Virus record (IMG/VR): IMGVR_UViG_3300013104_000001
Span: 223,407 to 287,406 of that record
Strand: one strand, 5' to 3'
Length of the DNA: 64,000 nucleotides
Part shown: piece after piece, positions 1 to 64,000 of the stretch
Layout of the letters: the number at the start of each line of letters is the position of its first letter
Numbering within the stretch: position 1 is the first letter of the stretch
The notes under the pieces: generated by a model
Told to the model about the DNA's origin: nothing
The model's input: the letters and a program-made list of their open reading frames with translations, nothing else
The model's database searches: none
Program-made: the position numbers and the translations under genes

Positions 1-953
1 ACAAGCTGCGTAACTTTGTAACTGCAAACTGCAGCAAGAAACCTGTACCGTTATCAGCGACACTTGAAGGGATGTCTGAAGAGTCATTCCCGAACTGGAT
101 GCTGGCATCGGTTATTGCACGTAAACTCTGTATCAACCATGTACGTCGTGGTGATGAGAACGGGCATCTGGTTGCTGCGGTATTCGCATACATCAACTAC
201 AACATCAAATTGGATGGGAAGTTTGGTGGCGGTGTCATGCCGAAGAAAGAGCGTCGTATGCTCGGGGAAGATGATCGTGAGAAAGCGGTGATCGATAACT
301 GGAAGATGAAAGAAGATGTGGATAAGATTGACATCCTGGCTTGTGCAGTAGGCTATGATGATCCAATCGCTGCAGCTTTGATGATCGAACCAACCCTGGA
401 CACCAACATGTTACTGCAGTGCATGAGTGCGATCCCTAATGCATGGGATTTCAACATGACACCACATCAGAGCATGTTGATCCAGTGGGTAACCGGTGAA
501 GTCCTGCCGCACATCAATGATACTTATACGCCACCGTTGGCGACTGAGTATTACGATTACGATGTGTGTGTGAAACTGGTTGCTATCACACAGGCGATTC
601 TCTGGCATCGTGGTTTCCCGTCTCTGGCTGTATTTGCAGCAACATATCCATCTCAGGTTGAAGAGTCTGGTATGCCAAATGCAATCATTCAGCTTGAACT
701 TAAGATCATGCAAGAGCTCGAAGGTTATTATCAACATATCCGTCTGGGCAAACGCCAAGATAGTTCAGATGGATTAGTGCACAAGACCATCAACGAGTTT
801 GTTAAGTCTCTGCTCGAAGATGACTATCAGGTAGTAGGCCCGGATGATCTCCTGGCTGCGTCGAATGTAGTAGATGCCGAGTATCGAATCGTCATCCCTG
901 AAAGTCTATATTACGATGTTGCTAGCTATATCCGTTATGTCGCTACCCGTTAA
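1..953 (+). CDS. Conserved jumbo-phage protein (phiKZ gp67 position), 5'-truncated by the window edge
   Basis: The frame is open from position 3 through the ATG at 72 to TAA at 953. It lies directly upstream of the nvRNAP gene block. The gp number is from synteny only. Confidence 0.6.
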   Translation, partial: KLRNFVTANCSKKPVPLSATLEGMSEESFPNWMLASVIARKLCINHVRRGDENGHLVAAVFAYINYNIKLDGKFGGGVMPKKERRMLGEDDREKAVIDNWKMKEDVDKIDILACAVGYDDPIAAALMIEPTLDTNMLLQCMSAIPNAWDFNMTPHQSMLIQWVTGEVLPHINDTYTPPLATEYYDYDVCVKLVAITQAILWHRGFPSLAVFAATYPSQVEESGMPNAIIQLELKIMQELEGYYQHIRLGKRQDSSDGLVHKTINEFVKSLLEDDYQVVGPDDLLAASNVVDAEYRIVIPESLYYDVASYIRYVATR

Positions 954-980
954 TTAATTTACACCGTTAGGAGTTGCACG

Positions 981-2495
981 ATGTTACCAAATTATACCAC
1001 TAACAATACAGGTTTCAGTGGGGTCGTAGAGAAAGCAGTTATCTGCCGTACCCCAGGTTATCAGACGATGCAGCGTCGTCCTTATTCCATGAACCTCAGT
1101 GGTAACACATCCCAAGTCATCGGGAACATGAGCGGAGGCGTGGATTATTCTAAAGAGCGTCTGGCACCAATTGCATCTTCTATTATCATGCCGCAGACTG
1201 CAGCCGAATCAGATGCATTGATTCCGAATGCCTGGGGTAATGAACGTTGTATGTTTATCCTGAAGATCGTGCATCAGGTTGATGCTGCTGGTAAGACGGT
1301 TCAGTATCTCAGTGGCTATACTGATCGCATGGGTATGCACCCGGCTATCAATGACATTCATCTTGACGATGACATGCAATTGTATTTCAACATGAGCATG
1401 GTCTATAAAGAAACCACCACGATCAACGGCTATGGCATGCCGCAGGTTTCTATCATCCCGATGATGGCAAGTCAGTTGGTCATGGGTCAGCAGGGTGGTG
1501 TGTATGGTCAGAACGATCGTACTATGCGTCCTGAGGATATCTATTCATCTATTAACTCTGGTCTGCTTACCGCGCAGAACAATCAGTGGAACAATGGCAA
1601 CGGTCAGGCAACGAACCAACAACGACTGTATGATGGTCGTGTACAGTTCCAGCCAAACCAACCGTATAAAGTCTCGGCCATGCAGAACCTGATTCCATCT
1701 AACTATCTGTCGCGTGTACTTGAAAGTGCTGCAACAGAAGCGATGGTGTATCAGGATGTCGGCAGTCGTCCAAACCCAACCGATACCTCCAACAGCATTG
1801 CAGCTTCTCTGAATGACGGTTATCTTAACAATGACCTGACGTTAGAAATGATCATGCATCGTACTGGTCTGAAAGAGAACTGCTGGATCTCCTGGCGTGA
1901 CCTGCGTACGCTGATGCCGAATATCATGTCTCCTGGTATTCTGCATAAAGCGGGCATGGAAGGTATTCAGACAGGTACCGTTGAAGGTGCTGTTGGCGGT
2001 GCGGGTTCAGAGTACATGAATGGTGCTAACTACGAAACAGTTATCGCTAACATGCTGAACAACGTTTGTAACGCACTGATGATGGACATGCTCATGGGTG
2101 AAGTCATGATCAGTGGCGACAACATGACCGGAACCAGTCACACGATGGGAATGGTCAGTGGTCAGTTTAATCTGAACATTCTGAATGCGACTTCGTTCGT
2201 TGATGGTCGTGATGTTCGTATCATGGGTGAGTCGTTTAAACAACGACTGGTTCGTGAATTCCTGTCAGGCTTTACTGGTCACAACCATGTGCCACTTGGC
2301 TTTAGCGTCAAAGCAAGCCTGATGGGCGAGAACGTCATCGATATCTCGTACAACGGTCAGCCTCGCACCCGTTTTGTATTCCCGTGCTTTGCAGCCTCGG
2401 CGTATACACCAATTCTGACTGGTAACCAAAACCAGTTATCTGAAATCGCAGTCCATACCCGCGCGCTGGTTGGTCAGTTAACAAACATCTTCTAA
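981..2495 (+). CDS. Non-virion RNA polymerase promoter-specificity subunit (phiKZ gp68-like)
   Basis: 504 aa with an AGGAG RBS. Size and position (three genes upstream of the beta C-terminal subunit) match gp68. No diagnostic motif was verified. Confidence 0.6.
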   Translation: MLPNYTTNNTGFSGVVEKAVICRTPGYQTMQRRPYSMNLSGNTSQVIGNMSGGVDYSKERLAPIASSIIMPQTAAESDALIPNAWGNERCMFILKIVHQVDAAGKTVQYLSGYTDRMGMHPAINDIHLDDDMQLYFNMSMVYKETTTINGYGMPQVSIIPMMASQLVMGQQGGVYGQNDRTMRPEDIYSSINSGLLTAQNNQWNNGNGQATNQQRLYDGRVQFQPNQPYKVSAMQNLIPSNYLSRVLESAATEAMVYQDVGSRPNPTDTSNSIAASLNDGYLNNDLTLEMIMHRTGLKENCWISWRDLRTLMPNIMSPGILHKAGMEGIQTGTVEGAVGGAGSEYMNGANYETVIANMLNNVCNALMMDMLMGEVMISGDNMTGTSHTMGMVSGQFNLNILNATSFVDGRDVRIMGESFKQRLVREFLSGFTGHNHVPLGFSVKASLMGENVIDISYNGQPRTRFVFPCFAASAYTPILTGNQNQLSEIAVHTRALVGQLTNIF

Positions 2496-2507
2496 GGGAA
2501 GAATATC

Positions 2508-3977
2508 ATGTCTGATGTACTCGATTATTACAATGGTTTCCTGGACTCCACTAACAACCCGCGTGATGAGCATGGCGTGGTGTTGTACGAAAGCAACACC
2601 GGTGATTTAAAGCCGGTGATGATTGACGGTAAGAAACTGATCGTTCCAACCAAGGAATTCCAAAAGAAACCTGACTGGACTCAGTTCGTGGCATTCCATC
2701 CGTTGTCTGAGTCAATCGCTCGTGGTGAATCTGAAGTACTGCAGAAGGCACGTACACTGATTGGCCTGCGTCTGTTCTACAAATACATCGAACTGTCTGA
2801 AGCGTTACTGATGCTGGCGGTAGATAGCAACGCACAGGCGAAGCTGACACCAAGCACCATGAAACTGCTGGAAGGCCTGGGTGATGCTGATGCGAAGACT
2901 GTTGAGAACTTCTCAAAGATCATTGCAAAAGCGAAAGTCAACTTTGATGGCGGTGAAAACCGCTGTCTCATCTCTCTGTTCTTAAAACGCGGCGGTACCA
3001 TGAACGGTACGAAGTTTGCCCGTTTGTGTGTAGCAAGCTTCCCGTATTACGAAGCGCTGCAGAAGATCGAAGATGAAGCGGCTGATAAGCGTCAGGTGTT
3101 TGGTGTGCCATTGCGTGCTAAAGACATCAAAGTGCTGAAACGCCTGCATGAAGTGATTCTGCCAAACAGCGATGACGGCGTGTATTCAATCGGTACCAAC
3201 TCACAGATCGCTCCTTACTGGGGTGCGCTGATGATGACGTATGTCAATCTGTTGAATCAGTTCAACAGCCTGGTGAAGCCGTTCTCTAAAGTGATCAAAT
3301 CACTGAAGACCGTCAACACTGACTGGGATGTGGGTGACGAACTGCAGAAGTTCCGTAACCAGATTCCACCGATGCCGTATAACGAAGGTGCGGATGCAAC
3401 AACTCCACCACCTGAAGCGCAGCAGCAGCCGGCAGTACAGCAGCAGGTTCCTCAGGCACAACCGCAACAGCTAACGCAGCAACCAGTTGCTGTTCAACAA
3501 CCGCAGGCACAGCCACAGTACGCACCGCAGTATACGCCAGCGGCAGCGGTACATCCGACACCTGCTCCGGTAAACCACACTAAGACCAGCAATTCAAATG
3601 GTATTAGCTTTGGTGATGCGCTGAGTAAGTCGCCGGTAGCTATGGCGGTACCGCAGATGTATCCACAGATGCAACAAATGCCGCAGATGGCACAGATGTA
3701 TCCACAGATGCAAATGCCACTGCAGATGGCAATGCCGCCAGTAGCAGGCCAACAGATGTATCCGCAAATGATGCTTCCACAAGGTCACATGCCGATGCCT
3801 CCTGTCGGTGGTCAGCCACAGCAGCCGATGTATCAGCAACCACAAATGCCAATGTACCAACAGCCGCAGATGCAAATGTATCCGCAGCAGATGCCAGGGA
3901 TGCAGCAGATGTATCCTCAGCAGCAAATGATGCAACAGCCAATGATGCAACCTGGGATGTTCCAGTTCCAGCGTTAA
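2508..3977 (+). CDS. picA: Probable phage-nucleus protein import factor (PicA/Imp1, phiKZ gp69 position) with a Q/M/P-rich C-terminal tail
   Basis: 489 aa. It sits between the gp68-like and gp70-like genes. A globular N-terminal ~295 aa is followed by a low-complexity tail. Confidence 0.55.
   Translation: MSDVLDYYNGFLDSTNNPRDEHGVVLYESNTGDLKPVMIDGKKLIVPTKEFQKKPDWTQFVAFHPLSESIARGESEVLQKARTLIGLRLFYKYIELSEALLMLAVDSNAQAKLTPSTMKLLEGLGDADAKTVENFSKIIAKAKVNFDGGENRCLISLFLKRGGTMNGTKFARLCVASFPYYEALQKIEDEAADKRQVFGVPLRAKDIKVLKRLHEVILPNSDDGVYSIGTNSQIAPYWGALMMTYVNLLNQFNSLVKPFSKVIKSLKTVNTDWDVGDELQKFRNQIPPMPYNEGADATTPPPEAQQQPAVQQQVPQAQPQQLTQQPVAVQQPQAQPQYAPQYTPAAAVHPTPAPVNHTKTSNSNGISFGDALSKSPVAMAVPQMYPQMQQMPQMAQMYPQMQMPLQMAMPPVAGQQMYPQMMLPQGHMPMPPVGGQPQQPMYQQPQMPMYQQPQMQMYPQQMPGMQQMYPQQQMMQQPMMQPGMFQFQR
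3657..3974 (+). repeat. Coding low-complexity repeat: five MYPQ and two MYQQ units in a Q/M/P-rich tail
   Basis: Read directly from the translation. CAGATGTATCC recurs in the DNA. Confidence 0.9.
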
Positions 3978-3988
3978 TCTAAACTGAT

Positions 3989-4028
3989 CGGCATAACGGG
4001 AGGGACTTCGGTCCCTCCCATTTATCGA
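3989..4028. terminator. Bidirectional hairpin terminator with CGGCATA on its left flank
   Basis: GGGAGGGAC-TTCG-GTCCCTCCC lies between convergent genes. Confidence 0.85.
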
Positions 4029-4032
4029 TGCA

Positions 4033-4368
4033 TCATTTTTTATTTAAGTTGTAAAGATCACGAATACTCGAGAGCATGCTATCGTTTTCATCGATGAGTT
4101 TGATTTTATCAACTATCATATCCCACTTAAAGGGATTTACGATACCATTCAATCGCATAATTAACCAATGCATGTGATACGCAACCCTTGCGTTCAATAA
4201 CACCATGCGAAAGTCACCGCGTTCTTCATACTGCGCAAGAGCAGTAGGCGGAGTATAATCAGTTGCCCGTGCTCTTAATAAATCAAGATGGTGAATTAAC
4301 ACCTTACGAAAGCCAGGGTCTTGATAGATGGCAATTGTAGGATGCACGATCTCGTTGGATACTTGCAT
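4033..4368 (-). CDS. Small conserved protein (gp70 position), possibly LysM/T4 gp53-like baseplate wedge fold
   Basis: 111 aa. The segment HWLIMRLNGIVNPF resembles the W-I-N-I-P signature of gp53/tail-X LysM proteins. Confidence 0.45.
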   Translation of the reverse strand: MQVSNEIVHPTIAIYQDPGFRKVLIHHLDLLRARATDYTPPTALAQYEERGDFRMVLLNARVAYHMHWLIMRLNGIVNPFKWDMIVDKIKLIDENDSMLSSIRDLYNLNKK

Positions 4369-4387
4369 GGAAATATACCTATACTTG

Positions 4388-4403
4388 TTTAAGCCTATAT
4401 TAT
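4388..4403 (+). promoter_or_regulatory. Putative early (virion RNAP) promoter, TTTAAGCCTATATTAT
   Basis: The same motif recurs at 15735, 23474 and 63391, each upstream of a + strand gene start. It resembles the phiKZ early TATATTAC-type consensus. Confidence 0.65.
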
Positions 4404-4436
4404 CATTGTGCAGTTAGGTTGATAAAAGGAACAGCA

Positions 4437-6536
4437 ATGAATCACATTACCGAAGCAAGTGAATTATCTCCCGATATCTTAGGCGGTATTCTTTGTTTGA
4501 ACCCTACCTTACATGGTGATAGCAGCCCACGATCTGCTATGTTTGGTGGTCACGCAGGACAAGCGGTTACCATTGAAGGTAGTACACCGCGAATGTTGAA
4601 GACCGGCATGGAGTACGTGTATGGTCGTCCAACATTTAAGATTGAAGCTCCGTGTCAGATGTTGGTCATTGGGGTTATCAATCGCTTTGCGACTAATCAC
4701 GTAGGTGCAGGCGGTATTCGTGAGAACCCCGAACGTTATGTGATCTATCAGAACGTAGAGCGCAGTAATGTCCCGACCTTTGGCATTATGTGTATTCCAA
4801 CTTACCATACGCGTAATCACGCATTAGGTTTTAAGTACAAGCCTCATGCGCGTAATATCCAGCGTCTGTATAATGAGAAAGAGTATTTCCAGAAAGGCGA
4901 TATCTTTGCAATCTCACCAAACTTAACGGAAGGTGGTGATTATAAGTACGGTCGTGAAACGAACGTTGCTTTCATGTCACTACCAGAGGTCGAGCAGGAC
5001 GGCATGGTGGTCACCGAATCGTTTGCCAAGGCGATGGCGTGTACCAAGATTGAAAACCGCATTGTACAATGGGGTGATGATTATGTGTTGTTGAACCTTT
5101 ATGGTGATGACACCACGTATAAAGCATATCCAGATATCGGTGAAAAGATTCGTGATGATGGCATGCTGTATGCCATGCGTCGAATCATACCGGGCACGGG
5201 TATTGTGAACATGACGCCAAAAGCATTGCGTATCTTCGATCCAGAGTTTGACAAACCTGTTTATGCAGAAGCAGGCGCTACCGTTATTAACGTAGCAGTG
5301 AACTCTGACCGTATGCGTACAGGTCGTGCTGAAGTTCAGTTCTATGATAAACAGACTGAACGCTATGAACGTGCTGCTCGTGAGTTCTCCAAACAACTGC
5401 GTAACCTGTATGACAATCTGTATCGTCAGTATGGTGCGGGTATGGTGCTGGAACCAGAACTCAACCGAATGATCACTGATGCGATCTCTGACACAGGTGG
5501 TATGGATCGTAAGATCAATAACCAAGGTCAGATCATGTCTGTCGATAAAGGTACCCAGGTTTATAACAAGGTACCGATTGGCGACTGGCGTGTGAAGATC
5601 ACCTTTGTTAAGCGTATCGAAGCCGGTGTACGTTTCAAGATCACTGATACCCATGGCGGTAAAGGTGTTATTGTAAATGTGATCAAGGATGAAGATGCAC
5701 CAACGGATGACTTCGGTAACCGTGCTGATGTAATCATGGATGATGTGTCGATCACCAAACGTATGAACTTAGGCAAACCAGTTGAGCAGTATATCAACGG
5801 GGCATCTGTCTATGCGACTAAGGTTGCGCGTGAGCTGGTTGCGAAGGGTGACACAGATGGTGCATGGAATCACCTGATGAGTTATTACGAAGCCGCAGCT
5901 TTTGAACAGTACGAGCTGATGCAGAATGGCATGTATAATGACAAGCCTACTCGTGACATGCATGTTGCTCATGTCTGTGCGAATGGCGTGCAGTTGTTTG
6001 CACCAACCAATCGTCGCTTCTATGGTGCTGAGCAATGTCGTCGTATCATGAAGAAGCATGACTTCCCGATCAGTCCAGTGCGGTATCGTGCACCTAATGG
6101 TGAAATGGTTCGTACGCGTGACCCGGTGATGATTGCACCAATCTACATCATCCTGCTGGAGAAGATGGGCGAGTATTGGGCGTCGTGTGCAATTCCAAAG
6201 CTCACGCACTTTGGTACACTCTCATCTCTGACGCAAGCAGACAAATACGCACTGCCATGGCGTAATACACCGACTCGTTTCGGTGAGTCTGAATTGCGAC
6301 TGTTCCTGGCGGCCTGTCGTGGTGTTTATGCTAACCGTCTACAGAGCATGGCGAACACGCCTGCAATGCAACGTGAAGCAGCATTGATGATGTTACGTCA
6401 TCAGACACCAATGAACATGGATAACGTGATTGACGAACGTAAAACACCATTGGGTCGTGCACGTCCGCTACAAATGTATAAGCACAACCAAAGCTGTCGT
6501 GGTATCGAGTTTGAAACCACTACACTTGCGAGCTAA
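4437..6536 (+). CDS. rpoB: Non-virion RNA polymerase beta-like subunit, C-terminal part (phiKZ gp71-73-like), uninterrupted
   Basis: Motifs include KITDTHGGKGVI (beta GDK..RHGxKG), KRMNLG and TRFGESE (QRFGEME). The ATG at 4437 follows an AAGGA RBS. Confidence 0.9.
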   Translation: MNHITEASELSPDILGGILCLNPTLHGDSSPRSAMFGGHAGQAVTIEGSTPRMLKTGMEYVYGRPTFKIEAPCQMLVIGVINRFATNHVGAGGIRENPERYVIYQNVERSNVPTFGIMCIPTYHTRNHALGFKYKPHARNIQRLYNEKEYFQKGDIFAISPNLTEGGDYKYGRETNVAFMSLPEVEQDGMVVTESFAKAMACTKIENRIVQWGDDYVLLNLYGDDTTYKAYPDIGEKIRDDGMLYAMRRIIPGTGIVNMTPKALRIFDPEFDKPVYAEAGATVINVAVNSDRMRTGRAEVQFYDKQTERYERAAREFSKQLRNLYDNLYRQYGAGMVLEPELNRMITDAISDTGGMDRKINNQGQIMSVDKGTQVYNKVPIGDWRVKITFVKRIEAGVRFKITDTHGGKGVIVNVIKDEDAPTDDFGNRADVIMDDVSITKRMNLGKPVEQYINGASVYATKVARELVAKGDTDGAWNHLMSYYEAAAFEQYELMQNGMYNDKPTRDMHVAHVCANGVQLFAPTNRRFYGAEQCRRIMKKHDFPISPVRYRAPNGEMVRTRDPVMIAPIYIILLEKMGEYWASCAIPKLTHFGTLSSLTQADKYALPWRNTPTRFGESELRLFLAACRGVYANRLQSMANTPAMQREAALMMLRHQTPMNMDNVIDERKTPLGRARPLQMYKHNQSCRGIEFETTTLAS

Positions 6537-6546
6537 GGGGAATTAA

Positions 6547-8514
6547 ATGCAACAATATCATTGGCGCGAACTGATAGCCATGTCTGAAGAACAGATCTGG
6601 CAATTAGATCCTGCAATTAATAACCCAACCGTTCAGGTAACCGCCGAAGACATGGTTATCAAGATCCCCGTTCGACAAGTTATTGCCAGTTGGTATTGCT
6701 GGCCATTCCAGAAACTCTATAAGGACATGGTTCTGGAGAAACGTCACTTCATCACGGCGTTTCGTTTGTCGAACAAATCAATCCTGGGTGTAATGACCCA
6801 GGGTTATCGGGATTACGATAAGCTTATCAACGGTCAGCCGTTTGATGTGGTAGCAATGAACAGTCTGATCGCGAAGACAGTTAACCGCATCAATAATGCA
6901 TTCGTTGTAAAGATCCCGCAGTATGTCACGACGTCATCGATCAAGCAGTATATCCAGATCGTTGATGATCCTGACTTCAAAGCGATTCGTTCTGCCATGG
7001 AACCTAATCAGAACTCCATTCGTGAAGGCTATGATCAGTCTTACTCGATGCTGATGGATCCAAATAAGTTTGTGGGTAACCAGGTCGCTGAGTATGTCAA
7101 GCAAGGTTCTGCCTCTGCTGGACAGGCACTGCAATGTCTGGTTGTCCGCGGCTATCTGACCGACCATAACTCCCGTATCTTCGTACGACCGGTTATGGGT
7201 AACTATGTGGAAGGTCTGGGCAAGTTCTACGAATCGTTTGTGGAATCACGTTCTGCAACCAAAGCATCGCTGTTTACCAAGAAACCGCTTGAGGACTCAG
7301 AGTGGTTTAACCGTAAGATGCAGTTGGTTGCACAAGCCATCCAGAAGATCCATCTGGGTCAGGATTGTGGATCTACTCAAACGGTACCAATTGTCATGCG
7401 TCGTGGTTGGGCTTCCGGCATGGCCGGTAAGTATTATCTCGACGAAGACGGTTCGTTTAAAATGATCAACGAAGATGACAAGCATCTGGAGAACCGCCTG
7501 TTACATGTGCGCTCTCCAATGTATTGTAATCATCCTGACCGTACCGGCGTCTGTGAGCGTTGTTATGGTAAGCTTGCGGTAAGTATCCCGTATTTCAACG
7601 TACTGGGTAAGATCGGGGATAATGAAGTTATTGCAGGTCATGTGTCAGCAACAGAAATCGGTGAGGATCTCTCGCAGAAGATGTTGTCAACTAAACACCT
7701 CGATACCTCCTCGACTGTTGATCCCTTTATTGTCCGCCGTTCAGATATGTTATACGTGAAGCCAGGTCAGCGCGAGAACGCCATTCGCCTGAACCCACGT
7801 TTACGTAATGAGAAAGTGGTGATGAAGGTAAGTTTCGACAAAACTACCGCATTATCTGATATCGCAGTTGCCGAGAACTTAGATGAGGTCGCAACGCGTG
7901 TTTCTGGGTTCAATGAAATCGTGCTGGAGTTTGAACGTGAAGATGGGGGTAAAGAAGCAATCCCTATTAACACAACGCAGGGTTCTCGTCAGGGTCAATT
8001 CACTGTCGAGTTCTTACGTTATCTGCAGCGCGTAAGCTGGACGAGTGCTGATAAAGATTATATCGCAATCAGACTGGATCAGTTTGACTATGAATGTGAC
8101 GTCGTGGAACTGCCGTTAGTGCATGAAGACATGATGGCCTATCAGAAGCAAATCGAATCCTACATTCGTTTTAGCAAGGAGTCAGCGAACTGGAAAAACA
8201 AGTTTGTTACGCCTGATGAAGTCGGTGTGGTACTGGATGAATTCTATTCCCTGTTGCGTCAGCGTTTAGGTGTGAACATTATTCATGCCGAGATGATGTT
8301 GTATGCAGTGATGACCATGAATCCAGGTCAAGGCGATTATCGTCTGCCACGGGCATATGAACCACGGCAGTTTAGTTCTTATCACGAATGTATCGAGTAT
8401 CGTTCTCTCTCTGTACAGCTCGTGTATCAGGAACAAGCAGCAGTGATGCTCAAGCCATCGACCTTCTTGAATGACAAGCGACAACCGCACCCGATGGATG
8501 AGATCTTCAAATAA
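6547..8514 (+). CDS. rpoC: Non-virion RNA polymerase beta'-like subunit, C-terminal part (phiKZ gp74-like)
   Basis: Bridge-helix-like ESRSATKASLFTKKPLEDSEWFNRK, Zn site DCGS...RSPMYC...VCERCYG, and trigger-loop-like IGEDLSQKMLSTKH. Confidence 0.9.
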   Translation: MQQYHWRELIAMSEEQIWQLDPAINNPTVQVTAEDMVIKIPVRQVIASWYCWPFQKLYKDMVLEKRHFITAFRLSNKSILGVMTQGYRDYDKLINGQPFDVVAMNSLIAKTVNRINNAFVVKIPQYVTTSSIKQYIQIVDDPDFKAIRSAMEPNQNSIREGYDQSYSMLMDPNKFVGNQVAEYVKQGSASAGQALQCLVVRGYLTDHNSRIFVRPVMGNYVEGLGKFYESFVESRSATKASLFTKKPLEDSEWFNRKMQLVAQAIQKIHLGQDCGSTQTVPIVMRRGWASGMAGKYYLDEDGSFKMINEDDKHLENRLLHVRSPMYCNHPDRTGVCERCYGKLAVSIPYFNVLGKIGDNEVIAGHVSATEIGEDLSQKMLSTKHLDTSSTVDPFIVRRSDMLYVKPGQRENAIRLNPRLRNEKVVMKVSFDKTTALSDIAVAENLDEVATRVSGFNEIVLEFEREDGGKEAIPINTTQGSRQGQFTVEFLRYLQRVSWTSADKDYIAIRLDQFDYECDVVELPLVHEDMMAYQKQIESYIRFSKESANWKNKFVTPDEVGVVLDEFYSLLRQRLGVNIIHAEMMLYAVMTMNPGQGDYRLPRAYEPRQFSSYHECIEYRSLSVQLVYQEQAAVMLKPSTFLNDKRQPHPMDEIFK

Positions 8515-8527
8515 GTAAGAGGTAGCG

Positions 8528-10075
8528 ATGCGCAATACGGCGACCATCACTCTTAATAGTCACGGTTTTACAGTCAGTGATTATAATAGTGAGTTCTATG
8601 AAAAGTTGAAAATGTATTGCGCTCGTTTCACCAAATACAAAATGGTTCCTACGATGATTCATGGTCGAAAGATTATGAAGAAGGAACCAGATGTTCAATT
8701 TGGGAGCGCTTTCAAGAATCGACGTGAAGTTCGTCTTCACATGAACTGCTATCAAGAGTTCAGACGTTTCATGGAACAATGGGGTTATAACACTTCACGC
8801 TTCAAAGAAGTCAAAGCCGATATCCCGATTGGCAAGGACGCCAGCTTTGAATTTAAAATGGAAGGGATTGGTCCACGTGATCATCAGGTAGAATGGTTGC
8901 AATACCAGCTTGAGCGAAACCAGGGTGATATCACAACGAAGATCAATACCTTGCAAACAGGTAAAGGGAAATCGTTCTGTGGTATTTACAACATGGTTAA
9001 GCTTGGCAAGTTAACGGTGATTGTATTAATGCCGAAATACATCAATGGTTGGCTGATTGCACTAAACGACTTTGTGAAACTGTCTGAGACAGATATCATG
9101 GTTGTGCAGGGCTCGGGCGAACTTAATGGGTGTATGAAGCTTGCGAGTGAAGGTAAACTTAAATCTCGCATTATTATCGTGTCGCTTCCAACGTTCCAGT
9201 ACTTTATGAAAGAGTACGAAACGCAGGATGGTGTAATGACACATTACGACTATACGCCTGATGACTTCTGGAAATTAGTACAGCCTGGATTTATGATTGT
9301 CGATGAAGGACATGAATCAATCCACGCTCTGTTTAAATTCGATCTGTATACCAACGTCCGTAATAAACTGGTATTGTCAGCAACACTTGAGGCCGACGAT
9401 GCCTTTATTAATGACATGTACTTTGTCATCTACCCGAACAAAATACGGTTCAAGGGTGGTGCGTATGATAAGTACATTGAAGCAGTTGCACTCATGTATG
9501 GTCTTGTCAATGGCAAGAAAGTAAAATGCAAGGGCTTTGGTGGTTCGTATAACCATGTGAAGTTTGAGCAGTCCATCATGAAAGACAAACAATTGCTGGC
9601 CTCTTACTTAGGGCTGATTGAGCGAACGTTCAATTACTTCTTTAAGAGTAAGATGGAACCAAACCAGCGATGTTTGATTTATTGTGCAACGGTTGAAATG
9701 TGTCTTTACGTAGCGGATTACCTGGACAGGAAAAACCCTGACCTGATCGTTCGCAAGTACACACAGGAAGACCCCAAATCTACCCTGTATGAATCTGATG
9801 TCAGTGTATCTACATTGAAGTCAGCGGGCACTGGTGTAGACATCCCTGGTCTGAGAACCTGTATCATGACGATTGCCATTGGTTCTCGTCAGGCAAGTGA
9901 TCAGGCATTGGGTCGTCTGCGCAGATTGAAAGATTATCCAGATACTACCCCAACCTTTGTGTACTTCTGTTGCACTGGTATTGAACAACATGTTTCTTAT
10001 CATCGTAAGAAGCTGGAGCTCTTCCCAGTTAAGACATTAAGTCTCAAAGAGATGAACAGCAACTTCTCGTTGTAA
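8528..10075 (+). CDS. Superfamily 2 DExH helicase (phiKZ gp75-like)
   Basis: Walker A LQTGKGKS, Walker B IVDEGH, motif III SAT, motif V TGVDIP and motif VI QALGRLRR. Confidence 0.9.
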   Translation: MRNTATITLNSHGFTVSDYNSEFYEKLKMYCARFTKYKMVPTMIHGRKIMKKEPDVQFGSAFKNRREVRLHMNCYQEFRRFMEQWGYNTSRFKEVKADIPIGKDASFEFKMEGIGPRDHQVEWLQYQLERNQGDITTKINTLQTGKGKSFCGIYNMVKLGKLTVIVLMPKYINGWLIALNDFVKLSETDIMVVQGSGELNGCMKLASEGKLKSRIIIVSLPTFQYFMKEYETQDGVMTHYDYTPDDFWKLVQPGFMIVDEGHESIHALFKFDLYTNVRNKLVLSATLEADDAFINDMYFVIYPNKIRFKGGAYDKYIEAVALMYGLVNGKKVKCKGFGGSYNHVKFEQSIMKDKQLLASYLGLIERTFNYFFKSKMEPNQRCLIYCATVEMCLYVADYLDRKNPDLIVRKYTQEDPKSTLYESDVSVSTLKSAGTGVDIPGLRTCIMTIAIGSRQASDQALGRLRRLKDYPDTTPTFVYFCCTGIEQHVSYHRKKLELFPVKTLSLKEMNSNFSL

Positions 10076-10084
10076 TCTCGTAAG

Positions 10085-10125
10085 AGGCCGGAGGGTGATA
10101 CCTCTGGCCTTTTATGCGGTTTTTT
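10085..10125 (+). terminator. Hairpin terminator followed by TTTATGCGG and a T-run
   Basis: AGGCCGGAGG-GTGATA-CCTCTGGCCT just after the helicase stop codon. Confidence 0.8.
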
Positions 10126-10155
10126 CCTTTTCTTTTTGTTAAGGATTCACAGCTT

Positions 10156-10488
10156 ATGACTACAGAGCCAAGACTTGTTGTTATCGGTGCCGGCTATCCA
10201 ATTAGCACTGCATCTCTCATCGAACGTTTGACGGGTTTTTACGAACGCGTAGAATTATGGTCATTGGAAGACTTCCATCGTCGTCACGCAGGGCCGGGCG
10301 GGTACATGCATGAGCTCACCCAGGCATTACTGCAAAAGACCATGCAACGCCAGAACATGGGCAAGACCACAGAGTACTGGTACAACTTCATTGAGATGCG
10401 TGACCGTGAAGTCGAGCGTGGTTTGCATCGCCCACCAAAGAAAGCGCATTGCACTACTCGCCGTCGTGGGAGGAAATGCAAAAAATGA
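10156..10488 (+). CDS. Hypothetical protein with a basic C-terminal tail
   Basis: AAGGA RBS before the ATG at 10156. The protein ends PPKKAHCTTRRRGRKCKK. Confidence 0.65.
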   Translation: MTTEPRLVVIGAGYPISTASLIERLTGFYERVELWSLEDFHRRHAGPGGYMHELTQALLQKTMQRQNMGKTTEYWYNFIEMRDREVERGLHRPPKKAHCTTRRRGRKCKK

Positions 10489-10826
10489 ACATCGCCGATC
10501 GTGATCTCCGGTACTGCTTGATTAAAGTGAGTCGTCGGTTACGTGATGGCGACAGTCGTAATGCATCGCGCTGCATGATGCGCTATGTCGAACAGAAAGT
10601 GGTTGAACATGACCTCCCCGCTATTGATCGTCTTTTAATAGCTTGCTTGGAAAAGCACGTAGCACTAAAAGAGATCAACAAGGTTGTCTTGCTCAGAACC
10701 TGTTGGCGTTTACGTCACAGTTTGGAATGGTATCCTGAAGCTTTGAGTCGTTGGCGGAATGAACTCAAAGAAGCGGGATTAGAGAATCTATTAATAGGAA
10801 TGAGTGATGACCGATTATACCAGTGA
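10485..10826 (+). CDS. Hypothetical protein
   Basis: GGAGG RBS and an ATGA overlap with the upstream stop codon. Confidence 0.65.
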   Translation: MNIADRDLRYCLIKVSRRLRDGDSRNASRCMMRYVEQKVVEHDLPAIDRLLIACLEKHVALKEINKVVLLRTCWRLRHSLEWYPEALSRWRNELKEAGLENLLIGMSDDRLYQ

Positions 10827-11175
10827 CCTTTATAAGGCGATCAGTTGTAAGACCCCAACCAAAGGCAGTGAGTTTTATGTCGATGACTTCGGTGATCTGT
10901 GGTTACTGATTCCTCGTCTCAACCGTTTTGGTGAACAGTCGGTATTTCGTCAGTATGCGGGTAATCTGACCATCCAGGGTAAAGCTGGCGGAATGTACAG
11001 CAATGCGACGTATATCGGCCAGTTCATGCCGACCTACCATTTGTTCCTGCAGCAGCAGACCACAGCGATCGACATAGCCGCTCTACAACGCTATGTAATG
11101 ACGCGTGCAGCAAAAGTGGTAGCGCGTTACCAACGTAAAGCAAAACCTTTCCAGGAGGCTTACAATGGCCGATAA
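10807..11175 (+). CDS. Hypothetical protein
   Basis: Overlapping, operon-style ORF of about 122 aa. Confidence 0.65.
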   Translation: MTDYTSDLYKAISCKTPTKGSEFYVDDFGDLWLLIPRLNRFGEQSVFRQYAGNLTIQGKAGGMYSNATYIGQFMPTYHLFLQQQTTAIDIAALQRYVMTRAAKVVARYQRKAKPFQEAYNGR

Positions 11176-11536
11176 TCCATTCCTTCTTCCTGATGGTACG
11201 GTGGATATCCTCGCTGTGACCAATCGTTCTAAAAGGCATAATACACCGATTGAAGGTGAGCTGATCAGTAAGGACCCATGCACTGGTCTGCTGGAAGATT
11301 TTGGTAAAGTAGTTGAGCGTGATCTGACCCAACGGTTAACACCAATAGAGGGCGAGGTCATCACACCGGCGGATGAGGCAAAAGAACGGTCTGACAATGC
11401 AGCGATGATCGTTGAAGTTGGTCTCGCTGTTCTTGCTACGGGTAACTACGTTGCACTGCCTCCTATCTGGGATGGTAGTGATGTCGAAAAGGAAGTCAAA
11501 GACATCACCGCATTACAAATTGAAAAGAAGGATTGA
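11165..11536 (+). CDS. Hypothetical protein with an internal TPIEGE repeat
   Basis: GGAGG RBS. Contains both TPIEGELI and TPIEGEVI. Confidence 0.65.
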   Translation: MADNPFLLPDGTVDILAVTNRSKRHNTPIEGELISKDPCTGLLEDFGKVVERDLTQRLTPIEGEVITPADEAKERSDNAAMIVEVGLAVLATGNYVALPPIWDGSDVEKEVKDITALQIEKKD

Positions 11537-11539
11537 TTG

Positions 11540-12229
11540 ATGAACTGGTTACAGAAACTGGTAAGTAAAGTGTTTGGCGTTAGGCGGTATAAACCAGTCA
11601 CTTTTGATCGTCCGGCTAAATCAGTTGGCTTTGAAGCAGCGGGACAAAAGGTAGTGGATGAAGCGAAAGTCAATACGCCCTGGGAAGATGCTGCTGAAAC
11701 AATCCGAAACAATCGAATGTTCGGAACTATACCGCCTGTCGCACAGAAGCCCGCAACTGTACAACTAAGGCCAATCGATGTTATTGGCCGGCTACCACCC
11801 GGTACCTCTGTTGAGCAGTTCTTGGCGATGTATAAAGATCTTAGCCAATACGATACGGTGTTTATTGCCGACATGATGTGGGCTTGGATAGATGGTAAAT
11901 GGGTTAACATGACCGGGTCACCTAAAGGTAATGTGTCAAAGACAGTTAACCGCACCAATCACTGCTCTCGTCCGATGATGTCGCCAGCCCGTCGTGATGA
12001 TCGCAATGATCACGATCCCTTGCTTGATACATTGATTATAACGCAGGCTGTTTCAGACAACACGTCTTACCGTAATTCGCATTCTCGTCAGGATTCACAT
12101 CGTTATGAAGATTCATCTCCGACGCATCATCACACGCCGTCACATTCCCATAGTCACGATCACAATCGTCATGACGATAACAGTGGTTATGACAGCAATG
12201 GATCTGATAACGGCGGTTCGTCTGATTGA
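11540..12229 (+). CDS. Hypothetical protein with an H/S/D/G-rich disordered C-terminus
   Basis: About 229 aa. It ends ...HHHTPSHSHSHDHNRHDDNSGYDSNGSDNGGSSD and begins with an amphipathic NWLQKLVSKVFG. Confidence 0.7.
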   Translation: MNWLQKLVSKVFGVRRYKPVTFDRPAKSVGFEAAGQKVVDEAKVNTPWEDAAETIRNNRMFGTIPPVAQKPATVQLRPIDVIGRLPPGTSVEQFLAMYKDLSQYDTVFIADMMWAWIDGKWVNMTGSPKGNVSKTVNRTNHCSRPMMSPARRDDRNDHDPLLDTLIITQAVSDNTSYRNSHSRQDSHRYEDSSPTHHHTPSHSHSHDHNRHDDNSGYDSNGSDNGGSSD

Positions 12230-12268
12230 TCAACTAAATTAACCCTCTGTTATAAAAGGAAGAGCAAC

Positions 12269-13036
12269 ATGTCACAGAAGAACAGCGCTCCAAAAATTAA
12301 CTTAATCGATATTTTAGACGGCGAAGGTAGCTTCTATATTCCGAACGCTAATGGTCGTCGTTACGATCCTACTGCGCTTCGTAATGCACTGGATAAGCTT
12401 CGGATTGACAGACGTTATTTCAATTCATTCCAGAGTCATCCTTACCCTCGCAAGAGTCTGCTGGTAGAGTACGGCACTCTTTTACGGGAAGAACCTGGCT
12501 ATCGCGGCACGCCTGCATGCCGCCATCCGTTCATGCGCGAGATGGCATTACGATTTGGTGTGGCACTGGAGTCGGCCAGCCTCAGCGCACATCGTCAGAC
12601 CGGTAAGTCGAACTTTATGTTTCATCGCATGGCGCAGTACCATACCTGGTATCTGAATGAAGCGGCTGATATAAAGGCAAGCAAGCCGGTCCCTATCGAC
12701 CTTACCTGTTACCTGAAACTAATAACAGGTAAAGATGTCTGGGAGCCGGATTGGTTAAGTGGGACTGGGGTGTCGTGGTCTTATCCAATGGAATTACTAA
12801 GAGCTGGCGTGGGTAAATCAATGCTCTATTCGATGGCATCTGGAATGAAACTGCATCTGAAAAGTAATCAGCGTAAGCACTGGGCTAGTCCATGGATCTA
12901 TCACGATAATGTCAATCGTGGACCTGCGGGTTTCTGGCCAGACACAATAGAGTATGGCATGGCAAGCAACGGTCCAGCTATCACCGCGCAGTTCAATCGT
13001 GAGCGTCAGGGCAAACCTAAGAGAGGGAGAGCGTAA
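12269..13036 (+). CDS. Hypothetical protein with two P-loop-like peptides and a basic tail
   Basis: 255 aa with an AAGGA RBS. Contains HRQTGKS and RAGVGKS and ends RQGKPKRGRA. Confidence 0.7.
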   Translation: MSQKNSAPKINLIDILDGEGSFYIPNANGRRYDPTALRNALDKLRIDRRYFNSFQSHPYPRKSLLVEYGTLLREEPGYRGTPACRHPFMREMALRFGVALESASLSAHRQTGKSNFMFHRMAQYHTWYLNEAADIKASKPVPIDLTCYLKLITGKDVWEPDWLSGTGVSWSYPMELLRAGVGKSMLYSMASGMKLHLKSNQRKHWASPWIYHDNVNRGPAGFWPDTIEYGMASNGPAITAQFNRERQGKPKRGRA

Positions 13037-14226
13037 TGGCTTTAGATCAAGAGTATTACGAAAAGGCATTAGGGATCTTGACATCTAAAGGTTTCTCTGA
13101 TAAAGAAGCTGACCAGATTGCCACGACACTCTCTGTGTATTTGCCGATGCGTTTCATCAAAGCTGATGATTGGGCGACCATGCCTTACGATCAACATCCC
13201 GCTAATCCACTGGCATTTAAGCACATGCCCTTGCTTGACAAGATACCTGAATTAAAGAAGCCAGTGATCCTTCGGATGCCAACGGATTTCACTTACACCA
13301 CCTACGGGCAGGAGTACTGTCCTGGTCCAGATGCACCTACCTATACTACTGGGCCTGATGGCTACACCCATCATCCGGTTGGCTGGACAAGTGGGATTGT
13401 TGGGCCAACAGGTGTTTCTGGCGAGGCTGGCTTTGAGGAAGTTGATGATCTCGAAGTCAGTGACTTAACCTTTAACTTCACAAACCGACAGCGCGATGAT
13501 GCTGGATTCCGTCTGCCTGTTCAATCACTAATCAGTCAGTTCACTATCGTGGTGGCTATTGGCGGTAAGGCAACTGAAATGACATTGGAAAGCTTCATTC
13601 AGAAAATGGGAGGTTATGACAAAATCCCTGCTTCTGCACGAGCCGCTATCGACCACGTCATGGAGCACTATCACAACACCCCTGTGGAATTCGGCGGCAC
13701 GCTTGAAGGCGCAATGCCGTCAATGTCGATACGCGAACTACCGGGCGGTGTATCACCAAAGGAAGCTGAGTATCTAAAGCTTAATGACCTCAGTGATATC
13801 GAAGGGATCAAACGTGCTTATCCGAATATAGATGAAGAGACTGCTCAAAGTCTGTCGGATCTGCAACGTAAGATCGATCAGCGTCTGGGCCGTCACTGCC
13901 ATGAGCCAGCTGACGTTGAAATGTTTGGTCTACCTCGGGTCTTACCTGAAGTGGTTCAGCAAGCTCAACGTCAGTATCGTGGCAGTCTGTTTGAGAAGTT
14001 CTTAGCCGATGAACCAATCGAAGAACCTCATGACGCCATCGTGAAGATCCTGAGGCACTCTGTTCGCCACCTGGGTCATGGATTCCAGATTACCACCCCG
14101 TTGTTTGGCCAGTCCTACAAGAACCCTACCGGGCCACAGACCATGCCAGGTTTGGAGAAAGGCCCGAACGGCAAACCACATCGTCGTAAGAAAGGAAAGG
14201 GGAAACGCTATGAGCGCGGATACTGA
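13036..14226 (+). CDS. Hypothetical protein with a basic C-terminal tail
   Basis: 396 aa with a TAATG overlap. It ends GPNGKPHRRKKGKGKRYERGY. Confidence 0.75.
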   Translation: MALDQEYYEKALGILTSKGFSDKEADQIATTLSVYLPMRFIKADDWATMPYDQHPANPLAFKHMPLLDKIPELKKPVILRMPTDFTYTTYGQEYCPGPDAPTYTTGPDGYTHHPVGWTSGIVGPTGVSGEAGFEEVDDLEVSDLTFNFTNRQRDDAGFRLPVQSLISQFTIVVAIGGKATEMTLESFIQKMGGYDKIPASARAAIDHVMEHYHNTPVEFGGTLEGAMPSMSIRELPGGVSPKEAEYLKLNDLSDIEGIKRAYPNIDEETAQSLSDLQRKIDQRLGRHCHEPADVEMFGLPRVLPEVVQQAQRQYRGSLFEKFLADEPIEEPHDAIVKILRHSVRHLGHGFQITTPLFGQSYKNPTGPQTMPGLEKGPNGKPHRRKKGKGKRYERGY

Positions 14227-15016
14227 TAAAACTGGACCTATTCCAGATATGCGTACTGTACCATGGGCTGAGCAAAGTGATCAGAACTTGCTTTGTCGTA
14301 ACGGCGAACCCATGCACTACGTCATTGTCGATTACGGTATAGGTGGCGAAGCCAAGGCGTATGCCGAGCTGATGGAAATCAATAAACGTTTACCGACTGT
14401 GACGGCGGAGTTGGTTCAGGCACGTGATTTCACACACGCTTATAAGGCACAGCTGTATGCCTCTGAGCGTAATTGGATCCTGGTGCATATTTGTAATACG
14501 TTAGCCTGGCGCGGGCACGGGATGTGGATTACTCGTCATACCGGTGACATCGTGGCTTATCACGGTGGTTCAGGCGACAAGGGCTGGTGCGCACCTATGG
14601 ACCCAGGGATGGTTTACAGTAACGATTACGCCAATCCTCAGCTTAGTAAGCATAGTTTCATAAAGGGACTGGAGGAGACTTTGGAGCATGGTTCTCCTTT
14701 GGATTATCCTAAACAGATCTTTGTGGCGGAGAATACCACCGACGATAAGGATTTCCGTAAGTTTGTTGATCGCATTAAGACATTGGTGAAACAGTACGAT
14801 ATCAAAGTCATACTGAAGCCGTATGAACAGTTAATCATGCAAGCGCCAGATACCTGGTCTAATGTCTTCCTCGGTTTGGAAAAGGACCGTGCACAACACG
14901 AGTCTATTTTGCAAATCATGTCCCTGAAAGTAAGAAAGGAAATCAAAAATGGACCTAAGAAACCTCTCGAAGGACTCAAAGGTGATACCGGTTACCATGG
15001 ACGATCACGGCGTTAG
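14210..15016 (+). CDS. Hypothetical protein
   Basis: The ATG at 14210 follows an AAGGGG RBS. About 268 aa, ending KNGPKKPLEGLKGDTGYHGRSRR. Confidence 0.7.
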   Translation: MSADTDKTGPIPDMRTVPWAEQSDQNLLCRNGEPMHYVIVDYGIGGEAKAYAELMEINKRLPTVTAELVQARDFTHAYKAQLYASERNWILVHICNTLAWRGHGMWITRHTGDIVAYHGGSGDKGWCAPMDPGMVYSNDYANPQLSKHSFIKGLEETLEHGSPLDYPKQIFVAENTTDDKDFRKFVDRIKTLVKQYDIKVILKPYEQLIMQAPDTWSNVFLGLEKDRAQHESILQIMSLKVRKEIKNGPKKPLEGLKGDTGYHGRSRR

Positions 15017-15245
15017 TGATCGCGATACCATCGAGCATCAAATTATCGTAGCCAATCGTTATGAGGGGTCAACCGATGATTTGGTTCAGCAAGTGAAAGA
15101 TCGTGTAGCACGTGGTGGATTGGTATTTAACACCGGCGACGACATTGATCAAAGCAGCTGGACACCTGAGAAAGTGGCTGAGTTGAAACGCGTCGTTCAA
15201 CACATCCGTGACTCAGAACAAAGCGTCAAACATGGCCAGGGGTAA
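14949..15245 (+). CDS. Hypothetical protein
   Basis: 98 aa with an AAGGA RBS, followed by a terminator. The start could instead be 14997. Confidence 0.55.
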   Translation: MDLRNLSKDSKVIPVTMDDHGVSDRDTIEHQIIVANRYEGSTDDLVQQVKDRVARGGLVFNTGDDIDQSSWTPEKVAELKRVVQHIRDSEQSVKHGQG

Positions 15246-15262
15246 TCCCTGGCTTTATGCCA
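15235..15262 (+). terminator. Hairpin followed by TTTATGCCA
   Basis: GCCAGGG-GTAAT-CCCTGGC-TTTATGCCA. Confidence 0.7.
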
Positions 15263-15280
15263 TCCATTGGAGATAGTTAA

Positions 15281-15724
15281 ATGGACGCAAGCAATATGGT
15301 TACGGCAGGGTTATTGTTCCTAGCATTTATCGTTATTGGAGCCTCCTGTCTTTGTCGTTATTTGGTGCATGATAATGACCGGTATGCAATCGGTTCGCGT
15401 AGAGCACTGTGTCGTTTAGCAAAGAAGCTGAACCACGCAATCCATCTGCCCCGCACATCGACTAACTTAGGTCCAGTTGAAATGGCCTTGGGAACATCAT
15501 TGTCTCACTTCGAGGATATCACAGGTAAGATAAAGGATGACGCGGCACGGGCTCAGGTAGAACTTAGCTTCATGGTTGTCCGCGGTGCTATGCCTGGTCT
15601 TCCTCTTCGTATCTGTGTTGATGACACCATTTTCTGTTTCGATGAAGATGGTTATAATCAACAAGCCGTATTGAAGTCACTTAAGGATTTTAATAACTCT
15701 TTAAGTAAAGTCAGTAAAAGTTAA
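15281..15724 (+). CDS. Hypothetical membrane-anchored protein
   Basis: 147 aa with a GGAG RBS and an N-terminal hydrophobic helix, VTAGLLFLAFIVIGASCLC. Confidence 0.7.
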   Translation: MDASNMVTAGLLFLAFIVIGASCLCRYLVHDNDRYAIGSRRALCRLAKKLNHAIHLPRTSTNLGPVEMALGTSLSHFEDITGKIKDDAARAQVELSFMVVRGAMPGLPLRICVDDTIFCFDEDGYNQQAVLKSLKDFNNSLSKVSKS

Positions 15725-15734
15725 TCGCAAATAG

Positions 15735-15751
15735 TTTCAAATCTATATCAC
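15735..15751 (+). promoter_or_regulatory. Putative early promoter variant, TTTCAAATCTATATCAC
   Basis: Resembles the motif at 4388, 23474 and 63391 and lies upstream of the gene at 15803. Confidence 0.5.
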
Positions 15752-15802
15752 GTCGGAGAATGACCTCTCACTATTTAACCAAACTGTATTAGGGAAATAA
15801 AG

Positions 15803-16243
15803 ATGAAACTGACTATTTGGGTGGCGATCGTTTTTGGTGTGTTGTTTGCAGGATGTGTGCGAGCAGAAGACAGTACGCGAGAAGTGGGTGGTTGGTATGC
15901 TGAGTACAACACAGCATCGGTGCACTACTCGACCGCAAATAAGAAAGAACAGGAACTCACCATGGAATGCCTGTTGGGTGACTGGACGTTTGCGTATGCA
16001 GATAAGATGGGCGAAGAAACAAATTCCGTGGATGACAAAATGACAATCGTGGTCGACGGTGCAGCTTATGCTGTGCCGAAGACCCAGAAACAACGTGATG
16101 TCCTTTATGCCGCAATTGCCCATGCGAAGAAAGGTATTCAGTTCCGTACTCACCAGTTTGGTGATTCGGATGTCTTCCCGGTAAAAGGTTTAGCAGTATT
16201 ATTCCAGGACTTGCCGTTTGAAGTGAGTCCTTGCATTAGTTAA
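15803..16243 (+). CDS. Exported protein or lipoprotein
   Basis: Signal peptide MKLTIWVAIVFGVLFAG-C, with a lipobox-like FAGC or a signal peptidase I site at VRA. Confidence 0.7.
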   Translation: MKLTIWVAIVFGVLFAGCVRAEDSTREVGGWYAEYNTASVHYSTANKKEQELTMECLLGDWTFAYADKMGEETNSVDDKMTIVVDGAAYAVPKTQKQRDVLYAAIAHAKKGIQFRTHQFGDSDVFPVKGLAVLFQDLPFEVSPCIS

Positions 16244-16286
16244 TCTTTCTGTATAACCACTCATTCAGTTTATTAGGAGTATAATC

Positions 16287-16991
16287 ATGATTACCGTTAC
16301 TGATGCTGTAAAGCGTCGTTTTCGTTTAGAGCGTATTATTGCCAACGTTCGACGTGATGGCTGGACAGGCAAGGACATCGAGTTCGTTATTAAGAGCGAT
16401 GATAGCGCCTCGATCAATGACACCACCCGTGGCGGCCCCAACCGCATGACAGCGACTTACCTGATCATGGGTAACCGTGCTGAAGTGAGTGTAACCGTTC
16501 ATGCCGAAACGAACAGCCACGACGGTATCAAAGATATCTGCGCGACCATCCGTGATGCTCAGGGTAAAGAGCTCGAAATCAGTGACGTGCGTTTCGCGGT
16601 GACAACTGAACTACAGGAATGCATGCTGCGTGTTGAACAGACACCGGCCTCTGTGCTTGATGGTCTGGTAGGCGGGCCGATGGGCGATCCAACGCATATG
16701 TTCATCATCGACGAAAGCTACAACGTATTTGTCGGTACCGAGAACGATACCCAAGCCGACTATACCTTGGCTGGTTGTCTGATTGCTAATCTCAGTTCTC
16801 ACAATGCCGAGGCCAATGGCATGGAAATCATCGGGAGTTATCCTGATGAAGATGGTCACCATCACTATGTTTCAATCTACTGGGATGCACCGTTTGTTTC
16901 TAACGTGACACCTAGTGAGAAAGATGCATGGTTTAAACATCTGGATGCATTAGTCACACTACTGCTGGAAAAGATTAAAGTTTCAGTGTAA
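16287..16991 (+). CDS. Hypothetical protein
   Basis: 234 aa with an AGGAG RBS and a terminator downstream. Confidence 0.75.
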   Translation: MITVTDAVKRRFRLERIIANVRRDGWTGKDIEFVIKSDDSASINDTTRGGPNRMTATYLIMGNRAEVSVTVHAETNSHDGIKDICATIRDAQGKELEISDVRFAVTTELQECMLRVEQTPASVLDGLVGGPMGDPTHMFIIDESYNVFVGTENDTQADYTLAGCLIANLSSHNAEANGMEIIGSYPDEDGHHHYVSIYWDAPFVSNVTPSEKDAWFKHLDALVTLLLEKIKVSV

Positions 16992-16999
16992 GTAATATC

Positions 17000-17032
17000 A
17001 GGTAGGGGGCATACTCCCTACCTTTATTTTTT
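17000..17032 (+). terminator. Classical intrinsic terminator
   Basis: AGGTAGGG-loop-CCCTACCT followed by TTATTTTTT. Confidence 0.85.
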
Positions 17033-17107
17033 GTGGTAATCTGCCACAGAAAAACTGTTGGTAATACTACCGACGGTATTCACTCAATAAACTGCGAGGA
17101 ATAAACG

Positions 17108-17713
17108 ATGTCTAAATTTGATGATCGGGTTAAAAGGTTACAGGAGTTCGGCAAGAATGCAAGACCTAGCTTTGTTGAAAAGCTGGATGACGTAACCAAG
17201 ATTAAACACGGGTGTCTCGATATAACGTACAAACGCTATCCGACGCCTGATGCAGAAATAGAGATTTTCTATAAAGAGAAGATTCTCTTAGCGCGTAAAC
17301 CCAATCTGACCGAAGCATTAGAGTACGCTTATGTCGGTGTTACCCTATCTAACCCGCTACTGGGCGACTGGTGCTACGGATATGAGAAGGATGATGTGTT
17401 ATCACATATCACCGATATGTTGAAAATGTTGGGGGTAGAGGTACCGCGTCCAAATGTAGACACCCGTCTCATCACAGGTATCCATCGTAGCATTCAGTTA
17501 CGCACTGAAGAGGGTTACCTTCATCCTAAAGAAGAAGACATCCGGGTAACAGTGCATCGTTGCATCCCTGCGAACTGGGGCGCACTAGTCACAACGATCT
17601 CGTTATCTAACTGGAATGTGACTATCAGTCAGAAGTTCAATGAATATGGTCATGACGGTCTGATCAACTTGGATGAATTGGCGCGTAAGTTATATGCGAA
17701 ACACTTTGAATAA
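17108..17713 (+). CDS. Hypothetical protein
   Basis: 201 aa with a GAGGA RBS. Confidence 0.75.
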   Translation: MSKFDDRVKRLQEFGKNARPSFVEKLDDVTKIKHGCLDITYKRYPTPDAEIEIFYKEKILLARKPNLTEALEYAYVGVTLSNPLLGDWCYGYEKDDVLSHITDMLKMLGVEVPRPNVDTRLITGIHRSIQLRTEEGYLHPKEEDIRVTVHRCIPANWGALVTTISLSNWNVTISQKFNEYGHDGLINLDELARKLYAKHFE

Positions 17714-17723
17714 CGAGGTTAAG

Positions 17724-18125
17724 ATGGGCAACGCATATTGTAAAGTCGTAGCGATTCACGGCATCTATGTCCATAGTGCGGCAATGGAAGCAATTTCAGC
17801 GAAGTATAAAAAGTGCTTTCGTTTGGCATACAACTTCGTCAATGCTACCCAGCTATCGCAGCAACTCAAGTTAGCGTCACGCAACAGCGAGATCCTGATC
17901 GTTGATACCAGCGAATTCACCCGCCGGGCATTGGTCAATTTGGATGAGCAGTTCTATTGCATCTATCCAGGTGGTGAGCAACCCACCGAAGCTTCACAGA
18001 AACACCAACGTGGTTGCCGTATGACGCCTCACTGTATGCATATTGAAATCGGCGATATAAACGATTTTGAGAGCCTTAAGTGGGAAATACGACCTGATGC
18101 TGGTATTCGCATCACACGTCCTTAG
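17724..18125 (+). CDS. Hypothetical protein
   Basis: The ATG at 17724 follows a GAGGT RBS. 133 aa. Confidence 0.7.
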   Translation: MGNAYCKVVAIHGIYVHSAAMEAISAKYKKCFRLAYNFVNATQLSQQLKLASRNSEILIVDTSEFTRRALVNLDEQFYCIYPGGEQPTEASQKHQRGCRMTPHCMHIEIGDINDFESLKWEIRPDAGIRITRP

Positions 18126-18127
18126 GA

Positions 18128-18166
18128 CGGCATATAACCCCTCCGTAATGGAGGGGCTTTTATGAC
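18128..18166. terminator. Bidirectional terminator, CGGCATA-hairpin-TTTTATGAC
   Basis: CCCCTCC-GTAAT-GGAGGGG between convergent genes. Confidence 0.85.
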
Positions 18167-18182
18167 ACTGCTTTTTTTTTTA

Positions 18183-18579
18183 TTACAATACCAACCCCTG
18201 AGCGAGCTGGGAACTATATTGAGTGACATGATAGTTCGCAGATTTCTCAAGCTGTTCGGTACAGCGATAAACACGCGGTTTCATTAACGGAATTCCAGCC
18301 GCCGTTAATACCCGTTGGTTGTCGGTATTCTCGTCAACTTTGATCGTGACCTCCGTTGTTTGAAAACCGAAGACTTCACGTTTGACCGCACGGTACTCTG
18401 CATCAAGACAAACAATCTTGTTATTCAGAACCAACCGTACACAAACAGGGTACGTGGTAGTAAAACGACTACCCAACCCAGATAAGGCAACCTTAAGCAA
18501 AGCTTGTTTCATTGTTTGCAGCATGTGTGTAGTTTCCACGAATGATGGAAGAAGTAATGTAATGGGGGAAAGTATCCAT
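18183..18579 (-). CDS. Hypothetical protein; the best start (ATG 18579) is out of frame by one base at a C5 run
   Basis: The ORF 18539-18183 has no clear RBS. The GAGGGG RBS with ATG at 18579 joins it if one C is removed from 18564-18568. Confidence 0.5.
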
Positions 18580-18598
18580 CTTGTCCCCTCATAATAAT

Positions 18599-19069
18599 TT
18601 ATTTGCCGGCCAACTTTGCAAGTTCTTCATGTAACTTTTTCATTTCTTTCTGACCGTCAGGTAACTCTTTGTTGAAGTCAGCTAATCCGTACATAAGTTC
18701 TTTACGCTTACAGTACGGGTACTTCATCCATTGCTGGAATGATAAACCGAATTTGCCCAGTATATCACATCTTAGATATTCTAAAACATAATTTCGGTAT
18801 CCGACCAGATCCAGACTGTTCTCCTGCTCTGACTGCATCACGAGAGAGAAAGGCGATGTCTCTGCGTCATGATCGACAATACCAAAGGTATCGTCGTAGA
18901 GTTCAGTCATACGGATCAACGGATATTCCCGATGGGCCGTCAGGAACTTGGGATCATCTAATGCCTTATCCCAAGCATCACTGCGATCAGTAACGTCTAA
19001 ACCGAAATCCCAATGGATTAGATGTCGGCTTGTTCGAACGTCTGATTCAACGTATTCACCATGAGGGTA
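18599..19069 (-). CDS. -1 frame extension of the gp77-like protein (gp76 position); tail/baseplate assembly chaperone 'GT/E-prime'-like domain
   Basis: The frame is open from a TAA at 19081-19079 to 18599, with no ATG/GTG/TTG for about 50 codons after the slippery run. The C-terminal FGLSFQQWMKYPYCKRKELM resembles P2 GpE'/T4 gp51-type motifs. Confidence 0.7.
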   Translation of the reverse strand, partial: YPHGEYVESDVRTSRHLIHWDFGLDVTDRSDAWDKALDDPKFLTAHREYPLIRMTELYDDTFGIVDHDAETSPFSLVMQSEQENSLDLVGYRNYVLEYLRCDILGKFGLSFQQWMKYPYCKRKELMYGLADFNKELPDGQKEMKKLHEELAKLAGK

Positions 19070-20664
19070 AAAAAAACTTTACCGACGTTCAGCGGCGTGT
19101 ACGCAGGGAACATGTTGTTCACCATCGGCTGTCTGGTTTCACAGACTGGGCATTTCCAACGCGGCATTGCCATCACGCCAATAGTCACCCGGTTAATGAA
19201 TGCACCGACCTGATCGTTGAACGCTTTACGGATATCCTGCACGGCACTGAACTGTTTCAGCAGGCTAGCGATGTCTTCTTCGCTATCAACATATTTGCCA
19301 TCATCAAATTCGATACGTGCAATCCAGTGTGCGTAACCACGCATAGAGGAGAGAGCAGCTTGTTTGTTGATGTACTCCTCACGCTGTTCACGTGTGAGAC
19401 TGTTGTTAAACGTTTCAGCAACCGCCTGCTCGATGGTGTTGATCCAGTCCTGACCAGCATCAGTTTTCTGTTCGAGAGATGGCACGCGCAGATAGTACTT
19501 AACGCCAGCGACTTCGAAGGTATTGTCTTTCAGAACTTCGAAGGCGGTTTGGTAAGCAATAACCTGTTCAGCCGTGCGAGCAGAATAATGCGACATGTGT
19601 TCGCGCTGTACACTGCTCAGACGTGAGTTGTCGATGATTGTCAGACGAGCGATGTTAACTTTAGCCGCTTCGATGTGGTTACATTTCTTCGGATCAACAA
19701 CGCAACCCTGAGCGATCTGATAACCAGATTTGAAACGTGCACCGAGATAGGCCGCAGCCAGCAGATCCAGATCAGGTTCTTTGATCAGACCACGCAGGAC
19801 TTTCTTATCGGTGGTGCCGATAGATGAATCGGTGATCATACCCAACAGGAAGTCAGCCATGTGTTTGCGCACAATGACATCGAGGTTGTTGAATACAATA
19901 CCGTTAGTACGACGACCGATGGTGACCTTTTCATTCATCAATGAAGTTTGCATATCAACAAACTCATCGTCACCGGCAATCAGGATGGTGACCCACAGAC
20001 CGGAATGCGGCAAAGGCAGATGGACATAGTCACCCATGTTCATAACTGAACGCGCACGCATAACTGCCTGCTGGCCAGTTAAACGACCATCTTCGCTGAC
20101 AGATTTCTTAACCGGTGGTTTAGAGATACCCTGGACCGTACCGTTTGGTAACAGGATGCCCTGCAGCCATTCAGCACCGCTGTAAGTAATGGTGTCGCGT
20201 AACCCATCTTTATAAGACAGGTTAGAGATTGCAGCACTGACCAGAGCCAGCCAAATAAAGGCGCGTTCCTGGCCGTGCAGGCTGATGATCTCTTTCAGTA
20301 ACTTAGTGTCACCTGAAGCATCATCAAGTTCATTCATCATCGCAACTGCTTCATCGTAGTTGCTGTGAATGATCGACATCACGCCGCCATCAGTAGCGTC
20401 TTTGATATTAGCAAACGCTTTGATGATCGGGTTCTGGTTTCTGTTAGAGATCGGCTGTTCAACACGCAGGTCTTCCTGCTCAGTTACTTCAGCCTCTGGC
20501 AGCACACCCGGCCCGCTTGCAGGTTGGTCTTCATCAACAGGGGTAGGCGCTGGTGCCGGCGCTGACTTTACATCAACACGTGGTGAATCGGGATCAACAG
20601 CAGGAACAGCATTGACCACTTCTTCGTTCTGCTGTGAAGCAGTGACGTTGTTATCATCGGACAT
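19018..20664 (-). CDS. Conserved protein (phiKZ gp77 position), T4 gp26-like tail/baseplate-hub assembly chaperone
   Basis: 548 aa with an acidic disordered N-terminus. The later architecture is DLDLL..C-x6-C..LRVP..WI..CPVC..FF. GGAAGGA RBS. Confidence 0.65.
   Translation of the reverse strand: MSDDNNVTASQQNEEVVNAVPAVDPDSPRVDVKSAPAPAPTPVDEDQPASGPGVLPEAEVTEQEDLRVEQPISNRNQNPIIKAFANIKDATDGGVMSIIHSNYDEAVAMMNELDDASGDTKLLKEIISLHGQERAFIWLALVSAAISNLSYKDGLRDTITYSGAEWLQGILLPNGTVQGISKPPVKKSVSEDGRLTGQQAVMRARSVMNMGDYVHLPLPHSGLWVTILIAGDDEFVDMQTSLMNEKVTIGRRTNGIVFNNLDVIVRKHMADFLLGMITDSSIGTTDKKVLRGLIKEPDLDLLAAAYLGARFKSGYQIAQGCVVDPKKCNHIEAAKVNIARLTIIDNSRLSSVQREHMSHYSARTAEQVIAYQTAFEVLKDNTFEVAGVKYYLRVPSLEQKTDAGQDWINTIEQAVAETFNNSLTREQREEYINKQAALSSMRGYAHWIARIEFDDGKYVDSEEDIASLLKQFSAVQDIRKAFNDQVGAFINRVTIGVMAMPRWKCPVCETRQPMVNNMFPAYTPLNVGKVFFTLMVNTLNQTFEQADI
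19069..19076 (-). other. Slippery site GTT-TTT-TTT-ACC (U UUU UUU), putative programmed -1 frameshift
   Basis: A T8 run on the coding strand, correctly phased as X XXY YYZ. The -1 frame opens immediately upstream of the run. Confidence 0.7.
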
Positions 20665-20681
20665 TATGTAGCATCCTTCCC

Positions 20682-21155
20682 TTATTTAAGCTTCTTATTG
20701 AGATCGACCAGCGTAGGCTCATCGATTTTATCTTTTGCTGCAGCTGCTACGCCGTGAGCGTGTGCTACATCAGACGACGCCAGGATAGGAGCGCAGTGGT
20801 TCTGCATGACGTCCATCAACTTTGCTTGTTGCTGTACATAGAGCTCATGGATGCGCAGGAATTCAGACAGGTTATTAACATCCATGGCATAACCGGTACG
20901 GCCAGCATGTTGCGCTTTGATGTTCGGCAATTCAGCATCGACAGCTTTGGTTGCTTCCAAGGCTTTTTCGATATGCATGCTCAGCGCAGTTGGGTTTGGA
21001 TGAAAACGCACGATGTTGTTGTTAACTGCCAACAAACAGGTGTTATTGATTTCATTACGCAAATTAATCGTATAACTTGCGACATCGTTTAGATATTCCC
21101 AAAAATGGTCCGGCTGATGTACTTCCGGTGCCGTTGGGGGTTTATGTCCAGACAT
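20682..21155 (-). CDS. Conserved hypothetical protein (gp78 position)
   Basis: 157 aa with an AAGGA RBS. A TATG element lies upstream at 21190-21197. Confidence 0.7.
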   Translation of the reverse strand: MSGHKPPTAPEVHQPDHFWEYLNDVASYTINLRNEINNTCLLAVNNNIVRFHPNPTALSMHIEKALEATKAVDAELPNIKAQHAGRTGYAMDVNNLSEFLRIHELYVQQQAKLMDVMQNHCAPILASSDVAHAHGVAAAAKDKIDEPTLVDLNKKLK

Positions 21156-21244
21156 AAGAGGTCCTTGAGGTGGCTTTACTTGAGGCTTACATATATTGAC
21201 GCGAAAGATGTCGACAATTACAACGTTTTATAAAAGGAAAGGAC

Positions 21245-22153
21245 ATGAGTCAAATTACCGATTTAACCGCAGAGGATCGTAAACTTACCCCACTCTCTGC
21301 CGATGATAGTCAACCTGACGTAGGTGACTTCAGTGATCTTAATGATTACCTCATGTCAGTGGTTGCCGACGTCCGTCGTGAAAAGATCATTGAGCTGTGC
21401 CAGAACTTAGCAGCATTGCAAAAGCATCAGGTCCAGCCCGACATCGACCGCCTGTTAATGATGGCAAACGATGGTGAAGCACCAGCTGTTCTCGATGACA
21501 TTACCCGGTTGTTATTTGAACACGCTTATGATCTGACAAAAGACATGGGGTTCAACTGGGCAGACGACATCGAGTTTGATCAGCTGTTCTTACTGGCGGA
21601 TATCATTGAAGGTGCTATGCTACTTGAAGGCATGGAAGACTACGGTGATATCTCCTCTATCCTTGATGGCGATGATTCTATCGAAGAGAAGGTTGTCGAT
21701 ATCTGGGGCTTTATCCTGGATAAAGATATGCATCATCTCTTTGATCAGATTGATTCAATTGAGGAAGCGACACTGGATGGTATCAATCGTGTGATTACCC
21801 GTCCATACGCACCGACCGCTTATGAAGATAACCAAGCACCACTGCCATTCGTGGTAGAACGCTTGATTGCTCATAAGGAAATCATGCGAAAAGATTCTAT
21901 CGCTTATGGGCATGTTTCCAATGGCGGGGCATTAGGCGTCACGTTAGACTCCTTAATCACGCTGTATACCACCGAACTGCAACAGGTTACTGATGTCAAA
22001 TCATTAGTCGATGAACTGGTCTATTTCACGTTGATCAGTGATACCCCTGATGGCTTGTGTAACTCGGCCGCTAAGAAACTCGCTGAAGCGTGGATTGATG
22101 ACATTCAACAGGTTAACGTTGTTGGCTCACAAATTGACAGGATGCTGCCATGA
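21245..22153 (+). CDS. Acidic helical protein (gp79 position)
   Basis: 302 aa with an AAGGA RBS. It overlaps the virion RNAP gene at ATGA. Confidence 0.75.
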   Translation: MSQITDLTAEDRKLTPLSADDSQPDVGDFSDLNDYLMSVVADVRREKIIELCQNLAALQKHQVQPDIDRLLMMANDGEAPAVLDDITRLLFEHAYDLTKDMGFNWADDIEFDQLFLLADIIEGAMLLEGMEDYGDISSILDGDDSIEEKVVDIWGFILDKDMHHLFDQIDSIEEATLDGINRVITRPYAPTAYEDNQAPLPFVVERLIAHKEIMRKDSIAYGHVSNGGALGVTLDSLITLYTTELQQVTDVKSLVDELVYFTLISDTPDGLCNSAAKKLAEAWIDDIQQVNVVGSQIDRMLP

Positions 22154-23460
22154 ATATCCGTGATTACTTACTACTGGCCTTTAAGAATAAAGCATATCGA
22201 CACCGTCAGTGGGTGCTGAGTGTCATGAGTATGGTCGGTACTCCTGATGGCGCAACACAGACCAGAGAGAATGTGCCTTATCAATGCCAACTAATCCGCA
22301 CCGGCGAAATCCTACAATGGTGCTACTGGGATGACTATGAAAAAACCTTTGTTCCAATCGACGACATCGATGTTAACTTCCCCGTCTTCAGACCAGAAGA
22401 CGAATTTATTATTAATGCTGGCGAGTTCCCTAATGTCAGTGAAACGCTTGTTACTACTTTCGGGCGTATTCTGGCTAACCATTATTATTTTGTCGATGTA
22501 CTTGACGATCGGGTTCCTTACCAGAACGTAGAGTTCAATCGCGGGATGCTGGAAAAGATCTTCAAAGCACGCGTGTTGGAAAACGATGAAGATCTGCGTC
22601 GCTCTGATAGAAGTTTTATCACTGTCGATGAGTTCAAGCGTTGCATCGATAATGGCTATGCATTAGGTGGCCTGTCGAAACTCTGTGTACCAACCGCTTG
22701 TCCTGAAACTATGTATCCGCCGAAGTTTATTATTGAGATGCGTGATCGCCTGTTTGCTGAGCACGCGGACGAACTCAATAACCCGGTAGTGATGGGTCGT
22801 ATTCAGGACCAGCTGTTAACCGAATACCGTAAGTTCTTAATGGCAACTCCGTCTGCGAAGTTCTTCGTTATTAAGAAGACCATCGACCAGGCATTCAACG
22901 CCATGTTCTTAACCGGTGGTATCGCAGGTGCATTCGGTGGCAACACGGTTATTACCAACTCGCTCTATGAAGGTTGGAACCTGAAGAACTTCCCGGCGCT
23001 GGTTAATGGATCTATCGAAGCTTCATTCGACCGCGGTGCTGCAACAGCTGATGGTGGCGAAAAGGTTAAGATCCTGATTCGTGCAACACAGAACATCAAT
23101 ATCACTCCTGATGACTGTGGTGTGAAGATCGGGGTTCCGTGGGAGATCCCAGAGTCGATGAAGACACGCTTCATTAACTCCTACATTTTCCAAGGTGACC
23201 AAACGGTATTGTTGACACCTGAGAACATCGATCAGTTTGTCGGTAAGCCGTTGATGGTGCGTTCTCCTGACTTCTGCCAACAGTCACATGGTGATACCTG
23301 TCAGTACTGTGCAGGTGCACACAACGCAACCAACACCCGCGGGATGTCATCCGGTACATCCAAGATCGGTTCTACCCTCATGCTGTTATCGATGAAGGCA
23401 ATGCATAAAGGTAGTAAGATCGATCTGATCAAATACGACCTCGATGAAGTCTTCAACTAA
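22150..23460 (+). CDS. rpoC: Virion RNA polymerase beta'-like subunit, C-terminal part (phiKZ gp80-like)
   Basis: Bridge-helix-like ASFDRGAATADGGEKVK, then DDCG, RSPDFC..TCQYCAG Zn site, and trigger-loop-like IGSTLMLLSMKAMH. Confidence 0.85.
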   Translation: MNIRDYLLLAFKNKAYRHRQWVLSVMSMVGTPDGATQTRENVPYQCQLIRTGEILQWCYWDDYEKTFVPIDDIDVNFPVFRPEDEFIINAGEFPNVSETLVTTFGRILANHYYFVDVLDDRVPYQNVEFNRGMLEKIFKARVLENDEDLRRSDRSFITVDEFKRCIDNGYALGGLSKLCVPTACPETMYPPKFIIEMRDRLFAEHADELNNPVVMGRIQDQLLTEYRKFLMATPSAKFFVIKKTIDQAFNAMFLTGGIAGAFGGNTVITNSLYEGWNLKNFPALVNGSIEASFDRGAATADGGEKVKILIRATQNINITPDDCGVKIGVPWEIPESMKTRFINSYIFQGDQTVLLTPENIDQFVGKPLMVRSPDFCQQSHGDTCQYCAGAHNATNTRGMSSGTSKIGSTLMLLSMKAMHKGSKIDLIKYDLDEVFN

Positions 23461-23473
23461 CTAAGCGCATACA

Positions 23474-23491
23474 TTTACAAACCTACATTAT
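23474..23491 (+). promoter_or_regulatory. Putative early promoter, TTTACAAACCTACATTAT
   Basis: A copy of the recurrent motif, heading the accessory island. Confidence 0.7.
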
Positions 23492-23530
23492 ACAGGGGAT
23501 AGTATAATCCCTAATTAATTGAGGTGTGTG

Positions 23531-24151
23531 ATGGACATTGTATTAAAAGCTGAGTTAGTGGCAGTGACTGCCCATGATGCGGTTGGACAGAAACGCAAGT
23601 TCACGGGTGAGCCGTATTGGACTCACCCGCAGAAGGTTGCCGACGTTGTTGCACAGCGCCAAGACGACCATATGTACTTTCAGTACTATGACTGGGACCT
23701 GGTAGCCGCAGCTTGGCTACATGACGTTGTTGAAGACACTCAGATATCCCAGGACTTTATCGTAAAACATTTTGGTCCTGATATTGCTCAGTTTGTTTTC
23801 GATGTGACTGAGCAGAACGTCTACGGTCCTAAATCTCAGAACGCATTACATGAGATCAATCGTTTAAGCAAAGTGTGTGATAAGAGTAAGTTCTTAAAGC
23901 TCTGCGACATCTATTGTAACGTGAGCGATATCTGCGTTGAGAGCGGCGAGCAGTTCATCGGCGCTTGGGTACCAACTAAGATCGCAACCGTATTGGCGAT
24001 TGGTAATGAGTCGCCAATGTTCCAAGGATTCGGGAAGGATATTCTGGATGTGATCGAAACAAAGATCAAGTCAGTCTATCCAACTCTCGATTACGGTAAG
24101 TTGTTCAAGGAAGCAATGAGCCGGTTAGAAAAAGCGAAAGGGCTTTCATAA
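23531..24151 (+). CDS. RelA/SpoT-type (Mesh1/small alarmone hydrolase-like) HD-domain hydrolase
   Basis: Motifs AH.GQKRK.TGEPY..HP, AAAWLHDVVEDT and LKLCDIYCN. GAGG RBS before the ATG at 23531. Confidence 0.85.
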   Translation: MDIVLKAELVAVTAHDAVGQKRKFTGEPYWTHPQKVADVVAQRQDDHMYFQYYDWDLVAAAWLHDVVEDTQISQDFIVKHFGPDIAQFVFDVTEQNVYGPKSQNALHEINRLSKVCDKSKFLKLCDIYCNVSDICVESGEQFIGAWVPTKIATVLAIGNESPMFQGFGKDILDVIETKIKSVYPTLDYGKLFKEAMSRLEKAKGLS

Positions 24152-24180
24152 GCAGTACCCTCTCTGTACCCGAGATATGA

Positions 24181-24378
24181 ATGACAACAAACCCGCAGTT
24201 TTCTTTTGCAGCTCAAATTGTTGAAGCCGCACACAGCTCAAGCAAACTGGAAATAGGACGTGAGACCGATACGCAAAAGAACCTGTTCGTTCTGCGTAAA
24301 GGTATTCCGTTCGACTTCTCGTTTATCATGTCTGAAGAAGCGATTTACCAACTTCGACAGGCAGGGCATATCAACTAA
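24181..24378 (+). CDS. Small hypothetical protein
   Basis: 65 aa ORF filling the gap in the operon. Confidence 0.55.
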   Translation: MTTNPQFSFAAQIVEAAHSSSKLEIGRETDTQKNLFVLRKGIPFDFSFIMSEEAIYQLRQAGHIN

Positions 24379-24393
24379 ACTGCTGAGGTAAGT

Positions 24394-24822
24394 ATGACTA
24401 ATAAATCGGAGATCTCACACGGTGGCGGCGATCAACCAGTCGACAAAGAGCAGAGTCATCTCTCTGTACTGGTGAATTACTCAACTGGCGTGATGGAAGG
24501 TGATCGTTTCAGTTACTCGGTAGCACTGGCCCTTGTTAAAGACGGGATCAAGGTCAAGCGTGAAGATTGGAATAATGCATTCCTTGTCTTCGTGCCGGGT
24601 ACGCAGAATGTAGAACTGCCCAAAGGGTCACCGTATGAAGTCGCACTCCACGGTAAGAAGACGGTTGCCAATATTCGTCCGCACATTGACCTGTACACGG
24701 AGTACGGTGAGTTCGAGGTCGGCTGGGTTCCTTCTCAGCAAGACCATCATGCACAAGACTGGATGATTGTGCTTGAACCCTCCGTCGATGAAAAAGACGA
24801 TAAAGAAAAAGATAAGCCATAA
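24394..24822 (+). CDS. tad2: Tad2-family (DUF2829) anti-Thoeris nucleotide-sponge protein
   Basis: FSYSVALALVKDGIKVKREDWN ... IDLYT..GEFEVGWVPSQQDHHAQDW matches the DUF2829 pattern F..AL..lK.G.kv.R.gWn ... GW.pSq.D.lA.DW. Confidence 0.8.
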   Translation: MTNKSEISHGGGDQPVDKEQSHLSVLVNYSTGVMEGDRFSYSVALALVKDGIKVKREDWNNAFLVFVPGTQNVELPKGSPYEVALHGKKTVANIRPHIDLYTEYGEFEVGWVPSQQDHHAQDWMIVLEPSVDEKDDKEKDKP

Positions 24823-24826
24823 TCCC

Positions 24827-24856
24827 AGGGTGTCCGAAAGGGCACCCTTTATGCCC
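24827..24856 (+). terminator. Hairpin followed by TTATGCCC
   Basis: AGGGTGTCC-GAAA-GGGCACCCT. Confidence 0.75.
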
Positions 24857-24871
24857 ATTAGGAGTTTTGCC

Positions 24872-25234
24872 ATGTCAGAGAACAAAGTAATTAATGTCGT
24901 ATTCGATACTCGCGAACAGGAAGAAGGTAAAGCCTGGTACTCATTAATCAATCAAGTCAATGCCGTATTGGCAAGCGGTGGTCAGTATCGTGATATCAGC
25001 ATCACACAGTGGGAAATGTACCGCGAAGGCGCAGTGTTCAAATCTGACAAGGGTGTCAACATCCCGTTCTATCGCCACTTCTATCATAACGCAGGGAACA
25101 ACACTCTGGGCGGTGGTTTCCTGCTGTTTGAAGTCATTGAAGATCTGGAGCGTTTTTACAATCCGCTGGCAACACCAGAAGAGGATCTGGATGATGTGCA
25201 TATGTCATTCACTGTCACAGTGACATTGGTCTAA
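24872..25234 (+). CDS. Hypothetical protein, ITxW paralog 1
   Basis: AGGAG RBS before the ATG at 24872. Shares motifs with the next two ORFs. Confidence 0.7.
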   Translation: MSENKVINVVFDTREQEEGKAWYSLINQVNAVLASGGQYRDISITQWEMYREGAVFKSDKGVNIPFYRHFYHNAGNNTLGGGFLLFEVIEDLERFYNPLATPEEDLDDVHMSFTVTVTLV

Positions 25235-25244
25235 GAGGCACGTG

Positions 25245-25601
25245 ATGGAAAAAGCATTTGAAGTCACCTTTGACTCCCGTTCTCCAGCAGATGCGGGCTA
25301 TCTGTTAAAACAGCGCTTGACCAACTTCACTCACAGTGGTCGGTTGATGCGTGACGCTGCTATTACCAAATGGCAACTCTTCTCAGATGAGAAACCGATC
25401 GCAGGTGATGACGATGTACACATCTCTATCCTGCAGCACTTCACCTATGACGTTCAGTCAGGCACGGTGAGCTGTGATGTTAATACCCAGTCGGCATTGC
25501 GTGACATCTATCGTTGTTACGGCCCTGACTCCCCATTACCCCCTATCAGTAAAATACCAGGTGCGATTGACCTGGTTGTAACTATTGTTATCTTCTATTA
25601 A
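25245..25601 (+). CDS. Hypothetical protein, ITxW paralog 2
   Basis: GAGG RBS. Pattern V.FD.R...ITKW...V.I...HF...V(T/I)V at the C-terminus. Confidence 0.7.
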   Translation: MEKAFEVTFDSRSPADAGYLLKQRLTNFTHSGRLMRDAAITKWQLFSDEKPIAGDDDVHISILQHFTYDVQSGTVSCDVNTQSALRDIYRCYGPDSPLPPISKIPGAIDLVVTIVIFY

Positions 25602-25618
25602 CTACAGGTGATTTTATC

Positions 25619-26035
25619 ATGTCGATCAAAGCTAAAGATTTCCGTCTGCCATTACGTTCTAAGAATGGTGCGTTCTCCCTGGATGTTGAACTCAATCACA
25701 AACACTGGGACCGTGATGTCGCGGATCTGCACGTTGACGTTGCAAACATCGTTAGCTGCAAGCGTCACATTGAAAAGATCGTGATTACCAAATGGGTGTG
25801 CTATGACGAAGAAGGTATTCGTCGCGGTAGTAATAAAAACATCTCTTTGAATATCACCGAGTGGTTCATGAGTCTGAAAGGTCCGATCAATAACGACAAG
25901 ATCAAGCCGATCAGCTTCGCCCATGCAATTAACCAGCTGCCATCGGTACGCACTCCCTGGGTCAAAGATGTTCGCATGGATGTTGAGCTGACCATCCACT
26001 ACAGTGTTAACCCCGCTCAAGACTCACGTCATTAA
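25619..26035 (+). CDS. Hypothetical protein, ITxW paralog 3 (more divergent)
   Basis: AGGTG RBS. Contains VITKWVCYDEEG and a C-terminal strand MDVELTIHY. Confidence 0.7.
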   Translation: MSIKAKDFRLPLRSKNGAFSLDVELNHKHWDRDVADLHVDVANIVSCKRHIEKIVITKWVCYDEEGIRRGSNKNISLNITEWFMSLKGPINNDKIKPISFAHAINQLPSVRTPWVKDVRMDVELTIHYSVNPAQDSRH

Positions 26036-26160
26036 TTAACGTTAAGATATAATCGGCATATATCTTGTCTCGTTAGCGTAAGCTCGCTAAAAACTCTTTT
26101 AAAGTTTTGTATAACAAACTATCAACTTTGTAGAAAGATACTAAAAGGAAATTAACCAAC

Positions 26161-26874
26161 ATGTTACATGAAAACTTCGAAGCCCTGGTAGCGAACATCA
26201 GTGCTCAGATCAACCTCCTATTACCGGAAGAACTCCCTACCCTGATACTTACTAACAGCGGGCTTTATATTGACGATAAGCGCGTTGAACGCACAGGGAT
26301 GTTGTTGAGTTTGTTGACCCCTCAACCAGGGCATACTTTCGACGTGACCTTTGATAAAGAACTGCAGGATGCGTTTGCTCACAACAACCTGGAATTTATC
26401 AAAGTAGGTGAGGGGATTGCCTACGGCCTTCTGCGAAAAAGTACTGTGAATAATGATCCAGCGGTGTTCTGGATTCAAGTGACTAATGACGCAGACGTGC
26501 CACACGTGGTAGAGCAAGCCCGTTCGATTATCAGTGATCTTAAAAAGAATGCAGGTTATCCGCAGGCGTACAACGTAGACCAGCTTGATATAGACTGGAA
26601 TGCCATGAATTGGAGACAGTTGCTGGCGTTGTTAATAGATCGTGTTGACCCAGACCACCGTTTCCGCTTGGCTGGTAATGAACAGTATGACTTTGTTTTA
26701 TCAAGCAACGCGATTAAGTACTATCGCGAGACAACCAGTAAACACCCTATGTCTCCAGTCGCTTATCTGAATGGTGTCAATCTGTTCAGTGCCAATGACT
26801 TTAATGAGTCTCTTATCCATTGGTCTATTGCGCCGTCAGGTAGCAATCGTCCGGTTGTGGAGGCATCTGTTTAA
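26161..26874 (+). CDS. Hypothetical protein
   Basis: 237 aa with an AAGGA RBS. Confidence 0.75.
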   Translation: MLHENFEALVANISAQINLLLPEELPTLILTNSGLYIDDKRVERTGMLLSLLTPQPGHTFDVTFDKELQDAFAHNNLEFIKVGEGIAYGLLRKSTVNNDPAVFWIQVTNDADVPHVVEQARSIISDLKKNAGYPQAYNVDQLDIDWNAMNWRQLLALLIDRVDPDHRFRLAGNEQYDFVLSSNAIKYYRETTSKHPMSPVAYLNGVNLFSANDFNESLIHWSIAPSGSNRPVVEASV

Positions 26875-26929
26875 TTCGACACACGATCTAGATGTTATAC
26901 ACGTAATGTAACGTCTGGAGTTTTCGTAG

Positions 26930-27205
26930 GTGACTATCCCGCAATTACCCGATGAAGAAGGCGTTGATGCTGACTTCCAATCCCTGCAAGCTCGTCACGC
27001 TGCAATGTTGATGAGCTTTCTTGATTTAACTGCCCGCCTTGATAAAGAGGAGGTGTCGATCACTGACATCAGTGATTTCTCCGTAGGTATGTCTAACATT
27101 ATCTGCGACCACATGCGTACTGATCCTAAACGCGATAGTTACAGGAGCACTATGGTTGAGAAACTCGAACAGGTTCTGTCTCGACACCTGCTCAAAAAGG
27201 GGTAA
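26930..27205 (+). CDS. Hypothetical protein
   Basis: 91 aa with a GGAG RBS and a GTG start. Confidence 0.6.
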   Translation: MTIPQLPDEEGVDADFQSLQARHAAMLMSFLDLTARLDKEEVSITDISDFSVGMSNIICDHMRTDPKRDSYRSTMVEKLEQVLSRHLLKKG

Positions 27206-27245
27206 GTGACGGAACACCCTAGTCTGTGATGAAAAGGAAAGCAAA

Positions 27246-28025
27246 ATGATTTTCGAAAAAGAAGGGGATACGTTGCACATCGTGCGACTGAGGACAAAGC
27301 CCTGGTTTCACATGACCGTGACCAGCGACCCGGATGCAAGTATGGAGATTGTTAATACCAATCTGCGACAAGGGACGTTTACGGATCCACATTTCCAACA
27401 CCAGTACGATATTGCTAAAAAGGAGATGGGCAATGACCCTGATCCACATGATGTTGTCTTTCATCAGTTTTTAACTACTGATAGTCAAAACGGGTACCAA
27501 TCAGGCCATTGGCTCATTCGTGACCATATTGCCAAAGGTTTCTCGTTAAAGCATATTACCAATATAGGCGATTGGTGGTCAACACAAGCGTACTTCTATG
27601 GTGCCGAGGATACTCCTGATCCTGACGATGCCAATAAGAAATACAAAGTGACCGATCTTGGCAAATACTTCTTTGATTCAGGTCTTTATGAATTGGGTAA
27701 GTTCCCGATGTATTTCCTGCCAGGCGAAGACGGGGCGGATACTTACGACGAACTCATTGAGACTCATCGTTTACCCCAACCCTCATTCGGTTACTCCTGT
27801 GTTGCCATTAAAAGTGGAATGGCGTTTAGTTTATTAACGTATAACAATTCAAAGCGTGCTCTTTCGGAAGATGAAAACCTTAAGGCGTGCCAGATACCAG
27901 TTAAGGCGAATGGGTTGTTATACAGTTCGGTGATGGAATTAGCAATGGCCAAGAACACTCCAGTTTGGTTTGTCCTGGAGATGCTCGAAACCGCGACTGA
28001 TCCCGAATGGCATTTTGTTAATTGA
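27246..28025 (+). CDS. Hypothetical protein
   Basis: 259 aa with an AAGGA RBS. Confidence 0.75.
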   Translation: MIFEKEGDTLHIVRLRTKPWFHMTVTSDPDASMEIVNTNLRQGTFTDPHFQHQYDIAKKEMGNDPDPHDVVFHQFLTTDSQNGYQSGHWLIRDHIAKGFSLKHITNIGDWWSTQAYFYGAEDTPDPDDANKKYKVTDLGKYFFDSGLYELGKFPMYFLPGEDGADTYDELIETHRLPQPSFGYSCVAIKSGMAFSLLTYNNSKRALSEDENLKACQIPVKANGLLYSSVMELAMAKNTPVWFVLEMLETATDPEWHFVN

Positions 28026-28036
28026 CCGTTGTGGGG

Positions 28037-28045
28037 AATCCTATG
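28037..28045 (+). promoter_or_regulatory. Putative late promoter, AATCCTATG
   Basis: An identical 9-mer occurs at 33711 ahead of the head-protein operon. phiKZ late promoters have a TATG core. Confidence 0.5.
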
Positions 28046-28101
28046 CAATTGCAAAGTGATGTACCTACAACCACTCGTAAAATGATTTAAGGAGAGATTA
28101 A

Positions 28102-29688
28102 ATGAGTGAAGATAAAAACGTAGTAGAGACGCACGGTGATCTGCCAAAGAACGCCGAAGTCGGCGAACGCTTCACCGTTAAAGAAGATGCGATCGTTTAC
28201 GAGTACCAAAAGGACGGTACCTGGAAAGACGTAGACATCGATGAAGTTATCGATGCTGAAAACGACCAGGCGCAGACTTCCGATGACCAGGTACACTCTG
28301 CCGATGACAATCAACAGACCGCGGATCATAACGAGTCTGGTGCAAGCGATAATGCACAGCAGGGACCGGCAAGCGATACGCCGGCTGATGAAGACAATAC
28401 TAAGGTTGACCAGCAGAACACTGCCAACGGTGGCGAACGCCCAATCGATGTGCAGAACCAAACTGACAACCAGAACCCGTCGACTGATTCTGCCAAAGCT
28501 GTAGAAACGGCAGAACAGCAGGAAGAAGCCAAACAGGCCGATCCTGATCAGGAACTGCCATCTGATGATGAGCAGCGTAATCTGGAAAGTGGCGAAACTA
28601 CTCCGCGCCAGGAATCAGCCGTTAATGAAGTTTCTGACGAGAAACAACAAGATGGCGTAGTTCCTCCAACTGCACCTGCAGCTCCGCCGGTCGAAGATCG
28701 TCCACGTGCTGAAGTCAATCCAGAAGCGCCACAGTCTACTCCTGAGGCAAAGCCGGATGAAGTTAAAGTTGCAGCTGCACAGCAGCAAGCGCTGAACGAA
28801 GACAAAGCCCGTGATCAGATCGATGAAGCCGGTGCCGATGCCACTGCTGCAACCACTGCAGAACCAACCCCGGCCGGTGAGCAGAAAGCCGAAGCTGAAG
28901 CGCAGCAACAAGCTGCTGCTGATGATGCGGACAAACCTGCAGAAGCGACTGAAACCCAGCATCCAAACTCGGGTGTAGCGGATGATGTCAATATCGGTAA
29001 ACCACGTAATGATCAAACCTACATCGGTGATCAGAACGCGGCTAACACACCGTCACCTGCCACCGTGCAACATCAAGAGAACCATACTGCCGAAGAGAAC
29101 CCGGTGGTTAGTCAGGAAGAGACTGCGGTACAAAACGCAACTGATCCTGATGCACCAACGATCATCCCGGCAGAAGCGACCTCTGAGTCAATGAACCATT
29201 CGCCAGCTAATCCTACTCAGGAAACTGTGTATGTGAAGCAGGACGAAAACGTTGATCCAGAAGTGAAAGTCATCCGTCAGCGTATTGAAGAATACATTGC
29301 ACAGATGGGTCGTAATGGATCTCACCGTCGCGATGAAGGGCCAAAGCATCAGGCGCGTCTGTATAAGACACTGCATGCTATCATGGCGCTTGAACCGATC
29401 AAGTTCAAACAAGCGATGGACTACCTGCTGGATCGTGTGTATGAAGAACGTGCTGGTGCATTCTCTGATGTGTACGTGCGCCGTTACTTCGACATGCTGT
29501 CACCACAGCATCTGCAGGGTAACCAGGTGAAAGAGTTTGACAATATCCTGTCACTCGTCGCCAATGTTGGTTACTCGAAGAACCGCAGTCGTGCTCTGCA
29601 GGATATCGATCTGCAGCGTGCTCTGAAGAACATTCAGGATGCGGGTAAGCAACAGCGTATGGCAGCGTACTTCTCTGCTCTGCGTTAA
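28102..29688 (+). CDS. Protein with a ~330-aa acidic disordered region and a helical C-terminal domain
   Basis: 528 aa with an AAGGAG RBS. The middle is D/E/Q/A/P-rich and the last ~145 aa look folded. Confidence 0.8.
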   Translation: MSEDKNVVETHGDLPKNAEVGERFTVKEDAIVYEYQKDGTWKDVDIDEVIDAENDQAQTSDDQVHSADDNQQTADHNESGASDNAQQGPASDTPADEDNTKVDQQNTANGGERPIDVQNQTDNQNPSTDSAKAVETAEQQEEAKQADPDQELPSDDEQRNLESGETTPRQESAVNEVSDEKQQDGVVPPTAPAAPPVEDRPRAEVNPEAPQSTPEAKPDEVKVAAAQQQALNEDKARDQIDEAGADATAATTAEPTPAGEQKAEAEAQQQAAADDADKPAEATETQHPNSGVADDVNIGKPRNDQTYIGDQNAANTPSPATVQHQENHTAEENPVVSQEETAVQNATDPDAPTIIPAEATSESMNHSPANPTQETVYVKQDENVDPEVKVIRQRIEEYIAQMGRNGSHRRDEGPKHQARLYKTLHAIMALEPIKFKQAMDYLLDRVYEERAGAFSDVYVRRYFDMLSPQHLQGNQVKEFDNILSLVANVGYSKNRSRALQDIDLQRALKNIQDAGKQQRMAAYFSALR

Positions 29689-29701
29689 TTGATCTTTTGA
29701 T

Positions 29702-29740
29702 CAGCATAGGGAGAGGGCAAACGCCCTCTCCTTTATGCCG
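29702..29740. terminator. Bidirectional terminator, CAGCATA-hairpin-TTATGCCG
   Basis: GGGAGAGGGC-AAAC-GCCCTCTCCT between convergent genes. Confidence 0.85.
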
Positions 29741-29759
29741 TCTATTCTTTTTTTTTTGT

Positions 29760-30263
29760 TTAAACTAAGCTACCATTGAACGCGACAACATCATTTCCAA
29801 TAAATGGATTATATCTCACCATCGAACCTAGCGTGTAATCGTAATAGATGAAGTCAATGCACTGGGCGCCATTGTAAGTAGTGTATGCTTTTGATGTGAA
29901 CCCATTACGGTTTAATGCAATGTAAGACGGTCGACTACTTATCGCAGTAAACCTCAGCAGGACCTGTTTTTGGTTGGTAGTGTTATCGTTAAACACGGGT
30001 AATGATGGATGCGCGTGTCTAGCGATAGTACACATCCATGAATCCCAAGTGAACCACTCTTTGTACGGAGTACCGTACATATTGTTGGATGCATCTAAAG
30101 TAGTATTGACATACGTACCTGCATACTTCTGCATTGCAGTTCTGCCGTCCGCTACCTTCGTGTATTTAGCCGCATTGTTATTGAGCCATGTCAAGAATTC
30201 GGCATAGCTCATCTTAGCCCCAATGCTGGGTTGATGTTTACCACCGATCAACATTTCTAACAT
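29760..30263 (-). CDS. LCCL-like domain protein (MLEML family), paralog B
   Basis: MYGT....FTWDSWMCTIARHA ... SYIALNRNGFTS fits the LCCL pattern vyGt..Yt.dS.iC.AAvH ... Y.gs.rNGi.S. Confidence 0.65.
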   Translation of the reverse strand: MLEMLIGGKHQPSIGAKMSYAEFLTWLNNNAAKYTKVADGRTAMQKYAGTYVNTTLDASNNMYGTPYKEWFTWDSWMCTIARHAHPSLPVFNDNTTNQKQVLLRFTAISSRPSYIALNRNGFTSKAYTTYNGAQCIDFIYYDYTLGSMVRYNPFIGNDVVAFNGSLV

Positions 30264-30275
30264 GATTATTTTCCC

Positions 30276-30785
30276 TTAAACAAGCGTACCATCAAATACA
30301 ACCGGAGTACTTGCAATGGACGGATTCCAACGCATCATGATACCTGTGGCATTATCATGATAGATAAAGTCAATTAACTGTCGACCGCCGAATGTAGAAT
30401 ATGAAATACTGTTATATCCATTTCGGTTGATGCCAAGGAAAGATGGGCGAGAAATATACGTCCCAAGTTTTATTAAGCAAAACTGTTTATTAGCCAGCAT
30501 GTAATCGAAGACTGATTGAATAGGGCAAGAGTGTCTAATAAACCTGGCGAAAGGTGAGTCGTGTGTAAACCAGTTGTTATACGGAGTACCCCACATGTTC
30601 CCGCCATCAGCAGTCATCGCTATACTGACATACGCATTCTGGTAATTAGATGAAGACGTGGTGATGGCAGGACTCGTTGTCAAAGCAGTGTATTTAGCTT
30701 TGTTATTGTTAAGCCAAATAACGAAATCAGAGTACGACATCCCCGTAACTTTCTTCTTACCTCCTGCCAATAACATTTCTAACAT
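30276..30785 (-). CDS. LCCL-like domain protein (MLEML family), paralog A
   Basis: MWGTPYNNWFTHDSPFARFIRHS ... SFLGINRNGYNS. An obvious full-length paralog of 29760-30263. Confidence 0.65.
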   Translation of the reverse strand: MLEMLLAGGKKKVTGMSYSDFVIWLNNNKAKYTALTTSPAITTSSSNYQNAYVSIAMTADGGNMWGTPYNNWFTHDSPFARFIRHSCPIQSVFDYMLANKQFCLIKLGTYISRPSFLGINRNGYNSISYSTFGGRQLIDFIYHDNATGIMMRWNPSIASTPVVFDGTLV

Positions 30786-30835
30786 ACATATACCTCGGTA
30801 CGAATTTCGTTTTTGACGGTGTCTATATCATTTCT

Positions 30836-30846
30836 CCCCCCCCCCC
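30836..30846 (-). repeat. Homopolymer G11 (C11 on +) abutting a putative promoter of the LCCL genes
   Basis: The minus strand reads G11-AGAAATGATATAGACAC. Confidence 0.8.
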
Positions 30847-30871
30847 TGCAAACCGCATGCCAACTTTTAGA

Positions 30872-30901
30872 CGGCATAAACGGGACAGCAACTGCCGCCC
30901 C
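30872..30901 (-). terminator. Hairpin followed by TTTATGCCG on the minus strand
   Basis: The minus strand reads GGGGCGGCA-GT-TGCTGTCCC-GTTTATGCCG. Confidence 0.7.
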
Positions 30902-30931
30902 AGATCCTGGTATCGAGTTGTAACTGGCGCG

Positions 30932-31867
30932 TTATAGTATCGTTTTCTGATCTAAAGTATTCTGATCAGGGAAGCCACGGCCTACTCCCCAAATAATACG
31001 AACTGCTCCGTTACCGCCAGCTCCCAGCCAGCTTGTCCCGTCACTACGATACTGAGTGGCTCCGCCGCCTCCAAATCCACCGCCCGAGATCACCGCAGGA
31101 TAACCAGCACCTGATCCTGGATTGTCCTTAATCCTACCCATAGGTCGAATTCCTCCGCCCCCACGTCCTGTGTAGGTATTGACAAGGTTTGCTGTTACCA
31201 TGGATACCGTTCCGCCATAACCAGCGCCAGTATCATTCGGCATCTTCTGAGCCGCTCCATAGGTCGCACCAACACTTCCATCACCTAAATAGCCACCTGC
31301 CCCTCCTCCGCCAACTGCACGTGCGAGAAGCGTTCCTGTGGCCCCTATGCCACCATTACCGCCACCGATGAGCGGTGCTGCTAAATCATGGACAAGGGTA
31401 TCTGCTGCTCCTAGTACTCCGGCAACGGCTGTGAGTAAATAATCAAGGTGCGATCCAACCTGACCCCCAAGCTGTACTTTGACGTTAATCAAAGAACTCA
31501 GTGACAGATCTTCACCTCCTCCTGTAGCTCGGAGTATGTAGACTCCATTGTGCAGTATTCCAGAACTCAGTCCTTTGGCCCCTGCATATACTCCTTTCGT
31601 ACCCGCGGTGAGTCCATCGCCACCTTTCCCAACAATCACAGAAAGATGCTCACCTGGTCTGACCGGTATCCAGTTTCGATACCGTAATGCGCCTCCTGTA
31701 CCACCCTGATGCTGTAACAATGTGTTACTGGCCGATTGACCTCCACCTACCGCGACCGCACTCATCCGGTTTACTCCTTGCGGAACAACAAGATCTTGAG
31801 TACCTGCAGTGGTAAAGGTTTGTTGACCAACAGCATGGGGAGCTGTGACTAACAATAACTCAAGCAT
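30932..31867 (-). CDS. Glycine-rich virion/adhesin-like protein (MLELL family)
   Basis: 311 aa with VP.GV..MSAVAVGGG, many GGGGAGG motifs and a C-terminal GGNGAVRIIWG, typical of phage glycine-rich tail domains. Confidence 0.7.
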   Translation of the reverse strand: MLELLLVTAPHAVGQQTFTTAGTQDLVVPQGVNRMSAVAVGGGQSASNTLLQHQGGTGGALRYRNWIPVRPGEHLSVIVGKGGDGLTAGTKGVYAGAKGLSSGILHNGVYILRATGGGEDLSLSSLINVKVQLGGQVGSHLDYLLTAVAGVLGAADTLVHDLAAPLIGGGNGGIGATGTLLARAVGGGGAGGYLGDGSVGATYGAAQKMPNDTGAGYGGTVSMVTANLVNTYTGRGGGGIRPMGRIKDNPGSGAGYPAVISGGGFGGGGATQYRSDGTSWLGAGGNGAVRIIWGVGRGFPDQNTLDQKTIL

Positions 31868-31927
31868 AGGCTATCCCTTTACTTTGAGTACCTATTTGAC
31901 ACACCACTGTGTCATAGCATTTCTAAA

Positions 31928-31971
31928 CGGCATAGAGGTGTGGACACCCTGACCTAAGCCAAGATGTCCAC
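31928..31971 (-). terminator. Hairpin followed by TATGCCG, downstream of the DNA polymerase gene
   Basis: The minus strand reads GTGGACATCTTGGC-TTAG-GTCAGGGTGTCCAC-ACCTCTATGCCG. Confidence 0.75.
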
Positions 31972-31979
31972 GTGGTGCG

Positions 31980-33701
31980 TCAAGCCGCAGCCATAAAATC
32001 GATAACGATATTTTTCTCTTTCATGAAGTCTTCAAGGAGCGTTACTGTATCTGGCGCTTTATAAAGTATACGTGCTAACTCACCCGCATTGTTCATACCG
32101 CCTGCCGCCAAGTTCACAGCGACCTGTCGGTACTCAGTGTCATCCAATCCTTCTATCTTCGTCATCTCGATCCACGTAGTCTGTTTACCTACGTTCATGA
32201 TAACGGTACCAGTTGGATATGCCCCTTCTACGTCAATGTCGTTTGTACCAATTCGGACATAAGACTTAACTTTAGGGAGTTCTTTAAACATCGCTTTGCC
32301 GTTAAGCGCAACAAGCTCTGTTGGCAACATAACGATCCAGCCACCCAAGCCCTGGATATGATCATCCAGCTCAGTACGCATCTGGTCAGAGGTCGTGCCC
32401 CAGATATAACCTTCTTTCATTACATCGTAATGCATCGCTTCTGCAATACGTGTTGGCTGTGAAATAAAGTTACGGTAATCAGATACACCACAGAAGACAG
32501 GCACTGCTGCTGATAGATCAGAGGTCTTCTCATCCATCATTTCTACTACAATGCAGTCGAAGATGTTATACATCACATATTCGTACTTGTAGTTAGCTTG
32601 CATGAACTCATGCCATTCTGCACCGTGGTAACCTTCAGCTTCACTGAACTTCATCTTCGTTACACCGAGGACCTTCTCAGCGATCGAATCTAACTTATAG
32701 TTCAGTTCTTTACCACCACCGATACGCAGGTAGTAGTAAGCACACATGGAGTCAGCCCAACGGAAAGAAGCAGGCGCATTGACATACGGCCATTTCTCAT
32801 AGTTAGCTAATGAGGTTTTCGTGACGTTCTTACCGTCATCTTTGACCTTGTGTGTTTTGCCTTCATAATAGAAGACATTGCGATACTCAGGCGGAACAGA
32901 AGGATCACAGATCACGTCAGCAATGTTAATGCCAGCGTTAGCCAGAGTTTGTGCCACAACTTTATAGTCGAACTCTAATACGTTCCAGCCCGTAATAAAG
33001 TCAGGCTTCCATTCATGCGCACGCTTAAAGGTTTCGACAAAGCCATCAGCTGGGTTATCAACTAATACAAACTCAGGTGATTTGATCCCACGCTTCTCAG
33101 CATATTCGCCCAGGTACTTAAACCAGGCTTCGGTAAGCTTCTGATGAATACGTTCGTCAGACTCACCCCCGAAGTAACGACGATCAATAAACGTGAAGGT
33201 ACGATCTTTAAAGGTCAATGACCCCATGATCGCTTCACCCTTACGTGACTCATCATTCATTTCGGTTTCGATATCGAACACGCTCACCGTGTAAGGTGTC
33301 ATGTTGCCAGGGAACTTTGCTTCGTACATCGCTTTGACAATCGAGGTAGGTTCGATGTCAGCACCGTATACATAAGGTGAGCGGTTAACACGACGCAGGG
33401 GCAAGTCCGTTGCTCCCTTGCCCAGCATCTTAGAGATATGGTTAGCCAGATCCCATTGCGGACAGGTGAACTTCTGCAGCTTACTGACTTCTTCGTAGTC
33501 TTTCTTATCGTTGTGATCACGGTAAGCCGGCTTGGTTAAATAATAGTCACGCTTCATATCTTTCAAGATACGCGTATGAGGTGTCGAGTTTCCATTCTCG
33601 TCGATGATATTCTCTTTTACGAACAGAATATCAGACTTGCCTCTTAAGGACAGGGCATATGTCGCAAACTTGCATTCAAGTCTAACGTTACTTTCACTCA
33701 T
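31980..33701 (-). CDS. Split B-family DNA polymerase, 3'-5' exonuclease plus motif-A subunit (phiKZ gp82-like)
   Basis: ExoI FDIET, ExoII GWNVLEFD, ExoIII YNIFD and polB motif A DVEGAYPT are present. Motifs B and C are not. Confidence 0.85.
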   Translation of the reverse strand: MSESNVRLECKFATYALSLRGKSDILFVKENIIDENGNSTPHTRILKDMKRDYYLTKPAYRDHNDKKDYEEVSKLQKFTCPQWDLANHISKMLGKGATDLPLRRVNRSPYVYGADIEPTSIVKAMYEAKFPGNMTPYTVSVFDIETEMNDESRKGEAIMGSLTFKDRTFTFIDRRYFGGESDERIHQKLTEAWFKYLGEYAEKRGIKSPEFVLVDNPADGFVETFKRAHEWKPDFITGWNVLEFDYKVVAQTLANAGINIADVICDPSVPPEYRNVFYYEGKTHKVKDDGKNVTKTSLANYEKWPYVNAPASFRWADSMCAYYYLRIGGGKELNYKLDSIAEKVLGVTKMKFSEAEGYHGAEWHEFMQANYKYEYVMYNIFDCIVVEMMDEKTSDLSAAVPVFCGVSDYRNFISQPTRIAEAMHYDVMKEGYIWGTTSDQMRTELDDHIQGLGGWIVMLPTELVALNGKAMFKELPKVKSYVRIGTNDIDVEGAYPTGTVIMNVGKQTTWIEMTKIEGLDDTEYRQVAVNLAAGGMNNAGELARILYKAPDTVTLLEDFMKEKNIVIDFMAAA

Positions 33702-33801
33702 TTGGATGATAATCCTATGTCAAAACACTCTATGTCAGGCCAGTGTTGAATACGCGTTATAACATCAGGCATGCAACTACATTTATACAAAGGAGATCAT
33801 C

Positions 33802-35052
33802 ATGATCATTTCCAGCGGGTTGGAAGCAATCGCTGTCCAAAAGAATCCGCTCTTTTACAATCTGCTAACCGCAGAGTTCGCTCGCCTGATGGAACTGTCC
33901 AAAGAAAAAGGCAAAACAACCAAAGAGATGATGACCGCGTCCAAGATCGCACAGATCACCATGGATTGCACCGGTATCAAGGTTGAACCAGGCGTGGATG
34001 ACTATAACCGTTGTAACGCTTATGTTCTGCTGCCTTCATTGAATTCATATCATGTCTTCTTTGATGATTGGCGTCGTGCTTATATCGGCTACGGTGATGC
34101 TTTCGAGCTGTTCCGTAAAATGAACAATGCGTTAATCGGTACTGTTGATCTGCAGACATCTAAAGTCGGCGGTGTCTTCTCCATGATTAATTTCCCTATC
34201 TGTCTTTCATTTGACCTGATGGTGAAATATGACCTGACGCCAGGTATGGTAGCCGCGATCTTCATGCACGAAGTTGGCCATGCCTTCACGATCCTTGAAT
34301 GTGTTCATTATACTGCAACCACTAACCTGGTACTGCAGGCGGGCATCGAAGCAATCATCAAAGCCGAAACATCGCGTAAGCATGCCATTCTTACGGATGT
34401 TCAGAACTCCCTGGGTATTGTGGTTGATGATCCAAAGACACTGATCGAAACCAACCGCTACGAAGACTACGCCATCACGATTCTCAGTAAGTACAACGAC
34501 AAGATCGTGTCAGCGTTAGGCGGGGCAGCTTACGACGAATCAATGTCTGAGCAGATGGCTGACATGTTTGCTGTGCGTCATGGTGCAGGTCTGGACCTGG
34601 CCAGAGGCTTGTCTAAAATCCAAGGTGCATATCGTAAACCTGGTTTACTGCTGCGTACATTCGTATTTATCTTCACCACAATCATGTCACTGGGTATGAA
34701 CCTTATACTGGGCACACTCAGCACTGTAATGATCTCCATGCTGGGTAATGCTTTCGGCGGTACATACGACCGCGGCAAAGATCGTTTCATCCGTATGCGT
34801 AACGAAGCTGTCATGGCGCTGAAAGATGAAAACATCGAACCAAAGATGCGCGGATTAGCACTCGAAGCTATTGCGGGTATCAATGAAGTCCTGGCTGATA
34901 AAAAGAACGAACTCTATCAGGTTGAGAAAGTTGCCTTCATTCTGCGTTCCAGTCAGCGTCAGCGGTATCGCAGTAAGGTACTGCAGCAAGACCTGGAAGC
35001 GTTATTAAATAACCCGCTGTATATCAGCTCGGCTAAACTGAAAACACTGTAA
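33802..35052 (+). CDS. Virion head protein with an HExxH zinc-metalloprotease motif and a hydrophobic segment (gp84 position)
   Basis: HEVGH at 34267-34281, EQMAD at 34549, hydrophobic LLLRTFVFIFTTIMSLGMNLILGTLSTVMISML, and an N-terminal SGLE processing motif. Confidence 0.7.
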   Translation: MIISSGLEAIAVQKNPLFYNLLTAEFARLMELSKEKGKTTKEMMTASKIAQITMDCTGIKVEPGVDDYNRCNAYVLLPSLNSYHVFFDDWRRAYIGYGDAFELFRKMNNALIGTVDLQTSKVGGVFSMINFPICLSFDLMVKYDLTPGMVAAIFMHEVGHAFTILECVHYTATTNLVLQAGIEAIIKAETSRKHAILTDVQNSLGIVVDDPKTLIETNRYEDYAITILSKYNDKIVSALGGAAYDESMSEQMADMFAVRHGAGLDLARGLSKIQGAYRKPGLLLRTFVFIFTTIMSLGMNLILGTLSTVMISMLGNAFGGTYDRGKDRFIRMRNEAVMALKDENIEPKMRGLALEAIAGINEVLADKKNELYQVEKVAFILRSSQRQRYRSKVLQQDLEALLNNPLYISSAKLKTL

Positions 35053-35066
35053 TAAGGATCTCTGAA

Positions 35067-35570
35067 ATGATCATCGATGTAGCAGAATTAAAGAAACAAG
35101 TAGTCAACGTTCGTTCTATTGCAGAGATCCCTTCTGGTCTGCGTGCTAAACTGATCGAAACTGGCCTGGCCCGTGCTGTGGCATATGGCGTTGATCTTCC
35201 CACTGCGCCGGTTGGTAACCCAATCACTTATTTCGCGAGCAATGGTAAAGAGGCTAAGGCCGCTCTGTCTGCGATCAATGAAACCAACGTGATCGATATC
35301 TCCCGCATCCTGTCTCTGGCAACCACTGTCTGGATGGCGCGTTATAATGCTGTCTTTGTGCCGTCTACCCGCGAATCAATGGAGCAGACTGCTCAGGCGT
35401 TGATTGCTCAGAAAGAGTGGCTGTTCGATGCCTCTCAGCAGGAGTTCCTGGCAGCGACTGAAGGTGACGGTCAGGTACAGGACGCACTGAAGATGGCGCT
35501 GGTTAACTTTACTGCCCCTGCGGTAATTGGCATGGGTCAAATTACTGCCCCTGTTGTAACTGAGGAGTAA
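35067..35570 (+). CDS. Virion protein (gp85 position)
   Basis: 167 aa with an AAGGA RBS. Assignment is by synteny. Confidence 0.65.
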   Translation: MIIDVAELKKQVVNVRSIAEIPSGLRAKLIETGLARAVAYGVDLPTAPVGNPITYFASNGKEAKAALSAINETNVIDISRILSLATTVWMARYNAVFVPSTRESMEQTAQALIAQKEWLFDASQQEFLAATEGDGQVQDALKMALVNFTAPAVIGMGQITAPVVTEE

Positions 35571-35572
35571 TC

Positions 35573-37036
35573 ATGTCATTAGACCTTATTAACTCCTTTG
35601 TTGATGACAGTGGTTCAGTGCCGAAGACTGCGCTGACTGTGGTCAGTAAAAAGGATGATGACATCAATGCACGTCTCCCCAAAGAGATGGCAATGATCAA
35701 AGCCTCTACTGAAGAGATCGTTGAACTTCAGTCCGTGCTTGAGCGCATCCGTAAAGAAGGCATGAGCCGGGCCCTGGCTGAACGTGTCATGCAGGTAGCA
35801 CCAAGTGCCATGCCTGTGGGCTACGGCGTTGAGAGCTTCACTGTGGTACCTTCTCGCATCTGTATGTCGGCTGGCATGGAATCAATCGTCGGTTACATCA
35901 TCGAAGGTGTAAAACGTCTGATCGCTTTCTTGTTTGATAAAGTCAGAACAGCAGCGACATGGGTTGTTGATACCTATAAACGTTTCACCGGTATTTCACC
36001 TACCGCCTACAAGCTTGAGCGCCGTGCTGTTTACATGCAGCAGATGTCAGCTGAGTTTGCTAAGCACTTTGGTAGCGATATCGCCGCTCTGCTGGAAGAT
36101 GAGATCAAAGAAGGTTTCGTTGATATCAATGCAACGCGTGTTACCATGACCGGGATGTTTGCAGACGCCTCTGTTCTGCAGCAGGACTTGTCTAAATACG
36201 CCAAGCCAATCAACCAGATGTCGAGCCAGATCGAAGGCTTACTTTCTGACATCCCACAGCGTGCTGCGCGTGTGAATGCGATTGCCAACGACATCACGGT
36301 ATCTCGCGATGGTAATGCTGATCGCAGCGTTGAAATCCTGCGTTACATTGATACGGCTAAACTCGATGCGCTGATTAGCTCACTGCGTACTGTTGCTAAA
36401 ATGTTGGCCAGTTCTCCGATGTATAAATCACCGGGCGTTGGTAAAGATGGTAAGCTTAAGCAAACCATCGTTGAGCAGCTGAATAGCGATGGCTTCCGTG
36501 ACCTGATGTCTGGTCTGTCCATGGCGGCTAATGCCGGCGTATCACACACCATGAACATGTCTGATGCATCTGCGGTTATCCGCTCGCGTAATCTGACACA
36601 AGCTGTGAACGAACTCACTAATTACAATGAAGTGAAGAAGCGTTCATTGGATGAGCTTAAATCGGCTGCGACTTCGGTCAATACCAATAAGTACATCCAG
36701 GCTGCTGAGAAGGCACCAGGTGACGACCCAACCACGAATGCACTGGTTCAATTCGCTCAGTACTTCGATGACGTCACCACTGCGGTTAAACTGGCACAAG
36801 ACATTACTGCTTCGTATGCAGAAACCGTCTTTAAGCTGCAGATCTTTGCAGTTAAGTGTCAGGACTTCGCATTGATCCAATGGAGCGAGTCTCCAGAGAC
36901 CCGTGCGTTGCGTCAGATGAATGAGTCAACCGAACAGGCCCAGGCGATGATCAAGCGGTATATCGACAAAGTGGTGAAGAACACTGCTGGTCTCGGTAAT
37001 GCGTTAAACGATCTGAACAAAGCGTTAAGCGCATAA
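35573..37036 (+). CDS. Processed head/inner-body protein
   Basis: 487 aa. An AGMES cleavage-type motif is followed by an amphipathic helix. Confidence 0.7.
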   Translation: MSLDLINSFVDDSGSVPKTALTVVSKKDDDINARLPKEMAMIKASTEEIVELQSVLERIRKEGMSRALAERVMQVAPSAMPVGYGVESFTVVPSRICMSAGMESIVGYIIEGVKRLIAFLFDKVRTAATWVVDTYKRFTGISPTAYKLERRAVYMQQMSAEFAKHFGSDIAALLEDEIKEGFVDINATRVTMTGMFADASVLQQDLSKYAKPINQMSSQIEGLLSDIPQRAARVNAIANDITVSRDGNADRSVEILRYIDTAKLDALISSLRTVAKMLASSPMYKSPGVGKDGKLKQTIVEQLNSDGFRDLMSGLSMAANAGVSHTMNMSDASAVIRSRNLTQAVNELTNYNEVKKRSLDELKSAATSVNTNKYIQAAEKAPGDDPTTNALVQFAQYFDDVTTAVKLAQDITASYAETVFKLQIFAVKCQDFALIQWSESPETRALRQMNESTEQAQAMIKRYIDKVVKNTAGLGNALNDLNKALSA

Positions 37037-37045
37037 GGAGCGAGC

Positions 37046-38299
37046 ATGGATCCATTATTGACAACAATTCGTGAAACCACTGAGATGTGTGACGCACTCC
37101 TCTCATTGGCACAACGTGTTGAACTACTGGGTCCCATTGCTGCTGAACAAGAGAACTTCAATACCATCAAACAGAAAATTGACCGCAAGGTAGAAATGAT
37201 TGCGGCCTCGATGGAATCTATTGAGTCCTCTGGGATCAACCAGGAGGCAGTGCAGGAAATCAATGCATTGCTCCCTGGGATCATTCCAGCTAACTTACCT
37301 CTTAACGGGTTTACTCGTGAGCGCAGTGCTTTTAACAAAGGTGCTGCCCTTGAGGCGTTAGCGGAAGGCAAAGCAGTAATGGTGTCAAGTTCGGCATCCG
37401 GTATCCTTGCGATTATCGTGAAGCTGTTCCGCTGGATCGTCATGACCGTGAAGTCTTATTTGAAGTCACGTCGTGATATCAATCGATTGGGTGTAGGCAC
37501 TACATCTAAGATCAATAGCGCTGGTTCAATCAATGAGTATCTCTTGGCAGAGCTTGCAAAGACCCAAGAGTACAAGATCGCTCGTCGTGGTTATGAGTGG
37601 ATCTATTCGATTGGCCGTCCTACCCAGGCGGTCTACAAGTTCAATGAACAGGCGATGATTCAATGGTGGCCTGAACTCATCAATGAGCTTGAGTACGAGT
37701 ATGCTGAGGTCAATAAAGCATTCACTGCTTTACGTCAGGGTCAGTACTATACCCCGAACATTGCCAAAGCAACTCAATCACCTTCTATGCTGCGTTTCTT
37801 TGAAGCGCTGCCACAGGGGTGTGATCGTAGCGGTAAGCTGTTTGATATCGATCAAGCCCGCAGCCAGTACCAGGAAAACCCACAGCGTGCTCTGTTCCAG
37901 TTGGCTGAGCGTCTGCGCTACATGATCATGAAAGAACCGAGTATTAAAGGTGAAGAGTTCTGTAGCAGTGCTCTGTCGTTAGGTCGCAGTATCGAGACCT
38001 ACACCAACGTTGATCGTTTAGTGTTTGATCAACTTAACACCTTTGACACCGGTGGTCGTTTAGGTAAGCTGGAAGAGTCTTTCACGCACCTGTATAAGTC
38101 TGTACAGAATGCGCGCTACAACGTGGATAAAGAAGTCGTAGACGAGTTCGTGAATTACGTTAACCGTTATTCAGAGAAACTTAACTGCTTCGTCCAATTG
38201 ATCACTGTCGTGTCCTACCTTGACACCTGCAGTTATCAGATCCTCGAAGATCTCTCGAAGTTTACTTTGAAATATGTAGACATCGCTGCGAATAATTAA
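37046..38299 (+). CDS. Processed head/inner-body protein
   Basis: 417 aa with ASMES and AALEA motifs. The N-terminal part resembles the preceding gene (FT..PS/RS..). Confidence 0.7.
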   Translation: MDPLLTTIRETTEMCDALLSLAQRVELLGPIAAEQENFNTIKQKIDRKVEMIAASMESIESSGINQEAVQEINALLPGIIPANLPLNGFTRERSAFNKGAALEALAEGKAVMVSSSASGILAIIVKLFRWIVMTVKSYLKSRRDINRLGVGTTSKINSAGSINEYLLAELAKTQEYKIARRGYEWIYSIGRPTQAVYKFNEQAMIQWWPELINELEYEYAEVNKAFTALRQGQYYTPNIAKATQSPSMLRFFEALPQGCDRSGKLFDIDQARSQYQENPQRALFQLAERLRYMIMKEPSIKGEEFCSSALSLGRSIETYTNVDRLVFDQLNTFDTGGRLGKLEESFTHLYKSVQNARYNVDKEVVDEFVNYVNRYSEKLNCFVQLITVVSYLDTCSYQILEDLSKFTLKYVDIAANN

Positions 38300-38300
38300 T

Positions 38301-38352
38301 CGGCATAAAGGCCTGGTCCCCCGCAAGGAGGACCAGAGCCTTGTTTATGCCG
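38301..38352. terminator. Bidirectional terminator, CGGCATA-hairpin-TATGCCG
   Basis: AAGGCCTGGTCC..GCAA..GGACCAGAGCCTT flanked by perfect inverted heptamers. Confidence 0.85.
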
Positions 38353-41302
38353 TTAGTGACGATGTTGCAGAAGTGTGTTTCAGGAAGGTGATAGAGATAT
38401 CCTCCTTCACAGTCAGTGTACCATCAGAGGCCACATCCAAACGTTTCTTAATTGCACAACGCATGGTGTCGTCTTGAGCAGTCAATACACTGATATCCTG
38501 TTTAGGACCCAATCCTTTGAATTCTACATCGACCACATCTGAAGTACGATAATCACGCAGTGACTCAACCAGATCCGTGTTACCAAATGTCGCGCGTTCA
38601 ATGACCGAGGCAATAGCTGTACTGACCTTACCTGACAGGTTGGTACGCAGGGAATTGTTCTTATACCCATTGTCCGTCATGTAGAAGGTGATGTCGAATC
38701 CAATCGCCGCTGGAATCTGACGTGCTTCTTTCGCATTGGCGGTGATATTGATCAGACCCAGTGTCTGTTTAGGACGCAGATTAACCGTCGTCTTCTCCAG
38801 TAACTGTTTCTTCACTTCCGCCATGTCATCCGTTACCCAGTTGACCAGATCACCAATGACTTCGCTGACATACGCTTTGTCCAGGGTGTTGGTACTGAAG
38901 TAATAGGTACCATCTAACCCAACGATATCCACCTCACGCACAACAACACGTTCGTTCAATGGAATTGGATTACCTTGGTCATCAGACTTGATATCACCGA
39001 TACGATAGCGATAGATGATAGCACCGTCAGCGTCATACATGATGTCGCCTTTGGTATGCAACACAATCGGATTGTTATTACTATCAAATACCAACTGGTT
39101 TGTCTGAGGGTCACGCTGGTAGATCGTCTCTGCATAACGCCATGCAACATCAACATCATACTTCTGATATTCGATGTTGGAAGTAATAGAACGCGAACGC
39201 TGATAGAGATAGGTCAATGCAGAACCCAGCACTACATCGTAAGACTGCTCAGTTACCACGACGAATGGTTTGCTCAGATAGAACCCGCCCAGCTTCTTAT
39301 CACTGTCACTGTAGACAATGTCGTTTGGTGACTTATCAGCAGCAATACAGTTCAGCAGTGTGAATTGCTTCTCCAGTACAGAACGCAGTTTAGACGGAGC
39401 ATTACCAAACTGACCGAATGATGTCAGGATGATTTCGTCATCTGCGGTGATGTCCAGGTTACTGTCAACATCAAACTGCCAGATACGTTCACGGGTTTTG
39501 GTTCGACCGAGCAGCTTACCGTTCAAGTAACCGTAGTTCGATTCCCCTTCTGGCATGAACAGCAACTGACAGGCAACGTCTGCATCAGCCAGGTTCTTGT
39601 AGAAGTCCTGAGACGAGGTCACCACTGTCACGCTGTAACCATTAGCGGATTTCTTCAACGTGAAGCTGTCTGCGTTGAGCTGCACACCTAATGAGTTGTT
39701 CTCATAGGTGAAGACACGGTACGGTACTGAAGGGCGATCCAGGTCATACACGCGGGTTGTAAACGCATCGTTGTTCGCATCGTACACGGTGTAGAATGGC
39801 GAGTACATAAACACATCGTTGTTTACAGTAAGCGCACGTTCTTCCAGAGACGAAGCATTGATCGCAGCAAGTTCACCATCGGAGATCATCCGATAGATCC
39901 CGCCATCCAAACGATACACTGCCGACGGTGTTACGGTTAGTCGCAGGTTGTTGTCCTTCACCGCACTGTTAGTAATCAACTGCGCCATAGAAGACTGCAA
40001 CGTCACGATACCGGTACCGATCGGAGTAGTGATGTCTGACTTGTTGGTTTGTGGGTTAAGCGCACGTGTTGCCTGATAGATACGGTTAGTTACCATGTCT
40101 TCAGATTTCAGTGTGCCGTACCCCAAGTCAGAAAGCGTTTTAGATACCTGGTCAGAAGTAATCGGCAACGTTGTCTGGTTAGCAGCATAAATGACATCTT
40201 CACGCAAATCGTTTAATGACTTACCATCACTGCCACCGCTAACACTTGTGGTGATCGAGATAGTCTTCTCATTAAACACGGTCAGTGGCGTTGCATACTT
40301 ATCCAGCGTACCGTTATCGTAGTTGAAGTCCTGGAACACCGCAATGATGTTTGCCGCTTGTAAAGAAAGGGTTTCAATAACCAACTTACCTTTACTGGTG
40401 TAAACATCGATACGTACCTGGCGACCTGTACCGAGATTATTAGAAACATAAACCTCTGGCAGCATTATCTTTACCGAGTCTTCTAAGACTTGGGCAACAA
40501 AGGTAAGCTTGTTGTTGTCGTACACCAGATCGTCATGGGTTACATACGCTTCAACCCACGGGTTGTTCACATTGGTACGTGTAAAGACACGGATGTAATA
40601 GAACTGATCACCGTTCAATGGGAACTTGTTATTGAAGCCGGAGATGTTCGTAATCGTACTGGTATAAGACGTCGCTTTAAACTGACGCATCGGTACCGTG
40701 ATGTACAGCATCTCTTCATTATTAAAGACGACTTCTTTCCAATCGAGCTGGTTAGACTCAACGGTCATTAACGGTGTCGGCTGTGAAACATCATACACCA
40801 CCACAAACCCACCGTGCTTCATGACACGGATCTCGATCGGGTATTCCAGACTGAAGGTAGTATCCATTGCAGTGATCTGCGTGTTACGTGGAATCACCAT
40901 CTTCGAATAGATACTGTCGATGTCGTCGTTGCCACCGCTTTCAACTTGAACGGCACGAGCACGAACTTCGTCGGCATTGAAGATCAAGTTAACCGTCAGA
41001 CGCGCAGGCGTGCAGAACCGGTTCTTGTAGTCTTCATCACTCATGTTACGATACAGATCTTCATAAGACGCAGAAAGCTTAGGGTAGAACTGCGTGATGA
41101 GATCCTGGTGGTTTTGCATAATTGCCGAACCCATGAGTGCGTTGAGTTCAAACGCAAACATTGCTGGGTTGGTTGCATTGACGATATCTACCGTACCATC
41201 CATTGCCTGATCCAAAAGATCCAGCGAGTAATCGACCATCAAAGAAGGATCATTACGAAGATCAATCATCTTCTGTTTGATGTCATTGGTGCTGTCAGCC
41301 AT
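38345..41302 (-). CDS. Large baseplate wedge-type structural protein (phiKZ gp87 position)
   Basis: 985 aa. SGGSDGKSLNDLRE resembles the gp6/baseplate-J GG.D.E...lR motif. GAGG RBS. Confidence 0.65.
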   Translation of the reverse strand: MADSTNDIKQKMIDLRNDPSLMVDYSLDLLDQAMDGTVDIVNATNPAMFAFELNALMGSAIMQNHQDLITQFYPKLSASYEDLYRNMSDEDYKNRFCTPARLTVNLIFNADEVRARAVQVESGGNDDIDSIYSKMVIPRNTQITAMDTTFSLEYPIEIRVMKHGGFVVVYDVSQPTPLMTVESNQLDWKEVVFNNEEMLYITVPMRQFKATSYTSTITNISGFNNKFPLNGDQFYYIRVFTRTNVNNPWVEAYVTHDDLVYDNNKLTFVAQVLEDSVKIMLPEVYVSNNLGTGRQVRIDVYTSKGKLVIETLSLQAANIIAVFQDFNYDNGTLDKYATPLTVFNEKTISITTSVSGGSDGKSLNDLREDVIYAANQTTLPITSDQVSKTLSDLGYGTLKSEDMVTNRIYQATRALNPQTNKSDITTPIGTGIVTLQSSMAQLITNSAVKDNNLRLTVTPSAVYRLDGGIYRMISDGELAAINASSLEERALTVNNDVFMYSPFYTVYDANNDAFTTRVYDLDRPSVPYRVFTYENNSLGVQLNADSFTLKKSANGYSVTVVTSSQDFYKNLADADVACQLLFMPEGESNYGYLNGKLLGRTKTRERIWQFDVDSNLDITADDEIILTSFGQFGNAPSKLRSVLEKQFTLLNCIAADKSPNDIVYSDSDKKLGGFYLSKPFVVVTEQSYDVVLGSALTYLYQRSRSITSNIEYQKYDVDVAWRYAETIYQRDPQTNQLVFDSNNNPIVLHTKGDIMYDADGAIIYRYRIGDIKSDDQGNPIPLNERVVVREVDIVGLDGTYYFSTNTLDKAYVSEVIGDLVNWVTDDMAEVKKQLLEKTTVNLRPKQTLGLINITANAKEARQIPAAIGFDITFYMTDNGYKNNSLRTNLSGKVSTAIASVIERATFGNTDLVESLRDYRTSDVVDVEFKGLGPKQDISVLTAQDDTMRCAIKKRLDVASDGTLTVKEDISITFLKHTSATSSLTA

Positions 41303-41311
41303 TATAACCTC

Positions 41312-42337
41312 TTATTTCGTTTCTTTTGGAACCCACCACTGAAACTCGTTGGTCATGGGATCGATATATGGATAGCCGATAAAGTTAGTGCGCTGCATTT
41401 CAGATGGCGTGATCTTACGGTAAAATGAATTACGGTTAGCTGCCTTCATTTGCGGGTTAAAGATTTCTACACAACTATTGAAATCAAGAATCAACGATTG
41501 TGTATTGTACCGCCAACCAACGCACGACCAGTTACAACTGATTTGGTTATTGTTCTTAATCAGAGGACTTTCTCGGGTCGTGTTAAAGTCAAATGCATTA
41601 CCAATTGGGTTGGTTGTGCAGATCGCTGCATAGGGCGCACCAATCTTTGTAACATAACGATAAGTCTGGTCCAGGATGATGCGATAGAAACGCATGGTGT
41701 AATCAATATAGTTGTTAACAATGGCTTCCCAATAAGGAACCATCTCACCAAGGTATACTGAAGACGAATAAGTTTGCAGCAAATCGAGGATCATGGTAAT
41801 CGGGTCACCGGAGATGTTCGTGTGTGAAGACGTTATTTGATACGCTTCATTATACTCCGATTGTCCATCAACCATGGTCCAGGTTTCTTTACGTGCACCC
41901 GGTGGGGCGGTAAAGGTATCGATTACAATATCAGGGAAACCCGTCATTGATTCTAAGGTGTTTGATAAAATCGGCACAAAAGCCTGTTGGTTATCAAACA
42001 GCGCAGAATACGATTTTCGGTCAATTGTGCCCTTTGCATCGAACATCGAACGGATAGCGCCTGGGATGGTATTCGGGTTATTTGAACCCAGTGCCAAGAG
42101 CTTTTCTTGCCGCATTAGATTATCGTATGACAGGTTAAGGATTGGGCGTGTGAAAAAGGTATACCCCATGACGTCTTTATTGATTGGTAAGAAGGCGCTG
42201 CGGTTACTGAATTTGTTCAAACCCCAATACTGATGTGCAAGCGATGAGGATACACTACCGTACCCCGATTCCCTCGCAGCCGAGTCAATGCTATCGGTCC
42301 ATAACCCAGGATTGTATTCGTCGTTGTTATCGGTCAT
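41312..42337 (-). CDS. Virion structural protein, possibly a tail-tube-like baseplate subunit (gp88 position)
   Basis: 341 aa with a GAGGTG RBS. Assignment is by synteny. Confidence 0.6.
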   Translation of the reverse strand: MTDNNDEYNPGLWTDSIDSAARESGYGSVSSSLAHQYWGLNKFSNRSAFLPINKDVMGYTFFTRPILNLSYDNLMRQEKLLALGSNNPNTIPGAIRSMFDAKGTIDRKSYSALFDNQQAFVPILSNTLESMTGFPDIVIDTFTAPPGARKETWTMVDGQSEYNEAYQITSSHTNISGDPITMILDLLQTYSSSVYLGEMVPYWEAIVNNYIDYTMRFYRIILDQTYRYVTKIGAPYAAICTTNPIGNAFDFNTTRESPLIKNNNQISCNWSCVGWRYNTQSLILDFNSCVEIFNPQMKAANRNSFYRKITPSEMQRTNFIGYPYIDPMTNEFQWWVPKETK

Positions 42338-42386
42338 TACTCACACCTCTTTAAAAAATAAATATCCGTTGAATCAAGGAGTCAAT

Positions 42387-43547
42387 ATGTTACCAGTTGT
42401 TATTACGGGGGCGATTACACTGGCCAGTTCGCTTGCGCTTGTCGCAGAGCGAATTCTCGCTGCGAAACAAAAAGCAAGTGAGATCACCGGTAGTGTTGAC
42501 AAAACCCTTACCACTTTAGGTCAGATGGGTACCCGCGACCTGATTACTTTCACTAAAGTGACCCGTATGGAACCTCTGGTGTTAGTAGACGAGCGTTTAA
42601 AGTTCGACCCCTCTACACCGGAAATCCTGCAGGTGTTGACCAGCCTGATTGCTGGCTATTACACACAAGCTTTCGCCATGCTCGGTCAGGTTGACGGCAT
42701 CGATGTTGTTGGCACGCTGGATAAGCTTAACCCAGCGCGTACTGGTATTGGTCTGAATAACTTCGATGGTGATGACAGCGGTTACCATAAGTTTCCTAAT
42801 CAGTCAAACACCCCTCTCTATAGTATCGGGCTTGAGGCCTTAGAAACTGTAGTGGGTGAAGCCAAGCCGGTTAAAATCCAGACTGATAAAAATGTCATTG
42901 CTGATATCAGTTCACCGACTAACCTGGCGATCGGTAAAATGATCAAGGTATCACTGTCATCTAACGGTAATGTGGTTGAGATCCCAATCACCATCCGTGT
43001 GAAACCAGTCACTACCACCGCTGAAGCCGTTACGGCTATTCTTGGTATCGGTACCACCAAGAACTCTGTATCTGAGCGCTGGAACCGTTTCAAAGCAGGC
43101 GAGCTGACTTTCACCAACCTGGCAACAGGCGATGACGTTATCCGTCAGCACAAGAAAATCCTGGTTCAGGACACTTCCGGCTTCTATGCTGAGATCGTTC
43201 GTCGCGCTCGCGGTAACGCGAAGAAAGGCATGATCTCTGGTAACCTGTCTCTGGCAACTGATTCTAACTGTATCCTTATTAGCTCCGATACTGCGCTGGA
43301 TGTATCGCGTGAACTCGGCGGCACACTGGATAACTTTAAAATCCGTGAAGCCATGTTCTCGAAAGTTTATTCTAATATGCTGATCATTGTTGATCAGATG
43401 CGTGGAATGGTTTCTTTCTATTACCGTGGCGAGCAGTTACCGACCCGTCTGTCACTGCAAGACATTAAACTGCATAATAAAGGCAGTGGTCCAGACATCA
43501 TGTCTATCTTCACTGCGTTTGCCGAAAACAAAATCCCGTCGCTTTAA
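42387..43547 (+). CDS. Head/inner-body protein (gp89 position)
   Basis: AAGGAG RBS before the ATG at 42387. Contains an IGLEALE processing-type motif. Confidence 0.7.
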   Translation: MLPVVITGAITLASSLALVAERILAAKQKASEITGSVDKTLTTLGQMGTRDLITFTKVTRMEPLVLVDERLKFDPSTPEILQVLTSLIAGYYTQAFAMLGQVDGIDVVGTLDKLNPARTGIGLNNFDGDDSGYHKFPNQSNTPLYSIGLEALETVVGEAKPVKIQTDKNVIADISSPTNLAIGKMIKVSLSSNGNVVEIPITIRVKPVTTTAEAVTAILGIGTTKNSVSERWNRFKAGELTFTNLATGDDVIRQHKKILVQDTSGFYAEIVRRARGNAKKGMISGNLSLATDSNCILISSDTALDVSRELGGTLDNFKIREAMFSKVYSNMLIIVDQMRGMVSFYYRGEQLPTRLSLQDIKLHNKGSGPDIMSIFTAFAENKIPSL

Positions 43548-43559
43548 GGATCCCGTTCG

Positions 43560-44465
43560 ATGAACATTTTTCAATATGTCAATAATCTCTTCGGCGCTGT
43601 TGACAAACGCGACGTGTTAGGTGAGATCGACAGCTTGCGTGATGAGCTGACTCGCTTCACCATCGGCAACTTTAAGAAAGCTATCGATGCGGGCGTTAAC
43701 ACTCAGGGTGCTAACTACTACACTAAGCAGCTTTCCCGCGAGTTTGATCGCGTACGTCAGTCAGATCGTCTGCGTGGTAATAACCTGATCGAGCAGACTT
43801 ATATTGCGTTAAACCAAACCACCATGACGCTGGAATGGCTGCGCAAACAAGTCGAGCGTGAATTCGGTGGTAAGCTTGTGCGTGAAGCAGTTGACTTTAA
43901 ACAAGCCAACTTCCTGCGCTATATCGACTCAATCGATTTCTACCTGCGCTACGCTCGTTCGATGTTGCTGGTTGTAACCAACCTGCAGATCAATCCAAGC
44001 GAAGACATCACCAAGCACTTCACCATGCATGAGATCAAATTCCTGGCTGATACAGCGAAGCATTTCGTTTATCTGACCTCGATGTTCTCTCAGCCTGTGA
44101 GCGTGACTGAAAAGGTTTTCGAAGCTGTCCCATCGGTTGTGGTGTCAGACGCGGATCAGCAAGCGATCGAAGCCGTACTGGGAAGCGCAAAAACCGACCC
44201 AATGCAATCAGGTTTCCTTTCACTTGATTATAACCCATTCTTCCTCATCGGTCGTCGTCGTGCAGAGCGTCGTGTAAAACGCCTGCGTGCTGCAGAAGCT
44301 GCGGCCATTGCTACAGAGCTGACTTTGAGCAAACTGCTTGAAGCACAGGCTGGCGGCAATAACGACCCTGCAGTTCAGAAACAGATCGACTACTACACCA
44401 ACCAGCTGAATAAGCTGAACAATGAAGTAGATCAGATTAACGCTGAAGTCGCGGTAGAGGCATAA
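43560..44465 (+). CDS. Head/inner-body protein (gp90 position)
   Basis: 301 aa with a C-terminal coiled coil. Assignment is by synteny. Confidence 0.7.
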   Translation: MNIFQYVNNLFGAVDKRDVLGEIDSLRDELTRFTIGNFKKAIDAGVNTQGANYYTKQLSREFDRVRQSDRLRGNNLIEQTYIALNQTTMTLEWLRKQVEREFGGKLVREAVDFKQANFLRYIDSIDFYLRYARSMLLVVTNLQINPSEDITKHFTMHEIKFLADTAKHFVYLTSMFSQPVSVTEKVFEAVPSVVVSDADQQAIEAVLGSAKTDPMQSGFLSLDYNPFFLIGRRRAERRVKRLRAAEAAAIATELTLSKLLEAQAGGNNDPAVQKQIDYYTNQLNKLNNEVDQINAEVAVEA

Positions 44466-44475
44466 GGAGCCCGTC

Positions 44476-45015
44476 ATGGCAGATAGAGTTTCTACTGGTG
44501 CTGAACTTATCTACGGCACCGGGTTTACCTCCCATGGCGGTCCAGGCCAGAAAGGCATGAAGATCAATGTCGATAATAAGACTATTGATCTTTATCAGCA
44601 ACTGAATGCCAACATTGCGTTGGTTGATAACTTTGCGTTTAAACGTGAAGTTTGTGTTGCGGCCTCTCGTCTGATCCTGCCTTTGGCAAACTGGCTTCTG
44701 GCAACCCGTGCCAATTACCTGCATTCAAAGCACGCACTCTTGTTTGCACGTGACTTGGCATTGGTCGCGATGGGCAAAGAACCACAGATGAGTATCATGA
44801 CGCGCATGCGTCTGTTCTCACCTTCTGCGGTGAAATCCAACCCAGGTGAACTCAATGCAACGAACTTCGATGCACTGGATATCATCTCGAACAGTTTTAT
44901 TGATGAAGTCCGCACTTACAGTAATGGTAAGCTGCTGGCAAACCTGACCCGCGACTCACAACGTACTCGTGATCTGGTCACTTCATTATATGTCATGTTT
45001 GGTTCTGTTGAATAA
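44476..45015 (+). CDS. Virion protein (gp91 position)
   Basis: 179 aa with an AAGGAG RBS. Confidence 0.7.
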   Translation: MADRVSTGAELIYGTGFTSHGGPGQKGMKINVDNKTIDLYQQLNANIALVDNFAFKREVCVAASRLILPLANWLLATRANYLHSKHALLFARDLALVAMGKEPQMSIMTRMRLFSPSAVKSNPGELNATNFDALDIISNSFIDEVRTYSNGKLLANLTRDSQRTRDLVTSLYVMFGSVE

Positions 45016-45053
45016 CGGGCCGTATAAAATCGGAATAAAAGAGGAAGAAATAA

Positions 45054-46667
45054 ATGGGTAATAATTACCTCGGTTTGCTGCTGTCAGCGGGCAACAATGC
45101 GTTTGATGAAAACGGCGAGCCAGCCCAACCAGTTCTGGTTGATGCACCCGTTGTTCCAGAACCAGTGGTCGACGTCCCTGTTGTCGATCCTATCGTTGAA
45201 CCTGTTGTCGATCCAGCACCAGATGTCGAAACTCCACCGGTTGTTACTGCTGATCCAGTTGAACCTCAGCCTGAGACCCTGTCTATTGTGCTGGCGATTA
45301 ACGAAGATGAGCAAGAGCTCGTTGCTGCATCTAGCGCTGCTGCTCAGGCAGAAGTCGCGCTGATTGATGCTGATTGCGTTCTGGATGATTCAGAGACCCA
45401 GCTGACCGAACAGGCGCAGGTTGTTTCTGAAGTTGAAAACGTAGTCGCTTCAATGGAAAGCTTTATCGGCTCTCCAATGTCAATGCAGGATGCGGTTGGT
45501 CTGCAGAAATGGGTTGTAAGTGCTACCCGTGGCGAATACGATCAGTCTAAAGTTGTCGGCTCTCTGGAATCATTCGGTAATGACGTTGCAACTGATGATG
45601 CACTGTCTGCTGGCCTGGAAGGTATTGGCGAATTCCTGAAAGCGGCCCGTAACAAACTGAGCGACATCCGTAAAGTGATGGTTGCTAACTGGGCGAACTT
45701 CTTCAAAGAAGCTTTCCTGGGCTTTGATAAAGTTGCACGTCGCGCTGAAGCACTGGCGAAGATCGCTAAGAACACCGCTGGCGAATCCAACTCTTCTTCT
45801 ATTCAGCTGCCGCTGGATACTGCATGGCGTCTGGTGAAAGATGGTAAGGTTTCTCAGAACCTGCCAAAAGATCTGGGTGATCTCGGTAAGTTCACTAAAC
45901 TGATCTTCAAAGACAACGCCGATGCGCTGGTCATTCATCGTAAGAAACTGGTTGACATCGCAATTCGCCTGTCTACCGCTGAATACGACGACGCAGTTAA
46001 GATCGCCAAAGAACTGGTGAGCTATGAACTGCCAGGCGTTGCAGTTTGTAAGATCAAAGTGCAGTCCAACTCTAATACCGTTGACCTGTACCGCTCTGAT
46101 GAAGTCCTGGGTGGCGTAGCAGTAACCTTCGCTAAACCAGTTGACAAAATCAATGCGCAGCTTCCACTGACTCGCCAGCTTAACGACAAATGGAACAACG
46201 TCATCCGTACCGACGTCTCTGTTGCCGCGACTGGTAAGAAAACGCCGAAGCTGGATGTTGCGATCGATACTCTGCAGCCTGCTGAAATCGCGAAGCTGGC
46301 CGATGATGTTTCTGCCATCCTGGGCGATGTGAAACAGTATCGCACCAACTACTCCGACTGGTATGCAAGCAATACCGATCTGGATCGTGCTATCGCTGTT
46401 CTGGCTAACGTACCGTGGTCTGGCGACAACGGCACCACTGTCGTTGATAGCAATACCGATGCAAATGGCAACAGCGTATCCGTTGTTAGCATCATCGGTC
46501 TGAACCAGGACATCGCTGATGTTGTTGATGCGATCCATGATCAGTACAGCTACCTGACTGTCGCGCCTATCCGTGCGTTCACTGCTGAACTGCTGCCAAT
46601 CCTGAACCGTGTGCTGGAAGTCGGCGAACGTTCACTGGCAACGTACAGCGACAACAACCTGTCCTAA
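45054..46667 (+). CDS. Internal head protein (phiKZ_IP/gp93-like paralog family)
   Basis: Acidic V/P-rich propeptide with ASMES, GSLES and AGLEG motifs. Confidence 0.75.
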   Translation: MGNNYLGLLLSAGNNAFDENGEPAQPVLVDAPVVPEPVVDVPVVDPIVEPVVDPAPDVETPPVVTADPVEPQPETLSIVLAINEDEQELVAASSAAAQAEVALIDADCVLDDSETQLTEQAQVVSEVENVVASMESFIGSPMSMQDAVGLQKWVVSATRGEYDQSKVVGSLESFGNDVATDDALSAGLEGIGEFLKAARNKLSDIRKVMVANWANFFKEAFLGFDKVARRAEALAKIAKNTAGESNSSSIQLPLDTAWRLVKDGKVSQNLPKDLGDLGKFTKLIFKDNADALVIHRKKLVDIAIRLSTAEYDDAVKIAKELVSYELPGVAVCKIKVQSNSNTVDLYRSDEVLGGVAVTFAKPVDKINAQLPLTRQLNDKWNNVIRTDVSVAATGKKTPKLDVAIDTLQPAEIAKLADDVSAILGDVKQYRTNYSDWYASNTDLDRAIAVLANVPWSGDNGTTVVDSNTDANGNSVSVVSIIGLNQDIADVVDAIHDQYSYLTVAPIRAFTAELLPILNRVLEVGERSLATYSDNNLS

Positions 46668-46685
46668 TCCGCAAAAGGCAAAGAG

Positions 46686-48143
46686 ATGACTATTCATCAA
46701 CAGCTCCTCTCTGCCGGCCTGGAGGCGTTCGAAGCGCCTCCTGCTCTTGCAGATGTAACACCGCCTCAGCTCCAGCAGGTATTTGGTGGTAGTGACCCAG
46801 TTCCACTCGAGACTCCACCTCCGGGTGTTGAACTCTCTGTGGTTGCACCGAGCCCATTTGATGCGGGCTACGTTGAAACACCAGAACTCCTGCGACAGGA
46901 GATCGAAGCACGTCAGGTCATGGTTGAACTGATTGAAGAAGAACGTCAGGCACAAGAAGCGCGTCAGTATGTTGAAGAGATGCGTCGTGCGGGTGATGGT
47001 CTGGAAGGGCTGATGGTTGAAATCCAAAATGTCAACAACCCTGAAGAACCCACTGAAGACGAAATGGCGATGCTGCGCTCTACGGCATCACTGGTGCGTA
47101 AAGAAGTGCTGGATGAAGACGACCAACAGGTTGTCATCGATCTGGAAAATGGTGTACTGGTTGGCTCACAAGAAGGCCTTGGTGATGCAATCTCCAATGT
47201 CACGACAAAGATCAAATTCGCGCTGGGTAACGCTGCGAAGAACTTTGCCTCTTCTGGCGAGAAAACCAAAAAGCCATTAACGTATCATCGTAACAATGCC
47301 AAAGAATTGAAAGATCGTATCGGCGCACTTAAAACTGCAGTCTTTGCGTTTACTCTGCCAGCGGCATTGGTTAAAAGCGTTGCGGTAGCGGACAGCGGCA
47401 AACTCGATTTGGTCAATGACATCAATTCACTGATCACCGGGTTAGAACACTGGTACGCACAGCCGTCTGCAGACGCTGCAGGTTACTTCGATAAACACGA
47501 AGCAATCCTCAAGGCATGTCTGGCAACCGATTCTTTGGAAGCTTTTGATAAAGCGTACGATGCGTTTAAATCACTGAAAGCACCACTGCCATCTTCTGCG
47601 AAGAAGGTCGAGCCGATCAATGCCAAAGAGTATGTGTTCGACGCGCATTGCGACGGCACCGCAATGGCAGGCGTTTCACGCTGGTACTACATTGCCCGTC
47701 CTAATGGTCAGGATGCAGAAGAAGCAGTACGTGCAATTCGTGCCTTCAATGCAGGCCTCTTCCCATATGTCGCCATCGCCGATCGTAAAGGTGCGGATAC
47801 TGAAGTTTCACTGAAGAAAGCTGAGTTACTCGGTCTGCTGGACGTGATCACGAAAGGTTGTGTCATCATGGATCAATTCCTTGGTCGACTCAACATCATG
47901 AGCTCGTTCGATAAGCGTTACGATGTGTTGGTTGATGATTACAACAAAACCTTCACAAAGAAAGACTGGGTCAATCGTGATGCGCAACGTAAAATGATCG
48001 TTGCAATTCAGGCGCTGGATTCGTATTACGCTTACGGCTTCTCTTACACTAACATGGCATTCTTCTTGTTTGATGTCATCGTGAAGGTAGTGAAGAAAGC
48101 GGTGTACAAATCCGATCTCAGTAAAACCGAAGAAGATAAATAA
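46686..48143 (+). CDS. Internal head protein paralog
   Basis: AGLEA, DGLEG and GSQEG motifs in an acidic propeptide. Confidence 0.75.
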   Translation: MTIHQQLLSAGLEAFEAPPALADVTPPQLQQVFGGSDPVPLETPPPGVELSVVAPSPFDAGYVETPELLRQEIEARQVMVELIEEERQAQEARQYVEEMRRAGDGLEGLMVEIQNVNNPEEPTEDEMAMLRSTASLVRKEVLDEDDQQVVIDLENGVLVGSQEGLGDAISNVTTKIKFALGNAAKNFASSGEKTKKPLTYHRNNAKELKDRIGALKTAVFAFTLPAALVKSVAVADSGKLDLVNDINSLITGLEHWYAQPSADAAGYFDKHEAILKACLATDSLEAFDKAYDAFKSLKAPLPSSAKKVEPINAKEYVFDAHCDGTAMAGVSRWYYIARPNGQDAEEAVRAIRAFNAGLFPYVAIADRKGADTEVSLKKAELLGLLDVITKGCVIMDQFLGRLNIMSSFDKRYDVLVDDYNKTFTKKDWVNRDAQRKMIVAIQALDSYYAYGFSYTNMAFFLFDVIVKVVKKAVYKSDLSKTEEDK

Positions 48144-48153
48144 CGGAGTAAAC

Positions 48154-49518
48154 ATGTCCGCACTCGACAGGTTCCTTTTTGACGCGGGCATGGAGGGGTT
48201 TAACGACCCCTCCTCTATACCGCCCGTTGGTATAGTCGTGCCCTTTTTTGGCGTAGAGGAGTTTGCAGAAGCTGATGAAGTCTCCCGTGTTGTCATGGAA
48301 GATATGAATCGCCAAGCAGACGCTGTCTATAAACTGCAAGAGACGTTGGTGTACATTAATGCCAATCGTCCTAACTTTGATCGCGGTAATGCCGAGCATG
48401 TAATTCAGGCGCTGGGTGATGTGCAGGTGCTGATGCCTAATATGGAAGACCCAGTGACTATCATGGGTTCTCTTGAGCACTACACTCCGTCTTACTCCAG
48501 TCATCTGCTTGGTCACGGTACCGAGTCGATCACAGGTATGATCACTGCAGCTATTCAGAAACTGATTGAACTTCTGAAGAAAGGCGTTGGCTGGTTGGTC
48601 AATGCCATGCGCAGCGCGTCGATGGTGCTGGGTAAACAGAAGCGCGAAGTGACTGAGTTAAGCGCTTGGTTAAAAGCAAACAAAACTACCGCACCTACTG
48701 TTGTAAGCGTGCCGGATAACTTCATCCTGATAAGTAAGTTATCTTACTTCTATTTGCCAGGTGAAGATAAGCCAGTTACGGCCGATCGCATCCCGTATGA
48801 AATTCGTCGTCTTAGCAGGTTCTGTCGAAATGTTAACGATGAGTTCATCGCCAAATACATCATGCTTGGTCGTATGTATTTGAAAGTGATCAACAACATT
48901 GACTTATCTCAGCCGTCAAGTGTGTTGTTCCGCCAAACCTTTAAAGGTCAACCGGTCTTCACAATCGGTGGCAGGCCATTAAGTCGCCGTAGTAATGGTG
49001 ACGATTCTCTTGAGCAAGCTGACTTTATCGGTGGTATTGGTTTCTGTGCGCCTAATGTGCATAAAAAGATCACCTCGCCAGTTGGGCTAGCCGATGATGG
49101 TTCCGAACAACAGAAGTATTTTAATCTGTTGAAGAACATGGAGCAGTTTGAGTTCAACAACGGAATGTGGATGGATCGTAATCTGCGCTTTGTCCAACCT
49201 ACCCCGTGTAGCATCCAAGAAGGCATTGTGATCACTGATGAACTCGATAGCCTCATTGACAGCATTATTACTAACGACATCAGTAATGAGGTTACTAGTT
49301 TTAATAATGAAGTTAGAGCGACTATCGAGATGCTGCGTCGTTATCAGTTATCAAGTGTCCGTAGCAACTTGCCAAATGACGATTACATGAACACCATTGG
49401 GTTTTCTTTATTCGCCATGGCTAACGCGATCAGTCGCTTGCCGTATGAGATCACACGTGAAGTGAATAACTTTACTAACGCCATGCGCGAGTACGTGACC
49501 AAGTCAGTTAAGTCTTAA
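48154..49518 (+). CDS. Internal head protein paralog
   Basis: AGMEG, GSLEH and HGTES motifs followed by an amphipathic helix. Confidence 0.75.
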   Translation: MSALDRFLFDAGMEGFNDPSSIPPVGIVVPFFGVEEFAEADEVSRVVMEDMNRQADAVYKLQETLVYINANRPNFDRGNAEHVIQALGDVQVLMPNMEDPVTIMGSLEHYTPSYSSHLLGHGTESITGMITAAIQKLIELLKKGVGWLVNAMRSASMVLGKQKREVTELSAWLKANKTTAPTVVSVPDNFILISKLSYFYLPGEDKPVTADRIPYEIRRLSRFCRNVNDEFIAKYIMLGRMYLKVINNIDLSQPSSVLFRQTFKGQPVFTIGGRPLSRRSNGDDSLEQADFIGGIGFCAPNVHKKITSPVGLADDGSEQQKYFNLLKNMEQFEFNNGMWMDRNLRFVQPTPCSIQEGIVITDELDSLIDSIITNDISNEVTSFNNEVRATIEMLRRYQLSSVRSNLPNDDYMNTIGFSLFAMANAISRLPYEITREVNNFTNAMREYVTKSVKS

Positions 49519-49611
49519 TTATTATATGTACAAAGGGCTCCCAGGAATGCGAGCCCTGTCGCGACAAACGATCGTTTTAAATCTCATGAGAAAATGGAGT
49601 ACCGAAAGATT

Positions 49612-51009
49612 ATGTCTATGAACATGTTCCTTGGTCTTGGCGCTGAAGCGTTCGAAGATCAACCAGAAGTACCAGTGGTCGAAACCCCACCAGTGGTAGC
49701 TGCTCCGGTTTCTGAAGAAGTGATTGCGCTGATCGCTGAACGCGATGATTCTGACGCTGCGGTTGAAGTTGCAACAGCCGGTGCTGAGATTGCTGCAAGT
49801 GTTCGCCAGATCGATCAGTACGCTGATGCAATTGAGCGTATCGAAAACGTTCAGGCATCAATGGAACACTTTATGGAAAACGGCATCACGCCAAAAGCTG
49901 CTGCCATGCTGCACGCTCAGATCAACGGTCTGTATGCATCTATGGGCAAAGGCGCTGAAGGCGTAGGTAGCGGTCTGGAAAGCTTCGATAACGAAGACAC
50001 TTCTATGGCTATCCTGAACGCCGGTATGGAAGCGCTGAACAGCGAGAAAGCTTCTCTGGGCGAACGCATCCGTGCGGCCTGGATCGGTTCTGCTGATTCA
50101 ACCAACAAGTTCTTCACCAAATGGCTGACTCGTGCCGGTGCTCTGAAACGCCGTGCGCAGAATATCGTTAAAGCTGCTCAGGGTAAATCTGGTTCTGCCG
50201 AGGTTACTCTGAAGAGCCGTTATCTGACTGTGAAAGGCGGTCAGGCTTCAACTAACCTGTTGGCCGATATCACTGCGTTCCAGAAGTTTGCTGAAGACGG
50301 CGCTGCCCGTTACTTCAAAGACGGCGGTGCATGGCTGAATGGTGAACTGATCACTGCTGTTAAGAAAATGGCAGCTGTTTCTACCGTCGAAGAAGCTGGT
50401 AAAATCGTTGACAGTCTGAAATACCCAGGTTACCCAGGCGCGACTATCGCCGTTCAGGATAAACCTGCATTCACCATCAAACGTACCGAAGTGGTACTGG
50501 GTGGTTACGCGGTGTTTGATCTGCAGTACAAAACTACCGGCGGTAGCACTCAGCCTGAAATCATCCATGAGCTGAAAGCACTGGGTAAAAACCGCGTGCA
50601 TGTGAAACAGGCGCCGGATGAGAAAGGTAAATCTGAATTCAGCATGTCTGTTTCTGCTGCTGACGCTATCGCTATCGCCAACGCAGTAATCAAACTGGCT
50701 GACATCGGCGCGCATCTGGAGAAGAACATCAAATGGATGGATCCGTTCACGAAGAGCATTCTGAACGGCGCTAACGCCAGCCGTGCTGCGATGACCCGTA
50801 ACGACAATGCTGAGAAAGGCGTTGCTGTTATCCTGGATTACCTGGCTCGTGCTCCTACTGGTGTATTCCAGTCAGTACAGTCTCTGACCTGGGAACTGTC
50901 ACAGGCAATCTTCAACGTAGCTGATGCTGCGCTGAAAGTAGCGAACAAAGTTGCTAAGACTTCTGAGTCTGGCGAAGCGGCCGGCGGTTCTGAACCTGCA
51001 ACAGCTTAA
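49612..51009 (+). CDS. Internal head protein paralog (abundant; strong codon bias)
   Basis: GGAG RBS before the ATG at 49612. LGAEA, ASMEH, SGLES and AGMEA motifs. A TATG element lies at about 49525. Confidence 0.75.
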   Translation: MSMNMFLGLGAEAFEDQPEVPVVETPPVVAAPVSEEVIALIAERDDSDAAVEVATAGAEIAASVRQIDQYADAIERIENVQASMEHFMENGITPKAAAMLHAQINGLYASMGKGAEGVGSGLESFDNEDTSMAILNAGMEALNSEKASLGERIRAAWIGSADSTNKFFTKWLTRAGALKRRAQNIVKAAQGKSGSAEVTLKSRYLTVKGGQASTNLLADITAFQKFAEDGAARYFKDGGAWLNGELITAVKKMAAVSTVEEAGKIVDSLKYPGYPGATIAVQDKPAFTIKRTEVVLGGYAVFDLQYKTTGGSTQPEIIHELKALGKNRVHVKQAPDEKGKSEFSMSVSAADAIAIANAVIKLADIGAHLEKNIKWMDPFTKSILNGANASRAAMTRNDNAEKGVAVILDYLARAPTGVFQSVQSLTWELSQAIFNVADAALKVANKVAKTSESGEAAGGSEPATA

Positions 51010-51031
51010 GTTATACCTTAACGTATAGCCG

Positions 51032-51064
51032 AGGGGAGGGGGATTCCCCTCTCCTTTTATACCG
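51032..51064 (+). terminator. Hairpin followed by TTTTATACCG
   Basis: AGGGGAGGGG-GATT-CCCCTCTCCT followed by TTTATACCG. Confidence 0.75.
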
Positions 51065-51081
51065 ACCAAAAGGTGAAATGC

Positions 51082-53397
51082 ATGACCAGCATGAATACAT
51101 TGGGTCCAGCACAGTCAACGTTGCTTGCTGATGAATCAGACGGTAAACAAAAAAAGAAAGTTACCGACAACGCCAAAACCGAATCTACCGAGATGTCAAT
51201 TGAGATCTTGAAGAAAACCAGTAAAGAGAAACCTGAGACTACCGAGGGCGACGAACCTGCTTTCGGGTTTGGTAGTGAAGGCTACGCAATGCTGGACAGT
51301 ATGTCGTTTGACTTAACCGAACACAGCGACAAATATATCCAAGAGCTTCTGGATAAAATTACCACCATCGTGATTGAAGCCAACGGCGATCTTAATAAGA
51401 AAGACCTGGAGAAGATCCGTAACGTCGGTCTGGAAGATTACCGTGATCTGGCACAAGCTGCTATGAAGCGCATCATGCAGTTTATCCGTTGGTCTATTAA
51501 CCAAGGCAAAGAAGGGATCAAGCGTGTCGCTGATCGTCTGGGCCGGTTAGGTATGAAGTCGATGTATGTTGAGCGTAAACTCGATATCTCAACTGACAGT
51601 TCATTGCCTACGGATAAGTTTGTATTAGCACGTTCTTTCCCATTGTTGATGCTTGCTGATAAACCGCCAGCGAATGCAATGGATGTGCTGAACTCGTTGA
51701 ATAAAACCAAGTATCTATTCACCTTGGTCCACAACGATTATCAGAACTACCAGAACCTGTTTAAACAAGCTGTTGCAACTGGCTCACGTTCTGAAACGCT
51801 GGAGATGATCAATAACTATTTGAATTCACTCTCAGGTCGTTTAGGCGCTAAGCCCAATCCGCAGTTTAATAACAACCTGAGCTTTAACTATCTGCCAGGT
51901 GGTTATCGTCTGGTGTTCTCAACGGGCGATTCATTTGCCGATTGCTCTGCGATACTTGTGCGCGTACCTGGTCAGTATAGTGTTGCGCCGTCTGCACCGC
52001 GTCCTGATAAGTCGAGCCTGGTTCGCTTGATGGCTGAGATCAAACAGTTCCTGCGCACCATCAATGAGATCTATGGAAAAGTCTCTAGTCGTTTGGAGTC
52101 TGACTTCCGTAATATCTCCCGCAGTGCTGAACGCGATATTAAGACGTTTGACTCGTCTGTTGATATCCGTACTGCATCGACAACCGTTGAATGGTTTGTT
52201 GAACAGCAGTCACGTATTTTCACTCGTACGATGATGTTGTCATGTTCGGTATTGAATGCGTGCCTGGACTACTGTATCGCTGCTATTGGCGGTAAGCCTG
52301 CTGCCGGTATGGAAGACTTCGATGACAGCTACACTATCGAAGCGCTCGGTGAGCAACTGGATTCCATTGATGATCGTCTACGTAGTATTGAAGTAGATGC
52401 ATCGGTTATTCAATCTATCGGGGACAACAAAGACCTGGTTGACTGTGATAACGATTATGTAATCCGTCAGCTGATTGAGACCAATGCAACCGAACCATTC
52501 ACGCCGGGTTACGGTATTGATAACCTGCGTAACATGTGGCATTTGGTACGAGCCGGTAAAACCACTGAAGTGATTACCCGTCGTTTAGGTGCGATCATGG
52601 ATGCGACATCCGATCTGGATACTTCGGTAAAATTCATGAAGACGCTCTTCACTGAAGGTCGTTTATTTGAATGCCGGACAACGGATGATTACATTGCTGA
52701 CTTTACTGCCGGTCATCCACTGTGTTCATTCCTGCACCGTGCTGAGCGTGAATCATTAGGTTCAGCGCAGATTGCTAACTACCTCGAGCAGAACGTTGAT
52801 AAGGTCAGTGCAACAGTCACGACACTTATGGTCTTTGCTGAAACACTGAGCGATACCGTTGTTGATGGTGAGTTTACCGTTAGTCGGTTGAAGGAGTTTA
52901 TGTTGAACGCTCCTCAATTACCATTTACATCAGCGATGCTTTGCGGCGGGTATGAGATCAAGGAACGTTCAGAAAAGCTTGCAGGTTTAGTTGTACGCAG
53001 CTATACACTGGAACACGTCAAAGACTTGTCACCAATTGAAAGCTTTGATGGTCATGACAGTGAAATGAATGGGTTCATTGATCAGCAGGTTAAACGGTAC
53101 GAAGCAGAGTACGCTCGCTTAGCACGTATCGTTGAATTGCTGCAAGTGGGCACAGGTCATCTGCGTTATATCACTGCAGCGGTTGTCGATAACCTTAACG
53201 CCGGTGGTTTGAAAGGTGAAGGGGATAACTGGGTGTATTCAGCAATGGAGTACTTGACTGTTGCGACTCGCCAGTACCGTTGGATGTATCGCATGACAAT
53301 CCAGCTCGCTATGTATAACCGACTGACAATTGAGGCTGCGAATCAGTATATGGCAGGAGGGTTCTATGGAAACGACGAGCAACAAGAGTCTGTATAA
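51082..53397 (+). CDS. Large internal head protein, apparently two modules joined by an internal processing site
   Basis: About 771 aa. FGSEG and VGLED occur near the N-terminus and AGMED internally at 52303-52317. Confidence 0.7.
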   Translation: MTSMNTLGPAQSTLLADESDGKQKKKVTDNAKTESTEMSIEILKKTSKEKPETTEGDEPAFGFGSEGYAMLDSMSFDLTEHSDKYIQELLDKITTIVIEANGDLNKKDLEKIRNVGLEDYRDLAQAAMKRIMQFIRWSINQGKEGIKRVADRLGRLGMKSMYVERKLDISTDSSLPTDKFVLARSFPLLMLADKPPANAMDVLNSLNKTKYLFTLVHNDYQNYQNLFKQAVATGSRSETLEMINNYLNSLSGRLGAKPNPQFNNNLSFNYLPGGYRLVFSTGDSFADCSAILVRVPGQYSVAPSAPRPDKSSLVRLMAEIKQFLRTINEIYGKVSSRLESDFRNISRSAERDIKTFDSSVDIRTASTTVEWFVEQQSRIFTRTMMLSCSVLNACLDYCIAAIGGKPAAGMEDFDDSYTIEALGEQLDSIDDRLRSIEVDASVIQSIGDNKDLVDCDNDYVIRQLIETNATEPFTPGYGIDNLRNMWHLVRAGKTTEVITRRLGAIMDATSDLDTSVKFMKTLFTEGRLFECRTTDDYIADFTAGHPLCSFLHRAERESLGSAQIANYLEQNVDKVSATVTTLMVFAETLSDTVVDGEFTVSRLKEFMLNAPQLPFTSAMLCGGYEIKERSEKLAGLVVRSYTLEHVKDLSPIESFDGHDSEMNGFIDQQVKRYEAEYARLARIVELLQVGTGHLRYITAAVVDNLNAGGLKGEGDNWVYSAMEYLTVATRQYRWMYRMTIQLAMYNRLTIEAANQYMAGGFYGNDEQQESV

Positions 53398-53713
53398 TGC
53401 TGCCCGTATTCCGGTGTTATACGAGTATCCCTTTGACTTTACACCTCACGCTAGACTGTTAGCTAACGAAAACGTTAATGAGCAGCCTTCTCAGGCGTTT
53501 GCTGAGATGTTTGCAGCCATGACAGGGGATGCGTGGTCGCTCACGCCTAAGACACCTTACACGCTGTATGGTGCGAAGGTTCTTTATATTGGCACCACGA
53601 AGAAAGAGTTCCCAACCAGTAAACGGTATCCGTATACACTGGTGTTGCAACTAAGTAGTCGTTATAACTTCAGAAAGTTGTACTTAAGTTTCAAAGTGCT
53701 TTCAAGTAGCTGA
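53366..53713 (+). CDS. Small hypothetical (possibly virion) protein
   Basis: GGAGG RBS before the ATG at 53366. 115 aa. Confidence 0.65.
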   Translation: METTSNKSLYNAARIPVLYEYPFDFTPHARLLANENVNEQPSQAFAEMFAAMTGDAWSLTPKTPYTLYGAKVLYIGTTKKEFPTSKRYPYTLVLQLSSRYNFRKLYLSFKVLSSS

Positions 53714-53714
53714 T

Positions 53715-53759
53715 CGGCATAGAGGGAGGAGCGATGCTCCTCCCTCATGCTTTATGCCG
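53715..53759. terminator. Bidirectional terminator, CGGCATA-hairpin-TTTATGCCG
   Basis: GAGGGAGGAGC-GAT-GCTCCTCCCTC between convergent genes. Confidence 0.9.
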
Positions 53760-53765
53760 CTTTAA

Positions 53766-54467
53766 TTATGCTGCAGGTGTTTCTGGTTCAGTCGGCGCCG
53801 GCGTCGGATTGAATGTTGCTGGTACCGCTGGCAATTCTTCCAGTGTAGTCGCATTCGCTACATCAGATTTGAACTGCCAGTATTTTTCCAGATAACCGTT
53901 GTAGACTTCAAGAACATCTTCAACGAATTCAATGACGTCAGCGGGATCAGCCTGGAATGACTGGTTGTCAGCTTTACGAACAGTGAACACTGTATTATCA
54001 GAAGCATTAACACGCTTCTCAGCAACAATGCGCAGGCCCATTAAGTTAACACGCTCTTCAGCGGTCATGATCAGCTTAACTTTGTCGCCACTTGTTTTAA
54101 GCGTGACTTCTAAGCCTTCGGTCAGATCGTTACTGAGAACCTGTTTAGCATTCTGCAGTGCGTCATCACGACCATAACCCAGACGTTCAGCAAGCTCCTG
54201 CTCGTTGAACGGACGAACATCCCAATGCTGATACCATTTACCGTCATCTTCGTTTAATACTGGGTCACCTTCGGCAACAACATCACCAGTAGGCGGATCA
54301 ACCAGATAAACGTAAGCATACGGGTTAGGGAAGTTATAGAGCTTCTCAGATTCGATAGTACTACCGAAGCTGTTCTGCATGTTGTCCTGACGCATGTCGT
54401 ACAGGTACTTTGGATACGCCTTATCCTTTAAACGAATAAGACGCGTAGAACTGTCTACAGTTGGCAT
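53766..54467 (-). CDS. Tail-fibre assembly chaperone (DUF4376/Tfa-like)
   Basis: EG.P....GKW.Q.W.V motif, RKADN and a C-terminal K..V..ATTLEEL. It lies directly downstream of the fibre gene. Confidence 0.7.
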   Translation of the reverse strand: MPTVDSSTRLIRLKDKAYPKYLYDMRQDNMQNSFGSTIESEKLYNFPNPYAYVYLVDPPTGDVVAEGDPVLNEDDGKWYQHWDVRPFNEQELAERLGYGRDDALQNAKQVLSNDLTEGLEVTLKTSGDKVKLIMTAEERVNLMGLRIVAEKRVNASDNTVFTVRKADNQSFQADPADVIEFVEDVLEVYNGYLEKYWQFKSDVANATTLEELPAVPATFNPTPAPTEPETPAA

Positions 54468-54516
54468 TTGTACTCCTTAAAGGATACTGGGGCTTTCACC
54501 CCAGTACAGAACGAGA

Positions 54517-57500
54517 TTAGGCAGACATGCCTACCTGGCCAATCAGCTGGGAGCCAGTCCACAGCAGCGTGATGATGGTGAGGTTATCACCCAATGCTAC
54601 TGCTTCACCACGGGACCATAGAATGGTGTTGGTCCAGCTCATGTTACCGCCTTTACCAGTTACGATCAGAACGATCGGCTGAGTACGAGCAGATGCTGGC
54701 AGGTTGGCGAAGGTGATGCCTTTATCAGAGGTACCAGTGAAGCGGAAGACGTTGTTCTTGCTCACGTCCAGCGACAGGGTGGTACCAGTGACATCGAGGG
54801 CTGCTACGTCGTAACGATCAAAGACAATCGCGAGATCGATCCACTGACCATCTTTACGGACTTTCGCTTTACCATCGAAGTTAGCATCGAAGACGTTACC
54901 GCCACCCAGGGTACCTAACTGTGACCAAGCGGTCGTAGAGGTCTTCTGGAAGAACGCCTGGCTAGAGGAGTTCAGGAAGTAGTCGCCTACTGCGCCATCA
55001 GCGGAACTTGGGTCACGGGCAAAGACGATCCACTTAGTACCTGGGTCACCTTTATCACCTTTGTTACCTTTGTCACCCTGATCACCCTTCGCACCAGTCA
55101 GACCACGCGCACCAGTGTCACCTTTCGGTCCTTGGATTGGGCCAACGTTCACCCACTGCGTGCCATCCCATGCGTAGAAGTTAGTGCCGACCATGTAGCC
55201 GTCACCTGCGGTGTTACCAGAAGCAGGCAGATCACCTGCGGTTGCTTTGGAACCAAGGATCTTGATACCTGCACCGATATCACCCTTCGCACCGGTTGCA
55301 CCAACATCACCCTGCGGACCACGAATAGAACCTGCAGCTACCCATGCCGTGCCATTCCAGGAATAGATCAGCATGTTGTCGGTAACGGTGTAGGTTGCGC
55401 CAATCAGGTTACCGGTTGTTGGTAACTGGTTAGCCGCATCAACATGACCACGGATAATGATGGAGTTACCTTGCGGACCTACATCACCCTGGACACCCTG
55501 ATCACCTTTAACACCAGTTGCACCAGTGTCACCCTTGGCACCTGTAGCACCGATGTCGCCTTTATCACCTTTGACACCTTGGGCACCAGACATATCGCCC
55601 ATGTCGATCCAGGCGGTACCGTTAGACATCCATGAGTGCTTGGTGTCAGCAGTTGTGTAATACCAACCGGTGTTACCCGCAGCTGCAGTAGGTAATGCAG
55701 ACTGAGTTGCTACCTGGCCTTTAGGGATAACTGCTGTACCGGTATCACCTTTGTCGCCCTTCGCACCCGTGGCTCCGATATCCCCTTTCGCACCTGTCGC
55801 GCCAGTGTCACCTTTCGGCCCACGGAACGGTCCGGTGTTGGTCCAGGTACCAGAGAGGTAAACATACAGGTTATCACCAACTACGTAAGCGTCACCTTCT
55901 GAGTTACCCGTGGTAGGCAGTGAACCAGCGTCGGCAGCAGAACCTTTAATCATCAGGCCCTGACCAGTGTCGCCTTTATCACCTTTTGCTCCGGTTGCCC
56001 CGGTGTCGCCTTTAGCGCCAGCTGCACCAGTATCGCCTTTGGCACCAACATCACCTTTAGCGCCTGTAGCACCCGTATCACCCTTCGCACCCTGTGTACC
56101 TTGTGCGCCACGTACATCACCCTGATCTACCCAGGTAGTGCCGTTGTAGATGAACTGATGACCGGCAGAAGTACCGCCAGTGACATTGTACAGCCAACCG
56201 GTAACAGGAGAAGCAACTGAAGCCAGATCTTCGAACGCTGCTACAGTACCACGTGGGCTGACAGAAGTACCTGGGTCACCTTTGTCGCCTTTGTCTCCTG
56301 TATCGCCTTTGGCACCGGTTGCACCGATGTCACCTTTTGGACCCTGAATAGGACCGAGGTTTTCAAAGGCACTGCCCGTCCAGCCCCAGAAGTTACCATT
56401 AATCAGATAACCCTGACCTAACGTACCAGTTGCAGGGAGCGCACTCTCATTATCGAGTTTGCCCATGATCTGGACGCCTGCGCCCATATCACCTTTCTCA
56501 CCCTGGTCGCCTTTGTCGCCTTTGGCACCAGTCGCACCAATGTCGCCTTTAGCACCAGTTGCGCCGGTATCACCTTTGTCGCCTTTAGCGCCGGTGTCGC
56601 CCTTATCGCCTTTCTCGCCTTTAGCACCTTGCGGGCCAACTTGACCGACGATAGACCATTGGGTACCATCCCAGACATACATCTGCTGGTTGATGATGTA
56701 CGCGTCACCATTGACTTGACCAGACTGAGGCAGGTCGTTGGTTGTAGCGAACGAACCACGGATCTGCAGACCGATGCCATCAGCACCTTTCAGTGAAGTC
56801 TGGTAATCTTCTACCGTGCCGGTATTGCCGTCATCCAACCACAGTTGGTAAGCAGATTTACCGTCTGGACCTTGCATGTTACCGAGGTCAACGAACGCCC
56901 CGTTAGACAGTGTCCAGTAGTGACCTTTGATAACGAAGGTATCGCCTTCGGTATAATCGGCCGGATCAGGCAGCTGTGATTTGTCATCAAGCTGATCGAT
57001 CATTTTGATACCAAGGCCAGGGTCACCTTTAGCACCGGCATCACCCTTATCACCTTTAGCACCTACTGCGCCGGCATCACCCTTCGCGCCAGTTGCACCC
57101 GTGTCGCCCTTGGCTCCGGCAGCACCGGTGTCTCCTTTGTCACCCTTGTCACCCTTAGCGCCTTTTACAACACCGAGTTTAACAAAAGTAGGATTGCCGT
57201 TGTTATCGGACCAGACATAGATTGCACCTTCATCCAGTGCGATGTAAGTATCACCCGGTGCATTACCCTGTGTTGGCAGAGCTGCGAAGTTAGCAACTTC
57301 ACCTTTCGGAGTGAAACCAATGCCATCTTTACCATTGGTACCAGCTGCACCAGTATCGCCTTTATCACCTTTGTCGCCTTTGGCACCAGTATCACCTTTA
57401 GCGCCGTTAGCTCCAACGACTTTACCCATCTTAACGAAAGCAGTACCTTTATAAACGTACAGGTTACCATCTTCCGTAACAACGTAGGTATCGCCATCGG

Positions 57501-57816
57501 TGTTGTTTGTGCTCGGCAGGTTAGCGATCAGATCGATATTGCCTTTTGGTGTAAAGCTAATACCGTCTTTACCATCTTTACCGTCAACACCATTAGTGCC
57601 GTCAGCACCGTTGGCTCCGGCATCACCTTTAGCGCCCGTAGCGCCGGTGTCACCTTTAGCACCGGTTGCACCGGTATCACCTTTCTGGCCCTTCAGTGCA
57701 CTGGCAGGGATCTTAACCGTCTTCCCTAGCTGTACAACTGGGACCAGTTCGCTACCATCAATAGCAACACCGGCAGGCAGACCACTAATCGGTAGTGGAG
57801 TATTTGTATCGGCCAT
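54517..57816 (-). CDS. Collagen-like fibre protein with ~11 interspersed globular repeats and a foldon-like trimerisation motif
   Basis: (G-X-Y)n blocks such as GAKGDTGATGAKGD alternate with ~45-aa G..KG..LP..GD.Y..W.G..W..G units. DGKAKVRKDGQWIDL lies at about 54832-54876. Confidence 0.85.
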   Translation of the reverse strand: MADTNTPLPISGLPAGVAIDGSELVPVVQLGKTVKIPASALKGQKGDTGATGAKGDTGATGAKGDAGANGADGTNGVDGKDGKDGISFTPKGNIDLIANLPSTNNTDGDTYVVTEDGNLYVYKGTAFVKMGKVVGANGAKGDTGAKGDKGDKGDTGAAGTNGKDGIGFTPKGEVANFAALPTQGNAPGDTYIALDEGAIYVWSDNNGNPTFVKLGVVKGAKGDKGDKGDTGAAGAKGDTGATGAKGDAGAVGAKGDKGDAGAKGDPGLGIKMIDQLDDKSQLPDPADYTEGDTFVIKGHYWTLSNGAFVDLGNMQGPDGKSAYQLWLDDGNTGTVEDYQTSLKGADGIGLQIRGSFATTNDLPQSGQVNGDAYIINQQMYVWDGTQWSIVGQVGPQGAKGEKGDKGDTGAKGDKGDTGATGAKGDIGATGAKGDKGDQGEKGDMGAGVQIMGKLDNESALPATGTLGQGYLINGNFWGWTGSAFENLGPIQGPKGDIGATGAKGDTGDKGDKGDPGTSVSPRGTVAAFEDLASVASPVTGWLYNVTGGTSAGHQFIYNGTTWVDQGDVRGAQGTQGAKGDTGATGAKGDVGAKGDTGAAGAKGDTGATGAKGDKGDTGQGLMIKGSAADAGSLPTTGNSEGDAYVVGDNLYVYLSGTWTNTGPFRGPKGDTGATGAKGDIGATGAKGDKGDTGTAVIPKGQVATQSALPTAAAGNTGWYYTTADTKHSWMSNGTAWIDMGDMSGAQGVKGDKGDIGATGAKGDTGATGVKGDQGVQGDVGPQGNSIIIRGHVDAANQLPTTGNLIGATYTVTDNMLIYSWNGTAWVAAGSIRGPQGDVGATGAKGDIGAGIKILGSKATAGDLPASGNTAGDGYMVGTNFYAWDGTQWVNVGPIQGPKGDTGARGLTGAKGDQGDKGNKGDKGDPGTKWIVFARDPSSADGAVGDYFLNSSSQAFFQKTSTTAWSQLGTLGGGNVFDANFDGKAKVRKDGQWIDLAIVFDRYDVAALDVTGTTLSLDVSKNNVFRFTGTSDKGITFANLPASARTQPIVLIVTGKGGNMSWTNTILWSRGEAVALGDNLTIITLLWTGSQLIGQVGMSA

Positions 57817-57874
57817 TACGAACCTCTTTTAGTAAACGATTTGCTGTTTAATGTGTCTTGTACTAATACTGCTA

Positions 57875-58402
57875 TTAAACTTCAATAGCCAATGGCTGAC
57901 CGTCTTCGGTAGTCAACCGCATGCCGTCTTCCGTCAGAAGTGTTCCTTCCTGCGGCGCGGCACCTGGATTTACGATAACAGTAAAACTGCCTTCGTATAC
58001 CAGACAGCTATCTTTAAATGTGATGAGCTGCGTAATGGAACCGTCTGGGCCAACTGCACTGAGTGCAACATCATTGATTTCAGCTGGAGTAATCTGAAGA
58101 CCATGGCGTGCATTAATAGCCGGTAATAGATCCGCGGTTGTTGCTGGACTTGCGACAACAAGAATTGGAATATAATTGAGAAACAGTAGCTCACCTTTCA
58201 GTCGGTCCAGGTTAACTATGTTACTCCCCACGTACCCTTTGCCCACAACGGCCGTGACTGGAATATCGGTATCACGTTTACCGGATCCTGTTACGGGTGA
58301 AGGGACACCAAAGTTAACTTGATCAATTCGGAACGCAAGTACGTTATCCTGATTGATCTGATCAACAATGATCTGGGCCGATGGCTGATTCAGGATGGTC
58401 AT
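57875..58402 (-). CDS. Virion structural protein (Ig-like, phiKZ-type decoration/fibre adaptor)
   Basis: 175 aa with Y.GS......R..L...LLP.IN.R.GL.I...EI and a C-terminal LLTEDG..LTTEDG repeat. Confidence 0.6.
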   Translation of the reverse strand: MTILNQPSAQIIVDQINQDNVLAFRIDQVNFGVPSPVTGSGKRDTDIPVTAVVGKGYVGSNIVNLDRLKGELLFLNYIPILVVASPATTADLLPAINARHGLQITPAEINDVALSAVGPDGSITQLITFKDSCLVYEGSFTVIVNPGAAPQEGTLLTEDGMRLTTEDGQPLAIEV

Positions 58403-58434
58403 ACTTTTCTCCCGTAAGCGCCTTTTCTGATGAT

Positions 58435-58447
58435 CATATAATAATTT
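58435..58447 (-). promoter_or_regulatory. Putative late promoter, AAATTATTATATG
   Basis: An AT-rich TATG element heading the fibre operon. Similar elements occur at 18590-18600, 21190-21197, 31913-31924 and 49519-49528. Confidence 0.5.
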
Positions 58448-58517
58448 CTTTTCTACATAACTTACCTAATGATGAAATCGTATAGACATTAAGAGTCGGG
58501 TAATTGAGGAAACTAAC

Positions 58518-60068
58518 ATGCCCATCGTGACCAGGCCAACACCAGAACAACATAAGTCGATTATCCGACCAGTAGTAATTCAAGTTGTCAATCAGTTACT
58601 CCCTATCATGCAGTTAGACCGAGAGGCACCTGATGATTTGATCTTCAATGGGTTTGCTGAGATCGCCATGCTTTCTAATACTGAGATTGGTATTAACCGT
58701 AATCCCGAGTCTCCGATTCGTGCACCCGGTCCAACTCAGATCATGGTGAATATCGAAGAAAGGCCCACCTCAGTGACTTCACCTGAAGTTTCGGTGATGT
58801 ATCCTGAGAACCGTTTCATTATGCATGATGCACGCTTAGGGATCGGTATTCGTCCTGTGCGTCGTCCTGTTGAAATCACCATCAGTTTCAATAAACGTTT
58901 CCGTTCCAAGGCAGCAGCTGATCGCTGGCACTCAAACATGGAACAACTCATGGCGCGTTATGTACAGGACTATATCCACACCCTGGATTACCATTACAAC
59001 ATCCCTGATGAGATGATTGTCATGTTACATGAGTTCTGGAAGCTACGTGAATCTCGTGCACCTTATAATGAGAACTTCGGTCAGTGGTTATCGAGCTGCA
59101 TGGCGCCGTACCAAACCGTTACCACTAACCAGTCTGGTAGCGCTAACGAACTCTCATTTGCAGAAGGTCTGGATAACGTTCAGGGTAACTGGGATTTTGA
59201 TGTGGTGCCCTATCCGGTACGTGAGAATACCCGTGGTAACTGGCAGGTCAGTTTCGATTATAAGTTTGAGTTCGGTAAGGTTATTGATCTGGTAATGAAC
59301 TACCCGATTATTATCCATAACCAGCTGCTTGCCCGTGAATTGATTCCAACGCCACGTAATCCACGCTACCGTAATAAGGTATACCAGAAGAACGCCATGA
59401 TGTATCGGGCTGAGTCGAACATGCAGGAAGTTCAGCCAACCGATTATCAGCTGCGTGATTATCTGTGTTTCCCAGAGTGGGATGATTGGATCCCTGAATA
59501 CATTCCTCCTTATCAAGCGGTTCAGTATACGGCACAATTGGAACTCGATCAAAATGATCCCAAGGCACTCTTTAATCTTAAAGAGATTGGTGACTACGAG
59601 TTTACCCCAATTGCGATTGCTTATCTGAGCTATGTGCGTAATCGCATGTTTGCCAATACCCGTTCTGTGATTCAGGTTAAGGTATACGAAGAAGAGATCC
59701 TTATTGACTCCGATCAGTTATCGGTCGATGAGCAACTCAACGTAACTACGCTGTTTACACCGAATGATCGTAAGTCGTATCACTTGATGGTGACTATCGA
59801 TAAAGATCTGGCGAAGCTTGATGAACATACGGTTGCGGAATTGAAAGAGGATGGGTGGTTTACGGAGAATGTGCTTGAGGTGATCTACCCTCAATACAAA
59901 GGTACACCTGTCTGGCCGACACCGAATGACCGGGGTGAGATCTCTAACCTTGCGTGGGATCGTTTTGTTGCGGCACTGTATCCGACCAGTCAGTGGTATC
60001 GTAAACCTGACATCGCACAGATGACCATTGGGCAGTTTACCATTTTTGCTAAGAAGAGAGACATTTAA
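58518..60068 (+). CDS. Conserved virion structural protein (gp98 position)
   Basis: 516 aa with a GAGGA RBS. Assignment is by synteny. Confidence 0.65.
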   Translation: MPIVTRPTPEQHKSIIRPVVIQVVNQLLPIMQLDREAPDDLIFNGFAEIAMLSNTEIGINRNPESPIRAPGPTQIMVNIEERPTSVTSPEVSVMYPENRFIMHDARLGIGIRPVRRPVEITISFNKRFRSKAAADRWHSNMEQLMARYVQDYIHTLDYHYNIPDEMIVMLHEFWKLRESRAPYNENFGQWLSSCMAPYQTVTTNQSGSANELSFAEGLDNVQGNWDFDVVPYPVRENTRGNWQVSFDYKFEFGKVIDLVMNYPIIIHNQLLARELIPTPRNPRYRNKVYQKNAMMYRAESNMQEVQPTDYQLRDYLCFPEWDDWIPEYIPPYQAVQYTAQLELDQNDPKALFNLKEIGDYEFTPIAIAYLSYVRNRMFANTRSVIQVKVYEEEILIDSDQLSVDEQLNVTTLFTPNDRKSYHLMVTIDKDLAKLDEHTVAELKEDGWFTENVLEVIYPQYKGTPVWPTPNDRGEISNLAWDRFVAALYPTSQWYRKPDIAQMTIGQFTIFAKKRDI

Positions 60069-61339
60069 TGCCAATCGGAAAGGTACCTCCAAAGAAACCC
60101 GAGAACACGGTATTAGCACCGGTTATCAAATCACCTGATGTCTTGAACGAAGTCATTGATACACGCTACACACCGCGTAAGTCATTGATGACGTATGTTG
60201 GCGGTAGCCCATGGGTGGTTGACTTCTATCAGCAGATCCTGGGGCCTGGTAGTGAACCTATGGCCCTGCAGCACGATGAACAGAATACCACGCAGCAGTA
60301 TCGTCGTATTCGTCGCATGGTGGTTAAGGTAAGTACTGATCTGCAACATAACCCTGAGAAGGACCAAGGTCAGATGGAAGTAACGGGCGCAGGTTTCCTG
60401 ATGCCTGGAATCATCCCTAACCAAGGCGATATGTTTATCGCTGATATGGGCGACGGTCGTGGTGGTCTCTTTACCATCAACGATGTCGAGATCATGTCCA
60501 TCTATAATGACACGGCTTACCAGATCACTTATGAGCTCACGGACTTTTGGGATCAGAGCATCCAGAAGTTGCTGGATGACAAAGTGGTTGAGTCGTGTGT
60601 CTATGACATGGATTATGCCCGTACTGGCATGAACCCAATCATCGCATCAGATGAGTTCTTTAACCGCGAGAAACTGACCGGCCTTGAACTGTCATTGATT
60701 GAACACTTCTTTGGCACGTTCTACGATGGCGAGTACGAAACCTTTATTGTTCCTGGTCAGCTGAAAAGTACGTACGATCCTTACTTCGTGCGTTTCATCG
60801 ATAAGCTGATTGATTATGAGCAGCGTCCTCGTCGTCAACGTGTCTGGCAGTTTGATGAGTCATTGAAAGGTTATCAGCGCCCAACGACTATCTGGGATAT
60901 GTTAGTGGGTCAAGACCCGCACATGTTCAAATATGTCCAACGTCAGATGCAAGTCGTGCCTGCGAGTTATTTCCGTAGCTCGACAGCGCTCTATGGTGGC
61001 ATTGCTTACTCGGGTATCTTTAACGTCGTCTATCCAGTAAGTGATCGCATCGTGATTAACCTGGATATTAACTTACCTACCGTGCCAATTGATTCACGCT
61101 TATTCAAAGAGATCTCAGTGTACAAGACATATGTCTTGAGCGAGGCCTTTTACGAACAGCGTCAAGTTGACATGACCGAACTTGAGCGGCAGGTTTATAA
61201 CCTAATTACCGGCGCACCCATTAATGTGGAGAAAGTTGCTGATCTGATTGATGTGTATTTCTCATCAACTGGACTTGTACAATACTACGCATTTCCTTTA
61301 TTAGTGTGTCTGTGCCGTACCGCACGTTATCGCCTATAG
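60068..61339 (+). CDS. Conserved virion structural protein (gp99 position)
   Basis: 423 aa with a TAATG overlap. Contains PNQGDMFIADMGDGR, a neck/head-closure-like P..GD motif. Confidence 0.65.
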   Translation: MPIGKVPPKKPENTVLAPVIKSPDVLNEVIDTRYTPRKSLMTYVGGSPWVVDFYQQILGPGSEPMALQHDEQNTTQQYRRIRRMVVKVSTDLQHNPEKDQGQMEVTGAGFLMPGIIPNQGDMFIADMGDGRGGLFTINDVEIMSIYNDTAYQITYELTDFWDQSIQKLLDDKVVESCVYDMDYARTGMNPIIASDEFFNREKLTGLELSLIEHFFGTFYDGEYETFIVPGQLKSTYDPYFVRFIDKLIDYEQRPRRQRVWQFDESLKGYQRPTTIWDMLVGQDPHMFKYVQRQMQVVPASYFRSSTALYGGIAYSGIFNVVYPVSDRIVINLDINLPTVPIDSRLFKEISVYKTYVLSEAFYEQRQVDMTELERQVYNLITGAPINVEKVADLIDVYFSSTGLVQYYAFPLLVCLCRTARYRL

Positions 61340-61347
61340 GTGTTACC

Positions 61348-61983
61348 ATGACCCAGCCAATTATCCACAATACGGAATTTCTCAAAAGTGAGATCAAACG
61401 TCTGCAGACGGTGATCTTTGAATGCACGTATGAATGTCGTATTAAGCAACGCGATCTCTACGATATCGACTATCTGCAGAAAGTGGGTCTTCCAACATCG
61501 GGTATTGGCTGGCTTGACCAAGAACTCGATAACCAAATGGTTGATGTACACATGACCATTAACCGGATGACTCACTGCGTATCGGAAGGGTATAACTTTT
61601 ATATCCTCTATCCTGAAACGTACGTTGGCATCATCTATAAAGCGATTGTTGATTACATCCGTTATTACGGTGAGCTCTCAGATCGTTTCCCGAACTTGCC
61701 GCTGCCTGATCAAGAAGACTTCGAAGTTCTTGATGCGCTCGCGACTAAACTGTACACCATCTATCGTAACTACGAGAAGCCGGAAGATACAGCAGGGATG
61801 GTTGGTCGTATTCGTCGTCTGCGTCGTCGTACCTTTAACAACGCGCCAGAAGAGCTCAACCTCGAGAAAGAGACCGACGAGATGGGCAACGTCATTAACC
61901 GAGAACATACGTCGCTGATGGATCTGTTCGCAGACCGTATGGCCGTTAAGAAGATTCCTAACTATGATTCTAGAGAAGAGTAG
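61348..61983 (+). CDS. Conserved hypothetical protein (gp100 position)
   Basis: AGGTG RBS before the ATG at 61348. Confidence 0.65.
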   Translation: MTQPIIHNTEFLKSEIKRLQTVIFECTYECRIKQRDLYDIDYLQKVGLPTSGIGWLDQELDNQMVDVHMTINRMTHCVSEGYNFYILYPETYVGIIYKAIVDYIRYYGELSDRFPNLPLPDQEDFEVLDALATKLYTIYRNYEKPEDTAGMVGRIRRLRRRTFNNAPEELNLEKETDEMGNVINREHTSLMDLFADRMAVKKIPNYDSREE

Positions 61984-63331
61984 TCTTTATAACGAAATTA
62001 TGGCGATCGCCAGTAAGTCGGGGCGCACATCGTTTCGCATGAGGGCAGAGATCTTCTTCGACACTACCGTGTGTTCGGTGTTTCGTGTCAGAAGTCTTAA
62101 TCGCTTCTCTGATTACATGGAAACGTATTACGAGGAGACCAGTATCGAAGTCGCTATGTCAGAGGGGGTGTACAACCAACAGATCATCCCTAATGTTCAG
62201 CGTCTGAAAATGCACCTCCTTATTACTGCGTATCCACCCGGTGGTGGCGAGCCTGAAACCACCAAGTACACCATGCGGGTATTCCCAAAGACGGGTTATG
62301 ATCCGCAGATGACACAGCAGCGTGCTTCAGATATCAATCAGAAGGCCATCGCTGATACCTCAATGCAATTCTATCAGTTCCAGTTGATGGACTCTGCAAT
62401 CGAGCAGCTGCGTGTTGTACCTGCCGGGGGAATTAACCCAACGACGTCACCAGGATCGTTGATCCGCACCATGCTAGGTGGTATCTCTGAAAGCTTAGAG
62501 TTACCATTGGAAGAGAAACCACTGGGTATGAACATGTATCCAGCGGATGCAGTGACACCAGATGGTAAAGAGATTATTAAGAATCACATTGTGGTGAACC
62601 ACCGTGTGCTCTTGGTCGACTTACCAGGTTATCTGCAGCATGAGTACGGCATCTACAAAACGGGTATCGGGTATTTCTATCATCGTCAGTACTGGTACGT
62701 TTGGCCGTTGTATAACACCAAGCGGTTTGAACTGATGAAGCAAACCATGATCATCGTTAACGTACCACGGGATAAGTTCCCAAGTATTGAACGAACGTTT
62801 GAAATGCGTGGGAATTCATTGTGTATTCTGGCAACCGGCGATACCACAATACATGACCAATCTAACCTGGCTCAGTATAACCAGGGGAACGGGGTTCGTG
62901 CACAGCGGTCATCCTCAGTCAGTGGCGATGAAGGATTGGAAGTTAAAGGCGGGGAAGCGATGTTGCAACGTGGGGCATCGAACTCGGAGTTTATCACCAG
63001 TCAACGCCCTAACGGCATTAACTACGCACCGATGACAGCTGAAATCACGGATAACAGTTATCGCATGGTGAGTAAGAACGCGGTTAACAATGGTGCAACG
63101 ATTCAGGTAACGTGGGAGAATGCTGACCCTGAATTGATCGTACCTGGCATGCCTGTGAAATATCTCTATCAGCGCGATACGGGTGTTGAGCAACGTTACG
63201 GTACATTGATCATGGCTGAGTGTCATTATCGCATGGCACGTGATGGCATGATGGATGACGTGATGATGTGTGACATGGCATTAACCCTCTTCATTGATAA
63301 CGTCGACGAACAGAATAACTCCTCGTTGTAA
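61964..63331 (+). CDS. Virion structural protein, possibly baseplate hub (gp101 position)
   Basis: 455 aa with a hub-like C-terminal segment, I.PGMPVKY. Assignment is by synteny. Confidence 0.6.
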   Translation: MILEKSSLYNEIMAIASKSGRTSFRMRAEIFFDTTVCSVFRVRSLNRFSDYMETYYEETSIEVAMSEGVYNQQIIPNVQRLKMHLLITAYPPGGGEPETTKYTMRVFPKTGYDPQMTQQRASDINQKAIADTSMQFYQFQLMDSAIEQLRVVPAGGINPTTSPGSLIRTMLGGISESLELPLEEKPLGMNMYPADAVTPDGKEIIKNHIVVNHRVLLVDLPGYLQHEYGIYKTGIGYFYHRQYWYVWPLYNTKRFELMKQTMIIVNVPRDKFPSIERTFEMRGNSLCILATGDTTIHDQSNLAQYNQGNGVRAQRSSSVSGDEGLEVKGGEAMLQRGASNSEFITSQRPNGINYAPMTAEITDNSYRMVSKNAVNNGATIQVTWENADPELIVPGMPVKYLYQRDTGVEQRYGTLIMAECHYRMARDGMMDDVMMCDMALTLFIDNVDEQNNSSL

Positions 63332-63346
63332 TTACCGACATTCACG

Positions 63347-63380
63347 CCTAGTCCTATGAGCTTTTGGCTCATAGGCTAGG
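63347..63380 (+). terminator. Long hairpin after the structural operon
   Basis: CCTAG-T-CCTATGAGC-TTTTG-GCTCATAGG-CTAGG. Confidence 0.7.
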
Positions 63381-63390
63381 GTGGATATTT

Positions 63391-63407
63391 TTTCAGACCT
63401 ACATTAT
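63391..63407 (+). promoter_or_regulatory. Putative early promoter, TTTCAGACCTACATTAT
   Basis: A copy of the recurrent motif, lying upstream of the ATG at 63444. Confidence 0.7.
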
Positions 63408-63443
63408 CGAGTCGAATAAACAGTAATTATAAGGACCTTATAG

Positions 63444-64000
63444 ATGACTGGTAATTTTACAATAACGACTTTGATTGCCGTTTTGCAATCAGAGCTTAAC
63501 TGGCACGCTAAGAATTGGGTTGAAACACAAAAGAAAGTCAAAGAGCTGACCGACCTGGCTGTTACAGGTAAGCTCGACGAGTATCAGTTTGAATCGTTCT
63601 TTAGCGGGATCACTTATAAGCACAACATGCCACGCGGTAATCACGAAACGCGTCGTGCTCGCAACTGCCTGTTTATGCAGTTCTCACTGCCGGTAAACCG
63701 CGATCTGTTTAACGGTCAGGATGTACAGGCACTTAACGGTGATTTTCATGCTGGGTTTGCTAACCGTAAAGATATCAACGAGCGTGTTATCTCGGAACTG
63801 TTGCGCAGTAGTGGTAATGAAATGCTTTGGCGACATTACTCCAACTATACCACGCCGAAAGAGGCGCCGTGGGATGGCGGGATGCAACGTTTTGATACAT
63901 TGCAACAGATAGCAGAAACTGCATCACGAACGCATCCATCCGGTCTGCAGATTTTGATAAACGAGCCGCGCTTGACCGACGAATACTCAACTGAACTCTA
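63444..64000 (+). CDS. Hypothetical early protein, 3'-truncated by the window edge (absent from the ORF track)
   Basis: AAGGA RBS and ATG at 63444 (MTGNFTITTLIAVLQSELNW...). The frame stays open to the end of the window. Confidence 0.7.
   Translation, partial: MTGNFTITTLIAVLQSELNWHAKNWVETQKKVKELTDLAVTGKLDEYQFESFFSGITYKHNMPRGNHETRRARNCLFMQFSLPVNRDLFNGQDVQALNGDFHAGFANRKDINERVISELLRSSGNEMLWRHYSNYTTPKEAPWDGGMQRFDTLQQIAETASRTHPSGLQILINEPRLTDEYSTEL

What the first reader, a model, noticed from the sequence alone, without database searches (positions are those of the whole stretch)
3397..3977. Prion-like MYPQ/Q-rich tail on the PicA/Imp1-position nuclear-import protein
Seen: the last ~190 aa are almost charge-free and dominated by Q, P, M and A. 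Seven spaced MY(P/Q)Q aromatic 'stickers' are present, and the protein ends GMFQFQR. Established: phiKZ gp69 (PicA/Imp1) gates protein import through the chimallin shell, and sticker-spacer low-complexity regions drive phase separation, as in FG-nucleoporins. Inference: if the synteny-based identity holds, the tail could form a condensate or selective barrier at the import site, a convergent analogue of the nuclear-pore FG mesh.
Basis: partly seen in the sequence, partly recalled or inferred. Interest (0 to 1): 0.62.

Follow-up and report, generated by a model that had tools for sequence, protein, structure and literature searches.

The report
Sticky disordered tail, wrong protein name
The glutamine/proline/methionine-rich tail is real, but it belongs to the gene next to the phage nuclear importer PicA: a conserved protein of unknown function (phiKZ gp70 / PhiPA3 gp64 family) whose PhiPA3 member sits on the phage nuclear shell.

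Summary
ORF 2508-3977 (+, 489 aa) ends in a 195-aa tail (aa 295-489) with Q 27%, P 19%, M 14% and only 6 charged residues. It has seven MY(P/Q)Q motifs and ends GMFQFQR.

The identity is off by one gene. phiKZ gp69 (PicA/Imp1) matches the upstream ORF 981-2495 (E 1e-33). The tailed protein matches phiKZ gp70 (E 1e-37), the family of PhiPA3 gp64 and 201phi2-1 gp126. Published work places gp64 on the nuclear shell, reports no gp70-Imp1 co-purification, and found no knock-down phenotype for gp70.

AlphaFold2 gives a confident N-domain (1-294) with no known fold, and a tail with pLDDT below 50. All 34 orthologs examined carry a 106-301 aa low-complexity tail. Composition changes by clade: Q/P/M/Y, M/Q/N/G, G/W/Q, R/D/E or G/S/L/N.

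Beyond the finding, the same MYPQ "dialect" opens a second, clade-specific protein of this genome and co-varies with the tail across five phages (best of 120 pairings). Chimallin here has a Q-rich N-terminal extension. A complex prediction gave weak support for tail-chimallin contact (0.54; best control 0.00).

Best reading: a multivalent tether or condensation module at the shell, like ChmC's tail. An import-gating, FG-like mesh is unsupported.

The parts
2508..3977 (+). Whole gene: ortholog of phiKZ gp70 / PhiPA3 gp64 / 201phi2-1 gp126 (phrog_3520), 489 aa. ATG at 2508, 12 nt after the stop of the PicA-like gene, with AAGGGAAG upstream. TAA at 3975-3977.
2508..3389 (+). Folded N-terminal domain, aa 1-294, mixed alpha/beta. 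Family-invariant residues include the FHPLSE..R.GES block (aa 63-75) and the closing I-P..N-x-G (aa 286-294). No known fold found.
   Evidence: AF2 pLDDT about 90; Foldseek PDB no hit (71); VIA wide best Z 4.5 (74); PDB profile search none (73); ESM Atlas TM at most 0.32 (116); alignment
3390..3563 (+). Tail part A, aa 295-352: Q/P/A-rich (Q 31%, P 22%, A 19%), no Met, predicted disordered.
3564..3641 (+). Mid-tail island, aa 353-378 (APVNHTKTSNSNGISFGDALSKSPVA). The short motif GISFGDAL (aa 365-372, nt 3600-3623) recurs in most orthologs whatever the tail chemistry. AF2 draws a small low-confidence helix at 368-373.
   Evidence: A degenerate motif, defined after looking at the data, is found in 28 of 34 tails against 7.9 expected after shuffling
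3642..3974 (+). Tail part B, aa 379-489: M/Q/P/Y-rich (Q 32%, M 25%, P 20%, Y 6%; one charged residue). Holds seven MY(P/Q)Q motifs starting at nt 3657, 3696, 3756, 3828, 3852, 3876 and 3909. Weak cryptic DNA repeats of period 9, 15 and 24.
3954..3974 (+). C-terminal tip GMFQFQR (aa 483-489). An aromatic residue near the end followed by a terminal Arg is kept in most of the Q/P/M clade (FQFQR, FQFGR, MKFR, FTFVR, GYIR, FPLVR; MMGR is an exception).
981..2495 (+). The real PicA/Imp1 ortholog (504 aa, phrog_3141), immediately upstream. It has no long low-complexity tail here.
   Evidence: blastp to phiKZ gp69 E 1e-33 over aa 16-480; tblastn in the genome (68); PHROG both ways (6, 123)
3..953 (+). 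C-terminal part of the phiKZ gp68-like subunit of the non-virion RNA polymerase (phrog_3209), cut by the window edge. Fixes the gene order gp68-gp69-gp70.
3998..4019 (.). GC-rich hairpin GGGAGGGAC-TTCG-GTCCCTCCC between the convergent gene ends; probably a two-way terminator. The consensus scan did not call it because the T run is short.
   Evidence: read from the sequence; scan
4033..4368 (-). Small conserved reverse-strand gene (111 aa, phrog_3455, unknown). It holds the same position in all 21 phage loci fetched except phiKZ.

Best explanation
The gene encodes the ortholog of phiKZ gp70 / PhiPA3 gp64. This is a conserved nucleus-forming-phage (chimallivirus) protein of unknown function, encoded next to PicA inside the block of non-virion RNA polymerase genes.

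It has a folded N-domain of no known fold (aa 1-294) and a 195-aa intrinsically disordered, almost uncharged Q/P/M/Y tail.

Most likely the tail is a flexible, multivalent 'sticky tether'. It would hold the protein at the chimallin shell and in a layer of like-flavoured low-complexity segments there. This parallels the way ChmC's N/G-rich tail drives condensation and shell localisation.

Proposed interaction elements are the MY(P/Q)Q motifs, the mid-tail GISFGDAL motif and the aromatic-plus-Arg C-terminal tip. The tip may dock on the chimallin core the way chimallin's own C-terminal segments do.

Shown here: identity, gene order, domain layout, predicted disorder, presence of a tail across the family, and co-variation of tail flavour with a second protein. 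Taken from published work on orthologs: shell localisation. Inferred: stickiness, condensation and chimallin docking.
For: Identity:
- blastp to phiKZ gp70 E 1e-37; phrog_3520 both ways.
- Conserved order gp68-PicA-gp70-nvRNAP beta in all 22 phage loci fetched, with the small reverse gene after gp70 in all but phiKZ, and in this 287-kb genome, which also encodes chimallin.

Layout:
- AF2 pLDDT is about 90 for aa 1-294 and below 50 for 295-489.

Tail as a family trait:
- All 34 orthologs carry a 106-301 aa low-complexity tail.
- In close relatives the tail diverges faster than the N-domain (84% against 96% identity; 57-66% against 77%), with many indels. Length (191-228 aa), composition and tip are kept.

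Shared flavour within a phage:
- A second, unrelated protein found only in this clade (genome 12150-14675, 841 aa, phrog_11639) starts MSNMYPQMMGQGVQMYPQQQMYPQQ.
- 10 of the 11 M[YF][PQ]Q sites in the whole genome lie in these two proteins.
- Across five phages the true pairing of its N-terminus with the gp70-like tail gives the highest k-mer similarity of all 120 pairings, for k = 4 and k = 5. Shared peptides are QMYPQQQM, YPQQGMYPQQQMMQP, PQFQPQFQQP, YPQQPMM and QQPMMQQPMM.
- Exact DNA matches are only 15-25 nt and mostly within the expectation from resampling synonymous codons.
- Chimallin of this clade has a Q-rich N-terminal extension of about 40-65 aa ahead of the aligned core; the Q/P/N-rich stretch spans about 105 aa in this genome.

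Contact with chimallin:
- Complex prediction of the chimallin core (aa 123-675) with tail aa 350-489: verdict 'weak support'. ipSAE 0.54, 0.54 and 0.55; best of 3 controls 0.00; partner pLDDT 32-34; runs agree in at least 15% of contacts. The tool says a pass at 0.60 or under is more often wrong than right unless the guess was likely beforehand.

Published work:
- PhiPA3 gp64 localises to the nuclear shell and came down with ChmB together with gp63 (PicA) (PMC10643120).
- ChmC's disordered tail is needed for condensates and for shell localisation (10.1101/2023.09.22.559000).
Against: - No experiment on this protein or on any gp70-family tail was found.
- Tail chemistry differs radically between clades, from R/D/E mixed-charge to G/W to G/S/L. 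A single conserved physical mechanism is therefore not obvious, and neutral drift of a spacer is possible.
- phiKZ gp70 is listed as a nuclear protein rather than a shell protein, and did not co-purify with Imp1 in E. coli (10.1101/2024.03.27.586873).
- Two antisense oligomers against PHIKZ070 gave no phenotype (PMC12571901 supplements), so the protein may be dispensable in the laboratory.
- The complex score is in the weak band, no interface was returned, and solved chimallin tail-core structures could have been recalled from memory.
- The co-variation rests on five phages of one clade, two of them close relatives, and gene conversion is not fully excluded (P = 0.008 for a 25-nt match in this genome).
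- Even spacing of aromatic residues is not significant.
Confidence: 0.45

Rival explanations
1. The tail belongs to the importer PicA/Imp1 (or works with it) and forms a selective, FG-nucleoporin-like phase at the import site that gates protein entry.
For: The gene is adjacent to picA and conserved with it. PhiPA3 gp63 (PicA) and gp64 both localise to the shell and both came down with ChmB (PMC10643120). The tail is uncharged, disordered and carries repeated aromatic motifs.
Against: - The protein is not PicA.
- gp70 did not co-purify with Imp1 in either direction, whereas gp67 did (10.1101/2024.03.27.586873).
- Antisense oligomers against PHIKZ070 gave no phenotype, while PicA scored +++ (PMC12571901 supplements).
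- Genetic selections for import mutants in phiKZ hit imp1-imp6 and not orf70 (same preprint).
- There are no FG repeats.
- Some clades have highly charged R/D/E tails, which would make a very different barrier.
Confidence: 0.08
2. The tail is only an entropic spacer or solubility tag. Its length, not its sequence, is under selection, and its composition drifts with replication slippage. The matching flavour in the second protein reflects gene conversion or shared mutational bias, not interaction.
For: - Composition differs wholly between clades while a tail of 100-300 aa is always present.
- Indels turn over fast in close relatives.
- There are cryptic DNA repeats.
- This genome has a 25-nt exact DNA match between the two low-complexity regions, longer than codon-resampled expectation (P = 0.008).
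Against: - All seven distal Tyr sit in the same M-Y-[PQ]-Q context (none of 200,000 shuffles reached 7).
- The mid-tail motif and the C-terminal tip are conserved.
- In three of four phages tested the shared peptides are not encoded by unusually long identical DNA; the 15-aa shared peptide in Ea35-70 has a longest DNA match of 20 nt, P = 0.32.
- The matched pairing is the best of 120.
Confidence: 0.22
3. The family works on RNA with ChmC and the non-virion RNA polymerase, for example in handling or exporting mRNA at the shell. The tails would be RNA-granule-type low-complexity domains.
For: - The gene sits inside the nvRNAP gene block.
- Tails of other clades look like RNA-binding-protein tails: RGG/GW-rich in LucasX and FLC9, and R/D/E 'RDYD' mixed-charge in RSF1, FBKp24, 2050HW and pVa-21.
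- The neighbouring ChmC forms condensates with RNA (10.1101/2023.09.22.559000).
- Noise-level structural hits include dsRBD-like and HPF-like alpha/beta folds (Z 3.4-4.2).
Against: - This clade's tail has almost no charge, so it cannot bind RNA electrostatically.
- N-domain pI is about 6-7 in most orthologs, not basic.
- The fold hits are below the tool's own noise level.
- No nucleic-acid-binding family matched.
Confidence: 0.15

Closest known systems
[quoted passage not shown]
   Same: Homologous N-domain (29% identity with phiKZ gp70, E 1e-37). Same gene slot after PicA. Same layout of a folded domain plus a long low-complexity tail. phiKZ and the PhiPA3-like phage also have Met/Gln-rich distal tails.
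   Different: Here the tail is longer, far richer in Q and P, nearly charge-free, and carries Tyr motifs (MYPQ) that phiKZ lacks (0% Tyr). The function is unknown for the whole family.
PicA / Imp1 (phiKZ gp69, PhiPA3 gp63), the essential import factor of the phage nucleus
   Same: Adjacent gene, same conserved block; shell association is reported for both PhiPA3 proteins.
   Different: No sequence similarity and a different PHROG. The real ortholog is ORF 981-2495. gp70 did not bind Imp1 in co-purification.
ChmC / Imp6 (PhiPA3 gp61, phiKZ gp67), a Whirly-fold RNA-binding shell protein with a disordered C-terminal tail
   Same: Same gene block. Folded domain plus a disordered low-complexity C-tail. 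In ChmC the tail is shown to drive condensates and shell localisation, which is the working precedent. This genome's ChmC ortholog (genome 220978-221742) has the N/G-rich tail ending DFADDLPF.
   Different: ChmC's tail is about 50-70 aa, N/G-rich with an acidic end. This tail is 195 aa, Q/P/M/Y-rich with an aromatic-basic end. The N-domains are unrelated, and no RNA-binding signal was found here.
FG-nucleoporin repeat domains
   Same: Long, charge-poor, disordered region with repeated short hydrophobic or aromatic motifs between polar spacers, on a protein whose ortholog sits at a nuclear boundary.
   Different: No FG, GLFG or FxFG repeats. The motif is MY(P/Q)Q. No pore anchoring or transport receptors are known. 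Tail chemistry is not conserved across the family. Nothing links the protein to import.
Chimallin (ChmA) N- and C-terminal segments (NTS, CTS1, CTS2) that dock on neighbouring protomers (PMC9365700)
   Same: A flexible extension ending in a short aromatic-rich segment (ChmA here ends ...FRTGGAFGVFQG; the tail ends ...GMFQFQR). Complex prediction gave weak support for contact between the tail and the tail-less chimallin core.
   Different: No alignable similarity. Docking is a hypothesis only, and no interface was returned.
Met- and Gln-rich low-complexity domains of eukaryotic proteins such as yeast Pbp1/ataxin-2, and P/Q/M-rich amelogenin or gliadin-type repeats (recalled from memory, not tested here)
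   Same: Similar uncharged Q/P/M(/Y) composition; those domains self-associate.
   Different: Likeness of composition only, with no homology. In a bacterial cytoplasm any redox sensitivity of the Met residues is speculation.

Membership tests
PicA / Imp1 (phiKZ gp69; phrog_3141) | Sequence homology to phiKZ gp69 | tested here: not met
   blastp of the tailed protein against gp69 gives only low-complexity noise (best E 1.4). gp69 instead matches ORF 981-2495 (E 1e-33). gp69 falls in phrog_3141 and the tailed protein in phrog_3520.
PicA / Imp1 (phiKZ gp69; phrog_3141) | Gene slot directly after the gp68-like nvRNAP subunit | tested here: not met
   That slot is held by ORF 981-2495; the tailed gene is one position further on.
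phiKZ gp70 / PhiPA3 gp64 (phrog_3520) | Sequence homology of the N-domain | tested here: met
   blastp E 1e-37 to phiKZ gp70. phrog_3520 E 7e-124 here and 4e-122 for gp70. 271 phage records match.
phiKZ gp70 / PhiPA3 gp64 (phrog_3520) | Conserved position between PicA and the nvRNAP beta genes | tested here: met
   Same order in all 22 phage loci fetched and in this genome; the small reverse gene follows gp70 in all but phiKZ. Depositors' notes in 201phi2-1, Eowyn and JM-2012 name gp70 / ORF64 for this slot.
phiKZ gp70 / PhiPA3 gp64 (phrog_3520) | Localisation to the nuclear shell during infection | not testable with these tools
   Reported for PhiPA3 gp64 (PMC10643120). phiKZ gp70 is listed as nuclear (10.1101/2024.03.27.586873).
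Prion-like / sticker-and-spacer low-complexity domain | Long, low-entropy, charge-poor, Q/N-rich segment predicted to be disordered | tested here: met
   Q 27%, charged residues 3.1%, entropy 3.25 bits; pLDDT below 50 over aa 295-489. PLAAC, catGRANULE and IUPred were not available.
Prion-like / sticker-and-spacer low-complexity domain | Aromatic stickers spaced more evenly than chance | tested here: inconclusive
   Window: coefficient of variation of gaps 0.43, P = 0.054; smallest gap 8, P = 0.032. Twelve clade relatives were mostly not significant. The local context M-Y-[PQ]-Q is highly non-random.
Prion-like / sticker-and-spacer low-complexity domain | Self-association or phase separation | not testable with these tools
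   Needs purified protein or imaging in cells.
FG-nucleoporin-like barrier | Repeated FG / GLFG / FxFG motifs | tested here: not met
   There is a single FG dipeptide (aa 368-369); the repeated motif is MY(P/Q)Q.
FG-nucleoporin-like barrier | Required for, or physically coupled to, the transport machinery | not testable with these tools
   Published data for phiKZ gp70 point the other way: no Imp1 co-purification and no antisense knock-down phenotype (10.1101/2024.03.27.586873; PMC12571901 supplements).
ChmC-type shell-protein tail | N/G-rich disordered tail with an acidic end on a Whirly-fold RNA binder | tested here: not met
   The tail is Q/P/M/Y with a basic, aromatic end, and the N-domain has no Whirly or other known fold. 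The real ChmC ortholog is genome 220978-221742. The resemblance is in mode of action, not membership.

The most novel reading that the evidence does not exclude
Each chimallivirus lineage has its own low-complexity 'dialect', shared by several proteins that meet at the nuclear shell. In this clade these would be the gp70-like tail, the N-terminus of the clade-specific phrog_11639 protein and the Q-rich N-extension of chimallin. These segments would co-evolve because they form a phage-specific, homotypic, selective phase on the shell surface. That would be a bacterial-virus counterpart of the cohesive FG phase, and it would recruit or filter proteins by matching flavour.
Probability: 0.15. Interest if true: 0.85.

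Novelty: new variant of a known kind. Interest (0 to 1): 0.55.

Why it matters
How proteins and mRNA cross the protein shell of the phage nucleus is an open question. Three proteins of one conserved gene block (ChmC, PicA, gp64/gp70) sit at that shell, and only gp64/gp70 has no proposed role.

This work shows that every member of the family carries a long disordered tail. The tail's chemistry is lineage-specific. In one clade it is mirrored in a second protein and in chimallin itself. That gives a concrete, testable handle: delete the tail, swap tails between phages, mutate Tyr or Met, and test droplet formation and co-partitioning.

It also corrects a mislabel that would have sent experiments to the wrong gene.

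If the flavour-matching holds, it would be an example of co-evolving low-complexity regions in a virus. It could also help explain why import into the phage nucleus is phage-specific.

Tried and rejected
Fold and family of the N-domain. Nothing usable was found, so no fold-based function can be given; weak dsRBD-like and HPF-like rows are noise level.
- Pfam: nothing.
- PDB profile search: nothing.
- Foldseek against PDB: best E 0.39.
- VIA wide: best Z 4.5, below the tool's noise level.
- ESM Atlas by features: blank. By shape: best TM 0.32, to a viral cluster of hypothetical proteins.

N-domain charge. pI is not consistently basic, which weakens a nucleic-acid-binding idea.

Second MYPQ protein (P0020).
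- Pfam: nothing. PHROG: unknown function.
- The AF2 model of aa 440-841 was poor (pLDDT 49.7), so no fold search was run.
- ESM Atlas: blank.

Other searches.
- The search for related loci in viral contigs returned only 5 loci.
- The word search returned 13 relatives.

Gene conversion as the sole cause of the shared flavour: tested by resampling synonymous codons. It was significant only in this genome (P = 0.008) and not in the other three phages.

Even spacing of aromatic residues: not significant.

Complex prediction.
- A first job used a chimallin alignment that included proteins from phage-record loci.
- Its verdict was 'weak support' and is reported as such. Only one pair could be tested, so N-domain with chimallin and tail with PicA were not tried.

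Not used: reads tools and any genetic code other than table 11.
Full report
**1. What is at the coordinates**

The finding lies in ORF 2508-3977 on the + strand, 489 aa. Its ATG follows the stop of the upstream ORF by 12 nt and has AAGGGAAG in front. Nucleotide 3397 is codon 297, three residues after the N-E-G triplet (aa 292-294) that closes the conserved domain in every relative.

From aa 295 to the end the protein is 27% Q, 19% P, 14% M and 9% A, with six charged residues in 195. There are exactly seven M-Y-[PQ]-Q motifs, and the protein ends GMFQFQR. In 200,000 shuffles of the tail's own composition the mean count was 0.2-0.4 and never exceeded 5.

The tail has three parts:
- a Met-free Q/P/A stretch (aa 295-352);
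- a 26-aa island of ordinary composition (aa 353-378);
- the M/Q/P/Y stretch with all seven motifs (aa 379-489).

DNA repeats are weak (periods 9, 15 and 24).

**2. Which protein it is**

The window comes from a 287,406-bp single-contig phage genome. That genome encodes chimallin (PF25677, phrog_4795), Imp3-like and nvRNAP proteins, so it is a nucleus-forming jumbo phage. It is nearest the Erwinia Agricanvirus group, with 77% identity in the N-domain.

phiKZ gp69 (PicA/Imp1) aligns over its full length with the upstream ORF 981-2495 (E 1e-33). It does not align with the tailed protein at all. The tailed protein aligns with phiKZ gp70 (E 1e-37).

PHROG assignments agree both ways:
- gp68 and window 72-950: phrog_3209;
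- gp69 and ORF 981-2495: phrog_3141;
- gp70 and the tailed ORF: phrog_3520.

The order gp68, gp69, gp70, nvRNAP beta holds in all 22 phage loci fetched, from hosts including Pseudomonas, Erwinia, Klebsiella, Serratia, Ralstonia, Burkholderia, Xanthomonas, Vibrio, Aeromonas and Salmonella. A small reverse-strand gene follows gp70 in all of them except phiKZ. Depositors' notes in 201phi2-1, Eowyn and JM-2012 name gp70 / ORF64 for this slot.

**3. What is published on this family**

- PhiPA3 gp64, with listed homologs phiKZ NP_803636 (gp70), 201phi2-1 gp126 and SPN3US YP_009153326, is one of five proteins of unknown function that localise to the nuclear shell. It came down with ChmB together with gp63 (PicA) (PMC10643120).
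- In phiKZ, gp70 is listed among nuclear proteins. It did not co-purify with Imp1 in either direction, whereas gp67 did (10.1101/2024.03.27.586873).
- Two antisense oligomers against PHIKZ070 gave no phenotype, while those against PicA scored +++ (PMC12571901 supplements 3, 5, 8).
- None of the papers read mentions a disordered tail in this family.

**4. Structure**

AlphaFold2 with a 17-row alignment gives pLDDT of about 90 for aa 1-294 (mixed alpha/beta). It gives below 50 for aa 295-489, apart from a small low-confidence helix at 368-373.

The N-domain has no detectable relative of known fold. The searches were Foldseek against PDB, VIA wide (best Z 4.5), a PDB profile search, Pfam and the ESM Atlas. 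N-domain pI is near neutral in most orthologs.

**5. The tail across the family**

All 34 orthologs examined have a C-terminal low-complexity tail of 106-301 aa. The chemistry differs by clade:
- Q/P/M(/Y or F): this phage, Ea35-70, Proteus phage 10, SNUABM_37, SA002;
- M/Q/N/G: phiKZ and a PhiPA3-like phage;
- N/G/Q/P with Y or F: 201phi2-1;
- G/W/Q with RGG-like runs: FLC9, LucasX;
- R/D/E mixed charge with RDYD repeats: RSF1, FBKp24, 2050HW, pVa-21;
- G/S/L/N: Wellington, SPN3US;
- N/G/M with an embedded small conserved segment: CF8, Kc263, D3.

Two short features cross these boundaries. The first is a mid-tail motif of the type G-x-S-(F/W/L/M)-x-D-(A/L)-(L/M), which is GISFGDAL here. A degenerate pattern, defined after looking at the data, hits 28 of 34 tails against 7.9 expected after shuffling. 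The second is a C-terminal tip that usually has an aromatic or hydrophobic residue and often a terminal Arg.

Among close relatives the tail diverges faster than the N-domain and is full of indels. Length, composition and tip are kept. That pattern fits selection on bulk properties and short motifs rather than on sequence.

**6. Beyond the finding: a shared dialect**

A scan of the whole genome found three further low-complexity regions in shell-related or clade-specific proteins.

(a) An 841-aa protein at genome 12150-14675 (phrog_11639, unknown function) starts MSNMYPQMMGQGVQMYPQQQMYPQQMMPPQMMQQQQ. Ten of the eleven M[YF][PQ]Q sites in the genome lie in it and in the gp70-like tail. This protein exists only in the 21 phage records of the clade that has Q/P/M tails.

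Across five phages, its N-terminus and the gp70-like tail share phage-specific peptides:

| Phage | Shared peptide |
|---|---|
| This genome | QMYPQQQM |
| Ea35-70 | YPQQGMYPQQQMMQP |
| Proteus phage 10 | PQFQPQFQQP (Phe-based in both) |
| SNUABM_37 | YPQQPMM |
| SA002 | QQPMMQQPMM |

The true pairing gives the highest summed k-mer similarity of all 120 possible pairings, for k = 4 and k = 5. Exact DNA matches are short (15-25 nt). They exceed the expectation from resampling synonymous codons only in this genome (P = 0.008; the others 0.05, 0.27 and 0.32). The sharing is therefore mainly at the protein level.

(b) Chimallin of this genome (720 aa) has a Q/P/N-rich N-terminal stretch of about 105 aa with PQFQQ repeats. 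The part ahead of the aligned core is 65 aa here and 39-59 aa in Ea35-70, Proteus phage 10 and SNUABM_37, against 21-42 aa in the seven phages compared from other clades.

(c) The ChmC ortholog (genome 220978-221742; phrog_3284, like phiKZ gp67) has the published N/G-rich tail with an acidic end, DFADDLPF.

**7. Mechanism**

The nearest working precedent is ChmC. Its disordered tail is required for condensates with RNA and for shell localisation (10.1101/2023.09.22.559000). Chimallin itself is knit together by flexible terminal segments that dock on neighbouring protomers (PMC9365700).

I therefore propose that the gp70-like tail is a multivalent tether. It would keep the N-domain at the shell, partly through like-with-like contacts among matching low-complexity segments and possibly by docking its short motifs on the chimallin core.

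One complex prediction was possible: the chimallin core (aa 123-675, without its own tails) with tail aa 350-489. The verdict was 'weak support'. ipSAE was 0.54, 0.54 and 0.55, and the best of three controls scored 0.00. Partner pLDDT was 32-34, the runs agreed in at least 15% of contacts, and no interface was given. The tool says a pass at 0.60 or under is more often wrong than right unless the guess was likely beforehand, and it may reflect memory of solved chimallin tail-core structures. I count it as a lead only.

An import-gating FG-like mesh is not supported. Against it stand the wrong protein identity, the lack of Imp1 binding, the absence of a knock-down phenotype, the absence of FG repeats and the non-conserved chemistry.

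**8. Verdict**

| Aspect | Verdict |
|---|---|
| Observation | Confirmed |
| Identity as PicA/Imp1 | Wrong by one gene |
| Idea of a sticky tail at the shell | Plausible, with a precedent in the same gene block, but untested |
| Family-wide, clade-variable tail and co-varying dialect in a second protein | New as far as the searched literature shows |

Noticed in passing
genome 12150-14675 (+), outside the window; locus L026, protein P0020: An 841-aa protein found only in this clade (phrog_11639, unknown function) starts with the same MYPQ-type low-complexity sequence as the gp70-like tail. About 440 aa of its N-terminal half are Q/P/M-rich. Its flavour co-varies with the gp70-like tail in five phages. 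The AF2 model of its C-terminal domain was too poor to search.
   Followed up: partly
genome 205887-208049 (+), outside the window; locus L027: Chimallin (720 aa, PF25677) carries a Q/P/N-rich N-terminal stretch of about 105 aa with PQFQQ repeats. The extension ahead of the aligned core is 39-65 aa in the Agricanvirus / Proteus 10 / SNUABM_37 clade and 21-42 aa in the seven other phages compared. The chimallin C-terminus ends in an aromatic-rich FRTGGAFGVFQG.
   Followed up: partly
genome 220978-221742 (+), outside the window; locus L028: ChmC/Imp6 ortholog (254 aa, phrog_3284). Its tail is a G/N-rich linker ending in the acidic tip DFADDLPF, which closely resembles the linker-plus-tip layout of bacterial SSB.
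   Followed up: partly
L002:21328-22629 (phiKZ gp70) and L007:3875-5266: The annotated start of phiKZ gp70 looks about 30 codons too late. The identical phiKZ-like contig has an in-frame upstream stretch, MPTISLSKFYSDQVLPAFRYKVGEED, that aligns with the conserved N-terminus of the family.
   Followed up: partly
window 4033-4368 (-): Small reverse-strand gene (111 aa, phrog_3455, unknown) wedged between gp70 and the nvRNAP beta gene. It holds the same place in every phage locus fetched except phiKZ.
   Followed up: no
window 3998-4019: Perfect 9-bp GC-rich hairpin (GGGAGGGAC TTCG GTCCCTCCC) between the two convergent gene ends. It is probably a two-way terminator, and the consensus scan missed it.
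   Followed up: no
window 4419-6536 (+): The nvRNAP beta subunit is one fused ORF here (705 aa), whereas phiKZ has gp71, gp72 and gp73. The PHROG match starts at residue 7, so the true start is probably the ATG at 4437 rather than the TTG at 4419.
   Followed up: no
L002:19608-21281 (phiKZ gp69): phiKZ PicA itself ends in a short (about 50 aa) Q/P/N-rich stretch, ...QPVNMQPYQHPVAQPAQINPKFGDNNAYDFSFQVL. The PicA ortholog in this window has none.
   Followed up: no
L015, L012, L016, L017 (RSF1, FBKp24, 2050HW, pVa-21 gp70 orthologs): In these phages the tail is an extreme Arg/Asp/Glu mixed-charge domain (about 60% charged, with RDYD/RDRD repeats), like the RD/RS-type domains of eukaryotic RNA-processing proteins. 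It is the opposite chemistry on the same family scaffold.
   Followed up: no

What the first reader, a model, noticed from the sequence alone, without database searches (positions are those of the whole stretch)
3989..53759. Strand-oriented terminator signature: GC hairpin followed by (TT)TATGCCG instead of a long U-tract
Seen: hairpins ending + strand units are followed by TTTATGCGG (10111), TTTATGCCA (15254), TTATGCCC (24849) and TTTATACCG (51056). Hairpins ending - strand units show the reverse complement CGGCATA on their left (30872, 31928). Hairpins between convergent genes tend to carry it on both sides: perfect at 38301/38346 and 53715/53753, with one side degenerate at 3989, 18128 and 29702. 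The motif thus tracks transcription direction in about 11 cases. One unexplained copy sits at 26054 between + genes. Established: TATG is also the core of phiKZ late promoters read by the nvRNAP. Inference: a sequence-specific termination, pausing or RNA 3'-processing signal for the phage RNAPs, or a binding site for a phage RNA-binding or export factor.
Basis: partly seen in the sequence, partly recalled or inferred. Interest (0 to 1): 0.62.

Follow-up and report, generated by a model that had tools for sequence, protein, structure and literature searches.

The report
Jumbo-phage terminator: hairpin plus TTATGCCG
The GC hairpins followed by TTATGCCG are real and mark the ends of this giant phage's transcription units, but the same terminator signature (hairpin + TTATKYYGT) was already mapped in phages phiKZ and 201phi2-1, so this is a new member of a known kind.

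Summary
The window is the last 64 kb of a 287-kb metagenomic jumbo phage related to Erwinia phage RAY, and it encodes its own multisubunit RNA polymerases. Across the genome, 69 of 460 TATGC copies follow a strong hairpin (4.6 expected). Of 61 intergenic units, 58 lie just after a co-oriented gene, and 16 of 17 convergent junctions carry a flanked hairpin, mostly on both sides. Divergent junctions carry none. The element is the conserved terminator motif published for phiKZ (hairpin + TTATKYYGT, 61 terminators) and 201phi2-1. In those phages, mapped RNA 3' ends fall inside TTATGYY, most often just before the conserved G. Four such 201phi2-1 terminators beat lambda T0 in uninfected Pseudomonas. 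No mapped phiKZ start site uses the terminator's TATG, so it does not act as a late promoter there. RAY keeps the motif at orthologous sites while the stems change by compensatory substitutions. SPN3US, phiEaH2 (same host genus as RAY), PCH45, Goslar, EL, OBP and AR9 largely lack it, so it follows phage lineage, not host. What the GCCG part does, and any specificity for phage polymerases, remains untested. No RNA data exist for this phage.

The parts
3989..4031 (.). Bidirectional terminator at a convergent junction. CGGCATA 3989-3995 is the - strand motif. The hairpin is 3998-4019 with a UUCG loop. The right flank ATTTATCGATGC is degenerate.
10082..10119 (+). Terminator after the helicase-like gene. 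Hairpin about 10082-10113, with one G.U pair, then TTTATGCGG at 10111-10119 and a T-rich tail.
15234..15262 (+). Terminator: hairpin 15234-15254, then TTTATGCCA at 15254-15262.
18128..18181 (.). Bidirectional terminator. CGGCATA 18128-18134 (- strand), hairpin 18138-18156, degenerate CTTTTATGACAC on the right, then a T10 run at 18172-18181. The RAY orthologue keeps the motif and changes the stem by compensatory substitutions.
24827..24856 (+). Terminator: hairpin 24827-24848 with a GAAA loop, then TTATGCCC at 24849-24856.
29702..29757 (.). Bidirectional terminator. CAGCATA 29702-29708 (- strand, degenerate), hairpin 29710-29731, TTTATGCCG 29732-29740, T10 run 29748-29757. Conserved in RAY with a different stem.
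30872..30902 (-). - strand terminator: hairpin 30881-30902, then TATGCCG (read as CGGCATA at 30872-30878 on the + strand). In RAY the motif is kept and the hairpin is replaced.
31928..31971 (-). - strand terminator after the DNA polymerase gene: hairpin 31940-31971, then TATGCCG (CGGCATA at 31928-31934).
38301..38352 (.). Bidirectional terminator with a perfect motif on both sides: CGGCATA 38301-38307, hairpin 38308-38342, TATGCCG 38346-38352. Conserved in RAY with compensatory stem changes.
48192..48222 (+).
51031..51064 (+). Terminator: hairpin 51031-51056, then TTTATACCG at 51056-51064.
53715..53759 (.). Bidirectional terminator with a perfect motif on both sides: CGGCATA 53715-53721, hairpin 53722-53746, TATGCCG 53753-53759.

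Best explanation
These are the transcription terminators of an Agricanvirus-like, phiKZ-related jumbo phage. They are the local version (hairpin + YTTATGCCGTY) of the conserved phiKZ-type terminator, hairpin + TTATKYYGT.

Proposed mechanism: the nascent RNA folds into a GC-rich hairpin. The polymerase then stands on a short, weak UUAU hybrid and releases the RNA about 6-9 nt after the stem, within UAUGYY and most often just before the conserved G. Where genes converge, the element is built as a palindrome (CGGCATAA-hairpin-TTATGCCG), so that it stops transcription from both directions.

Shown here: the anatomy, the orientation rule, conservation under compensatory stem change, selection on the RNA strand, and identity of the motif with the published one.

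Taken from published data on relatives: the position of the 3' ends, and termination activity in vivo.

Inferred: that the phage's own polymerases stop here in this phage, and that the G-C-C-G part sets a pause or release point (pyrimidine at the 3' end, G incoming).
For: (1) Anatomy and statistics in this genome. 69 of 460 TATGC copies follow a top-1% hairpin, against 4.6 expected. TATGC in hairpin flanks is 41 observed against 0.9 expected. Aligned on TATGC, the consensus is Y-T-TATGC-C-G-(T/A)-Y-Y.
(2) Orientation. 58 of 61 intergenic units follow a co-oriented gene, with a median of 45 nt from stop codon to TATG, and 28 face an opposing gene. 16 of 17 convergent junctions carry a flanked hairpin and true divergent junctions carry none. 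In ++ contexts, 24 hairpins carry the motif on the right (one of them on both sides) and only 1 carries it on the left alone.
(3) Selection at the RNA level. Single mismatches in the stems of one-sided units are G.U rather than A.C, 8:0 here and 6:1 in RAY.
(4) Conservation. Orthologous RAY terminators keep the motif while stems and loops change, with paired substitutions.
(5) Identity with a mapped motif. Putzeys 2024 report 61 phiKZ terminators with BCCYCCCCHWWDGGGRRGGBYTTATKYYGT. Motif A of 201phi2-1 (n=59) resembles it. My own scans give TATKYYG beside strong hairpins at 33/140 here, 39/142 in RAY, 41/218 in phiKZ and 45/184 in 201phi2-1, each against fewer than 1 expected.
(6) 3' ends. 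I laid the published phiKZ termination sites on the genome. In 27 motif terminators the end lies at T0 (2), +2 (9), +4 (7) or +5 (9) of T0-A-T-G-Y-Y-G.
(7) Activity. The four 201phi2-1 terminators that beat lambda T0 in vivo all read hairpin-TTTATGNY|GT, with the reported end just before the G.
(8) The phage encodes multisubunit RNA polymerase subunits, and sigma-70-like promoters are not enriched.
Against: There is no transcript data for this phage. The four RNA runs offered gave zero reads, which is no test. Termination here is therefore inferred from relatives whose polymerase subunits share only 26-30% identity with this phage's. ONT-cappable-seq 3' ends have an uncertainty of a few nucleotides and cannot by themselves separate termination from processing. 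The reporter assays in 201phi2-1 used the host polymerase, not the phage enzymes. The role proposed for GCCG is untested. Some terminators in this genome and in phiKZ have T instead of G at that position (TTATTTYG) or lack the motif altogether.
Confidence: 0.82

Rival explanations
1. The motif is a late promoter for the non-virion polymerase (TATG with +1 at the G) that merely sits behind the previous gene's terminator hairpin.
For: TATG is the phiKZ late promoter core, with the G as start site. In tandem contexts the motif lies upstream of the next gene. This phage probably has TATG-type promoters, because TATGTA lies 32-35 nt upstream of four divergent - strand gene starts.
Against: 28 of the 58 units that follow a co-oriented gene point into the 3' end of an opposing gene. 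No TATGCC lies at divergent junctions, which instead carry CCTA(C/T)ATTAC and TATGTA motifs. The distance from motif to next start codon ranges from 1 to 660 nt with no preferred value. In phiKZ, 0 of 36 hairpin+TATG units have a mapped same-strand start within 3 nt of the G, while separate promoters lie 21-49 nt further on.
Confidence: 0.04
2. The 3' ends arise by RNA processing. An endonuclease cuts in UAUGCC and the hairpin protects the new end, so the motif is a cleavage or stability signal rather than a termination signal.
For: 3'-end mapping cannot tell termination from processing. The sequence after the hairpin is poor in U (3 of 8), and the units fail canonical terminator rules.
Against: 201phi2-1 terminators of this type cut downstream reporter expression in a terminator trap more strongly than lambda T0. 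The ends lie 6-9 nt after the stem, the normal window for intrinsic release. The motif follows phage lineage and not host, whereas host RNases would be shared by RAY and phiEaH2.
Confidence: 0.08
3. The G-Y-Y-G extension is the binding site of a phage-encoded factor on the RNA 3' end or on the DNA. Such a factor could be a termination factor, or a factor for mRNA export from the phage nucleus or for mRNA stability.
For: The conservation goes beyond what a hairpin plus weak hybrid needs. The distribution is lineage-specific and independent of host. These phages must export mRNA from a protein-walled nucleus.
Against: No factor is needed in uninfected cells for 201phi2-1 terminators. If release occurs before the G, the G and later bases are not in the RNA. 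Other nucleus-forming phages (SPN3US, PCH45, Goslar) lack the motif. ChmC eCLIP found no sequence motif and peaks near start codons.
Confidence: 0.1
4. The units are copies of a mobile or recombinogenic intergenic cassette, like the promoter-early stem-loop (PeSL) cassettes of T4-type phages. Their similarity would then reflect common descent and not function.
For: Several units are followed at 24-32 nt by an early-promoter-like CCTACATTAC, which gives a terminator-promoter module. The same arrangement is seen in phiKZ.
Against: Stems, loops and spacers differ from unit to unit, and only the 8-10 nt motif is shared. Orthologous units in RAY sit at the same junctions, with diverged stems and an unchanged motif. 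The orientation rule holds at 58 of 61 units.
Confidence: 0.03

Closest known systems
Conserved phiKZ terminator motif, 5'-BCCYCCCCHWWDGGGRRGGBYTTATKYYGT-3' (Putzeys et al. 2024, microLife, PMC10914365; 61 of 133 mapped phiKZ terminators)
   Same: A GC-rich stem-loop is followed by (T)TTAT, then K-Y-Y-G-T. The units sit at the 3' ends of transcription units. Palindromic versions with (C)AGCATAA on the left occur between convergent genes. Separate promoters lie 20-50 nt downstream.
   Different: Here and in RAY the variable K-Y-Y is nearly fixed as G-C-C, giving TTATGCCGTY. The stems are mostly purine-rich in the 5' arm. One-sided units mostly lack the upstream CATA half that many phiKZ terminators carry. 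The genome is 47% G+C against 37%, and the polymerase subunits are only 26-30% identical. No 3' ends have been mapped here.
201phi2-1 terminator motif A, alone or with motif B (Poppeliers et al. 2024, Microb Biotechnol, PMC11512511)
   Same: Hairpin + TTTATG(Y)(Y)G, with 15 bidirectional terminators. The strongest ones read GGCTTTATGCC|GTT, which is the same nonamer as here.
   Different: Those were validated by long-read 3'-end mapping and by a reporter trap in the host. Here there is sequence evidence only.
Canonical bacterial intrinsic (Rho-independent) terminators
   Same: A GC-rich RNA hairpin, release a few nucleotides after the stem, and bidirectional use between convergent genes.
   Different: There is no U-tract: 3 U in the 8 nt after the stem. 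The units fail the rule of at least 5 T in 8. A specific conserved sequence takes the place of the U-tract, and CGGCATA rather than an A-tract lies on the upstream side.
phiKZ late promoter (TATG, +1 = G), read by a pocket of the beta-like subunit GP123 (Yakunina 2015, PMC4666361; IUCrJ 2026, PMC12809450)
   Same: The same four bases, TATG, on the non-template strand.
   Different: The location and context are those of a terminator. No start sites map to it in phiKZ. In this genome the likely promoters read TATGTA, whereas the terminators read TATGCCG behind a hairpin.
Terminators of other giant phages with multisubunit polymerases (SPN3US, phiEaH2, PCH45, Goslar, EL, OBP, AR9)
   Same: GC hairpins at gene ends. 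Several keep a TTAT core (CTTTTATTT in SPN3US and phiEaH2).
   Different: They have T-rich tails and almost no TATKYYG: 0/170, 2/80, 4/86, 3/42, 1/132, 0/46 and 0/40 flanks.

Membership tests
phiKZ-type conserved terminator (hairpin + TTATKYYGT) | GC-rich stem-loop immediately upstream of the motif | tested here: met
   69 of 460 TATGC copies have a top-1% hairpin directly upstream, against 4.6 expected. The stems are 6-16 bp and the loops mostly 4-5 nt.
phiKZ-type conserved terminator (hairpin + TTATKYYGT) | TTAT followed by K-Y-Y-G-T within a few nt of the stem | tested here: met
   The position matrix reads Y-T-T-A-T-G-C-C-G-(T/A)-Y-Y. TATKYYG occurs within 5 nt of strong hairpins in 33/140 flanks against 0.43 expected.
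phiKZ-type conserved terminator (hairpin + TTATKYYGT) | Lies at the 3' end of genes or transcription units, co-oriented with them | tested here: met
   58 of 61 intergenic units follow a co-oriented gene, with a median of 45 nt from stop codon to TATG.
phiKZ-type conserved terminator (hairpin + TTATKYYGT) | Two-sided (palindromic) form between convergent genes | tested here: met
   16 of 17 convergent junctions genome-wide and 5 of 5 in the window.
phiKZ-type conserved terminator (hairpin + TTATKYYGT) | RNA 3' ends map inside or just after the motif | not testable with these tools
   No RNA run holds this phage. In phiKZ (n=27) and 201phi2-1 (n=4) the ends fall at T2 or at Y4/Y5, before the G.
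phiKZ-type conserved terminator (hairpin + TTATKYYGT) | The host genome is a phiKZ-related jumbo phage with its own multisubunit RNA polymerases | tested here: met
   PHROG matches to RNA polymerase beta-like subunits at 4419-6536, 6547-8514 and 22150-23460. The nearest relatives are RAY and other Erwinia jumbo phages. There is 26-30% identity to phiKZ subunits.
Canonical intrinsic terminator | U-rich tract (about 5 or more U in 8) directly after the hairpin | tested here: not met
   TTATGCCG has 3 T in 8. None of the units in 24000-43900 is flagged by the canonical scan, whose hits equal the shuffle expectation.
phiKZ-type late promoter (TATG, +1 G) | Located upstream of a co-oriented gene and used as a transcription start | tested here: not met
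   28 of 58 units face an opposing gene and none lies at a divergent junction. In phiKZ, 0 of 36 such units have a mapped start at the G. Start sites in this phage could not be mapped.
T4-type PeSL (promoter-early stem-loop) mobile cassette | Repeated whole cassette (stem-loop plus promoter) that flanks variable genes and mediates shuffling | tested here: inconclusive
   Some units are followed by CCTACATTAC at 24-32 nt. However, the hairpin sequences are not repeats of each other, and positions are syntenic with RAY. Mobility was not tested.

The most novel reading that the evidence does not exclude
The TATG(YYG) behind the hairpin may be read by the phage polymerase itself. The pocket in the beta-like subunit (GP123 in phiKZ) binds non-template TATG at -3..+1 to fix the late-promoter start site. 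During elongation, the same pocket could grip the TATG that follows the hairpin and pause the enzyme with the G (or the next G) as the incoming nucleotide. The hairpin would then release a weak UUAU hybrid. One recognition pocket would then serve both initiation and termination. This would explain why a specific sequence replaces the U-tract, why the motif follows phage lineage and not host, and why a third of the mapped phiKZ ends (9 of 27) lie exactly at TAT|G.
Probability: 0.2. Interest if true: 0.65.

Novelty: new member of a known kind. Interest (0 to 1): 0.3.

Why it matters
For annotation, the motif gives a simple, strand-specific marker of transcription-unit ends in Agricanvirus-like jumbo phages (about 65 units in this genome). 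It needs no RNA data, and it separates terminators (hairpin + TATGCCG) from likely promoters (CCTACATTAC and TATGTA).

For biology, the comparison made here adds three things to the published descriptions:
- The motif is shared by lineages whose polymerase subunits are under 30% identical.
- It is nearly absent from other phiKZ-related or giant phages, including one that infects the same host genus.
- Published 3' ends cluster just before the conserved G.

Together these make a defined question testable with existing purified phiKZ polymerase: do these non-canonical multisubunit polymerases use a sequence-specific pause or release element in place of a U-tract? As a discovery it is modest, because the element and its role as a terminator are already in the literature.

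Tried and rejected
(1) RNA evidence for this phage. The look-up of sequencing runs found only DNA or unknown-type holders (rhizosphere and plant metagenomes, and small runs of coded organisms). The four RNA runs offered by species label gave 0 reads on window:26500-32400. This is no test, not evidence of silence.

(2) Late-promoter reading. Rejected on junction context and on phiKZ start-site data.

(3) Two terminator flavours for two polymerases. In phiKZ I classed mapped terminators as TATG-type or T-rich (TTATTTYG) and compared the class of the nearest upstream mapped start. The counts were TATG-type E1/M4/L14 and T-rich E3/M3/L9, Fisher p = 0.30. No support.

(4) Does conservation of the GP123 TATG-pocket residues track the presence of TATG terminators? 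The alignment of homologues from nine phages gave no clean correlation. PCH45 keeps 9 of 16 pocket residues yet has T-rich terminators, while this phage and RAY keep about 6-8. The alignment is at about 25% identity. Inconclusive.

(5) Tetraloop orientation (UUCG/GNRA against their complements). It is biased the expected way here (13:3) and in RAY (11:3), but not in phiKZ or 201phi2-1. I relied on the G.U against A.C test instead.

(6) A fixed-register measure of flank complementarity was uninformative, because the spacers vary.

(7) Bare pattern counts without hairpin context (TTATGYYG) do not separate the genomes.

(8) Rfam gave no family match anywhere in the window.

(9) Literature searches for the exact words TTATGCCG, TATGCCGT, CGGCATAA or TTTATGCCG, and for Agricanvirus plus terminator, found nothing relevant in the held library.

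(10) The supplements of the two journal versions are not held. I used the bioRxiv supplement of Putzeys et al. and read only terminators T001-T118 and start sites P001-P004 and P008-P126.


Full report
WHAT THE WINDOW IS. The window is G000:C1:223407-287406, the last 64 kb of a 287,406-bp IMG/VR virus record with direct terminal repeats. It has 47% G+C. Its nearest named relatives are the Erwinia jumbo phages RAY, Ea35-70, Simmy50, AH06 and others of genus Agricanvirus, at about 74% nucleotide identity. The window encodes three RNA polymerase beta-like subunits (4419-6536, 6547-8514, 22150-23460). It also encodes a DNA polymerase (31980-33701, - strand), a helicase and a tail fibre. The polymerase subunits are 77-88% identical to RAY's but only 26-30% identical to those of phiKZ and 201phi2-1. 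Sigma-70-like promoters are not enriched (27 against 30.6 in shuffles). This fits a phage that transcribes with its own enzymes, as shown for phiKZ (abstract of PMC4666361).

CHECK OF THE OBSERVATION. The bare heptamer TATGCCG is only mildly over-represented in the window: 13 copies against 6.7 +/- 2.8. In the whole genome there are 61 copies against 37 for the reversed control. The strong signal is the coupling to hairpins. Of 460 TATGC copies in the genome, 69 have a fold in the 41 nt upstream that is as stable as the best 1% of random windows, against 4.6 expected. The figure is 36 of 61 for TATGCCG. I also counted, without naming any motif, all 5-mers in the 12 nt on either side of perfect GC hairpins (stem of at least 7 bp). 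The top words were TATGC (41 observed, 0.9 expected), TTATG, ATGCC and TGCCG. Aligned on TATGC, the consensus is Y-T-TATGC-C-G-(T/A)-Y-Y, with 0-3 nt between stem and TATG.

ORIENTATION. I made gene calls by codon-usage scoring, which gave 308 genes in 37 strand blocks.
- Of 61 intergenic hairpin+TATGC units, 58 lie downstream of a gene on the same strand, with a median of 45 nt from stop codon to TATG.
- 28 of these face a gene on the other strand.
- Of 17 real convergent junctions, 16 have one hairpin flanked by (G)GCATA on the left and TATGC(C) on the right. True divergent junctions have none.
- In tandem ++ contexts, 24 hairpins carry the motif on the right (one of them on both sides) and only 1 carries it on the left alone.
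- In the window, all five convergent junctions and both tandem - strand sites fit this rule.

THE STRUCTURE ACTS IN RNA. In one-sided units whose stem has a single mismatch, the mismatch is G.U on the motif-bearing strand and not A.C. An A.C mismatch would be G.U on the other strand. The counts are 8:0 here and 6:1 in RAY. At four orthologous junctions, RAY keeps the flanking motif unchanged while stems and loops differ, with paired changes. Examples are CCCCTCC/GGAGGGG against GGCCCTCC/GGAGGGCC at 18138, and GGTCC/GGACC against GGCC/GGCC inside the 38308 stem.

IT IS A KNOWN ELEMENT. Putzeys et al. 2024 (PMC10914365) mapped 133 phiKZ termination sites with ONT-cappable-seq. They report that 61 predicted intrinsic terminators share 5'-BCCYCCCCHWWDGGGRRGGBYTTATKYYGT-3', a stem-loop followed by a TTAT region, and they found six bidirectional terminators between convergent genes. 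Poppeliers et al. 2024 (PMC11512511) found a closely similar motif A in 59 of 132 terminators of 201phi2-1, with 15 bidirectional. TTATGCCGT is one instance of TTATKYYGT. The terminator sequences in the bioRxiv supplement look like the ones here. They include palindromic pairs such as CAGCATAA-hairpin-TTATG. My own scan of the fetched genomes confirms this. TATKYYG lies within 5 nt of strong hairpins in 33/140 flanks here, 39/142 in RAY, 41/218 in phiKZ and 45/184 in 201phi2-1, each against fewer than 1 expected.

WHERE THE RNA ENDS. I laid the published phiKZ sites T001-T118 on the phiKZ genome. In the 27 sites that have a hairpin followed by TATG, the reported end is 2-8 nt after the stem. 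Counting T0-A1-T2-G3-Y4-Y5-G6, the end falls at position 0 (2 sites), 2 (9), 4 (7) or 5 (9). For 201phi2-1, the paper names four terminators that outperformed lambda T0 in a reporter trap in uninfected P. chlororaphis. All four read hairpin-TTTATGNY|GT, with the reported end immediately before the conserved G. One of them reads GGCTTTATGCC|GTT. These are therefore true terminators, at least for the host enzyme. The release point lies in the usual window after the hairpin, and the conserved G is most often the first base not incorporated. I infer, but did not test, that UUAU supplies the weak hybrid and that Y|G sets a pause or release point. This is reminiscent of the pyrimidine(-1)/G(+1) preference of bacterial elemental pauses, which I state from my own knowledge.

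NOT A PROMOTER. TATG with the G as +1 is indeed the phiKZ late promoter core (PMC4666361). I compared the published phiKZ start sites P008-P066 with all 36 hairpin+TATG units in the same interval. None has a same-strand start within 3 nt of the G. Six have a separate early, middle or late start 21-49 nt downstream. In this genome the junction analysis gives the same answer. The distance from motif to next start codon ranges from 1 to 660 nt with no preferred value. The motifs that do lie at divergent junctions and behind terminators are different:
- aaC-CTA(C/T)ATTAC-N4-GTG, the counterpart of the phiKZ early TATATTAC, occurs at about 25 intergenic sites and often 24-32 nt after a terminator.
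- TATGTA lies 32-35 nt upstream of four divergent - strand genes.

DISTRIBUTION. The motif is nearly absent beside hairpins in the other phages tested:
- SPN3US: 0/170 flanks
- phiEaH2: 2/80
- PCH45: 4/86
- Goslar: 3/42
- EL: 1/132
- OBP: 0/46, although TTATGT is enriched there
- AR9: 0/40
SPN3US and phiEaH2 use CTTTTATTT, and PCH45 uses TTTTTG. phiEaH2 infects Erwinia amylovora, as RAY does. The G-Y-Y-G extension therefore follows phage lineage and not host. This is the best indirect argument that the phage transcription machinery has a stake in it.

TESTS OF FURTHER IDEAS. In phiKZ, the TATG-type and T-rich (TTATTTYG) terminators do not differ significantly in the class of the nearest upstream promoter (Fisher p = 0.30). 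There is thus no sign of one flavour per polymerase. [quoted passage not shown] That suggests the polymerase could recognise the terminator's TATG during elongation and pause there. Nine of the 27 phiKZ ends lie at TAT|G, the same register as initiation. I compared the 16 named pocket residues across homologues from nine phages and found no clean correlation with terminator type. The idea remains open and unsupported.

WHAT COULD NOT BE DONE. No RNA run holds this phage, and four RNA runs offered by species label gave zero reads on 5.9 kb. The 3' ends in this phage are therefore inferred. I read only part of the published phiKZ tables: T001-T118, P001-P004 and P008-P126. The held library has no paper with the exact motif words or on Agricanvirus terminators.

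VERDICT. The interpretation as a termination signal is right. The element is the phiKZ-type conserved terminator in a new lineage, with K-Y-Y fixed as G-C-C. The promoter link is a shared tetranucleotide without promoter use. Specificity for phage polymerases or for a binding factor is unproven.

Noticed in passing
window 18172-18181 and 29748-29757; genome-wide list: T9-T11 runs are strongly strand-biased in the genome: 20 T runs of at least 8 on the + strand against 3 A runs. Nineteen of the 20 are intergenic, and most of these lie just downstream of a terminator hairpin, usually after its motif. This includes 8 of the 17 convergent junctions and two sites between - strand genes. RAY has them at the two orthologous sites checked, and phiKZ shows the same at some bidirectional terminators. 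They may be a second, + strand-specific stop module. Their function is unknown.
   Followed up: partly
window 4395-4402, 23483-23490, 63399-63406 (906-913 lies inside a called gene); about 25 intergenic sites genome-wide: An early-promoter-like motif, aaC-CTA(C/T)ATTAC-N4-GTG, which is the counterpart of the phiKZ early TATATTAC. Most copies lie 13-105 nt upstream of + strand genes (a few are further), and often 24-32 nt after a terminator motif. This gives terminator-promoter modules like those in phiKZ.
   Followed up: partly
It lies within a 125-nt intergenic region that is about 95% identical to RAY, against about 74% elsewhere, and that includes a fully conserved TTAGCG-TAAGCT-CGCTAA hairpin. 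This could be a conserved leader or a small RNA. There is no Rfam match.
   Followed up: partly
window 30836-30846: A C11 homopolymer, the only C run of at least 8 in the genome, lies in the 146-nt spacer between two - strand genes, just upstream of the 30872 terminator. The orthologous RAY spacer lacks it.
   Followed up: no
window 16991-17108: Three consecutive stable hairpins (fold of -48 kcal/mol for 142 nt) lie in one ++ intergenic spacer. The first is followed by TTTATTTTTTG, the T-for-G variant of the terminator motif. This may be a small structured RNA or a tandem terminator.
   Followed up: no
window 21190-21195 (- strand) and 58456-58461 (- strand); also genome positions 125261, 128553 and 134941: TATGTA lies 32-35 nt (54 nt in one case) upstream of - strand genes at divergent junctions. 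TATGTA is 31% intergenic, against 12% of the genome. This is probably the phage's TATG-type middle or late promoter, distinct from the terminator's TATGCCG.
   Followed up: partly
G000:C1:96633-96677 (outside the window): An early-promoter-like CCTACATTAC overlaps the 5' arm of a terminator hairpin that is followed by CTATGCCC. Transcripts that start there would lack the full hairpin, while upstream transcripts would be stopped.
   Followed up: no
whole window: Near-identical DNA occurs in a rhizosphere metagenome (the probable source) and in runs from other studies. Small shares occur in plant, phyllosphere, leaf-litter and soil metagenomes. This suggests a plant-associated host.
   Followed up: no

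Follow-up and report, generated by a model that had tools for sequence, protein, structure and literature searches.

The window analysed here is a stretch of 64,000 nucleotides (positions 223,407 to 287,406 of IMG/VR record IMGVR_UViG_3300013104_000001). On its minus strand lies an open reading frame, ORF1 (20664-19018), which encodes 548 residues and ends ...GKVFFTLMVNTLNQTFEQADI*. ORF1 belongs to the phiKZ gp77 / 201phi2-1 gp136 family; it has a disordered N-terminus (residues 1-93), four invariant cysteines (C321, C328, C505 and C508) and a near-invariant Phe-Phe (FF) at 531-532. The FF is encoded within a T8 run at 19076-19069, which reads GGT AAA GTT TTT TTT ACC, placing the last seven bases (19075-19069) as a T_TTT_TTT heptamer in X_XXY_YYZ phase. 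The -1 frame is closed by a TAA at 19081-19079, one codon upstream of the heptamer, which rules out an upstream start for the -1 ORF in this genome. It then remains open for 158 codons (FFYPHGEYVESDVR...) as far as the stop at 18601-18599. The first possible start codon in this frame is a TTG (18919), 52 codons after the slip site; it begins the 106-aa ORF (18919-18599) listed by the ORF finder. The absence of a good ribosome binding site for this TTG, asserted in the preliminary description, is a matter of judgement, since a weak GGGAA lies about 6 nt upstream, but neither this element nor the TTG is conserved in relatives. Immediately 3′ of the heptamer, positions 19068-19018 are dual coding; the 0 frame encodes the tail TLMVNTLNQTFEQADI and the stop at 19020-19018, while the -1 frame encodes YPHGEYVESDVRTSRHL, and all three codon positions are conserved. 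The distance from the first base of the heptamer to the 0-frame stop is fixed at 58 nt in the close clade. The -1 extension as a whole (19075-18599) would add about 156 residues to the first 532 of ORF1 to give a fusion of about 688 aa, and its predicted shape is a flexible linker followed by a helical domain, although confidence in the model is low (pLDDT 60). ORF1 is flanked on the same strand by genes of unknown function, upstream one of 157 aa at the phiKZ gp78 position (21155-20682) and downstream one of 118 aa (18539-18183), the latter followed by a hairpin at 18138-18156.

Every sequence-level statement in the preliminary description of this site proved correct. The heptamer is more than chance. 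It is the only in-phase U_UUU_UUU among 45 long ORFs of the window, and of 16 FF dipeptides it is the only one written T|TTT|TTT, in a genome stretch where TTC is the preferred Phe codon (385 to 277). A slippery heptamer is found in phase at the homologous site in about 40 non-duplicate loci across Chimalliviridae, from isolates (Erwinia, Salmonella, Proteus, Pseudomonas phiKZ-like and 201phi2-1, SPN3US, PCH45, Klebsiella, Serratia, Xanthomonas, Ralstonia and Vibrio) and from metagenomes. Of these, 35 are canonical (26 T_TTT_TTT, 7 T_TTT_TTC, 1 T_TTT_TTG and 1 G_GGT_TTT) and 5 near-canonical; the loci are related, thus the counts are not independent events. One subclade has only G/A_TTT_TTT, and RVTF4 also has a further frame break inside the extension. 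Given FF, the codon usage of each gene predicts 4.0 T_TTT_TTY sites in 35 loci, whereas 31 are observed; the first Phe codon is TTT in 35 of 35, even in genes where TTT makes up 5-15% of Phe codons. Where FF has been lost slipperiness is retained, SFLL being written T_TTT_TTG, LGFQ G_GGT_TTT and QVFI G_GTT_TTT. The site is therefore conserved beyond what the encoded amino acids require.

The -1 extension is homologous family-wide, with a length of 148-174 codons. Its first possible start codon wanders from 25 to 87 codons after the slip, while amino-acid conservation begins at the slip itself. The stretch between the 0-frame stop and the first possible start (19017-18920) evolves as protein-coding only in the -1 frame. 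In this start-less region the -1 frame contains stops in 0 of 12 sequences and has a synonymous:nonsynonymous ratio of 427:868; the other two frames have stops in 11 of 12 and 12 of 12, with ratios of 96:1242 and 71:1247. Codon periodicity also flips from the 0 frame to the -1 frame across the site. Both forms look selected. The best 150 of 1,743 family clusters (at 50% identity) all end within about 40 aa of the profile end, so none of these is an in-frame fusion, although a rare fusion cannot be excluded among the remaining ~1,600 clusters, which were not listed. The 0-frame tail is itself conserved (...ADI, also in SPN3US and Wellington).

We looked for elements that might stimulate frameshifting, which in this class would be a 3′ hairpin or pseudoknot at 5-9 nt or an upstream SD-like sequence, and are not obligatory. 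Consensus folding of 10 close relatives with RNAalifold gave only one alignment-supported hairpin, about 39 nt 3′ of the heptamer and without covariation. Neither this, nor folding of the single sequence against shuffles, nor downstream folding of 28 loci against shuffles (unremarkable energies, mean z of -0.3) revealed a conserved structure at the expected distance. A few lineages do have strong hairpins, for example L041, the lineage with G_GTT_TTT, with z = -3.7. With no conserved element, the efficiency of slippage may be low.

Assigning a function to ORF1 is less straightforward. Searches of Pfam, PHROGs (phrog_4585 for ORF1, phrog_13274 for the extension) and PDB sequences with ORF1 and the extension returned nothing informative; the window's own protein has no Pfam hit, and Foldseek of ORF1 against the PDB found no match (best E = 2.7). 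There is, however, a remote link to T4 gp26 (Pfam PF12322, ‘T4_baseplate’), which is listed as a hub assembly chaperone (PMC3004832, Table 2). T4 gp26 matches PF12322 over its full length; the best-scoring ORF1 homologue (L013) reaches 23.5 bits against a curated cut-off of 24.5, over profile positions 107-212, and only 1 of 14 and 1 of 90 family members hit at E ≤ 1e-3. PF12322 is nonetheless the only Pfam family that recurs among members. Profile-profile alignment with hhalign gave two collinear segments with low probabilities of 4% and 29%, ORF1 382-405 with gp26 106-129 and ORF1 499-535 (CPxC...FFTLM) with gp26 182-208 (CPEC...FFELL-end). The C-terminal ~170 residues of ORF1 line up collinearly with gp26 residues 106-208, including a VK.xLRxPS-like strand, the CPxC motif and a terminal FFxL(L/M). 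Foldseek against BFVD matched T4-like ‘baseplate hub assembly’ proteins at E = 2e-5 to 1.4e-4, with probability 1.0 and target TM of about 0.5. One independent GenBank annotation cites gp26, and the hub of the chimallivirus Goslar is T4-like (10.64898/2026.04.21.720040). We regard this evidence as suggestive and consistent, but remote. ORF1 is 2.5 times larger than gp26, with an extra ~380 N-terminal residues; T4 writes its FF as TTC TTT, without a slippery site, and stops three codons later with no extension; and the second T4 product, gp26′, comes from an internal in-frame start and not from a frameshift.

The extension has no detectable relative. Comparison with hhalign gave probabilities of 0.1% against T4 gp51, 0.2% against gp26 and 0.2% against gp25 (P2 E′ was not among the proteins compared), and Foldseek of the low-confidence model found only orthologous uncharacterised ORFs. 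As to whether the products occur in the virion, the family matches no chain sequence in the PDB copy searched, whose content of cryo-EM virion structures was not established, and the 201phi2-1 record flags gp138 as found by mass spectrometry but carries no such note for gp136 or gp135; this rests on record annotation and not on a virion proteome table.

The interpretation offered in the preliminary description is partly supported. Its central claim, a hidden and conserved -1 frameshift joining two ‘hypothetical’ core genes at the phiKZ gp77 position, is strongly supported by comparison across the family, and the proposed gp26-like layout of the upstream protein is modestly supported. The suggested resemblance of the downstream part to gp51/E′ is not supported, nor is the designation of the locus as a G/GT-type tail assembly chaperone other than as an analogy of mechanism.

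Our preferred explanation, held with good confidence overall when weighted towards the recoding, is a programmed -1 ribosomal frameshift conserved throughout the nucleus-forming jumbo phages (Chimalliviridae). In this view, most ribosomes that reach U_UUU_UUU at codons 531-532 continue in the 0 frame to give the 548-aa protein. A fraction would slip back one base, with both tRNA-Phe re-pairing perfectly, and read on in the -1 frame to give the ~688-aa protein with junction ...GKVFF|YPHGEY... (predicted junction peptide VFFYPHGEYVESDVR here and ...TFFYFGGLEVKPDGVVNDLR in phiKZ-type phages; HLIHWDFGLDVTDR is an example of a predicted peptide from the start-less stretch). In the long form the short C-terminal helix of ORF1 would be replaced by the flexible linker and helical domain. 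Sequence comparison establishes the slip site, the frame relationship and -1 coding where there is no start codon; that slippage takes place on the ribosome, that the fusion protein is made and that both products are needed in a set ratio are inferences, made without a junction peptide, ribosome profiling or reporter data. We are highly confident of the recoding. We are about evenly balanced on the further inference that ORF1 is an enlarged, distant relative of T4 gp26 acting as a baseplate-hub assembly chaperone that is not built into the particle. The two forms would then act like lambda G/GT, a common body binding one assembly partner and the rarer extended form bringing in a second.

The closest analogues are lambda G/GT, P2 E/E+E′ and the conserved tail-assembly-chaperone (TAC) frameshift of long-tailed phages (Xu, Hendrix & Duda 2004; listed in the references of PMC9024508). 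In these, a -1 slip on a heptamer close to the 3′ end of the upstream gene gives a major short form and a minor form extended at the C-terminus by the ‘next gene’; no strong RNA stimulator is needed, and the products are assembly helpers rather than virion parts. At the level of sequence inference the present locus shares the -1 frameshift near the 3′ end and the C-terminally extended second product. However, its body is 548 aa rather than about 140 aa, there are no TAC hits in Pfam or PHROGs, and Foldseek matches to TACs have E of 1.5-7.7 and probability of at most 0.15. The pair does not lie between tail tube and tape-measure genes; its neighbours are small unknown genes and RNA polymerase beta′, and the nearest tail-like gene in the window, a fibre gene at 54517-57816, is about 34 kb away. 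The heptamer is U_UUU_UUU/C and not G_GGA_AAG. The locus would work like G/GT, but is not a member of that family by sequence, fold or position. The same class of heptamer is found at slippery-site-only -1 frameshifts such as the alphavirus 6K/TF site U_UUU_UUA, and G_GUU_UUU in cardioviruses and arteriviruses; L041 uses exactly the latter. Those are eukaryotic RNA viruses, some of which use trans-acting protein stimulators.

Of the alternatives, the one that survives best accepts the recoding but holds that the protein has nothing to do with the tail, being for example a zinc-ribbon protein that serves the virion RNA polymerase or another nucleus-related process. The neighbours, a virion RNA polymerase beta′ piece and unknown core genes rather than tail genes, and the four invariant cysteines, which suggest a zinc site, are consistent with this, and the gp26 link is below curated thresholds. 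The recurrence of PF12322, the collinear matches reaching the very C-terminus of gp26, the Foldseek matches and the CPxC motif of gp26 itself speak against it, and we consider it unlikely but possible. A second alternative is transcriptional slippage, in which the RNA polymerase, possibly the phage's own non-virion enzyme, stutters on the T run and adds one U to a fraction of the mRNAs, ordinary translation of which would give the same fusion protein. The window and its close relatives have T8 and many others T7, a one-base insertion would give the same VFFY junction, and no cis stimulator for ribosomal slippage was found; the slippage behaviour of the phage polymerases is unknown. However, seven Vibrio-type and other loci keep only T6 as T_TTT_TTC, and exceptions have T4-T5 (G_GGT_TTT, G_GTT_TTT) yet still form slippery heptamers in the correct phase. 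Runs that short are poor slippage templates for bacterial polymerases. It is the heptamer pattern and not the run length that is conserved; the run varies from 4 to 8 across lineages, whereas a transcriptional slippage site would be a long homopolymer (about 8-9 or more) conserved as a run. We regard this route as improbable. Less likely still are two ordinary genes, the downstream one translated from its own start (TTG 18919 or ATG 18910), perhaps by coupling to termination of ORF1, with the T run merely encoding a structurally needed FF. All database records inspected do annotate two genes, FF is present at the matching spot of T4 gp26 and so has a protein-level role, and several lineages (RP12, RSF1, LucasX, 201phi2-1 and Vibrio phages) have a start codon soon after the ORF1 stop, where the extension could also be made on its own. 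Against this, the 52 codons before the first start are conserved as protein, free of stops and under purifying selection only in the -1 frame, start positions are not conserved, and the excess of T_TTT_TTY and the survival of slipperiness without FF would be unexplained. An assembly error, with a true run of T9 and a single 688-aa gene, was raised in the preliminary description; homopolymers are error-prone and one extra T would fuse the frames, but it is refuted by dozens of independently sequenced isolates and metagenome assemblies that keep the same frame relationship with T-runs of 4 to 8, by the absence of a fused ORF among the best 150 family representatives and by the conserved 0-frame tail.

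A more speculative and improbable possibility is that, as the frameshift is ancient and universal in the family and has no conserved cis-acting stimulator, its efficiency might be set in trans by a phage factor acting on the host ribosome during infection. These phages are reported to make ribosome-binding proteins (PMC11849849), and G_GUU_UUU, found in one lineage here, is the site that cardioviruses and arteriviruses use for protein-stimulated frameshifting. If so, this would be the first trans-regulated frameshift in a bacteriophage, and it would also identify the gp26 family as the T4-type counterpart of G/GT.

Our literature searches found no report of this frameshift; mentions of ‘gp77’ in three papers refer to the numbering of other phages. 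The finding would turn two ‘hypothetical’ core genes of every nucleus-forming jumbo phage into one recoded locus with a testable, putative role in baseplate-hub assembly, and correct the annotation of every record inspected here, and probably of the more than 200 phage records that hold the gene. It provides a clean, family-wide natural series of U-rich slip sites with no obvious stimulator for studying frameshifting in bacteria. These phages are candidates for therapy and engineering, and anyone recoding or synthesising such genomes needs to know that the T run must not be ‘cleaned up’. The finding also suggests that the frameshift-controlled two-form chaperone, known from lambda-like and P2-like tails, exists in a very different, T4-like tail lineage, built on an unrelated protein, which bears on the old question of what T4 gp26 and gp51 do.

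On the minus strand the window contains a 548-aa ORF (ORF1, 20664-19018), which near its 3' end reads GGT AAA GTT TTT TTT ACC. The T8 run is located at 19076-19069 and its last seven bases, 19075-19069, form T_TTT_TTT in the X_XXY_YYZ phase of the 0 frame. The -1 frame has a TAA at 19081-19079, one codon before the heptamer, and is then open for 158 codons to the stop at 18601-18599. The first ATG/GTG/TTG in that frame is the TTG at 18919, 52 codons after the slip. A -1 slip would give ...GKVFF|YPHGEYVESDVR... and a product of 688 aa. The preliminary description of this site therefore holds, and all of its coordinates are correct. The site is also unusual within the window: TTC is the preferred Phe codon (385 to 277), only 1 of 16 FF dipeptides is written T|TTT|TTT, and this is the only in-phase U_UUU_UUU in 45 long ORFs. 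We note that an in-phase A_AAA_AAG, the classic bacterial slip site, occurs elsewhere in the window on the plus strand (51150-51156), at codons 26-28 of a 774-aa ORF (51073-53397, phrog_11736). There the -1 frame closes after 17 codons, so that at most a short truncated product could result.

The closest phage records are the Erwinia Agricanvirus phages RAY, Special G and AH06, which are only about 73% identical in DNA over about half of the query. Closer relatives (69-87% protein identity for this gene) were found only as contigs of 190-288 kb from public sequencing runs. The window carries split RNA polymerase subunits, a DNA polymerase, a helicase and a tail fibre gene; the phage therefore appears to be an undescribed relative of that group of nucleus-forming jumbo phages. 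ORF1 was assigned to phrog_4585, and notes in the 201phi2-1 record tie the family to phiKZ gp77 and EL gp47. A tblastn search located the gene in 219 phage records and a profile search found 1,743 clusters at 50% identity. A GC-rich hairpin (arms CCCCTCC and GGAGGGG, loop GTAAT) followed by a T10 run (18138-18181) lies between the convergent genes ending at 18125 (+) and 18183 (-), and is probably a two-way terminator that ends the minus-strand operon holding the putatively recoded gene. A second T10 run lies at 29748.

The junction was read in about 44 loci. Of these, 22 were annotated isolates (Erwinia, Salmonella, Proteus, Pseudomonas phiKZ-like, 201phi2-1, RVTF4, DT01, SPN3US, PCH45, Eowyn, Kodama, FBKp24, LucasX, RP12, RSF1, Wellington and three Vibrio phages) and the rest were IMG/VR, JGI, ENA or Logan contigs. 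With a single exception, every one has a homologous -1 ORF of about 148-174 codons starting at the same aligned site. Excluding duplicates, the heptamer is T_TTT_TTT in 26 loci, T_TTT_TTC in 7, G_TTT_TTT in 3, and T_TTT_TTG, G_GGT_TTT, A_TTT_TTT and G_GTT_TTT in 1 locus each. The exception is Pseudomonas phage RVTF4 (3039-3562 of the locus sequence examined), which has only A_TTT_TTT at the site. Its extension is also broken by a further frame change just after the conserved FGL motif, the rest of the domain continuing in another frame as the annotated small ORF. This is either a sequencing error or a lineage that has split the fusion, and the arrangement can thus be broken, or was mis-sequenced, in this phage. 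All annotated records call two genes. The downstream gene is given arbitrary starts, so that its annotated length runs from 68 to about 150 aa. The MadMel version is a 182-aa protein in BFVD, which matches the 182-position profile of phrog_13274, whose first 26 positions lie before the slip point of the window.

In the 12 closest sequences the first possible start in the -1 frame lies 25 to 87 codons after the slip, yet amino-acid conservation begins at the slip itself (FFYP..EY....RHLIHWDFG...DRSDAWD.AL.DPKFL). Column conservation by codon position changes across the site. Upstream, the variable position is the third position of the 0 frame (0.60 against 0.80 and 0.84); after the 0-frame stop it is the third position of the -1 frame (0.70 against 0.81 and 0.82, then 0.61 against 0.74 and 0.81). 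In the overlap, the 51 nt after the heptamer up to and including the 0-frame stop, all three positions are conserved (0.79-0.87), as expected for dual coding. We then examined the 31 codons right after the 0-frame stop, where most sequences have no start codon yet. In the -1 frame 0 of 12 sequences have a stop and the synonymous to nonsynonymous ratio is 427:868, whereas 11 of 12 have a stop in the 0 frame (96:1242) and 12 of 12 in the +1 frame (71:1247).

FF is nearly invariant in the protein, and T4 gp26 has FF at the matching spot, so FF has a protein-level role. The way it is encoded, however, is not explained by that role. Given FF, each gene's own codon usage predicts 4.0 T_TTT_TTY sites among 35 loci, and 31 are observed. 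The first Phe codon is TTT in 35 of 35, even in genes where TTT is 5-15% of Phe codons, such as those of RSF1, RP12, DT01 and L019 (another of the loci examined). The loci are related and are not independent trials, although they do span the depth of the family, down to about 20% protein identity. Three representatives that lost FF still carry an in-phase slippery heptamer at the site. T4 gene 26, by contrast, ends ...TTC TTT GAG TTA CTA TAA (3800-3812 of the T4 locus sequence examined, minus strand), which is not slippery, and gene 25 starts in the -1 frame overlapping that stop (TAATG). T4 instead has an internal in-frame product, 26', and thus gets two forms of the same family by a different route.

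Both products seem to matter. The best 150 of the 1,743 cluster representatives all end within about 40 residues of the profile end and none is an in-frame fusion. Of 162 family proteins examined (13 close relatives plus the representatives), 155 have FF followed by a short tail, mostly of 13-16 aa. The 0-frame tail is conserved: it is FFTL... throughout, ending ...ADI in the close clade and ...YADIG in SPN3US and Wellington. In the AlphaFold model it is part of a predicted terminal helix (527-546). The extension is predicted to start with about 27 low-confidence residues, probably a flexible linker, followed by helices. The slip would therefore swap the end of a helix for a linker plus a helical domain.

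The slip site, the frame relationship and coding in the -1 frame ahead of any start codon are established here by sequence comparison; that the shift is made by the ribosome, that both forms are needed and what the protein does are inferred. A one-U insertion by a polymerase would give the same protein, and the T7-T8 runs could allow it. What is conserved, though, is the phased heptamer and not the run, since T_TTT_TTC has only six Ts, and G_GGT_TTT and G_GTT_TTT have four or five. We therefore favour ribosomal slippage and regard transcriptional slippage as an unlikely, but surviving, alternative. Two ordinary genes are very unlikely given the conserved -1 coding ahead of the first start codon, although some lineages could also start the extension independently. 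A homopolymer miscall cannot explain a T run that ranges from 4 to 8 while the frame relationship stays the same.

No conserved stimulator of frameshifting was found. RNAalifold reports only a hairpin (GCCGA...UCGG) about 39 nt downstream, which encloses the 0-frame stop and has no covariation. The block GCCGACATCTAATCCA spanning that stop (19012-19027, minus strand), which can form the 5' arm of this hairpin, is identical at the same site in the related loci L001-L004, even in phages with only about 40% protein identity. In the absence of covariation, dual coding may be the whole explanation. The distance of 58 nt from the first base of the heptamer to the 0-frame stop is invariant in this clade. 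The window's own fold is unremarkable (z = -1.2), and across 28 diverse loci the mean z of the 60 nt downstream is -0.3. One lineage, represented by JGI contig Ga0172373_10004823 (2754-2820), has the weakest heptamer (G_GTT_TTT, with FF replaced by VF) and also the strongest predicted structure right after the site (-26 kcal/mol, z = -3.7). This could be compensation, but it is a single case. Lambda G/GT also needs little beyond its heptamer.

Searches of Pfam and of the PDB sequences, and Foldseek against the PDB, gave nothing for the window's own protein. Several weak, independent and mutually consistent signals nevertheless point to T4 gp26. One GenBank record (DT01) annotates the orthologue with reference to gp26. 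T4 gp26 covers PF12322 end to end, and one ORF1 homologue (L013) hits profile positions 107-212 at 23.5 bits, below the cut-off of 24.5; PF12322 is the only family that recurs in scans of 14 and of 90 members. Using hhalign, ORF1 382-405 aligns with gp26 106-129 and, with the deeper profile, ORF1 499-535 (...CPVC...VFFTLM) aligns with gp26 182-208 (...CPEC...EFFELL, the very end of gp26), although with probabilities of only 4% and 29%. Foldseek against the predicted viral structures of BFVD finds T4-like 'baseplate hub assembly protein' and 'hub subunit' entries at E = 2e-5 to 1.4e-4, with probability 1.0 and target TM about 0.5. In the same search, hits ranked 13-16 (A0A7S9XG96, G4KKH9, A0A141HSH7 and A0A8S5TGZ1), proteins of 389-669 aa, match ORF1 at E = 1e-7 to 5e-11 with only 11-14% identity. 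They lie between the chimallivirus family and the T4-like gp26 proteins, and could show whether the frameshift reaches beyond this family. T4 gp26 and gp51 are listed as hub assembly chaperones (PMC3004832, Table 2), and the chimallivirus hub is described as closely resembling that of T4 (10.64898/2026.04.21.720040). We therefore read ORF1 as an enlarged, remote gp26 relative; a role in hub assembly is inferred from this remote similarity, and we consider it about as likely as not. The extension has no detectable relative outside the orthologous small ORFs, and the resemblance to gp51/E' proposed in the preliminary description is not supported.

The interpretation offered there, of a recoded tail chaperone pair of the G/GT type, is thus only partly supported. 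In mechanism and logic the locus, as inferred, is like lambda G/GT and P2 E/E+E', but in membership it is not: the protein is four times larger, it has no TAC fold or family, and it is not next to tube or tape-measure genes. Full-text literature searches found no report of this frameshift, although subscription-only papers lay outside their scope and prior mention cannot be excluded. The locus is best described as a further form of the frameshift-controlled assembly-chaperone theme, built, on the sequence and structural similarities available, on a gp26-like protein in the T4-like tails of jumbo phages.
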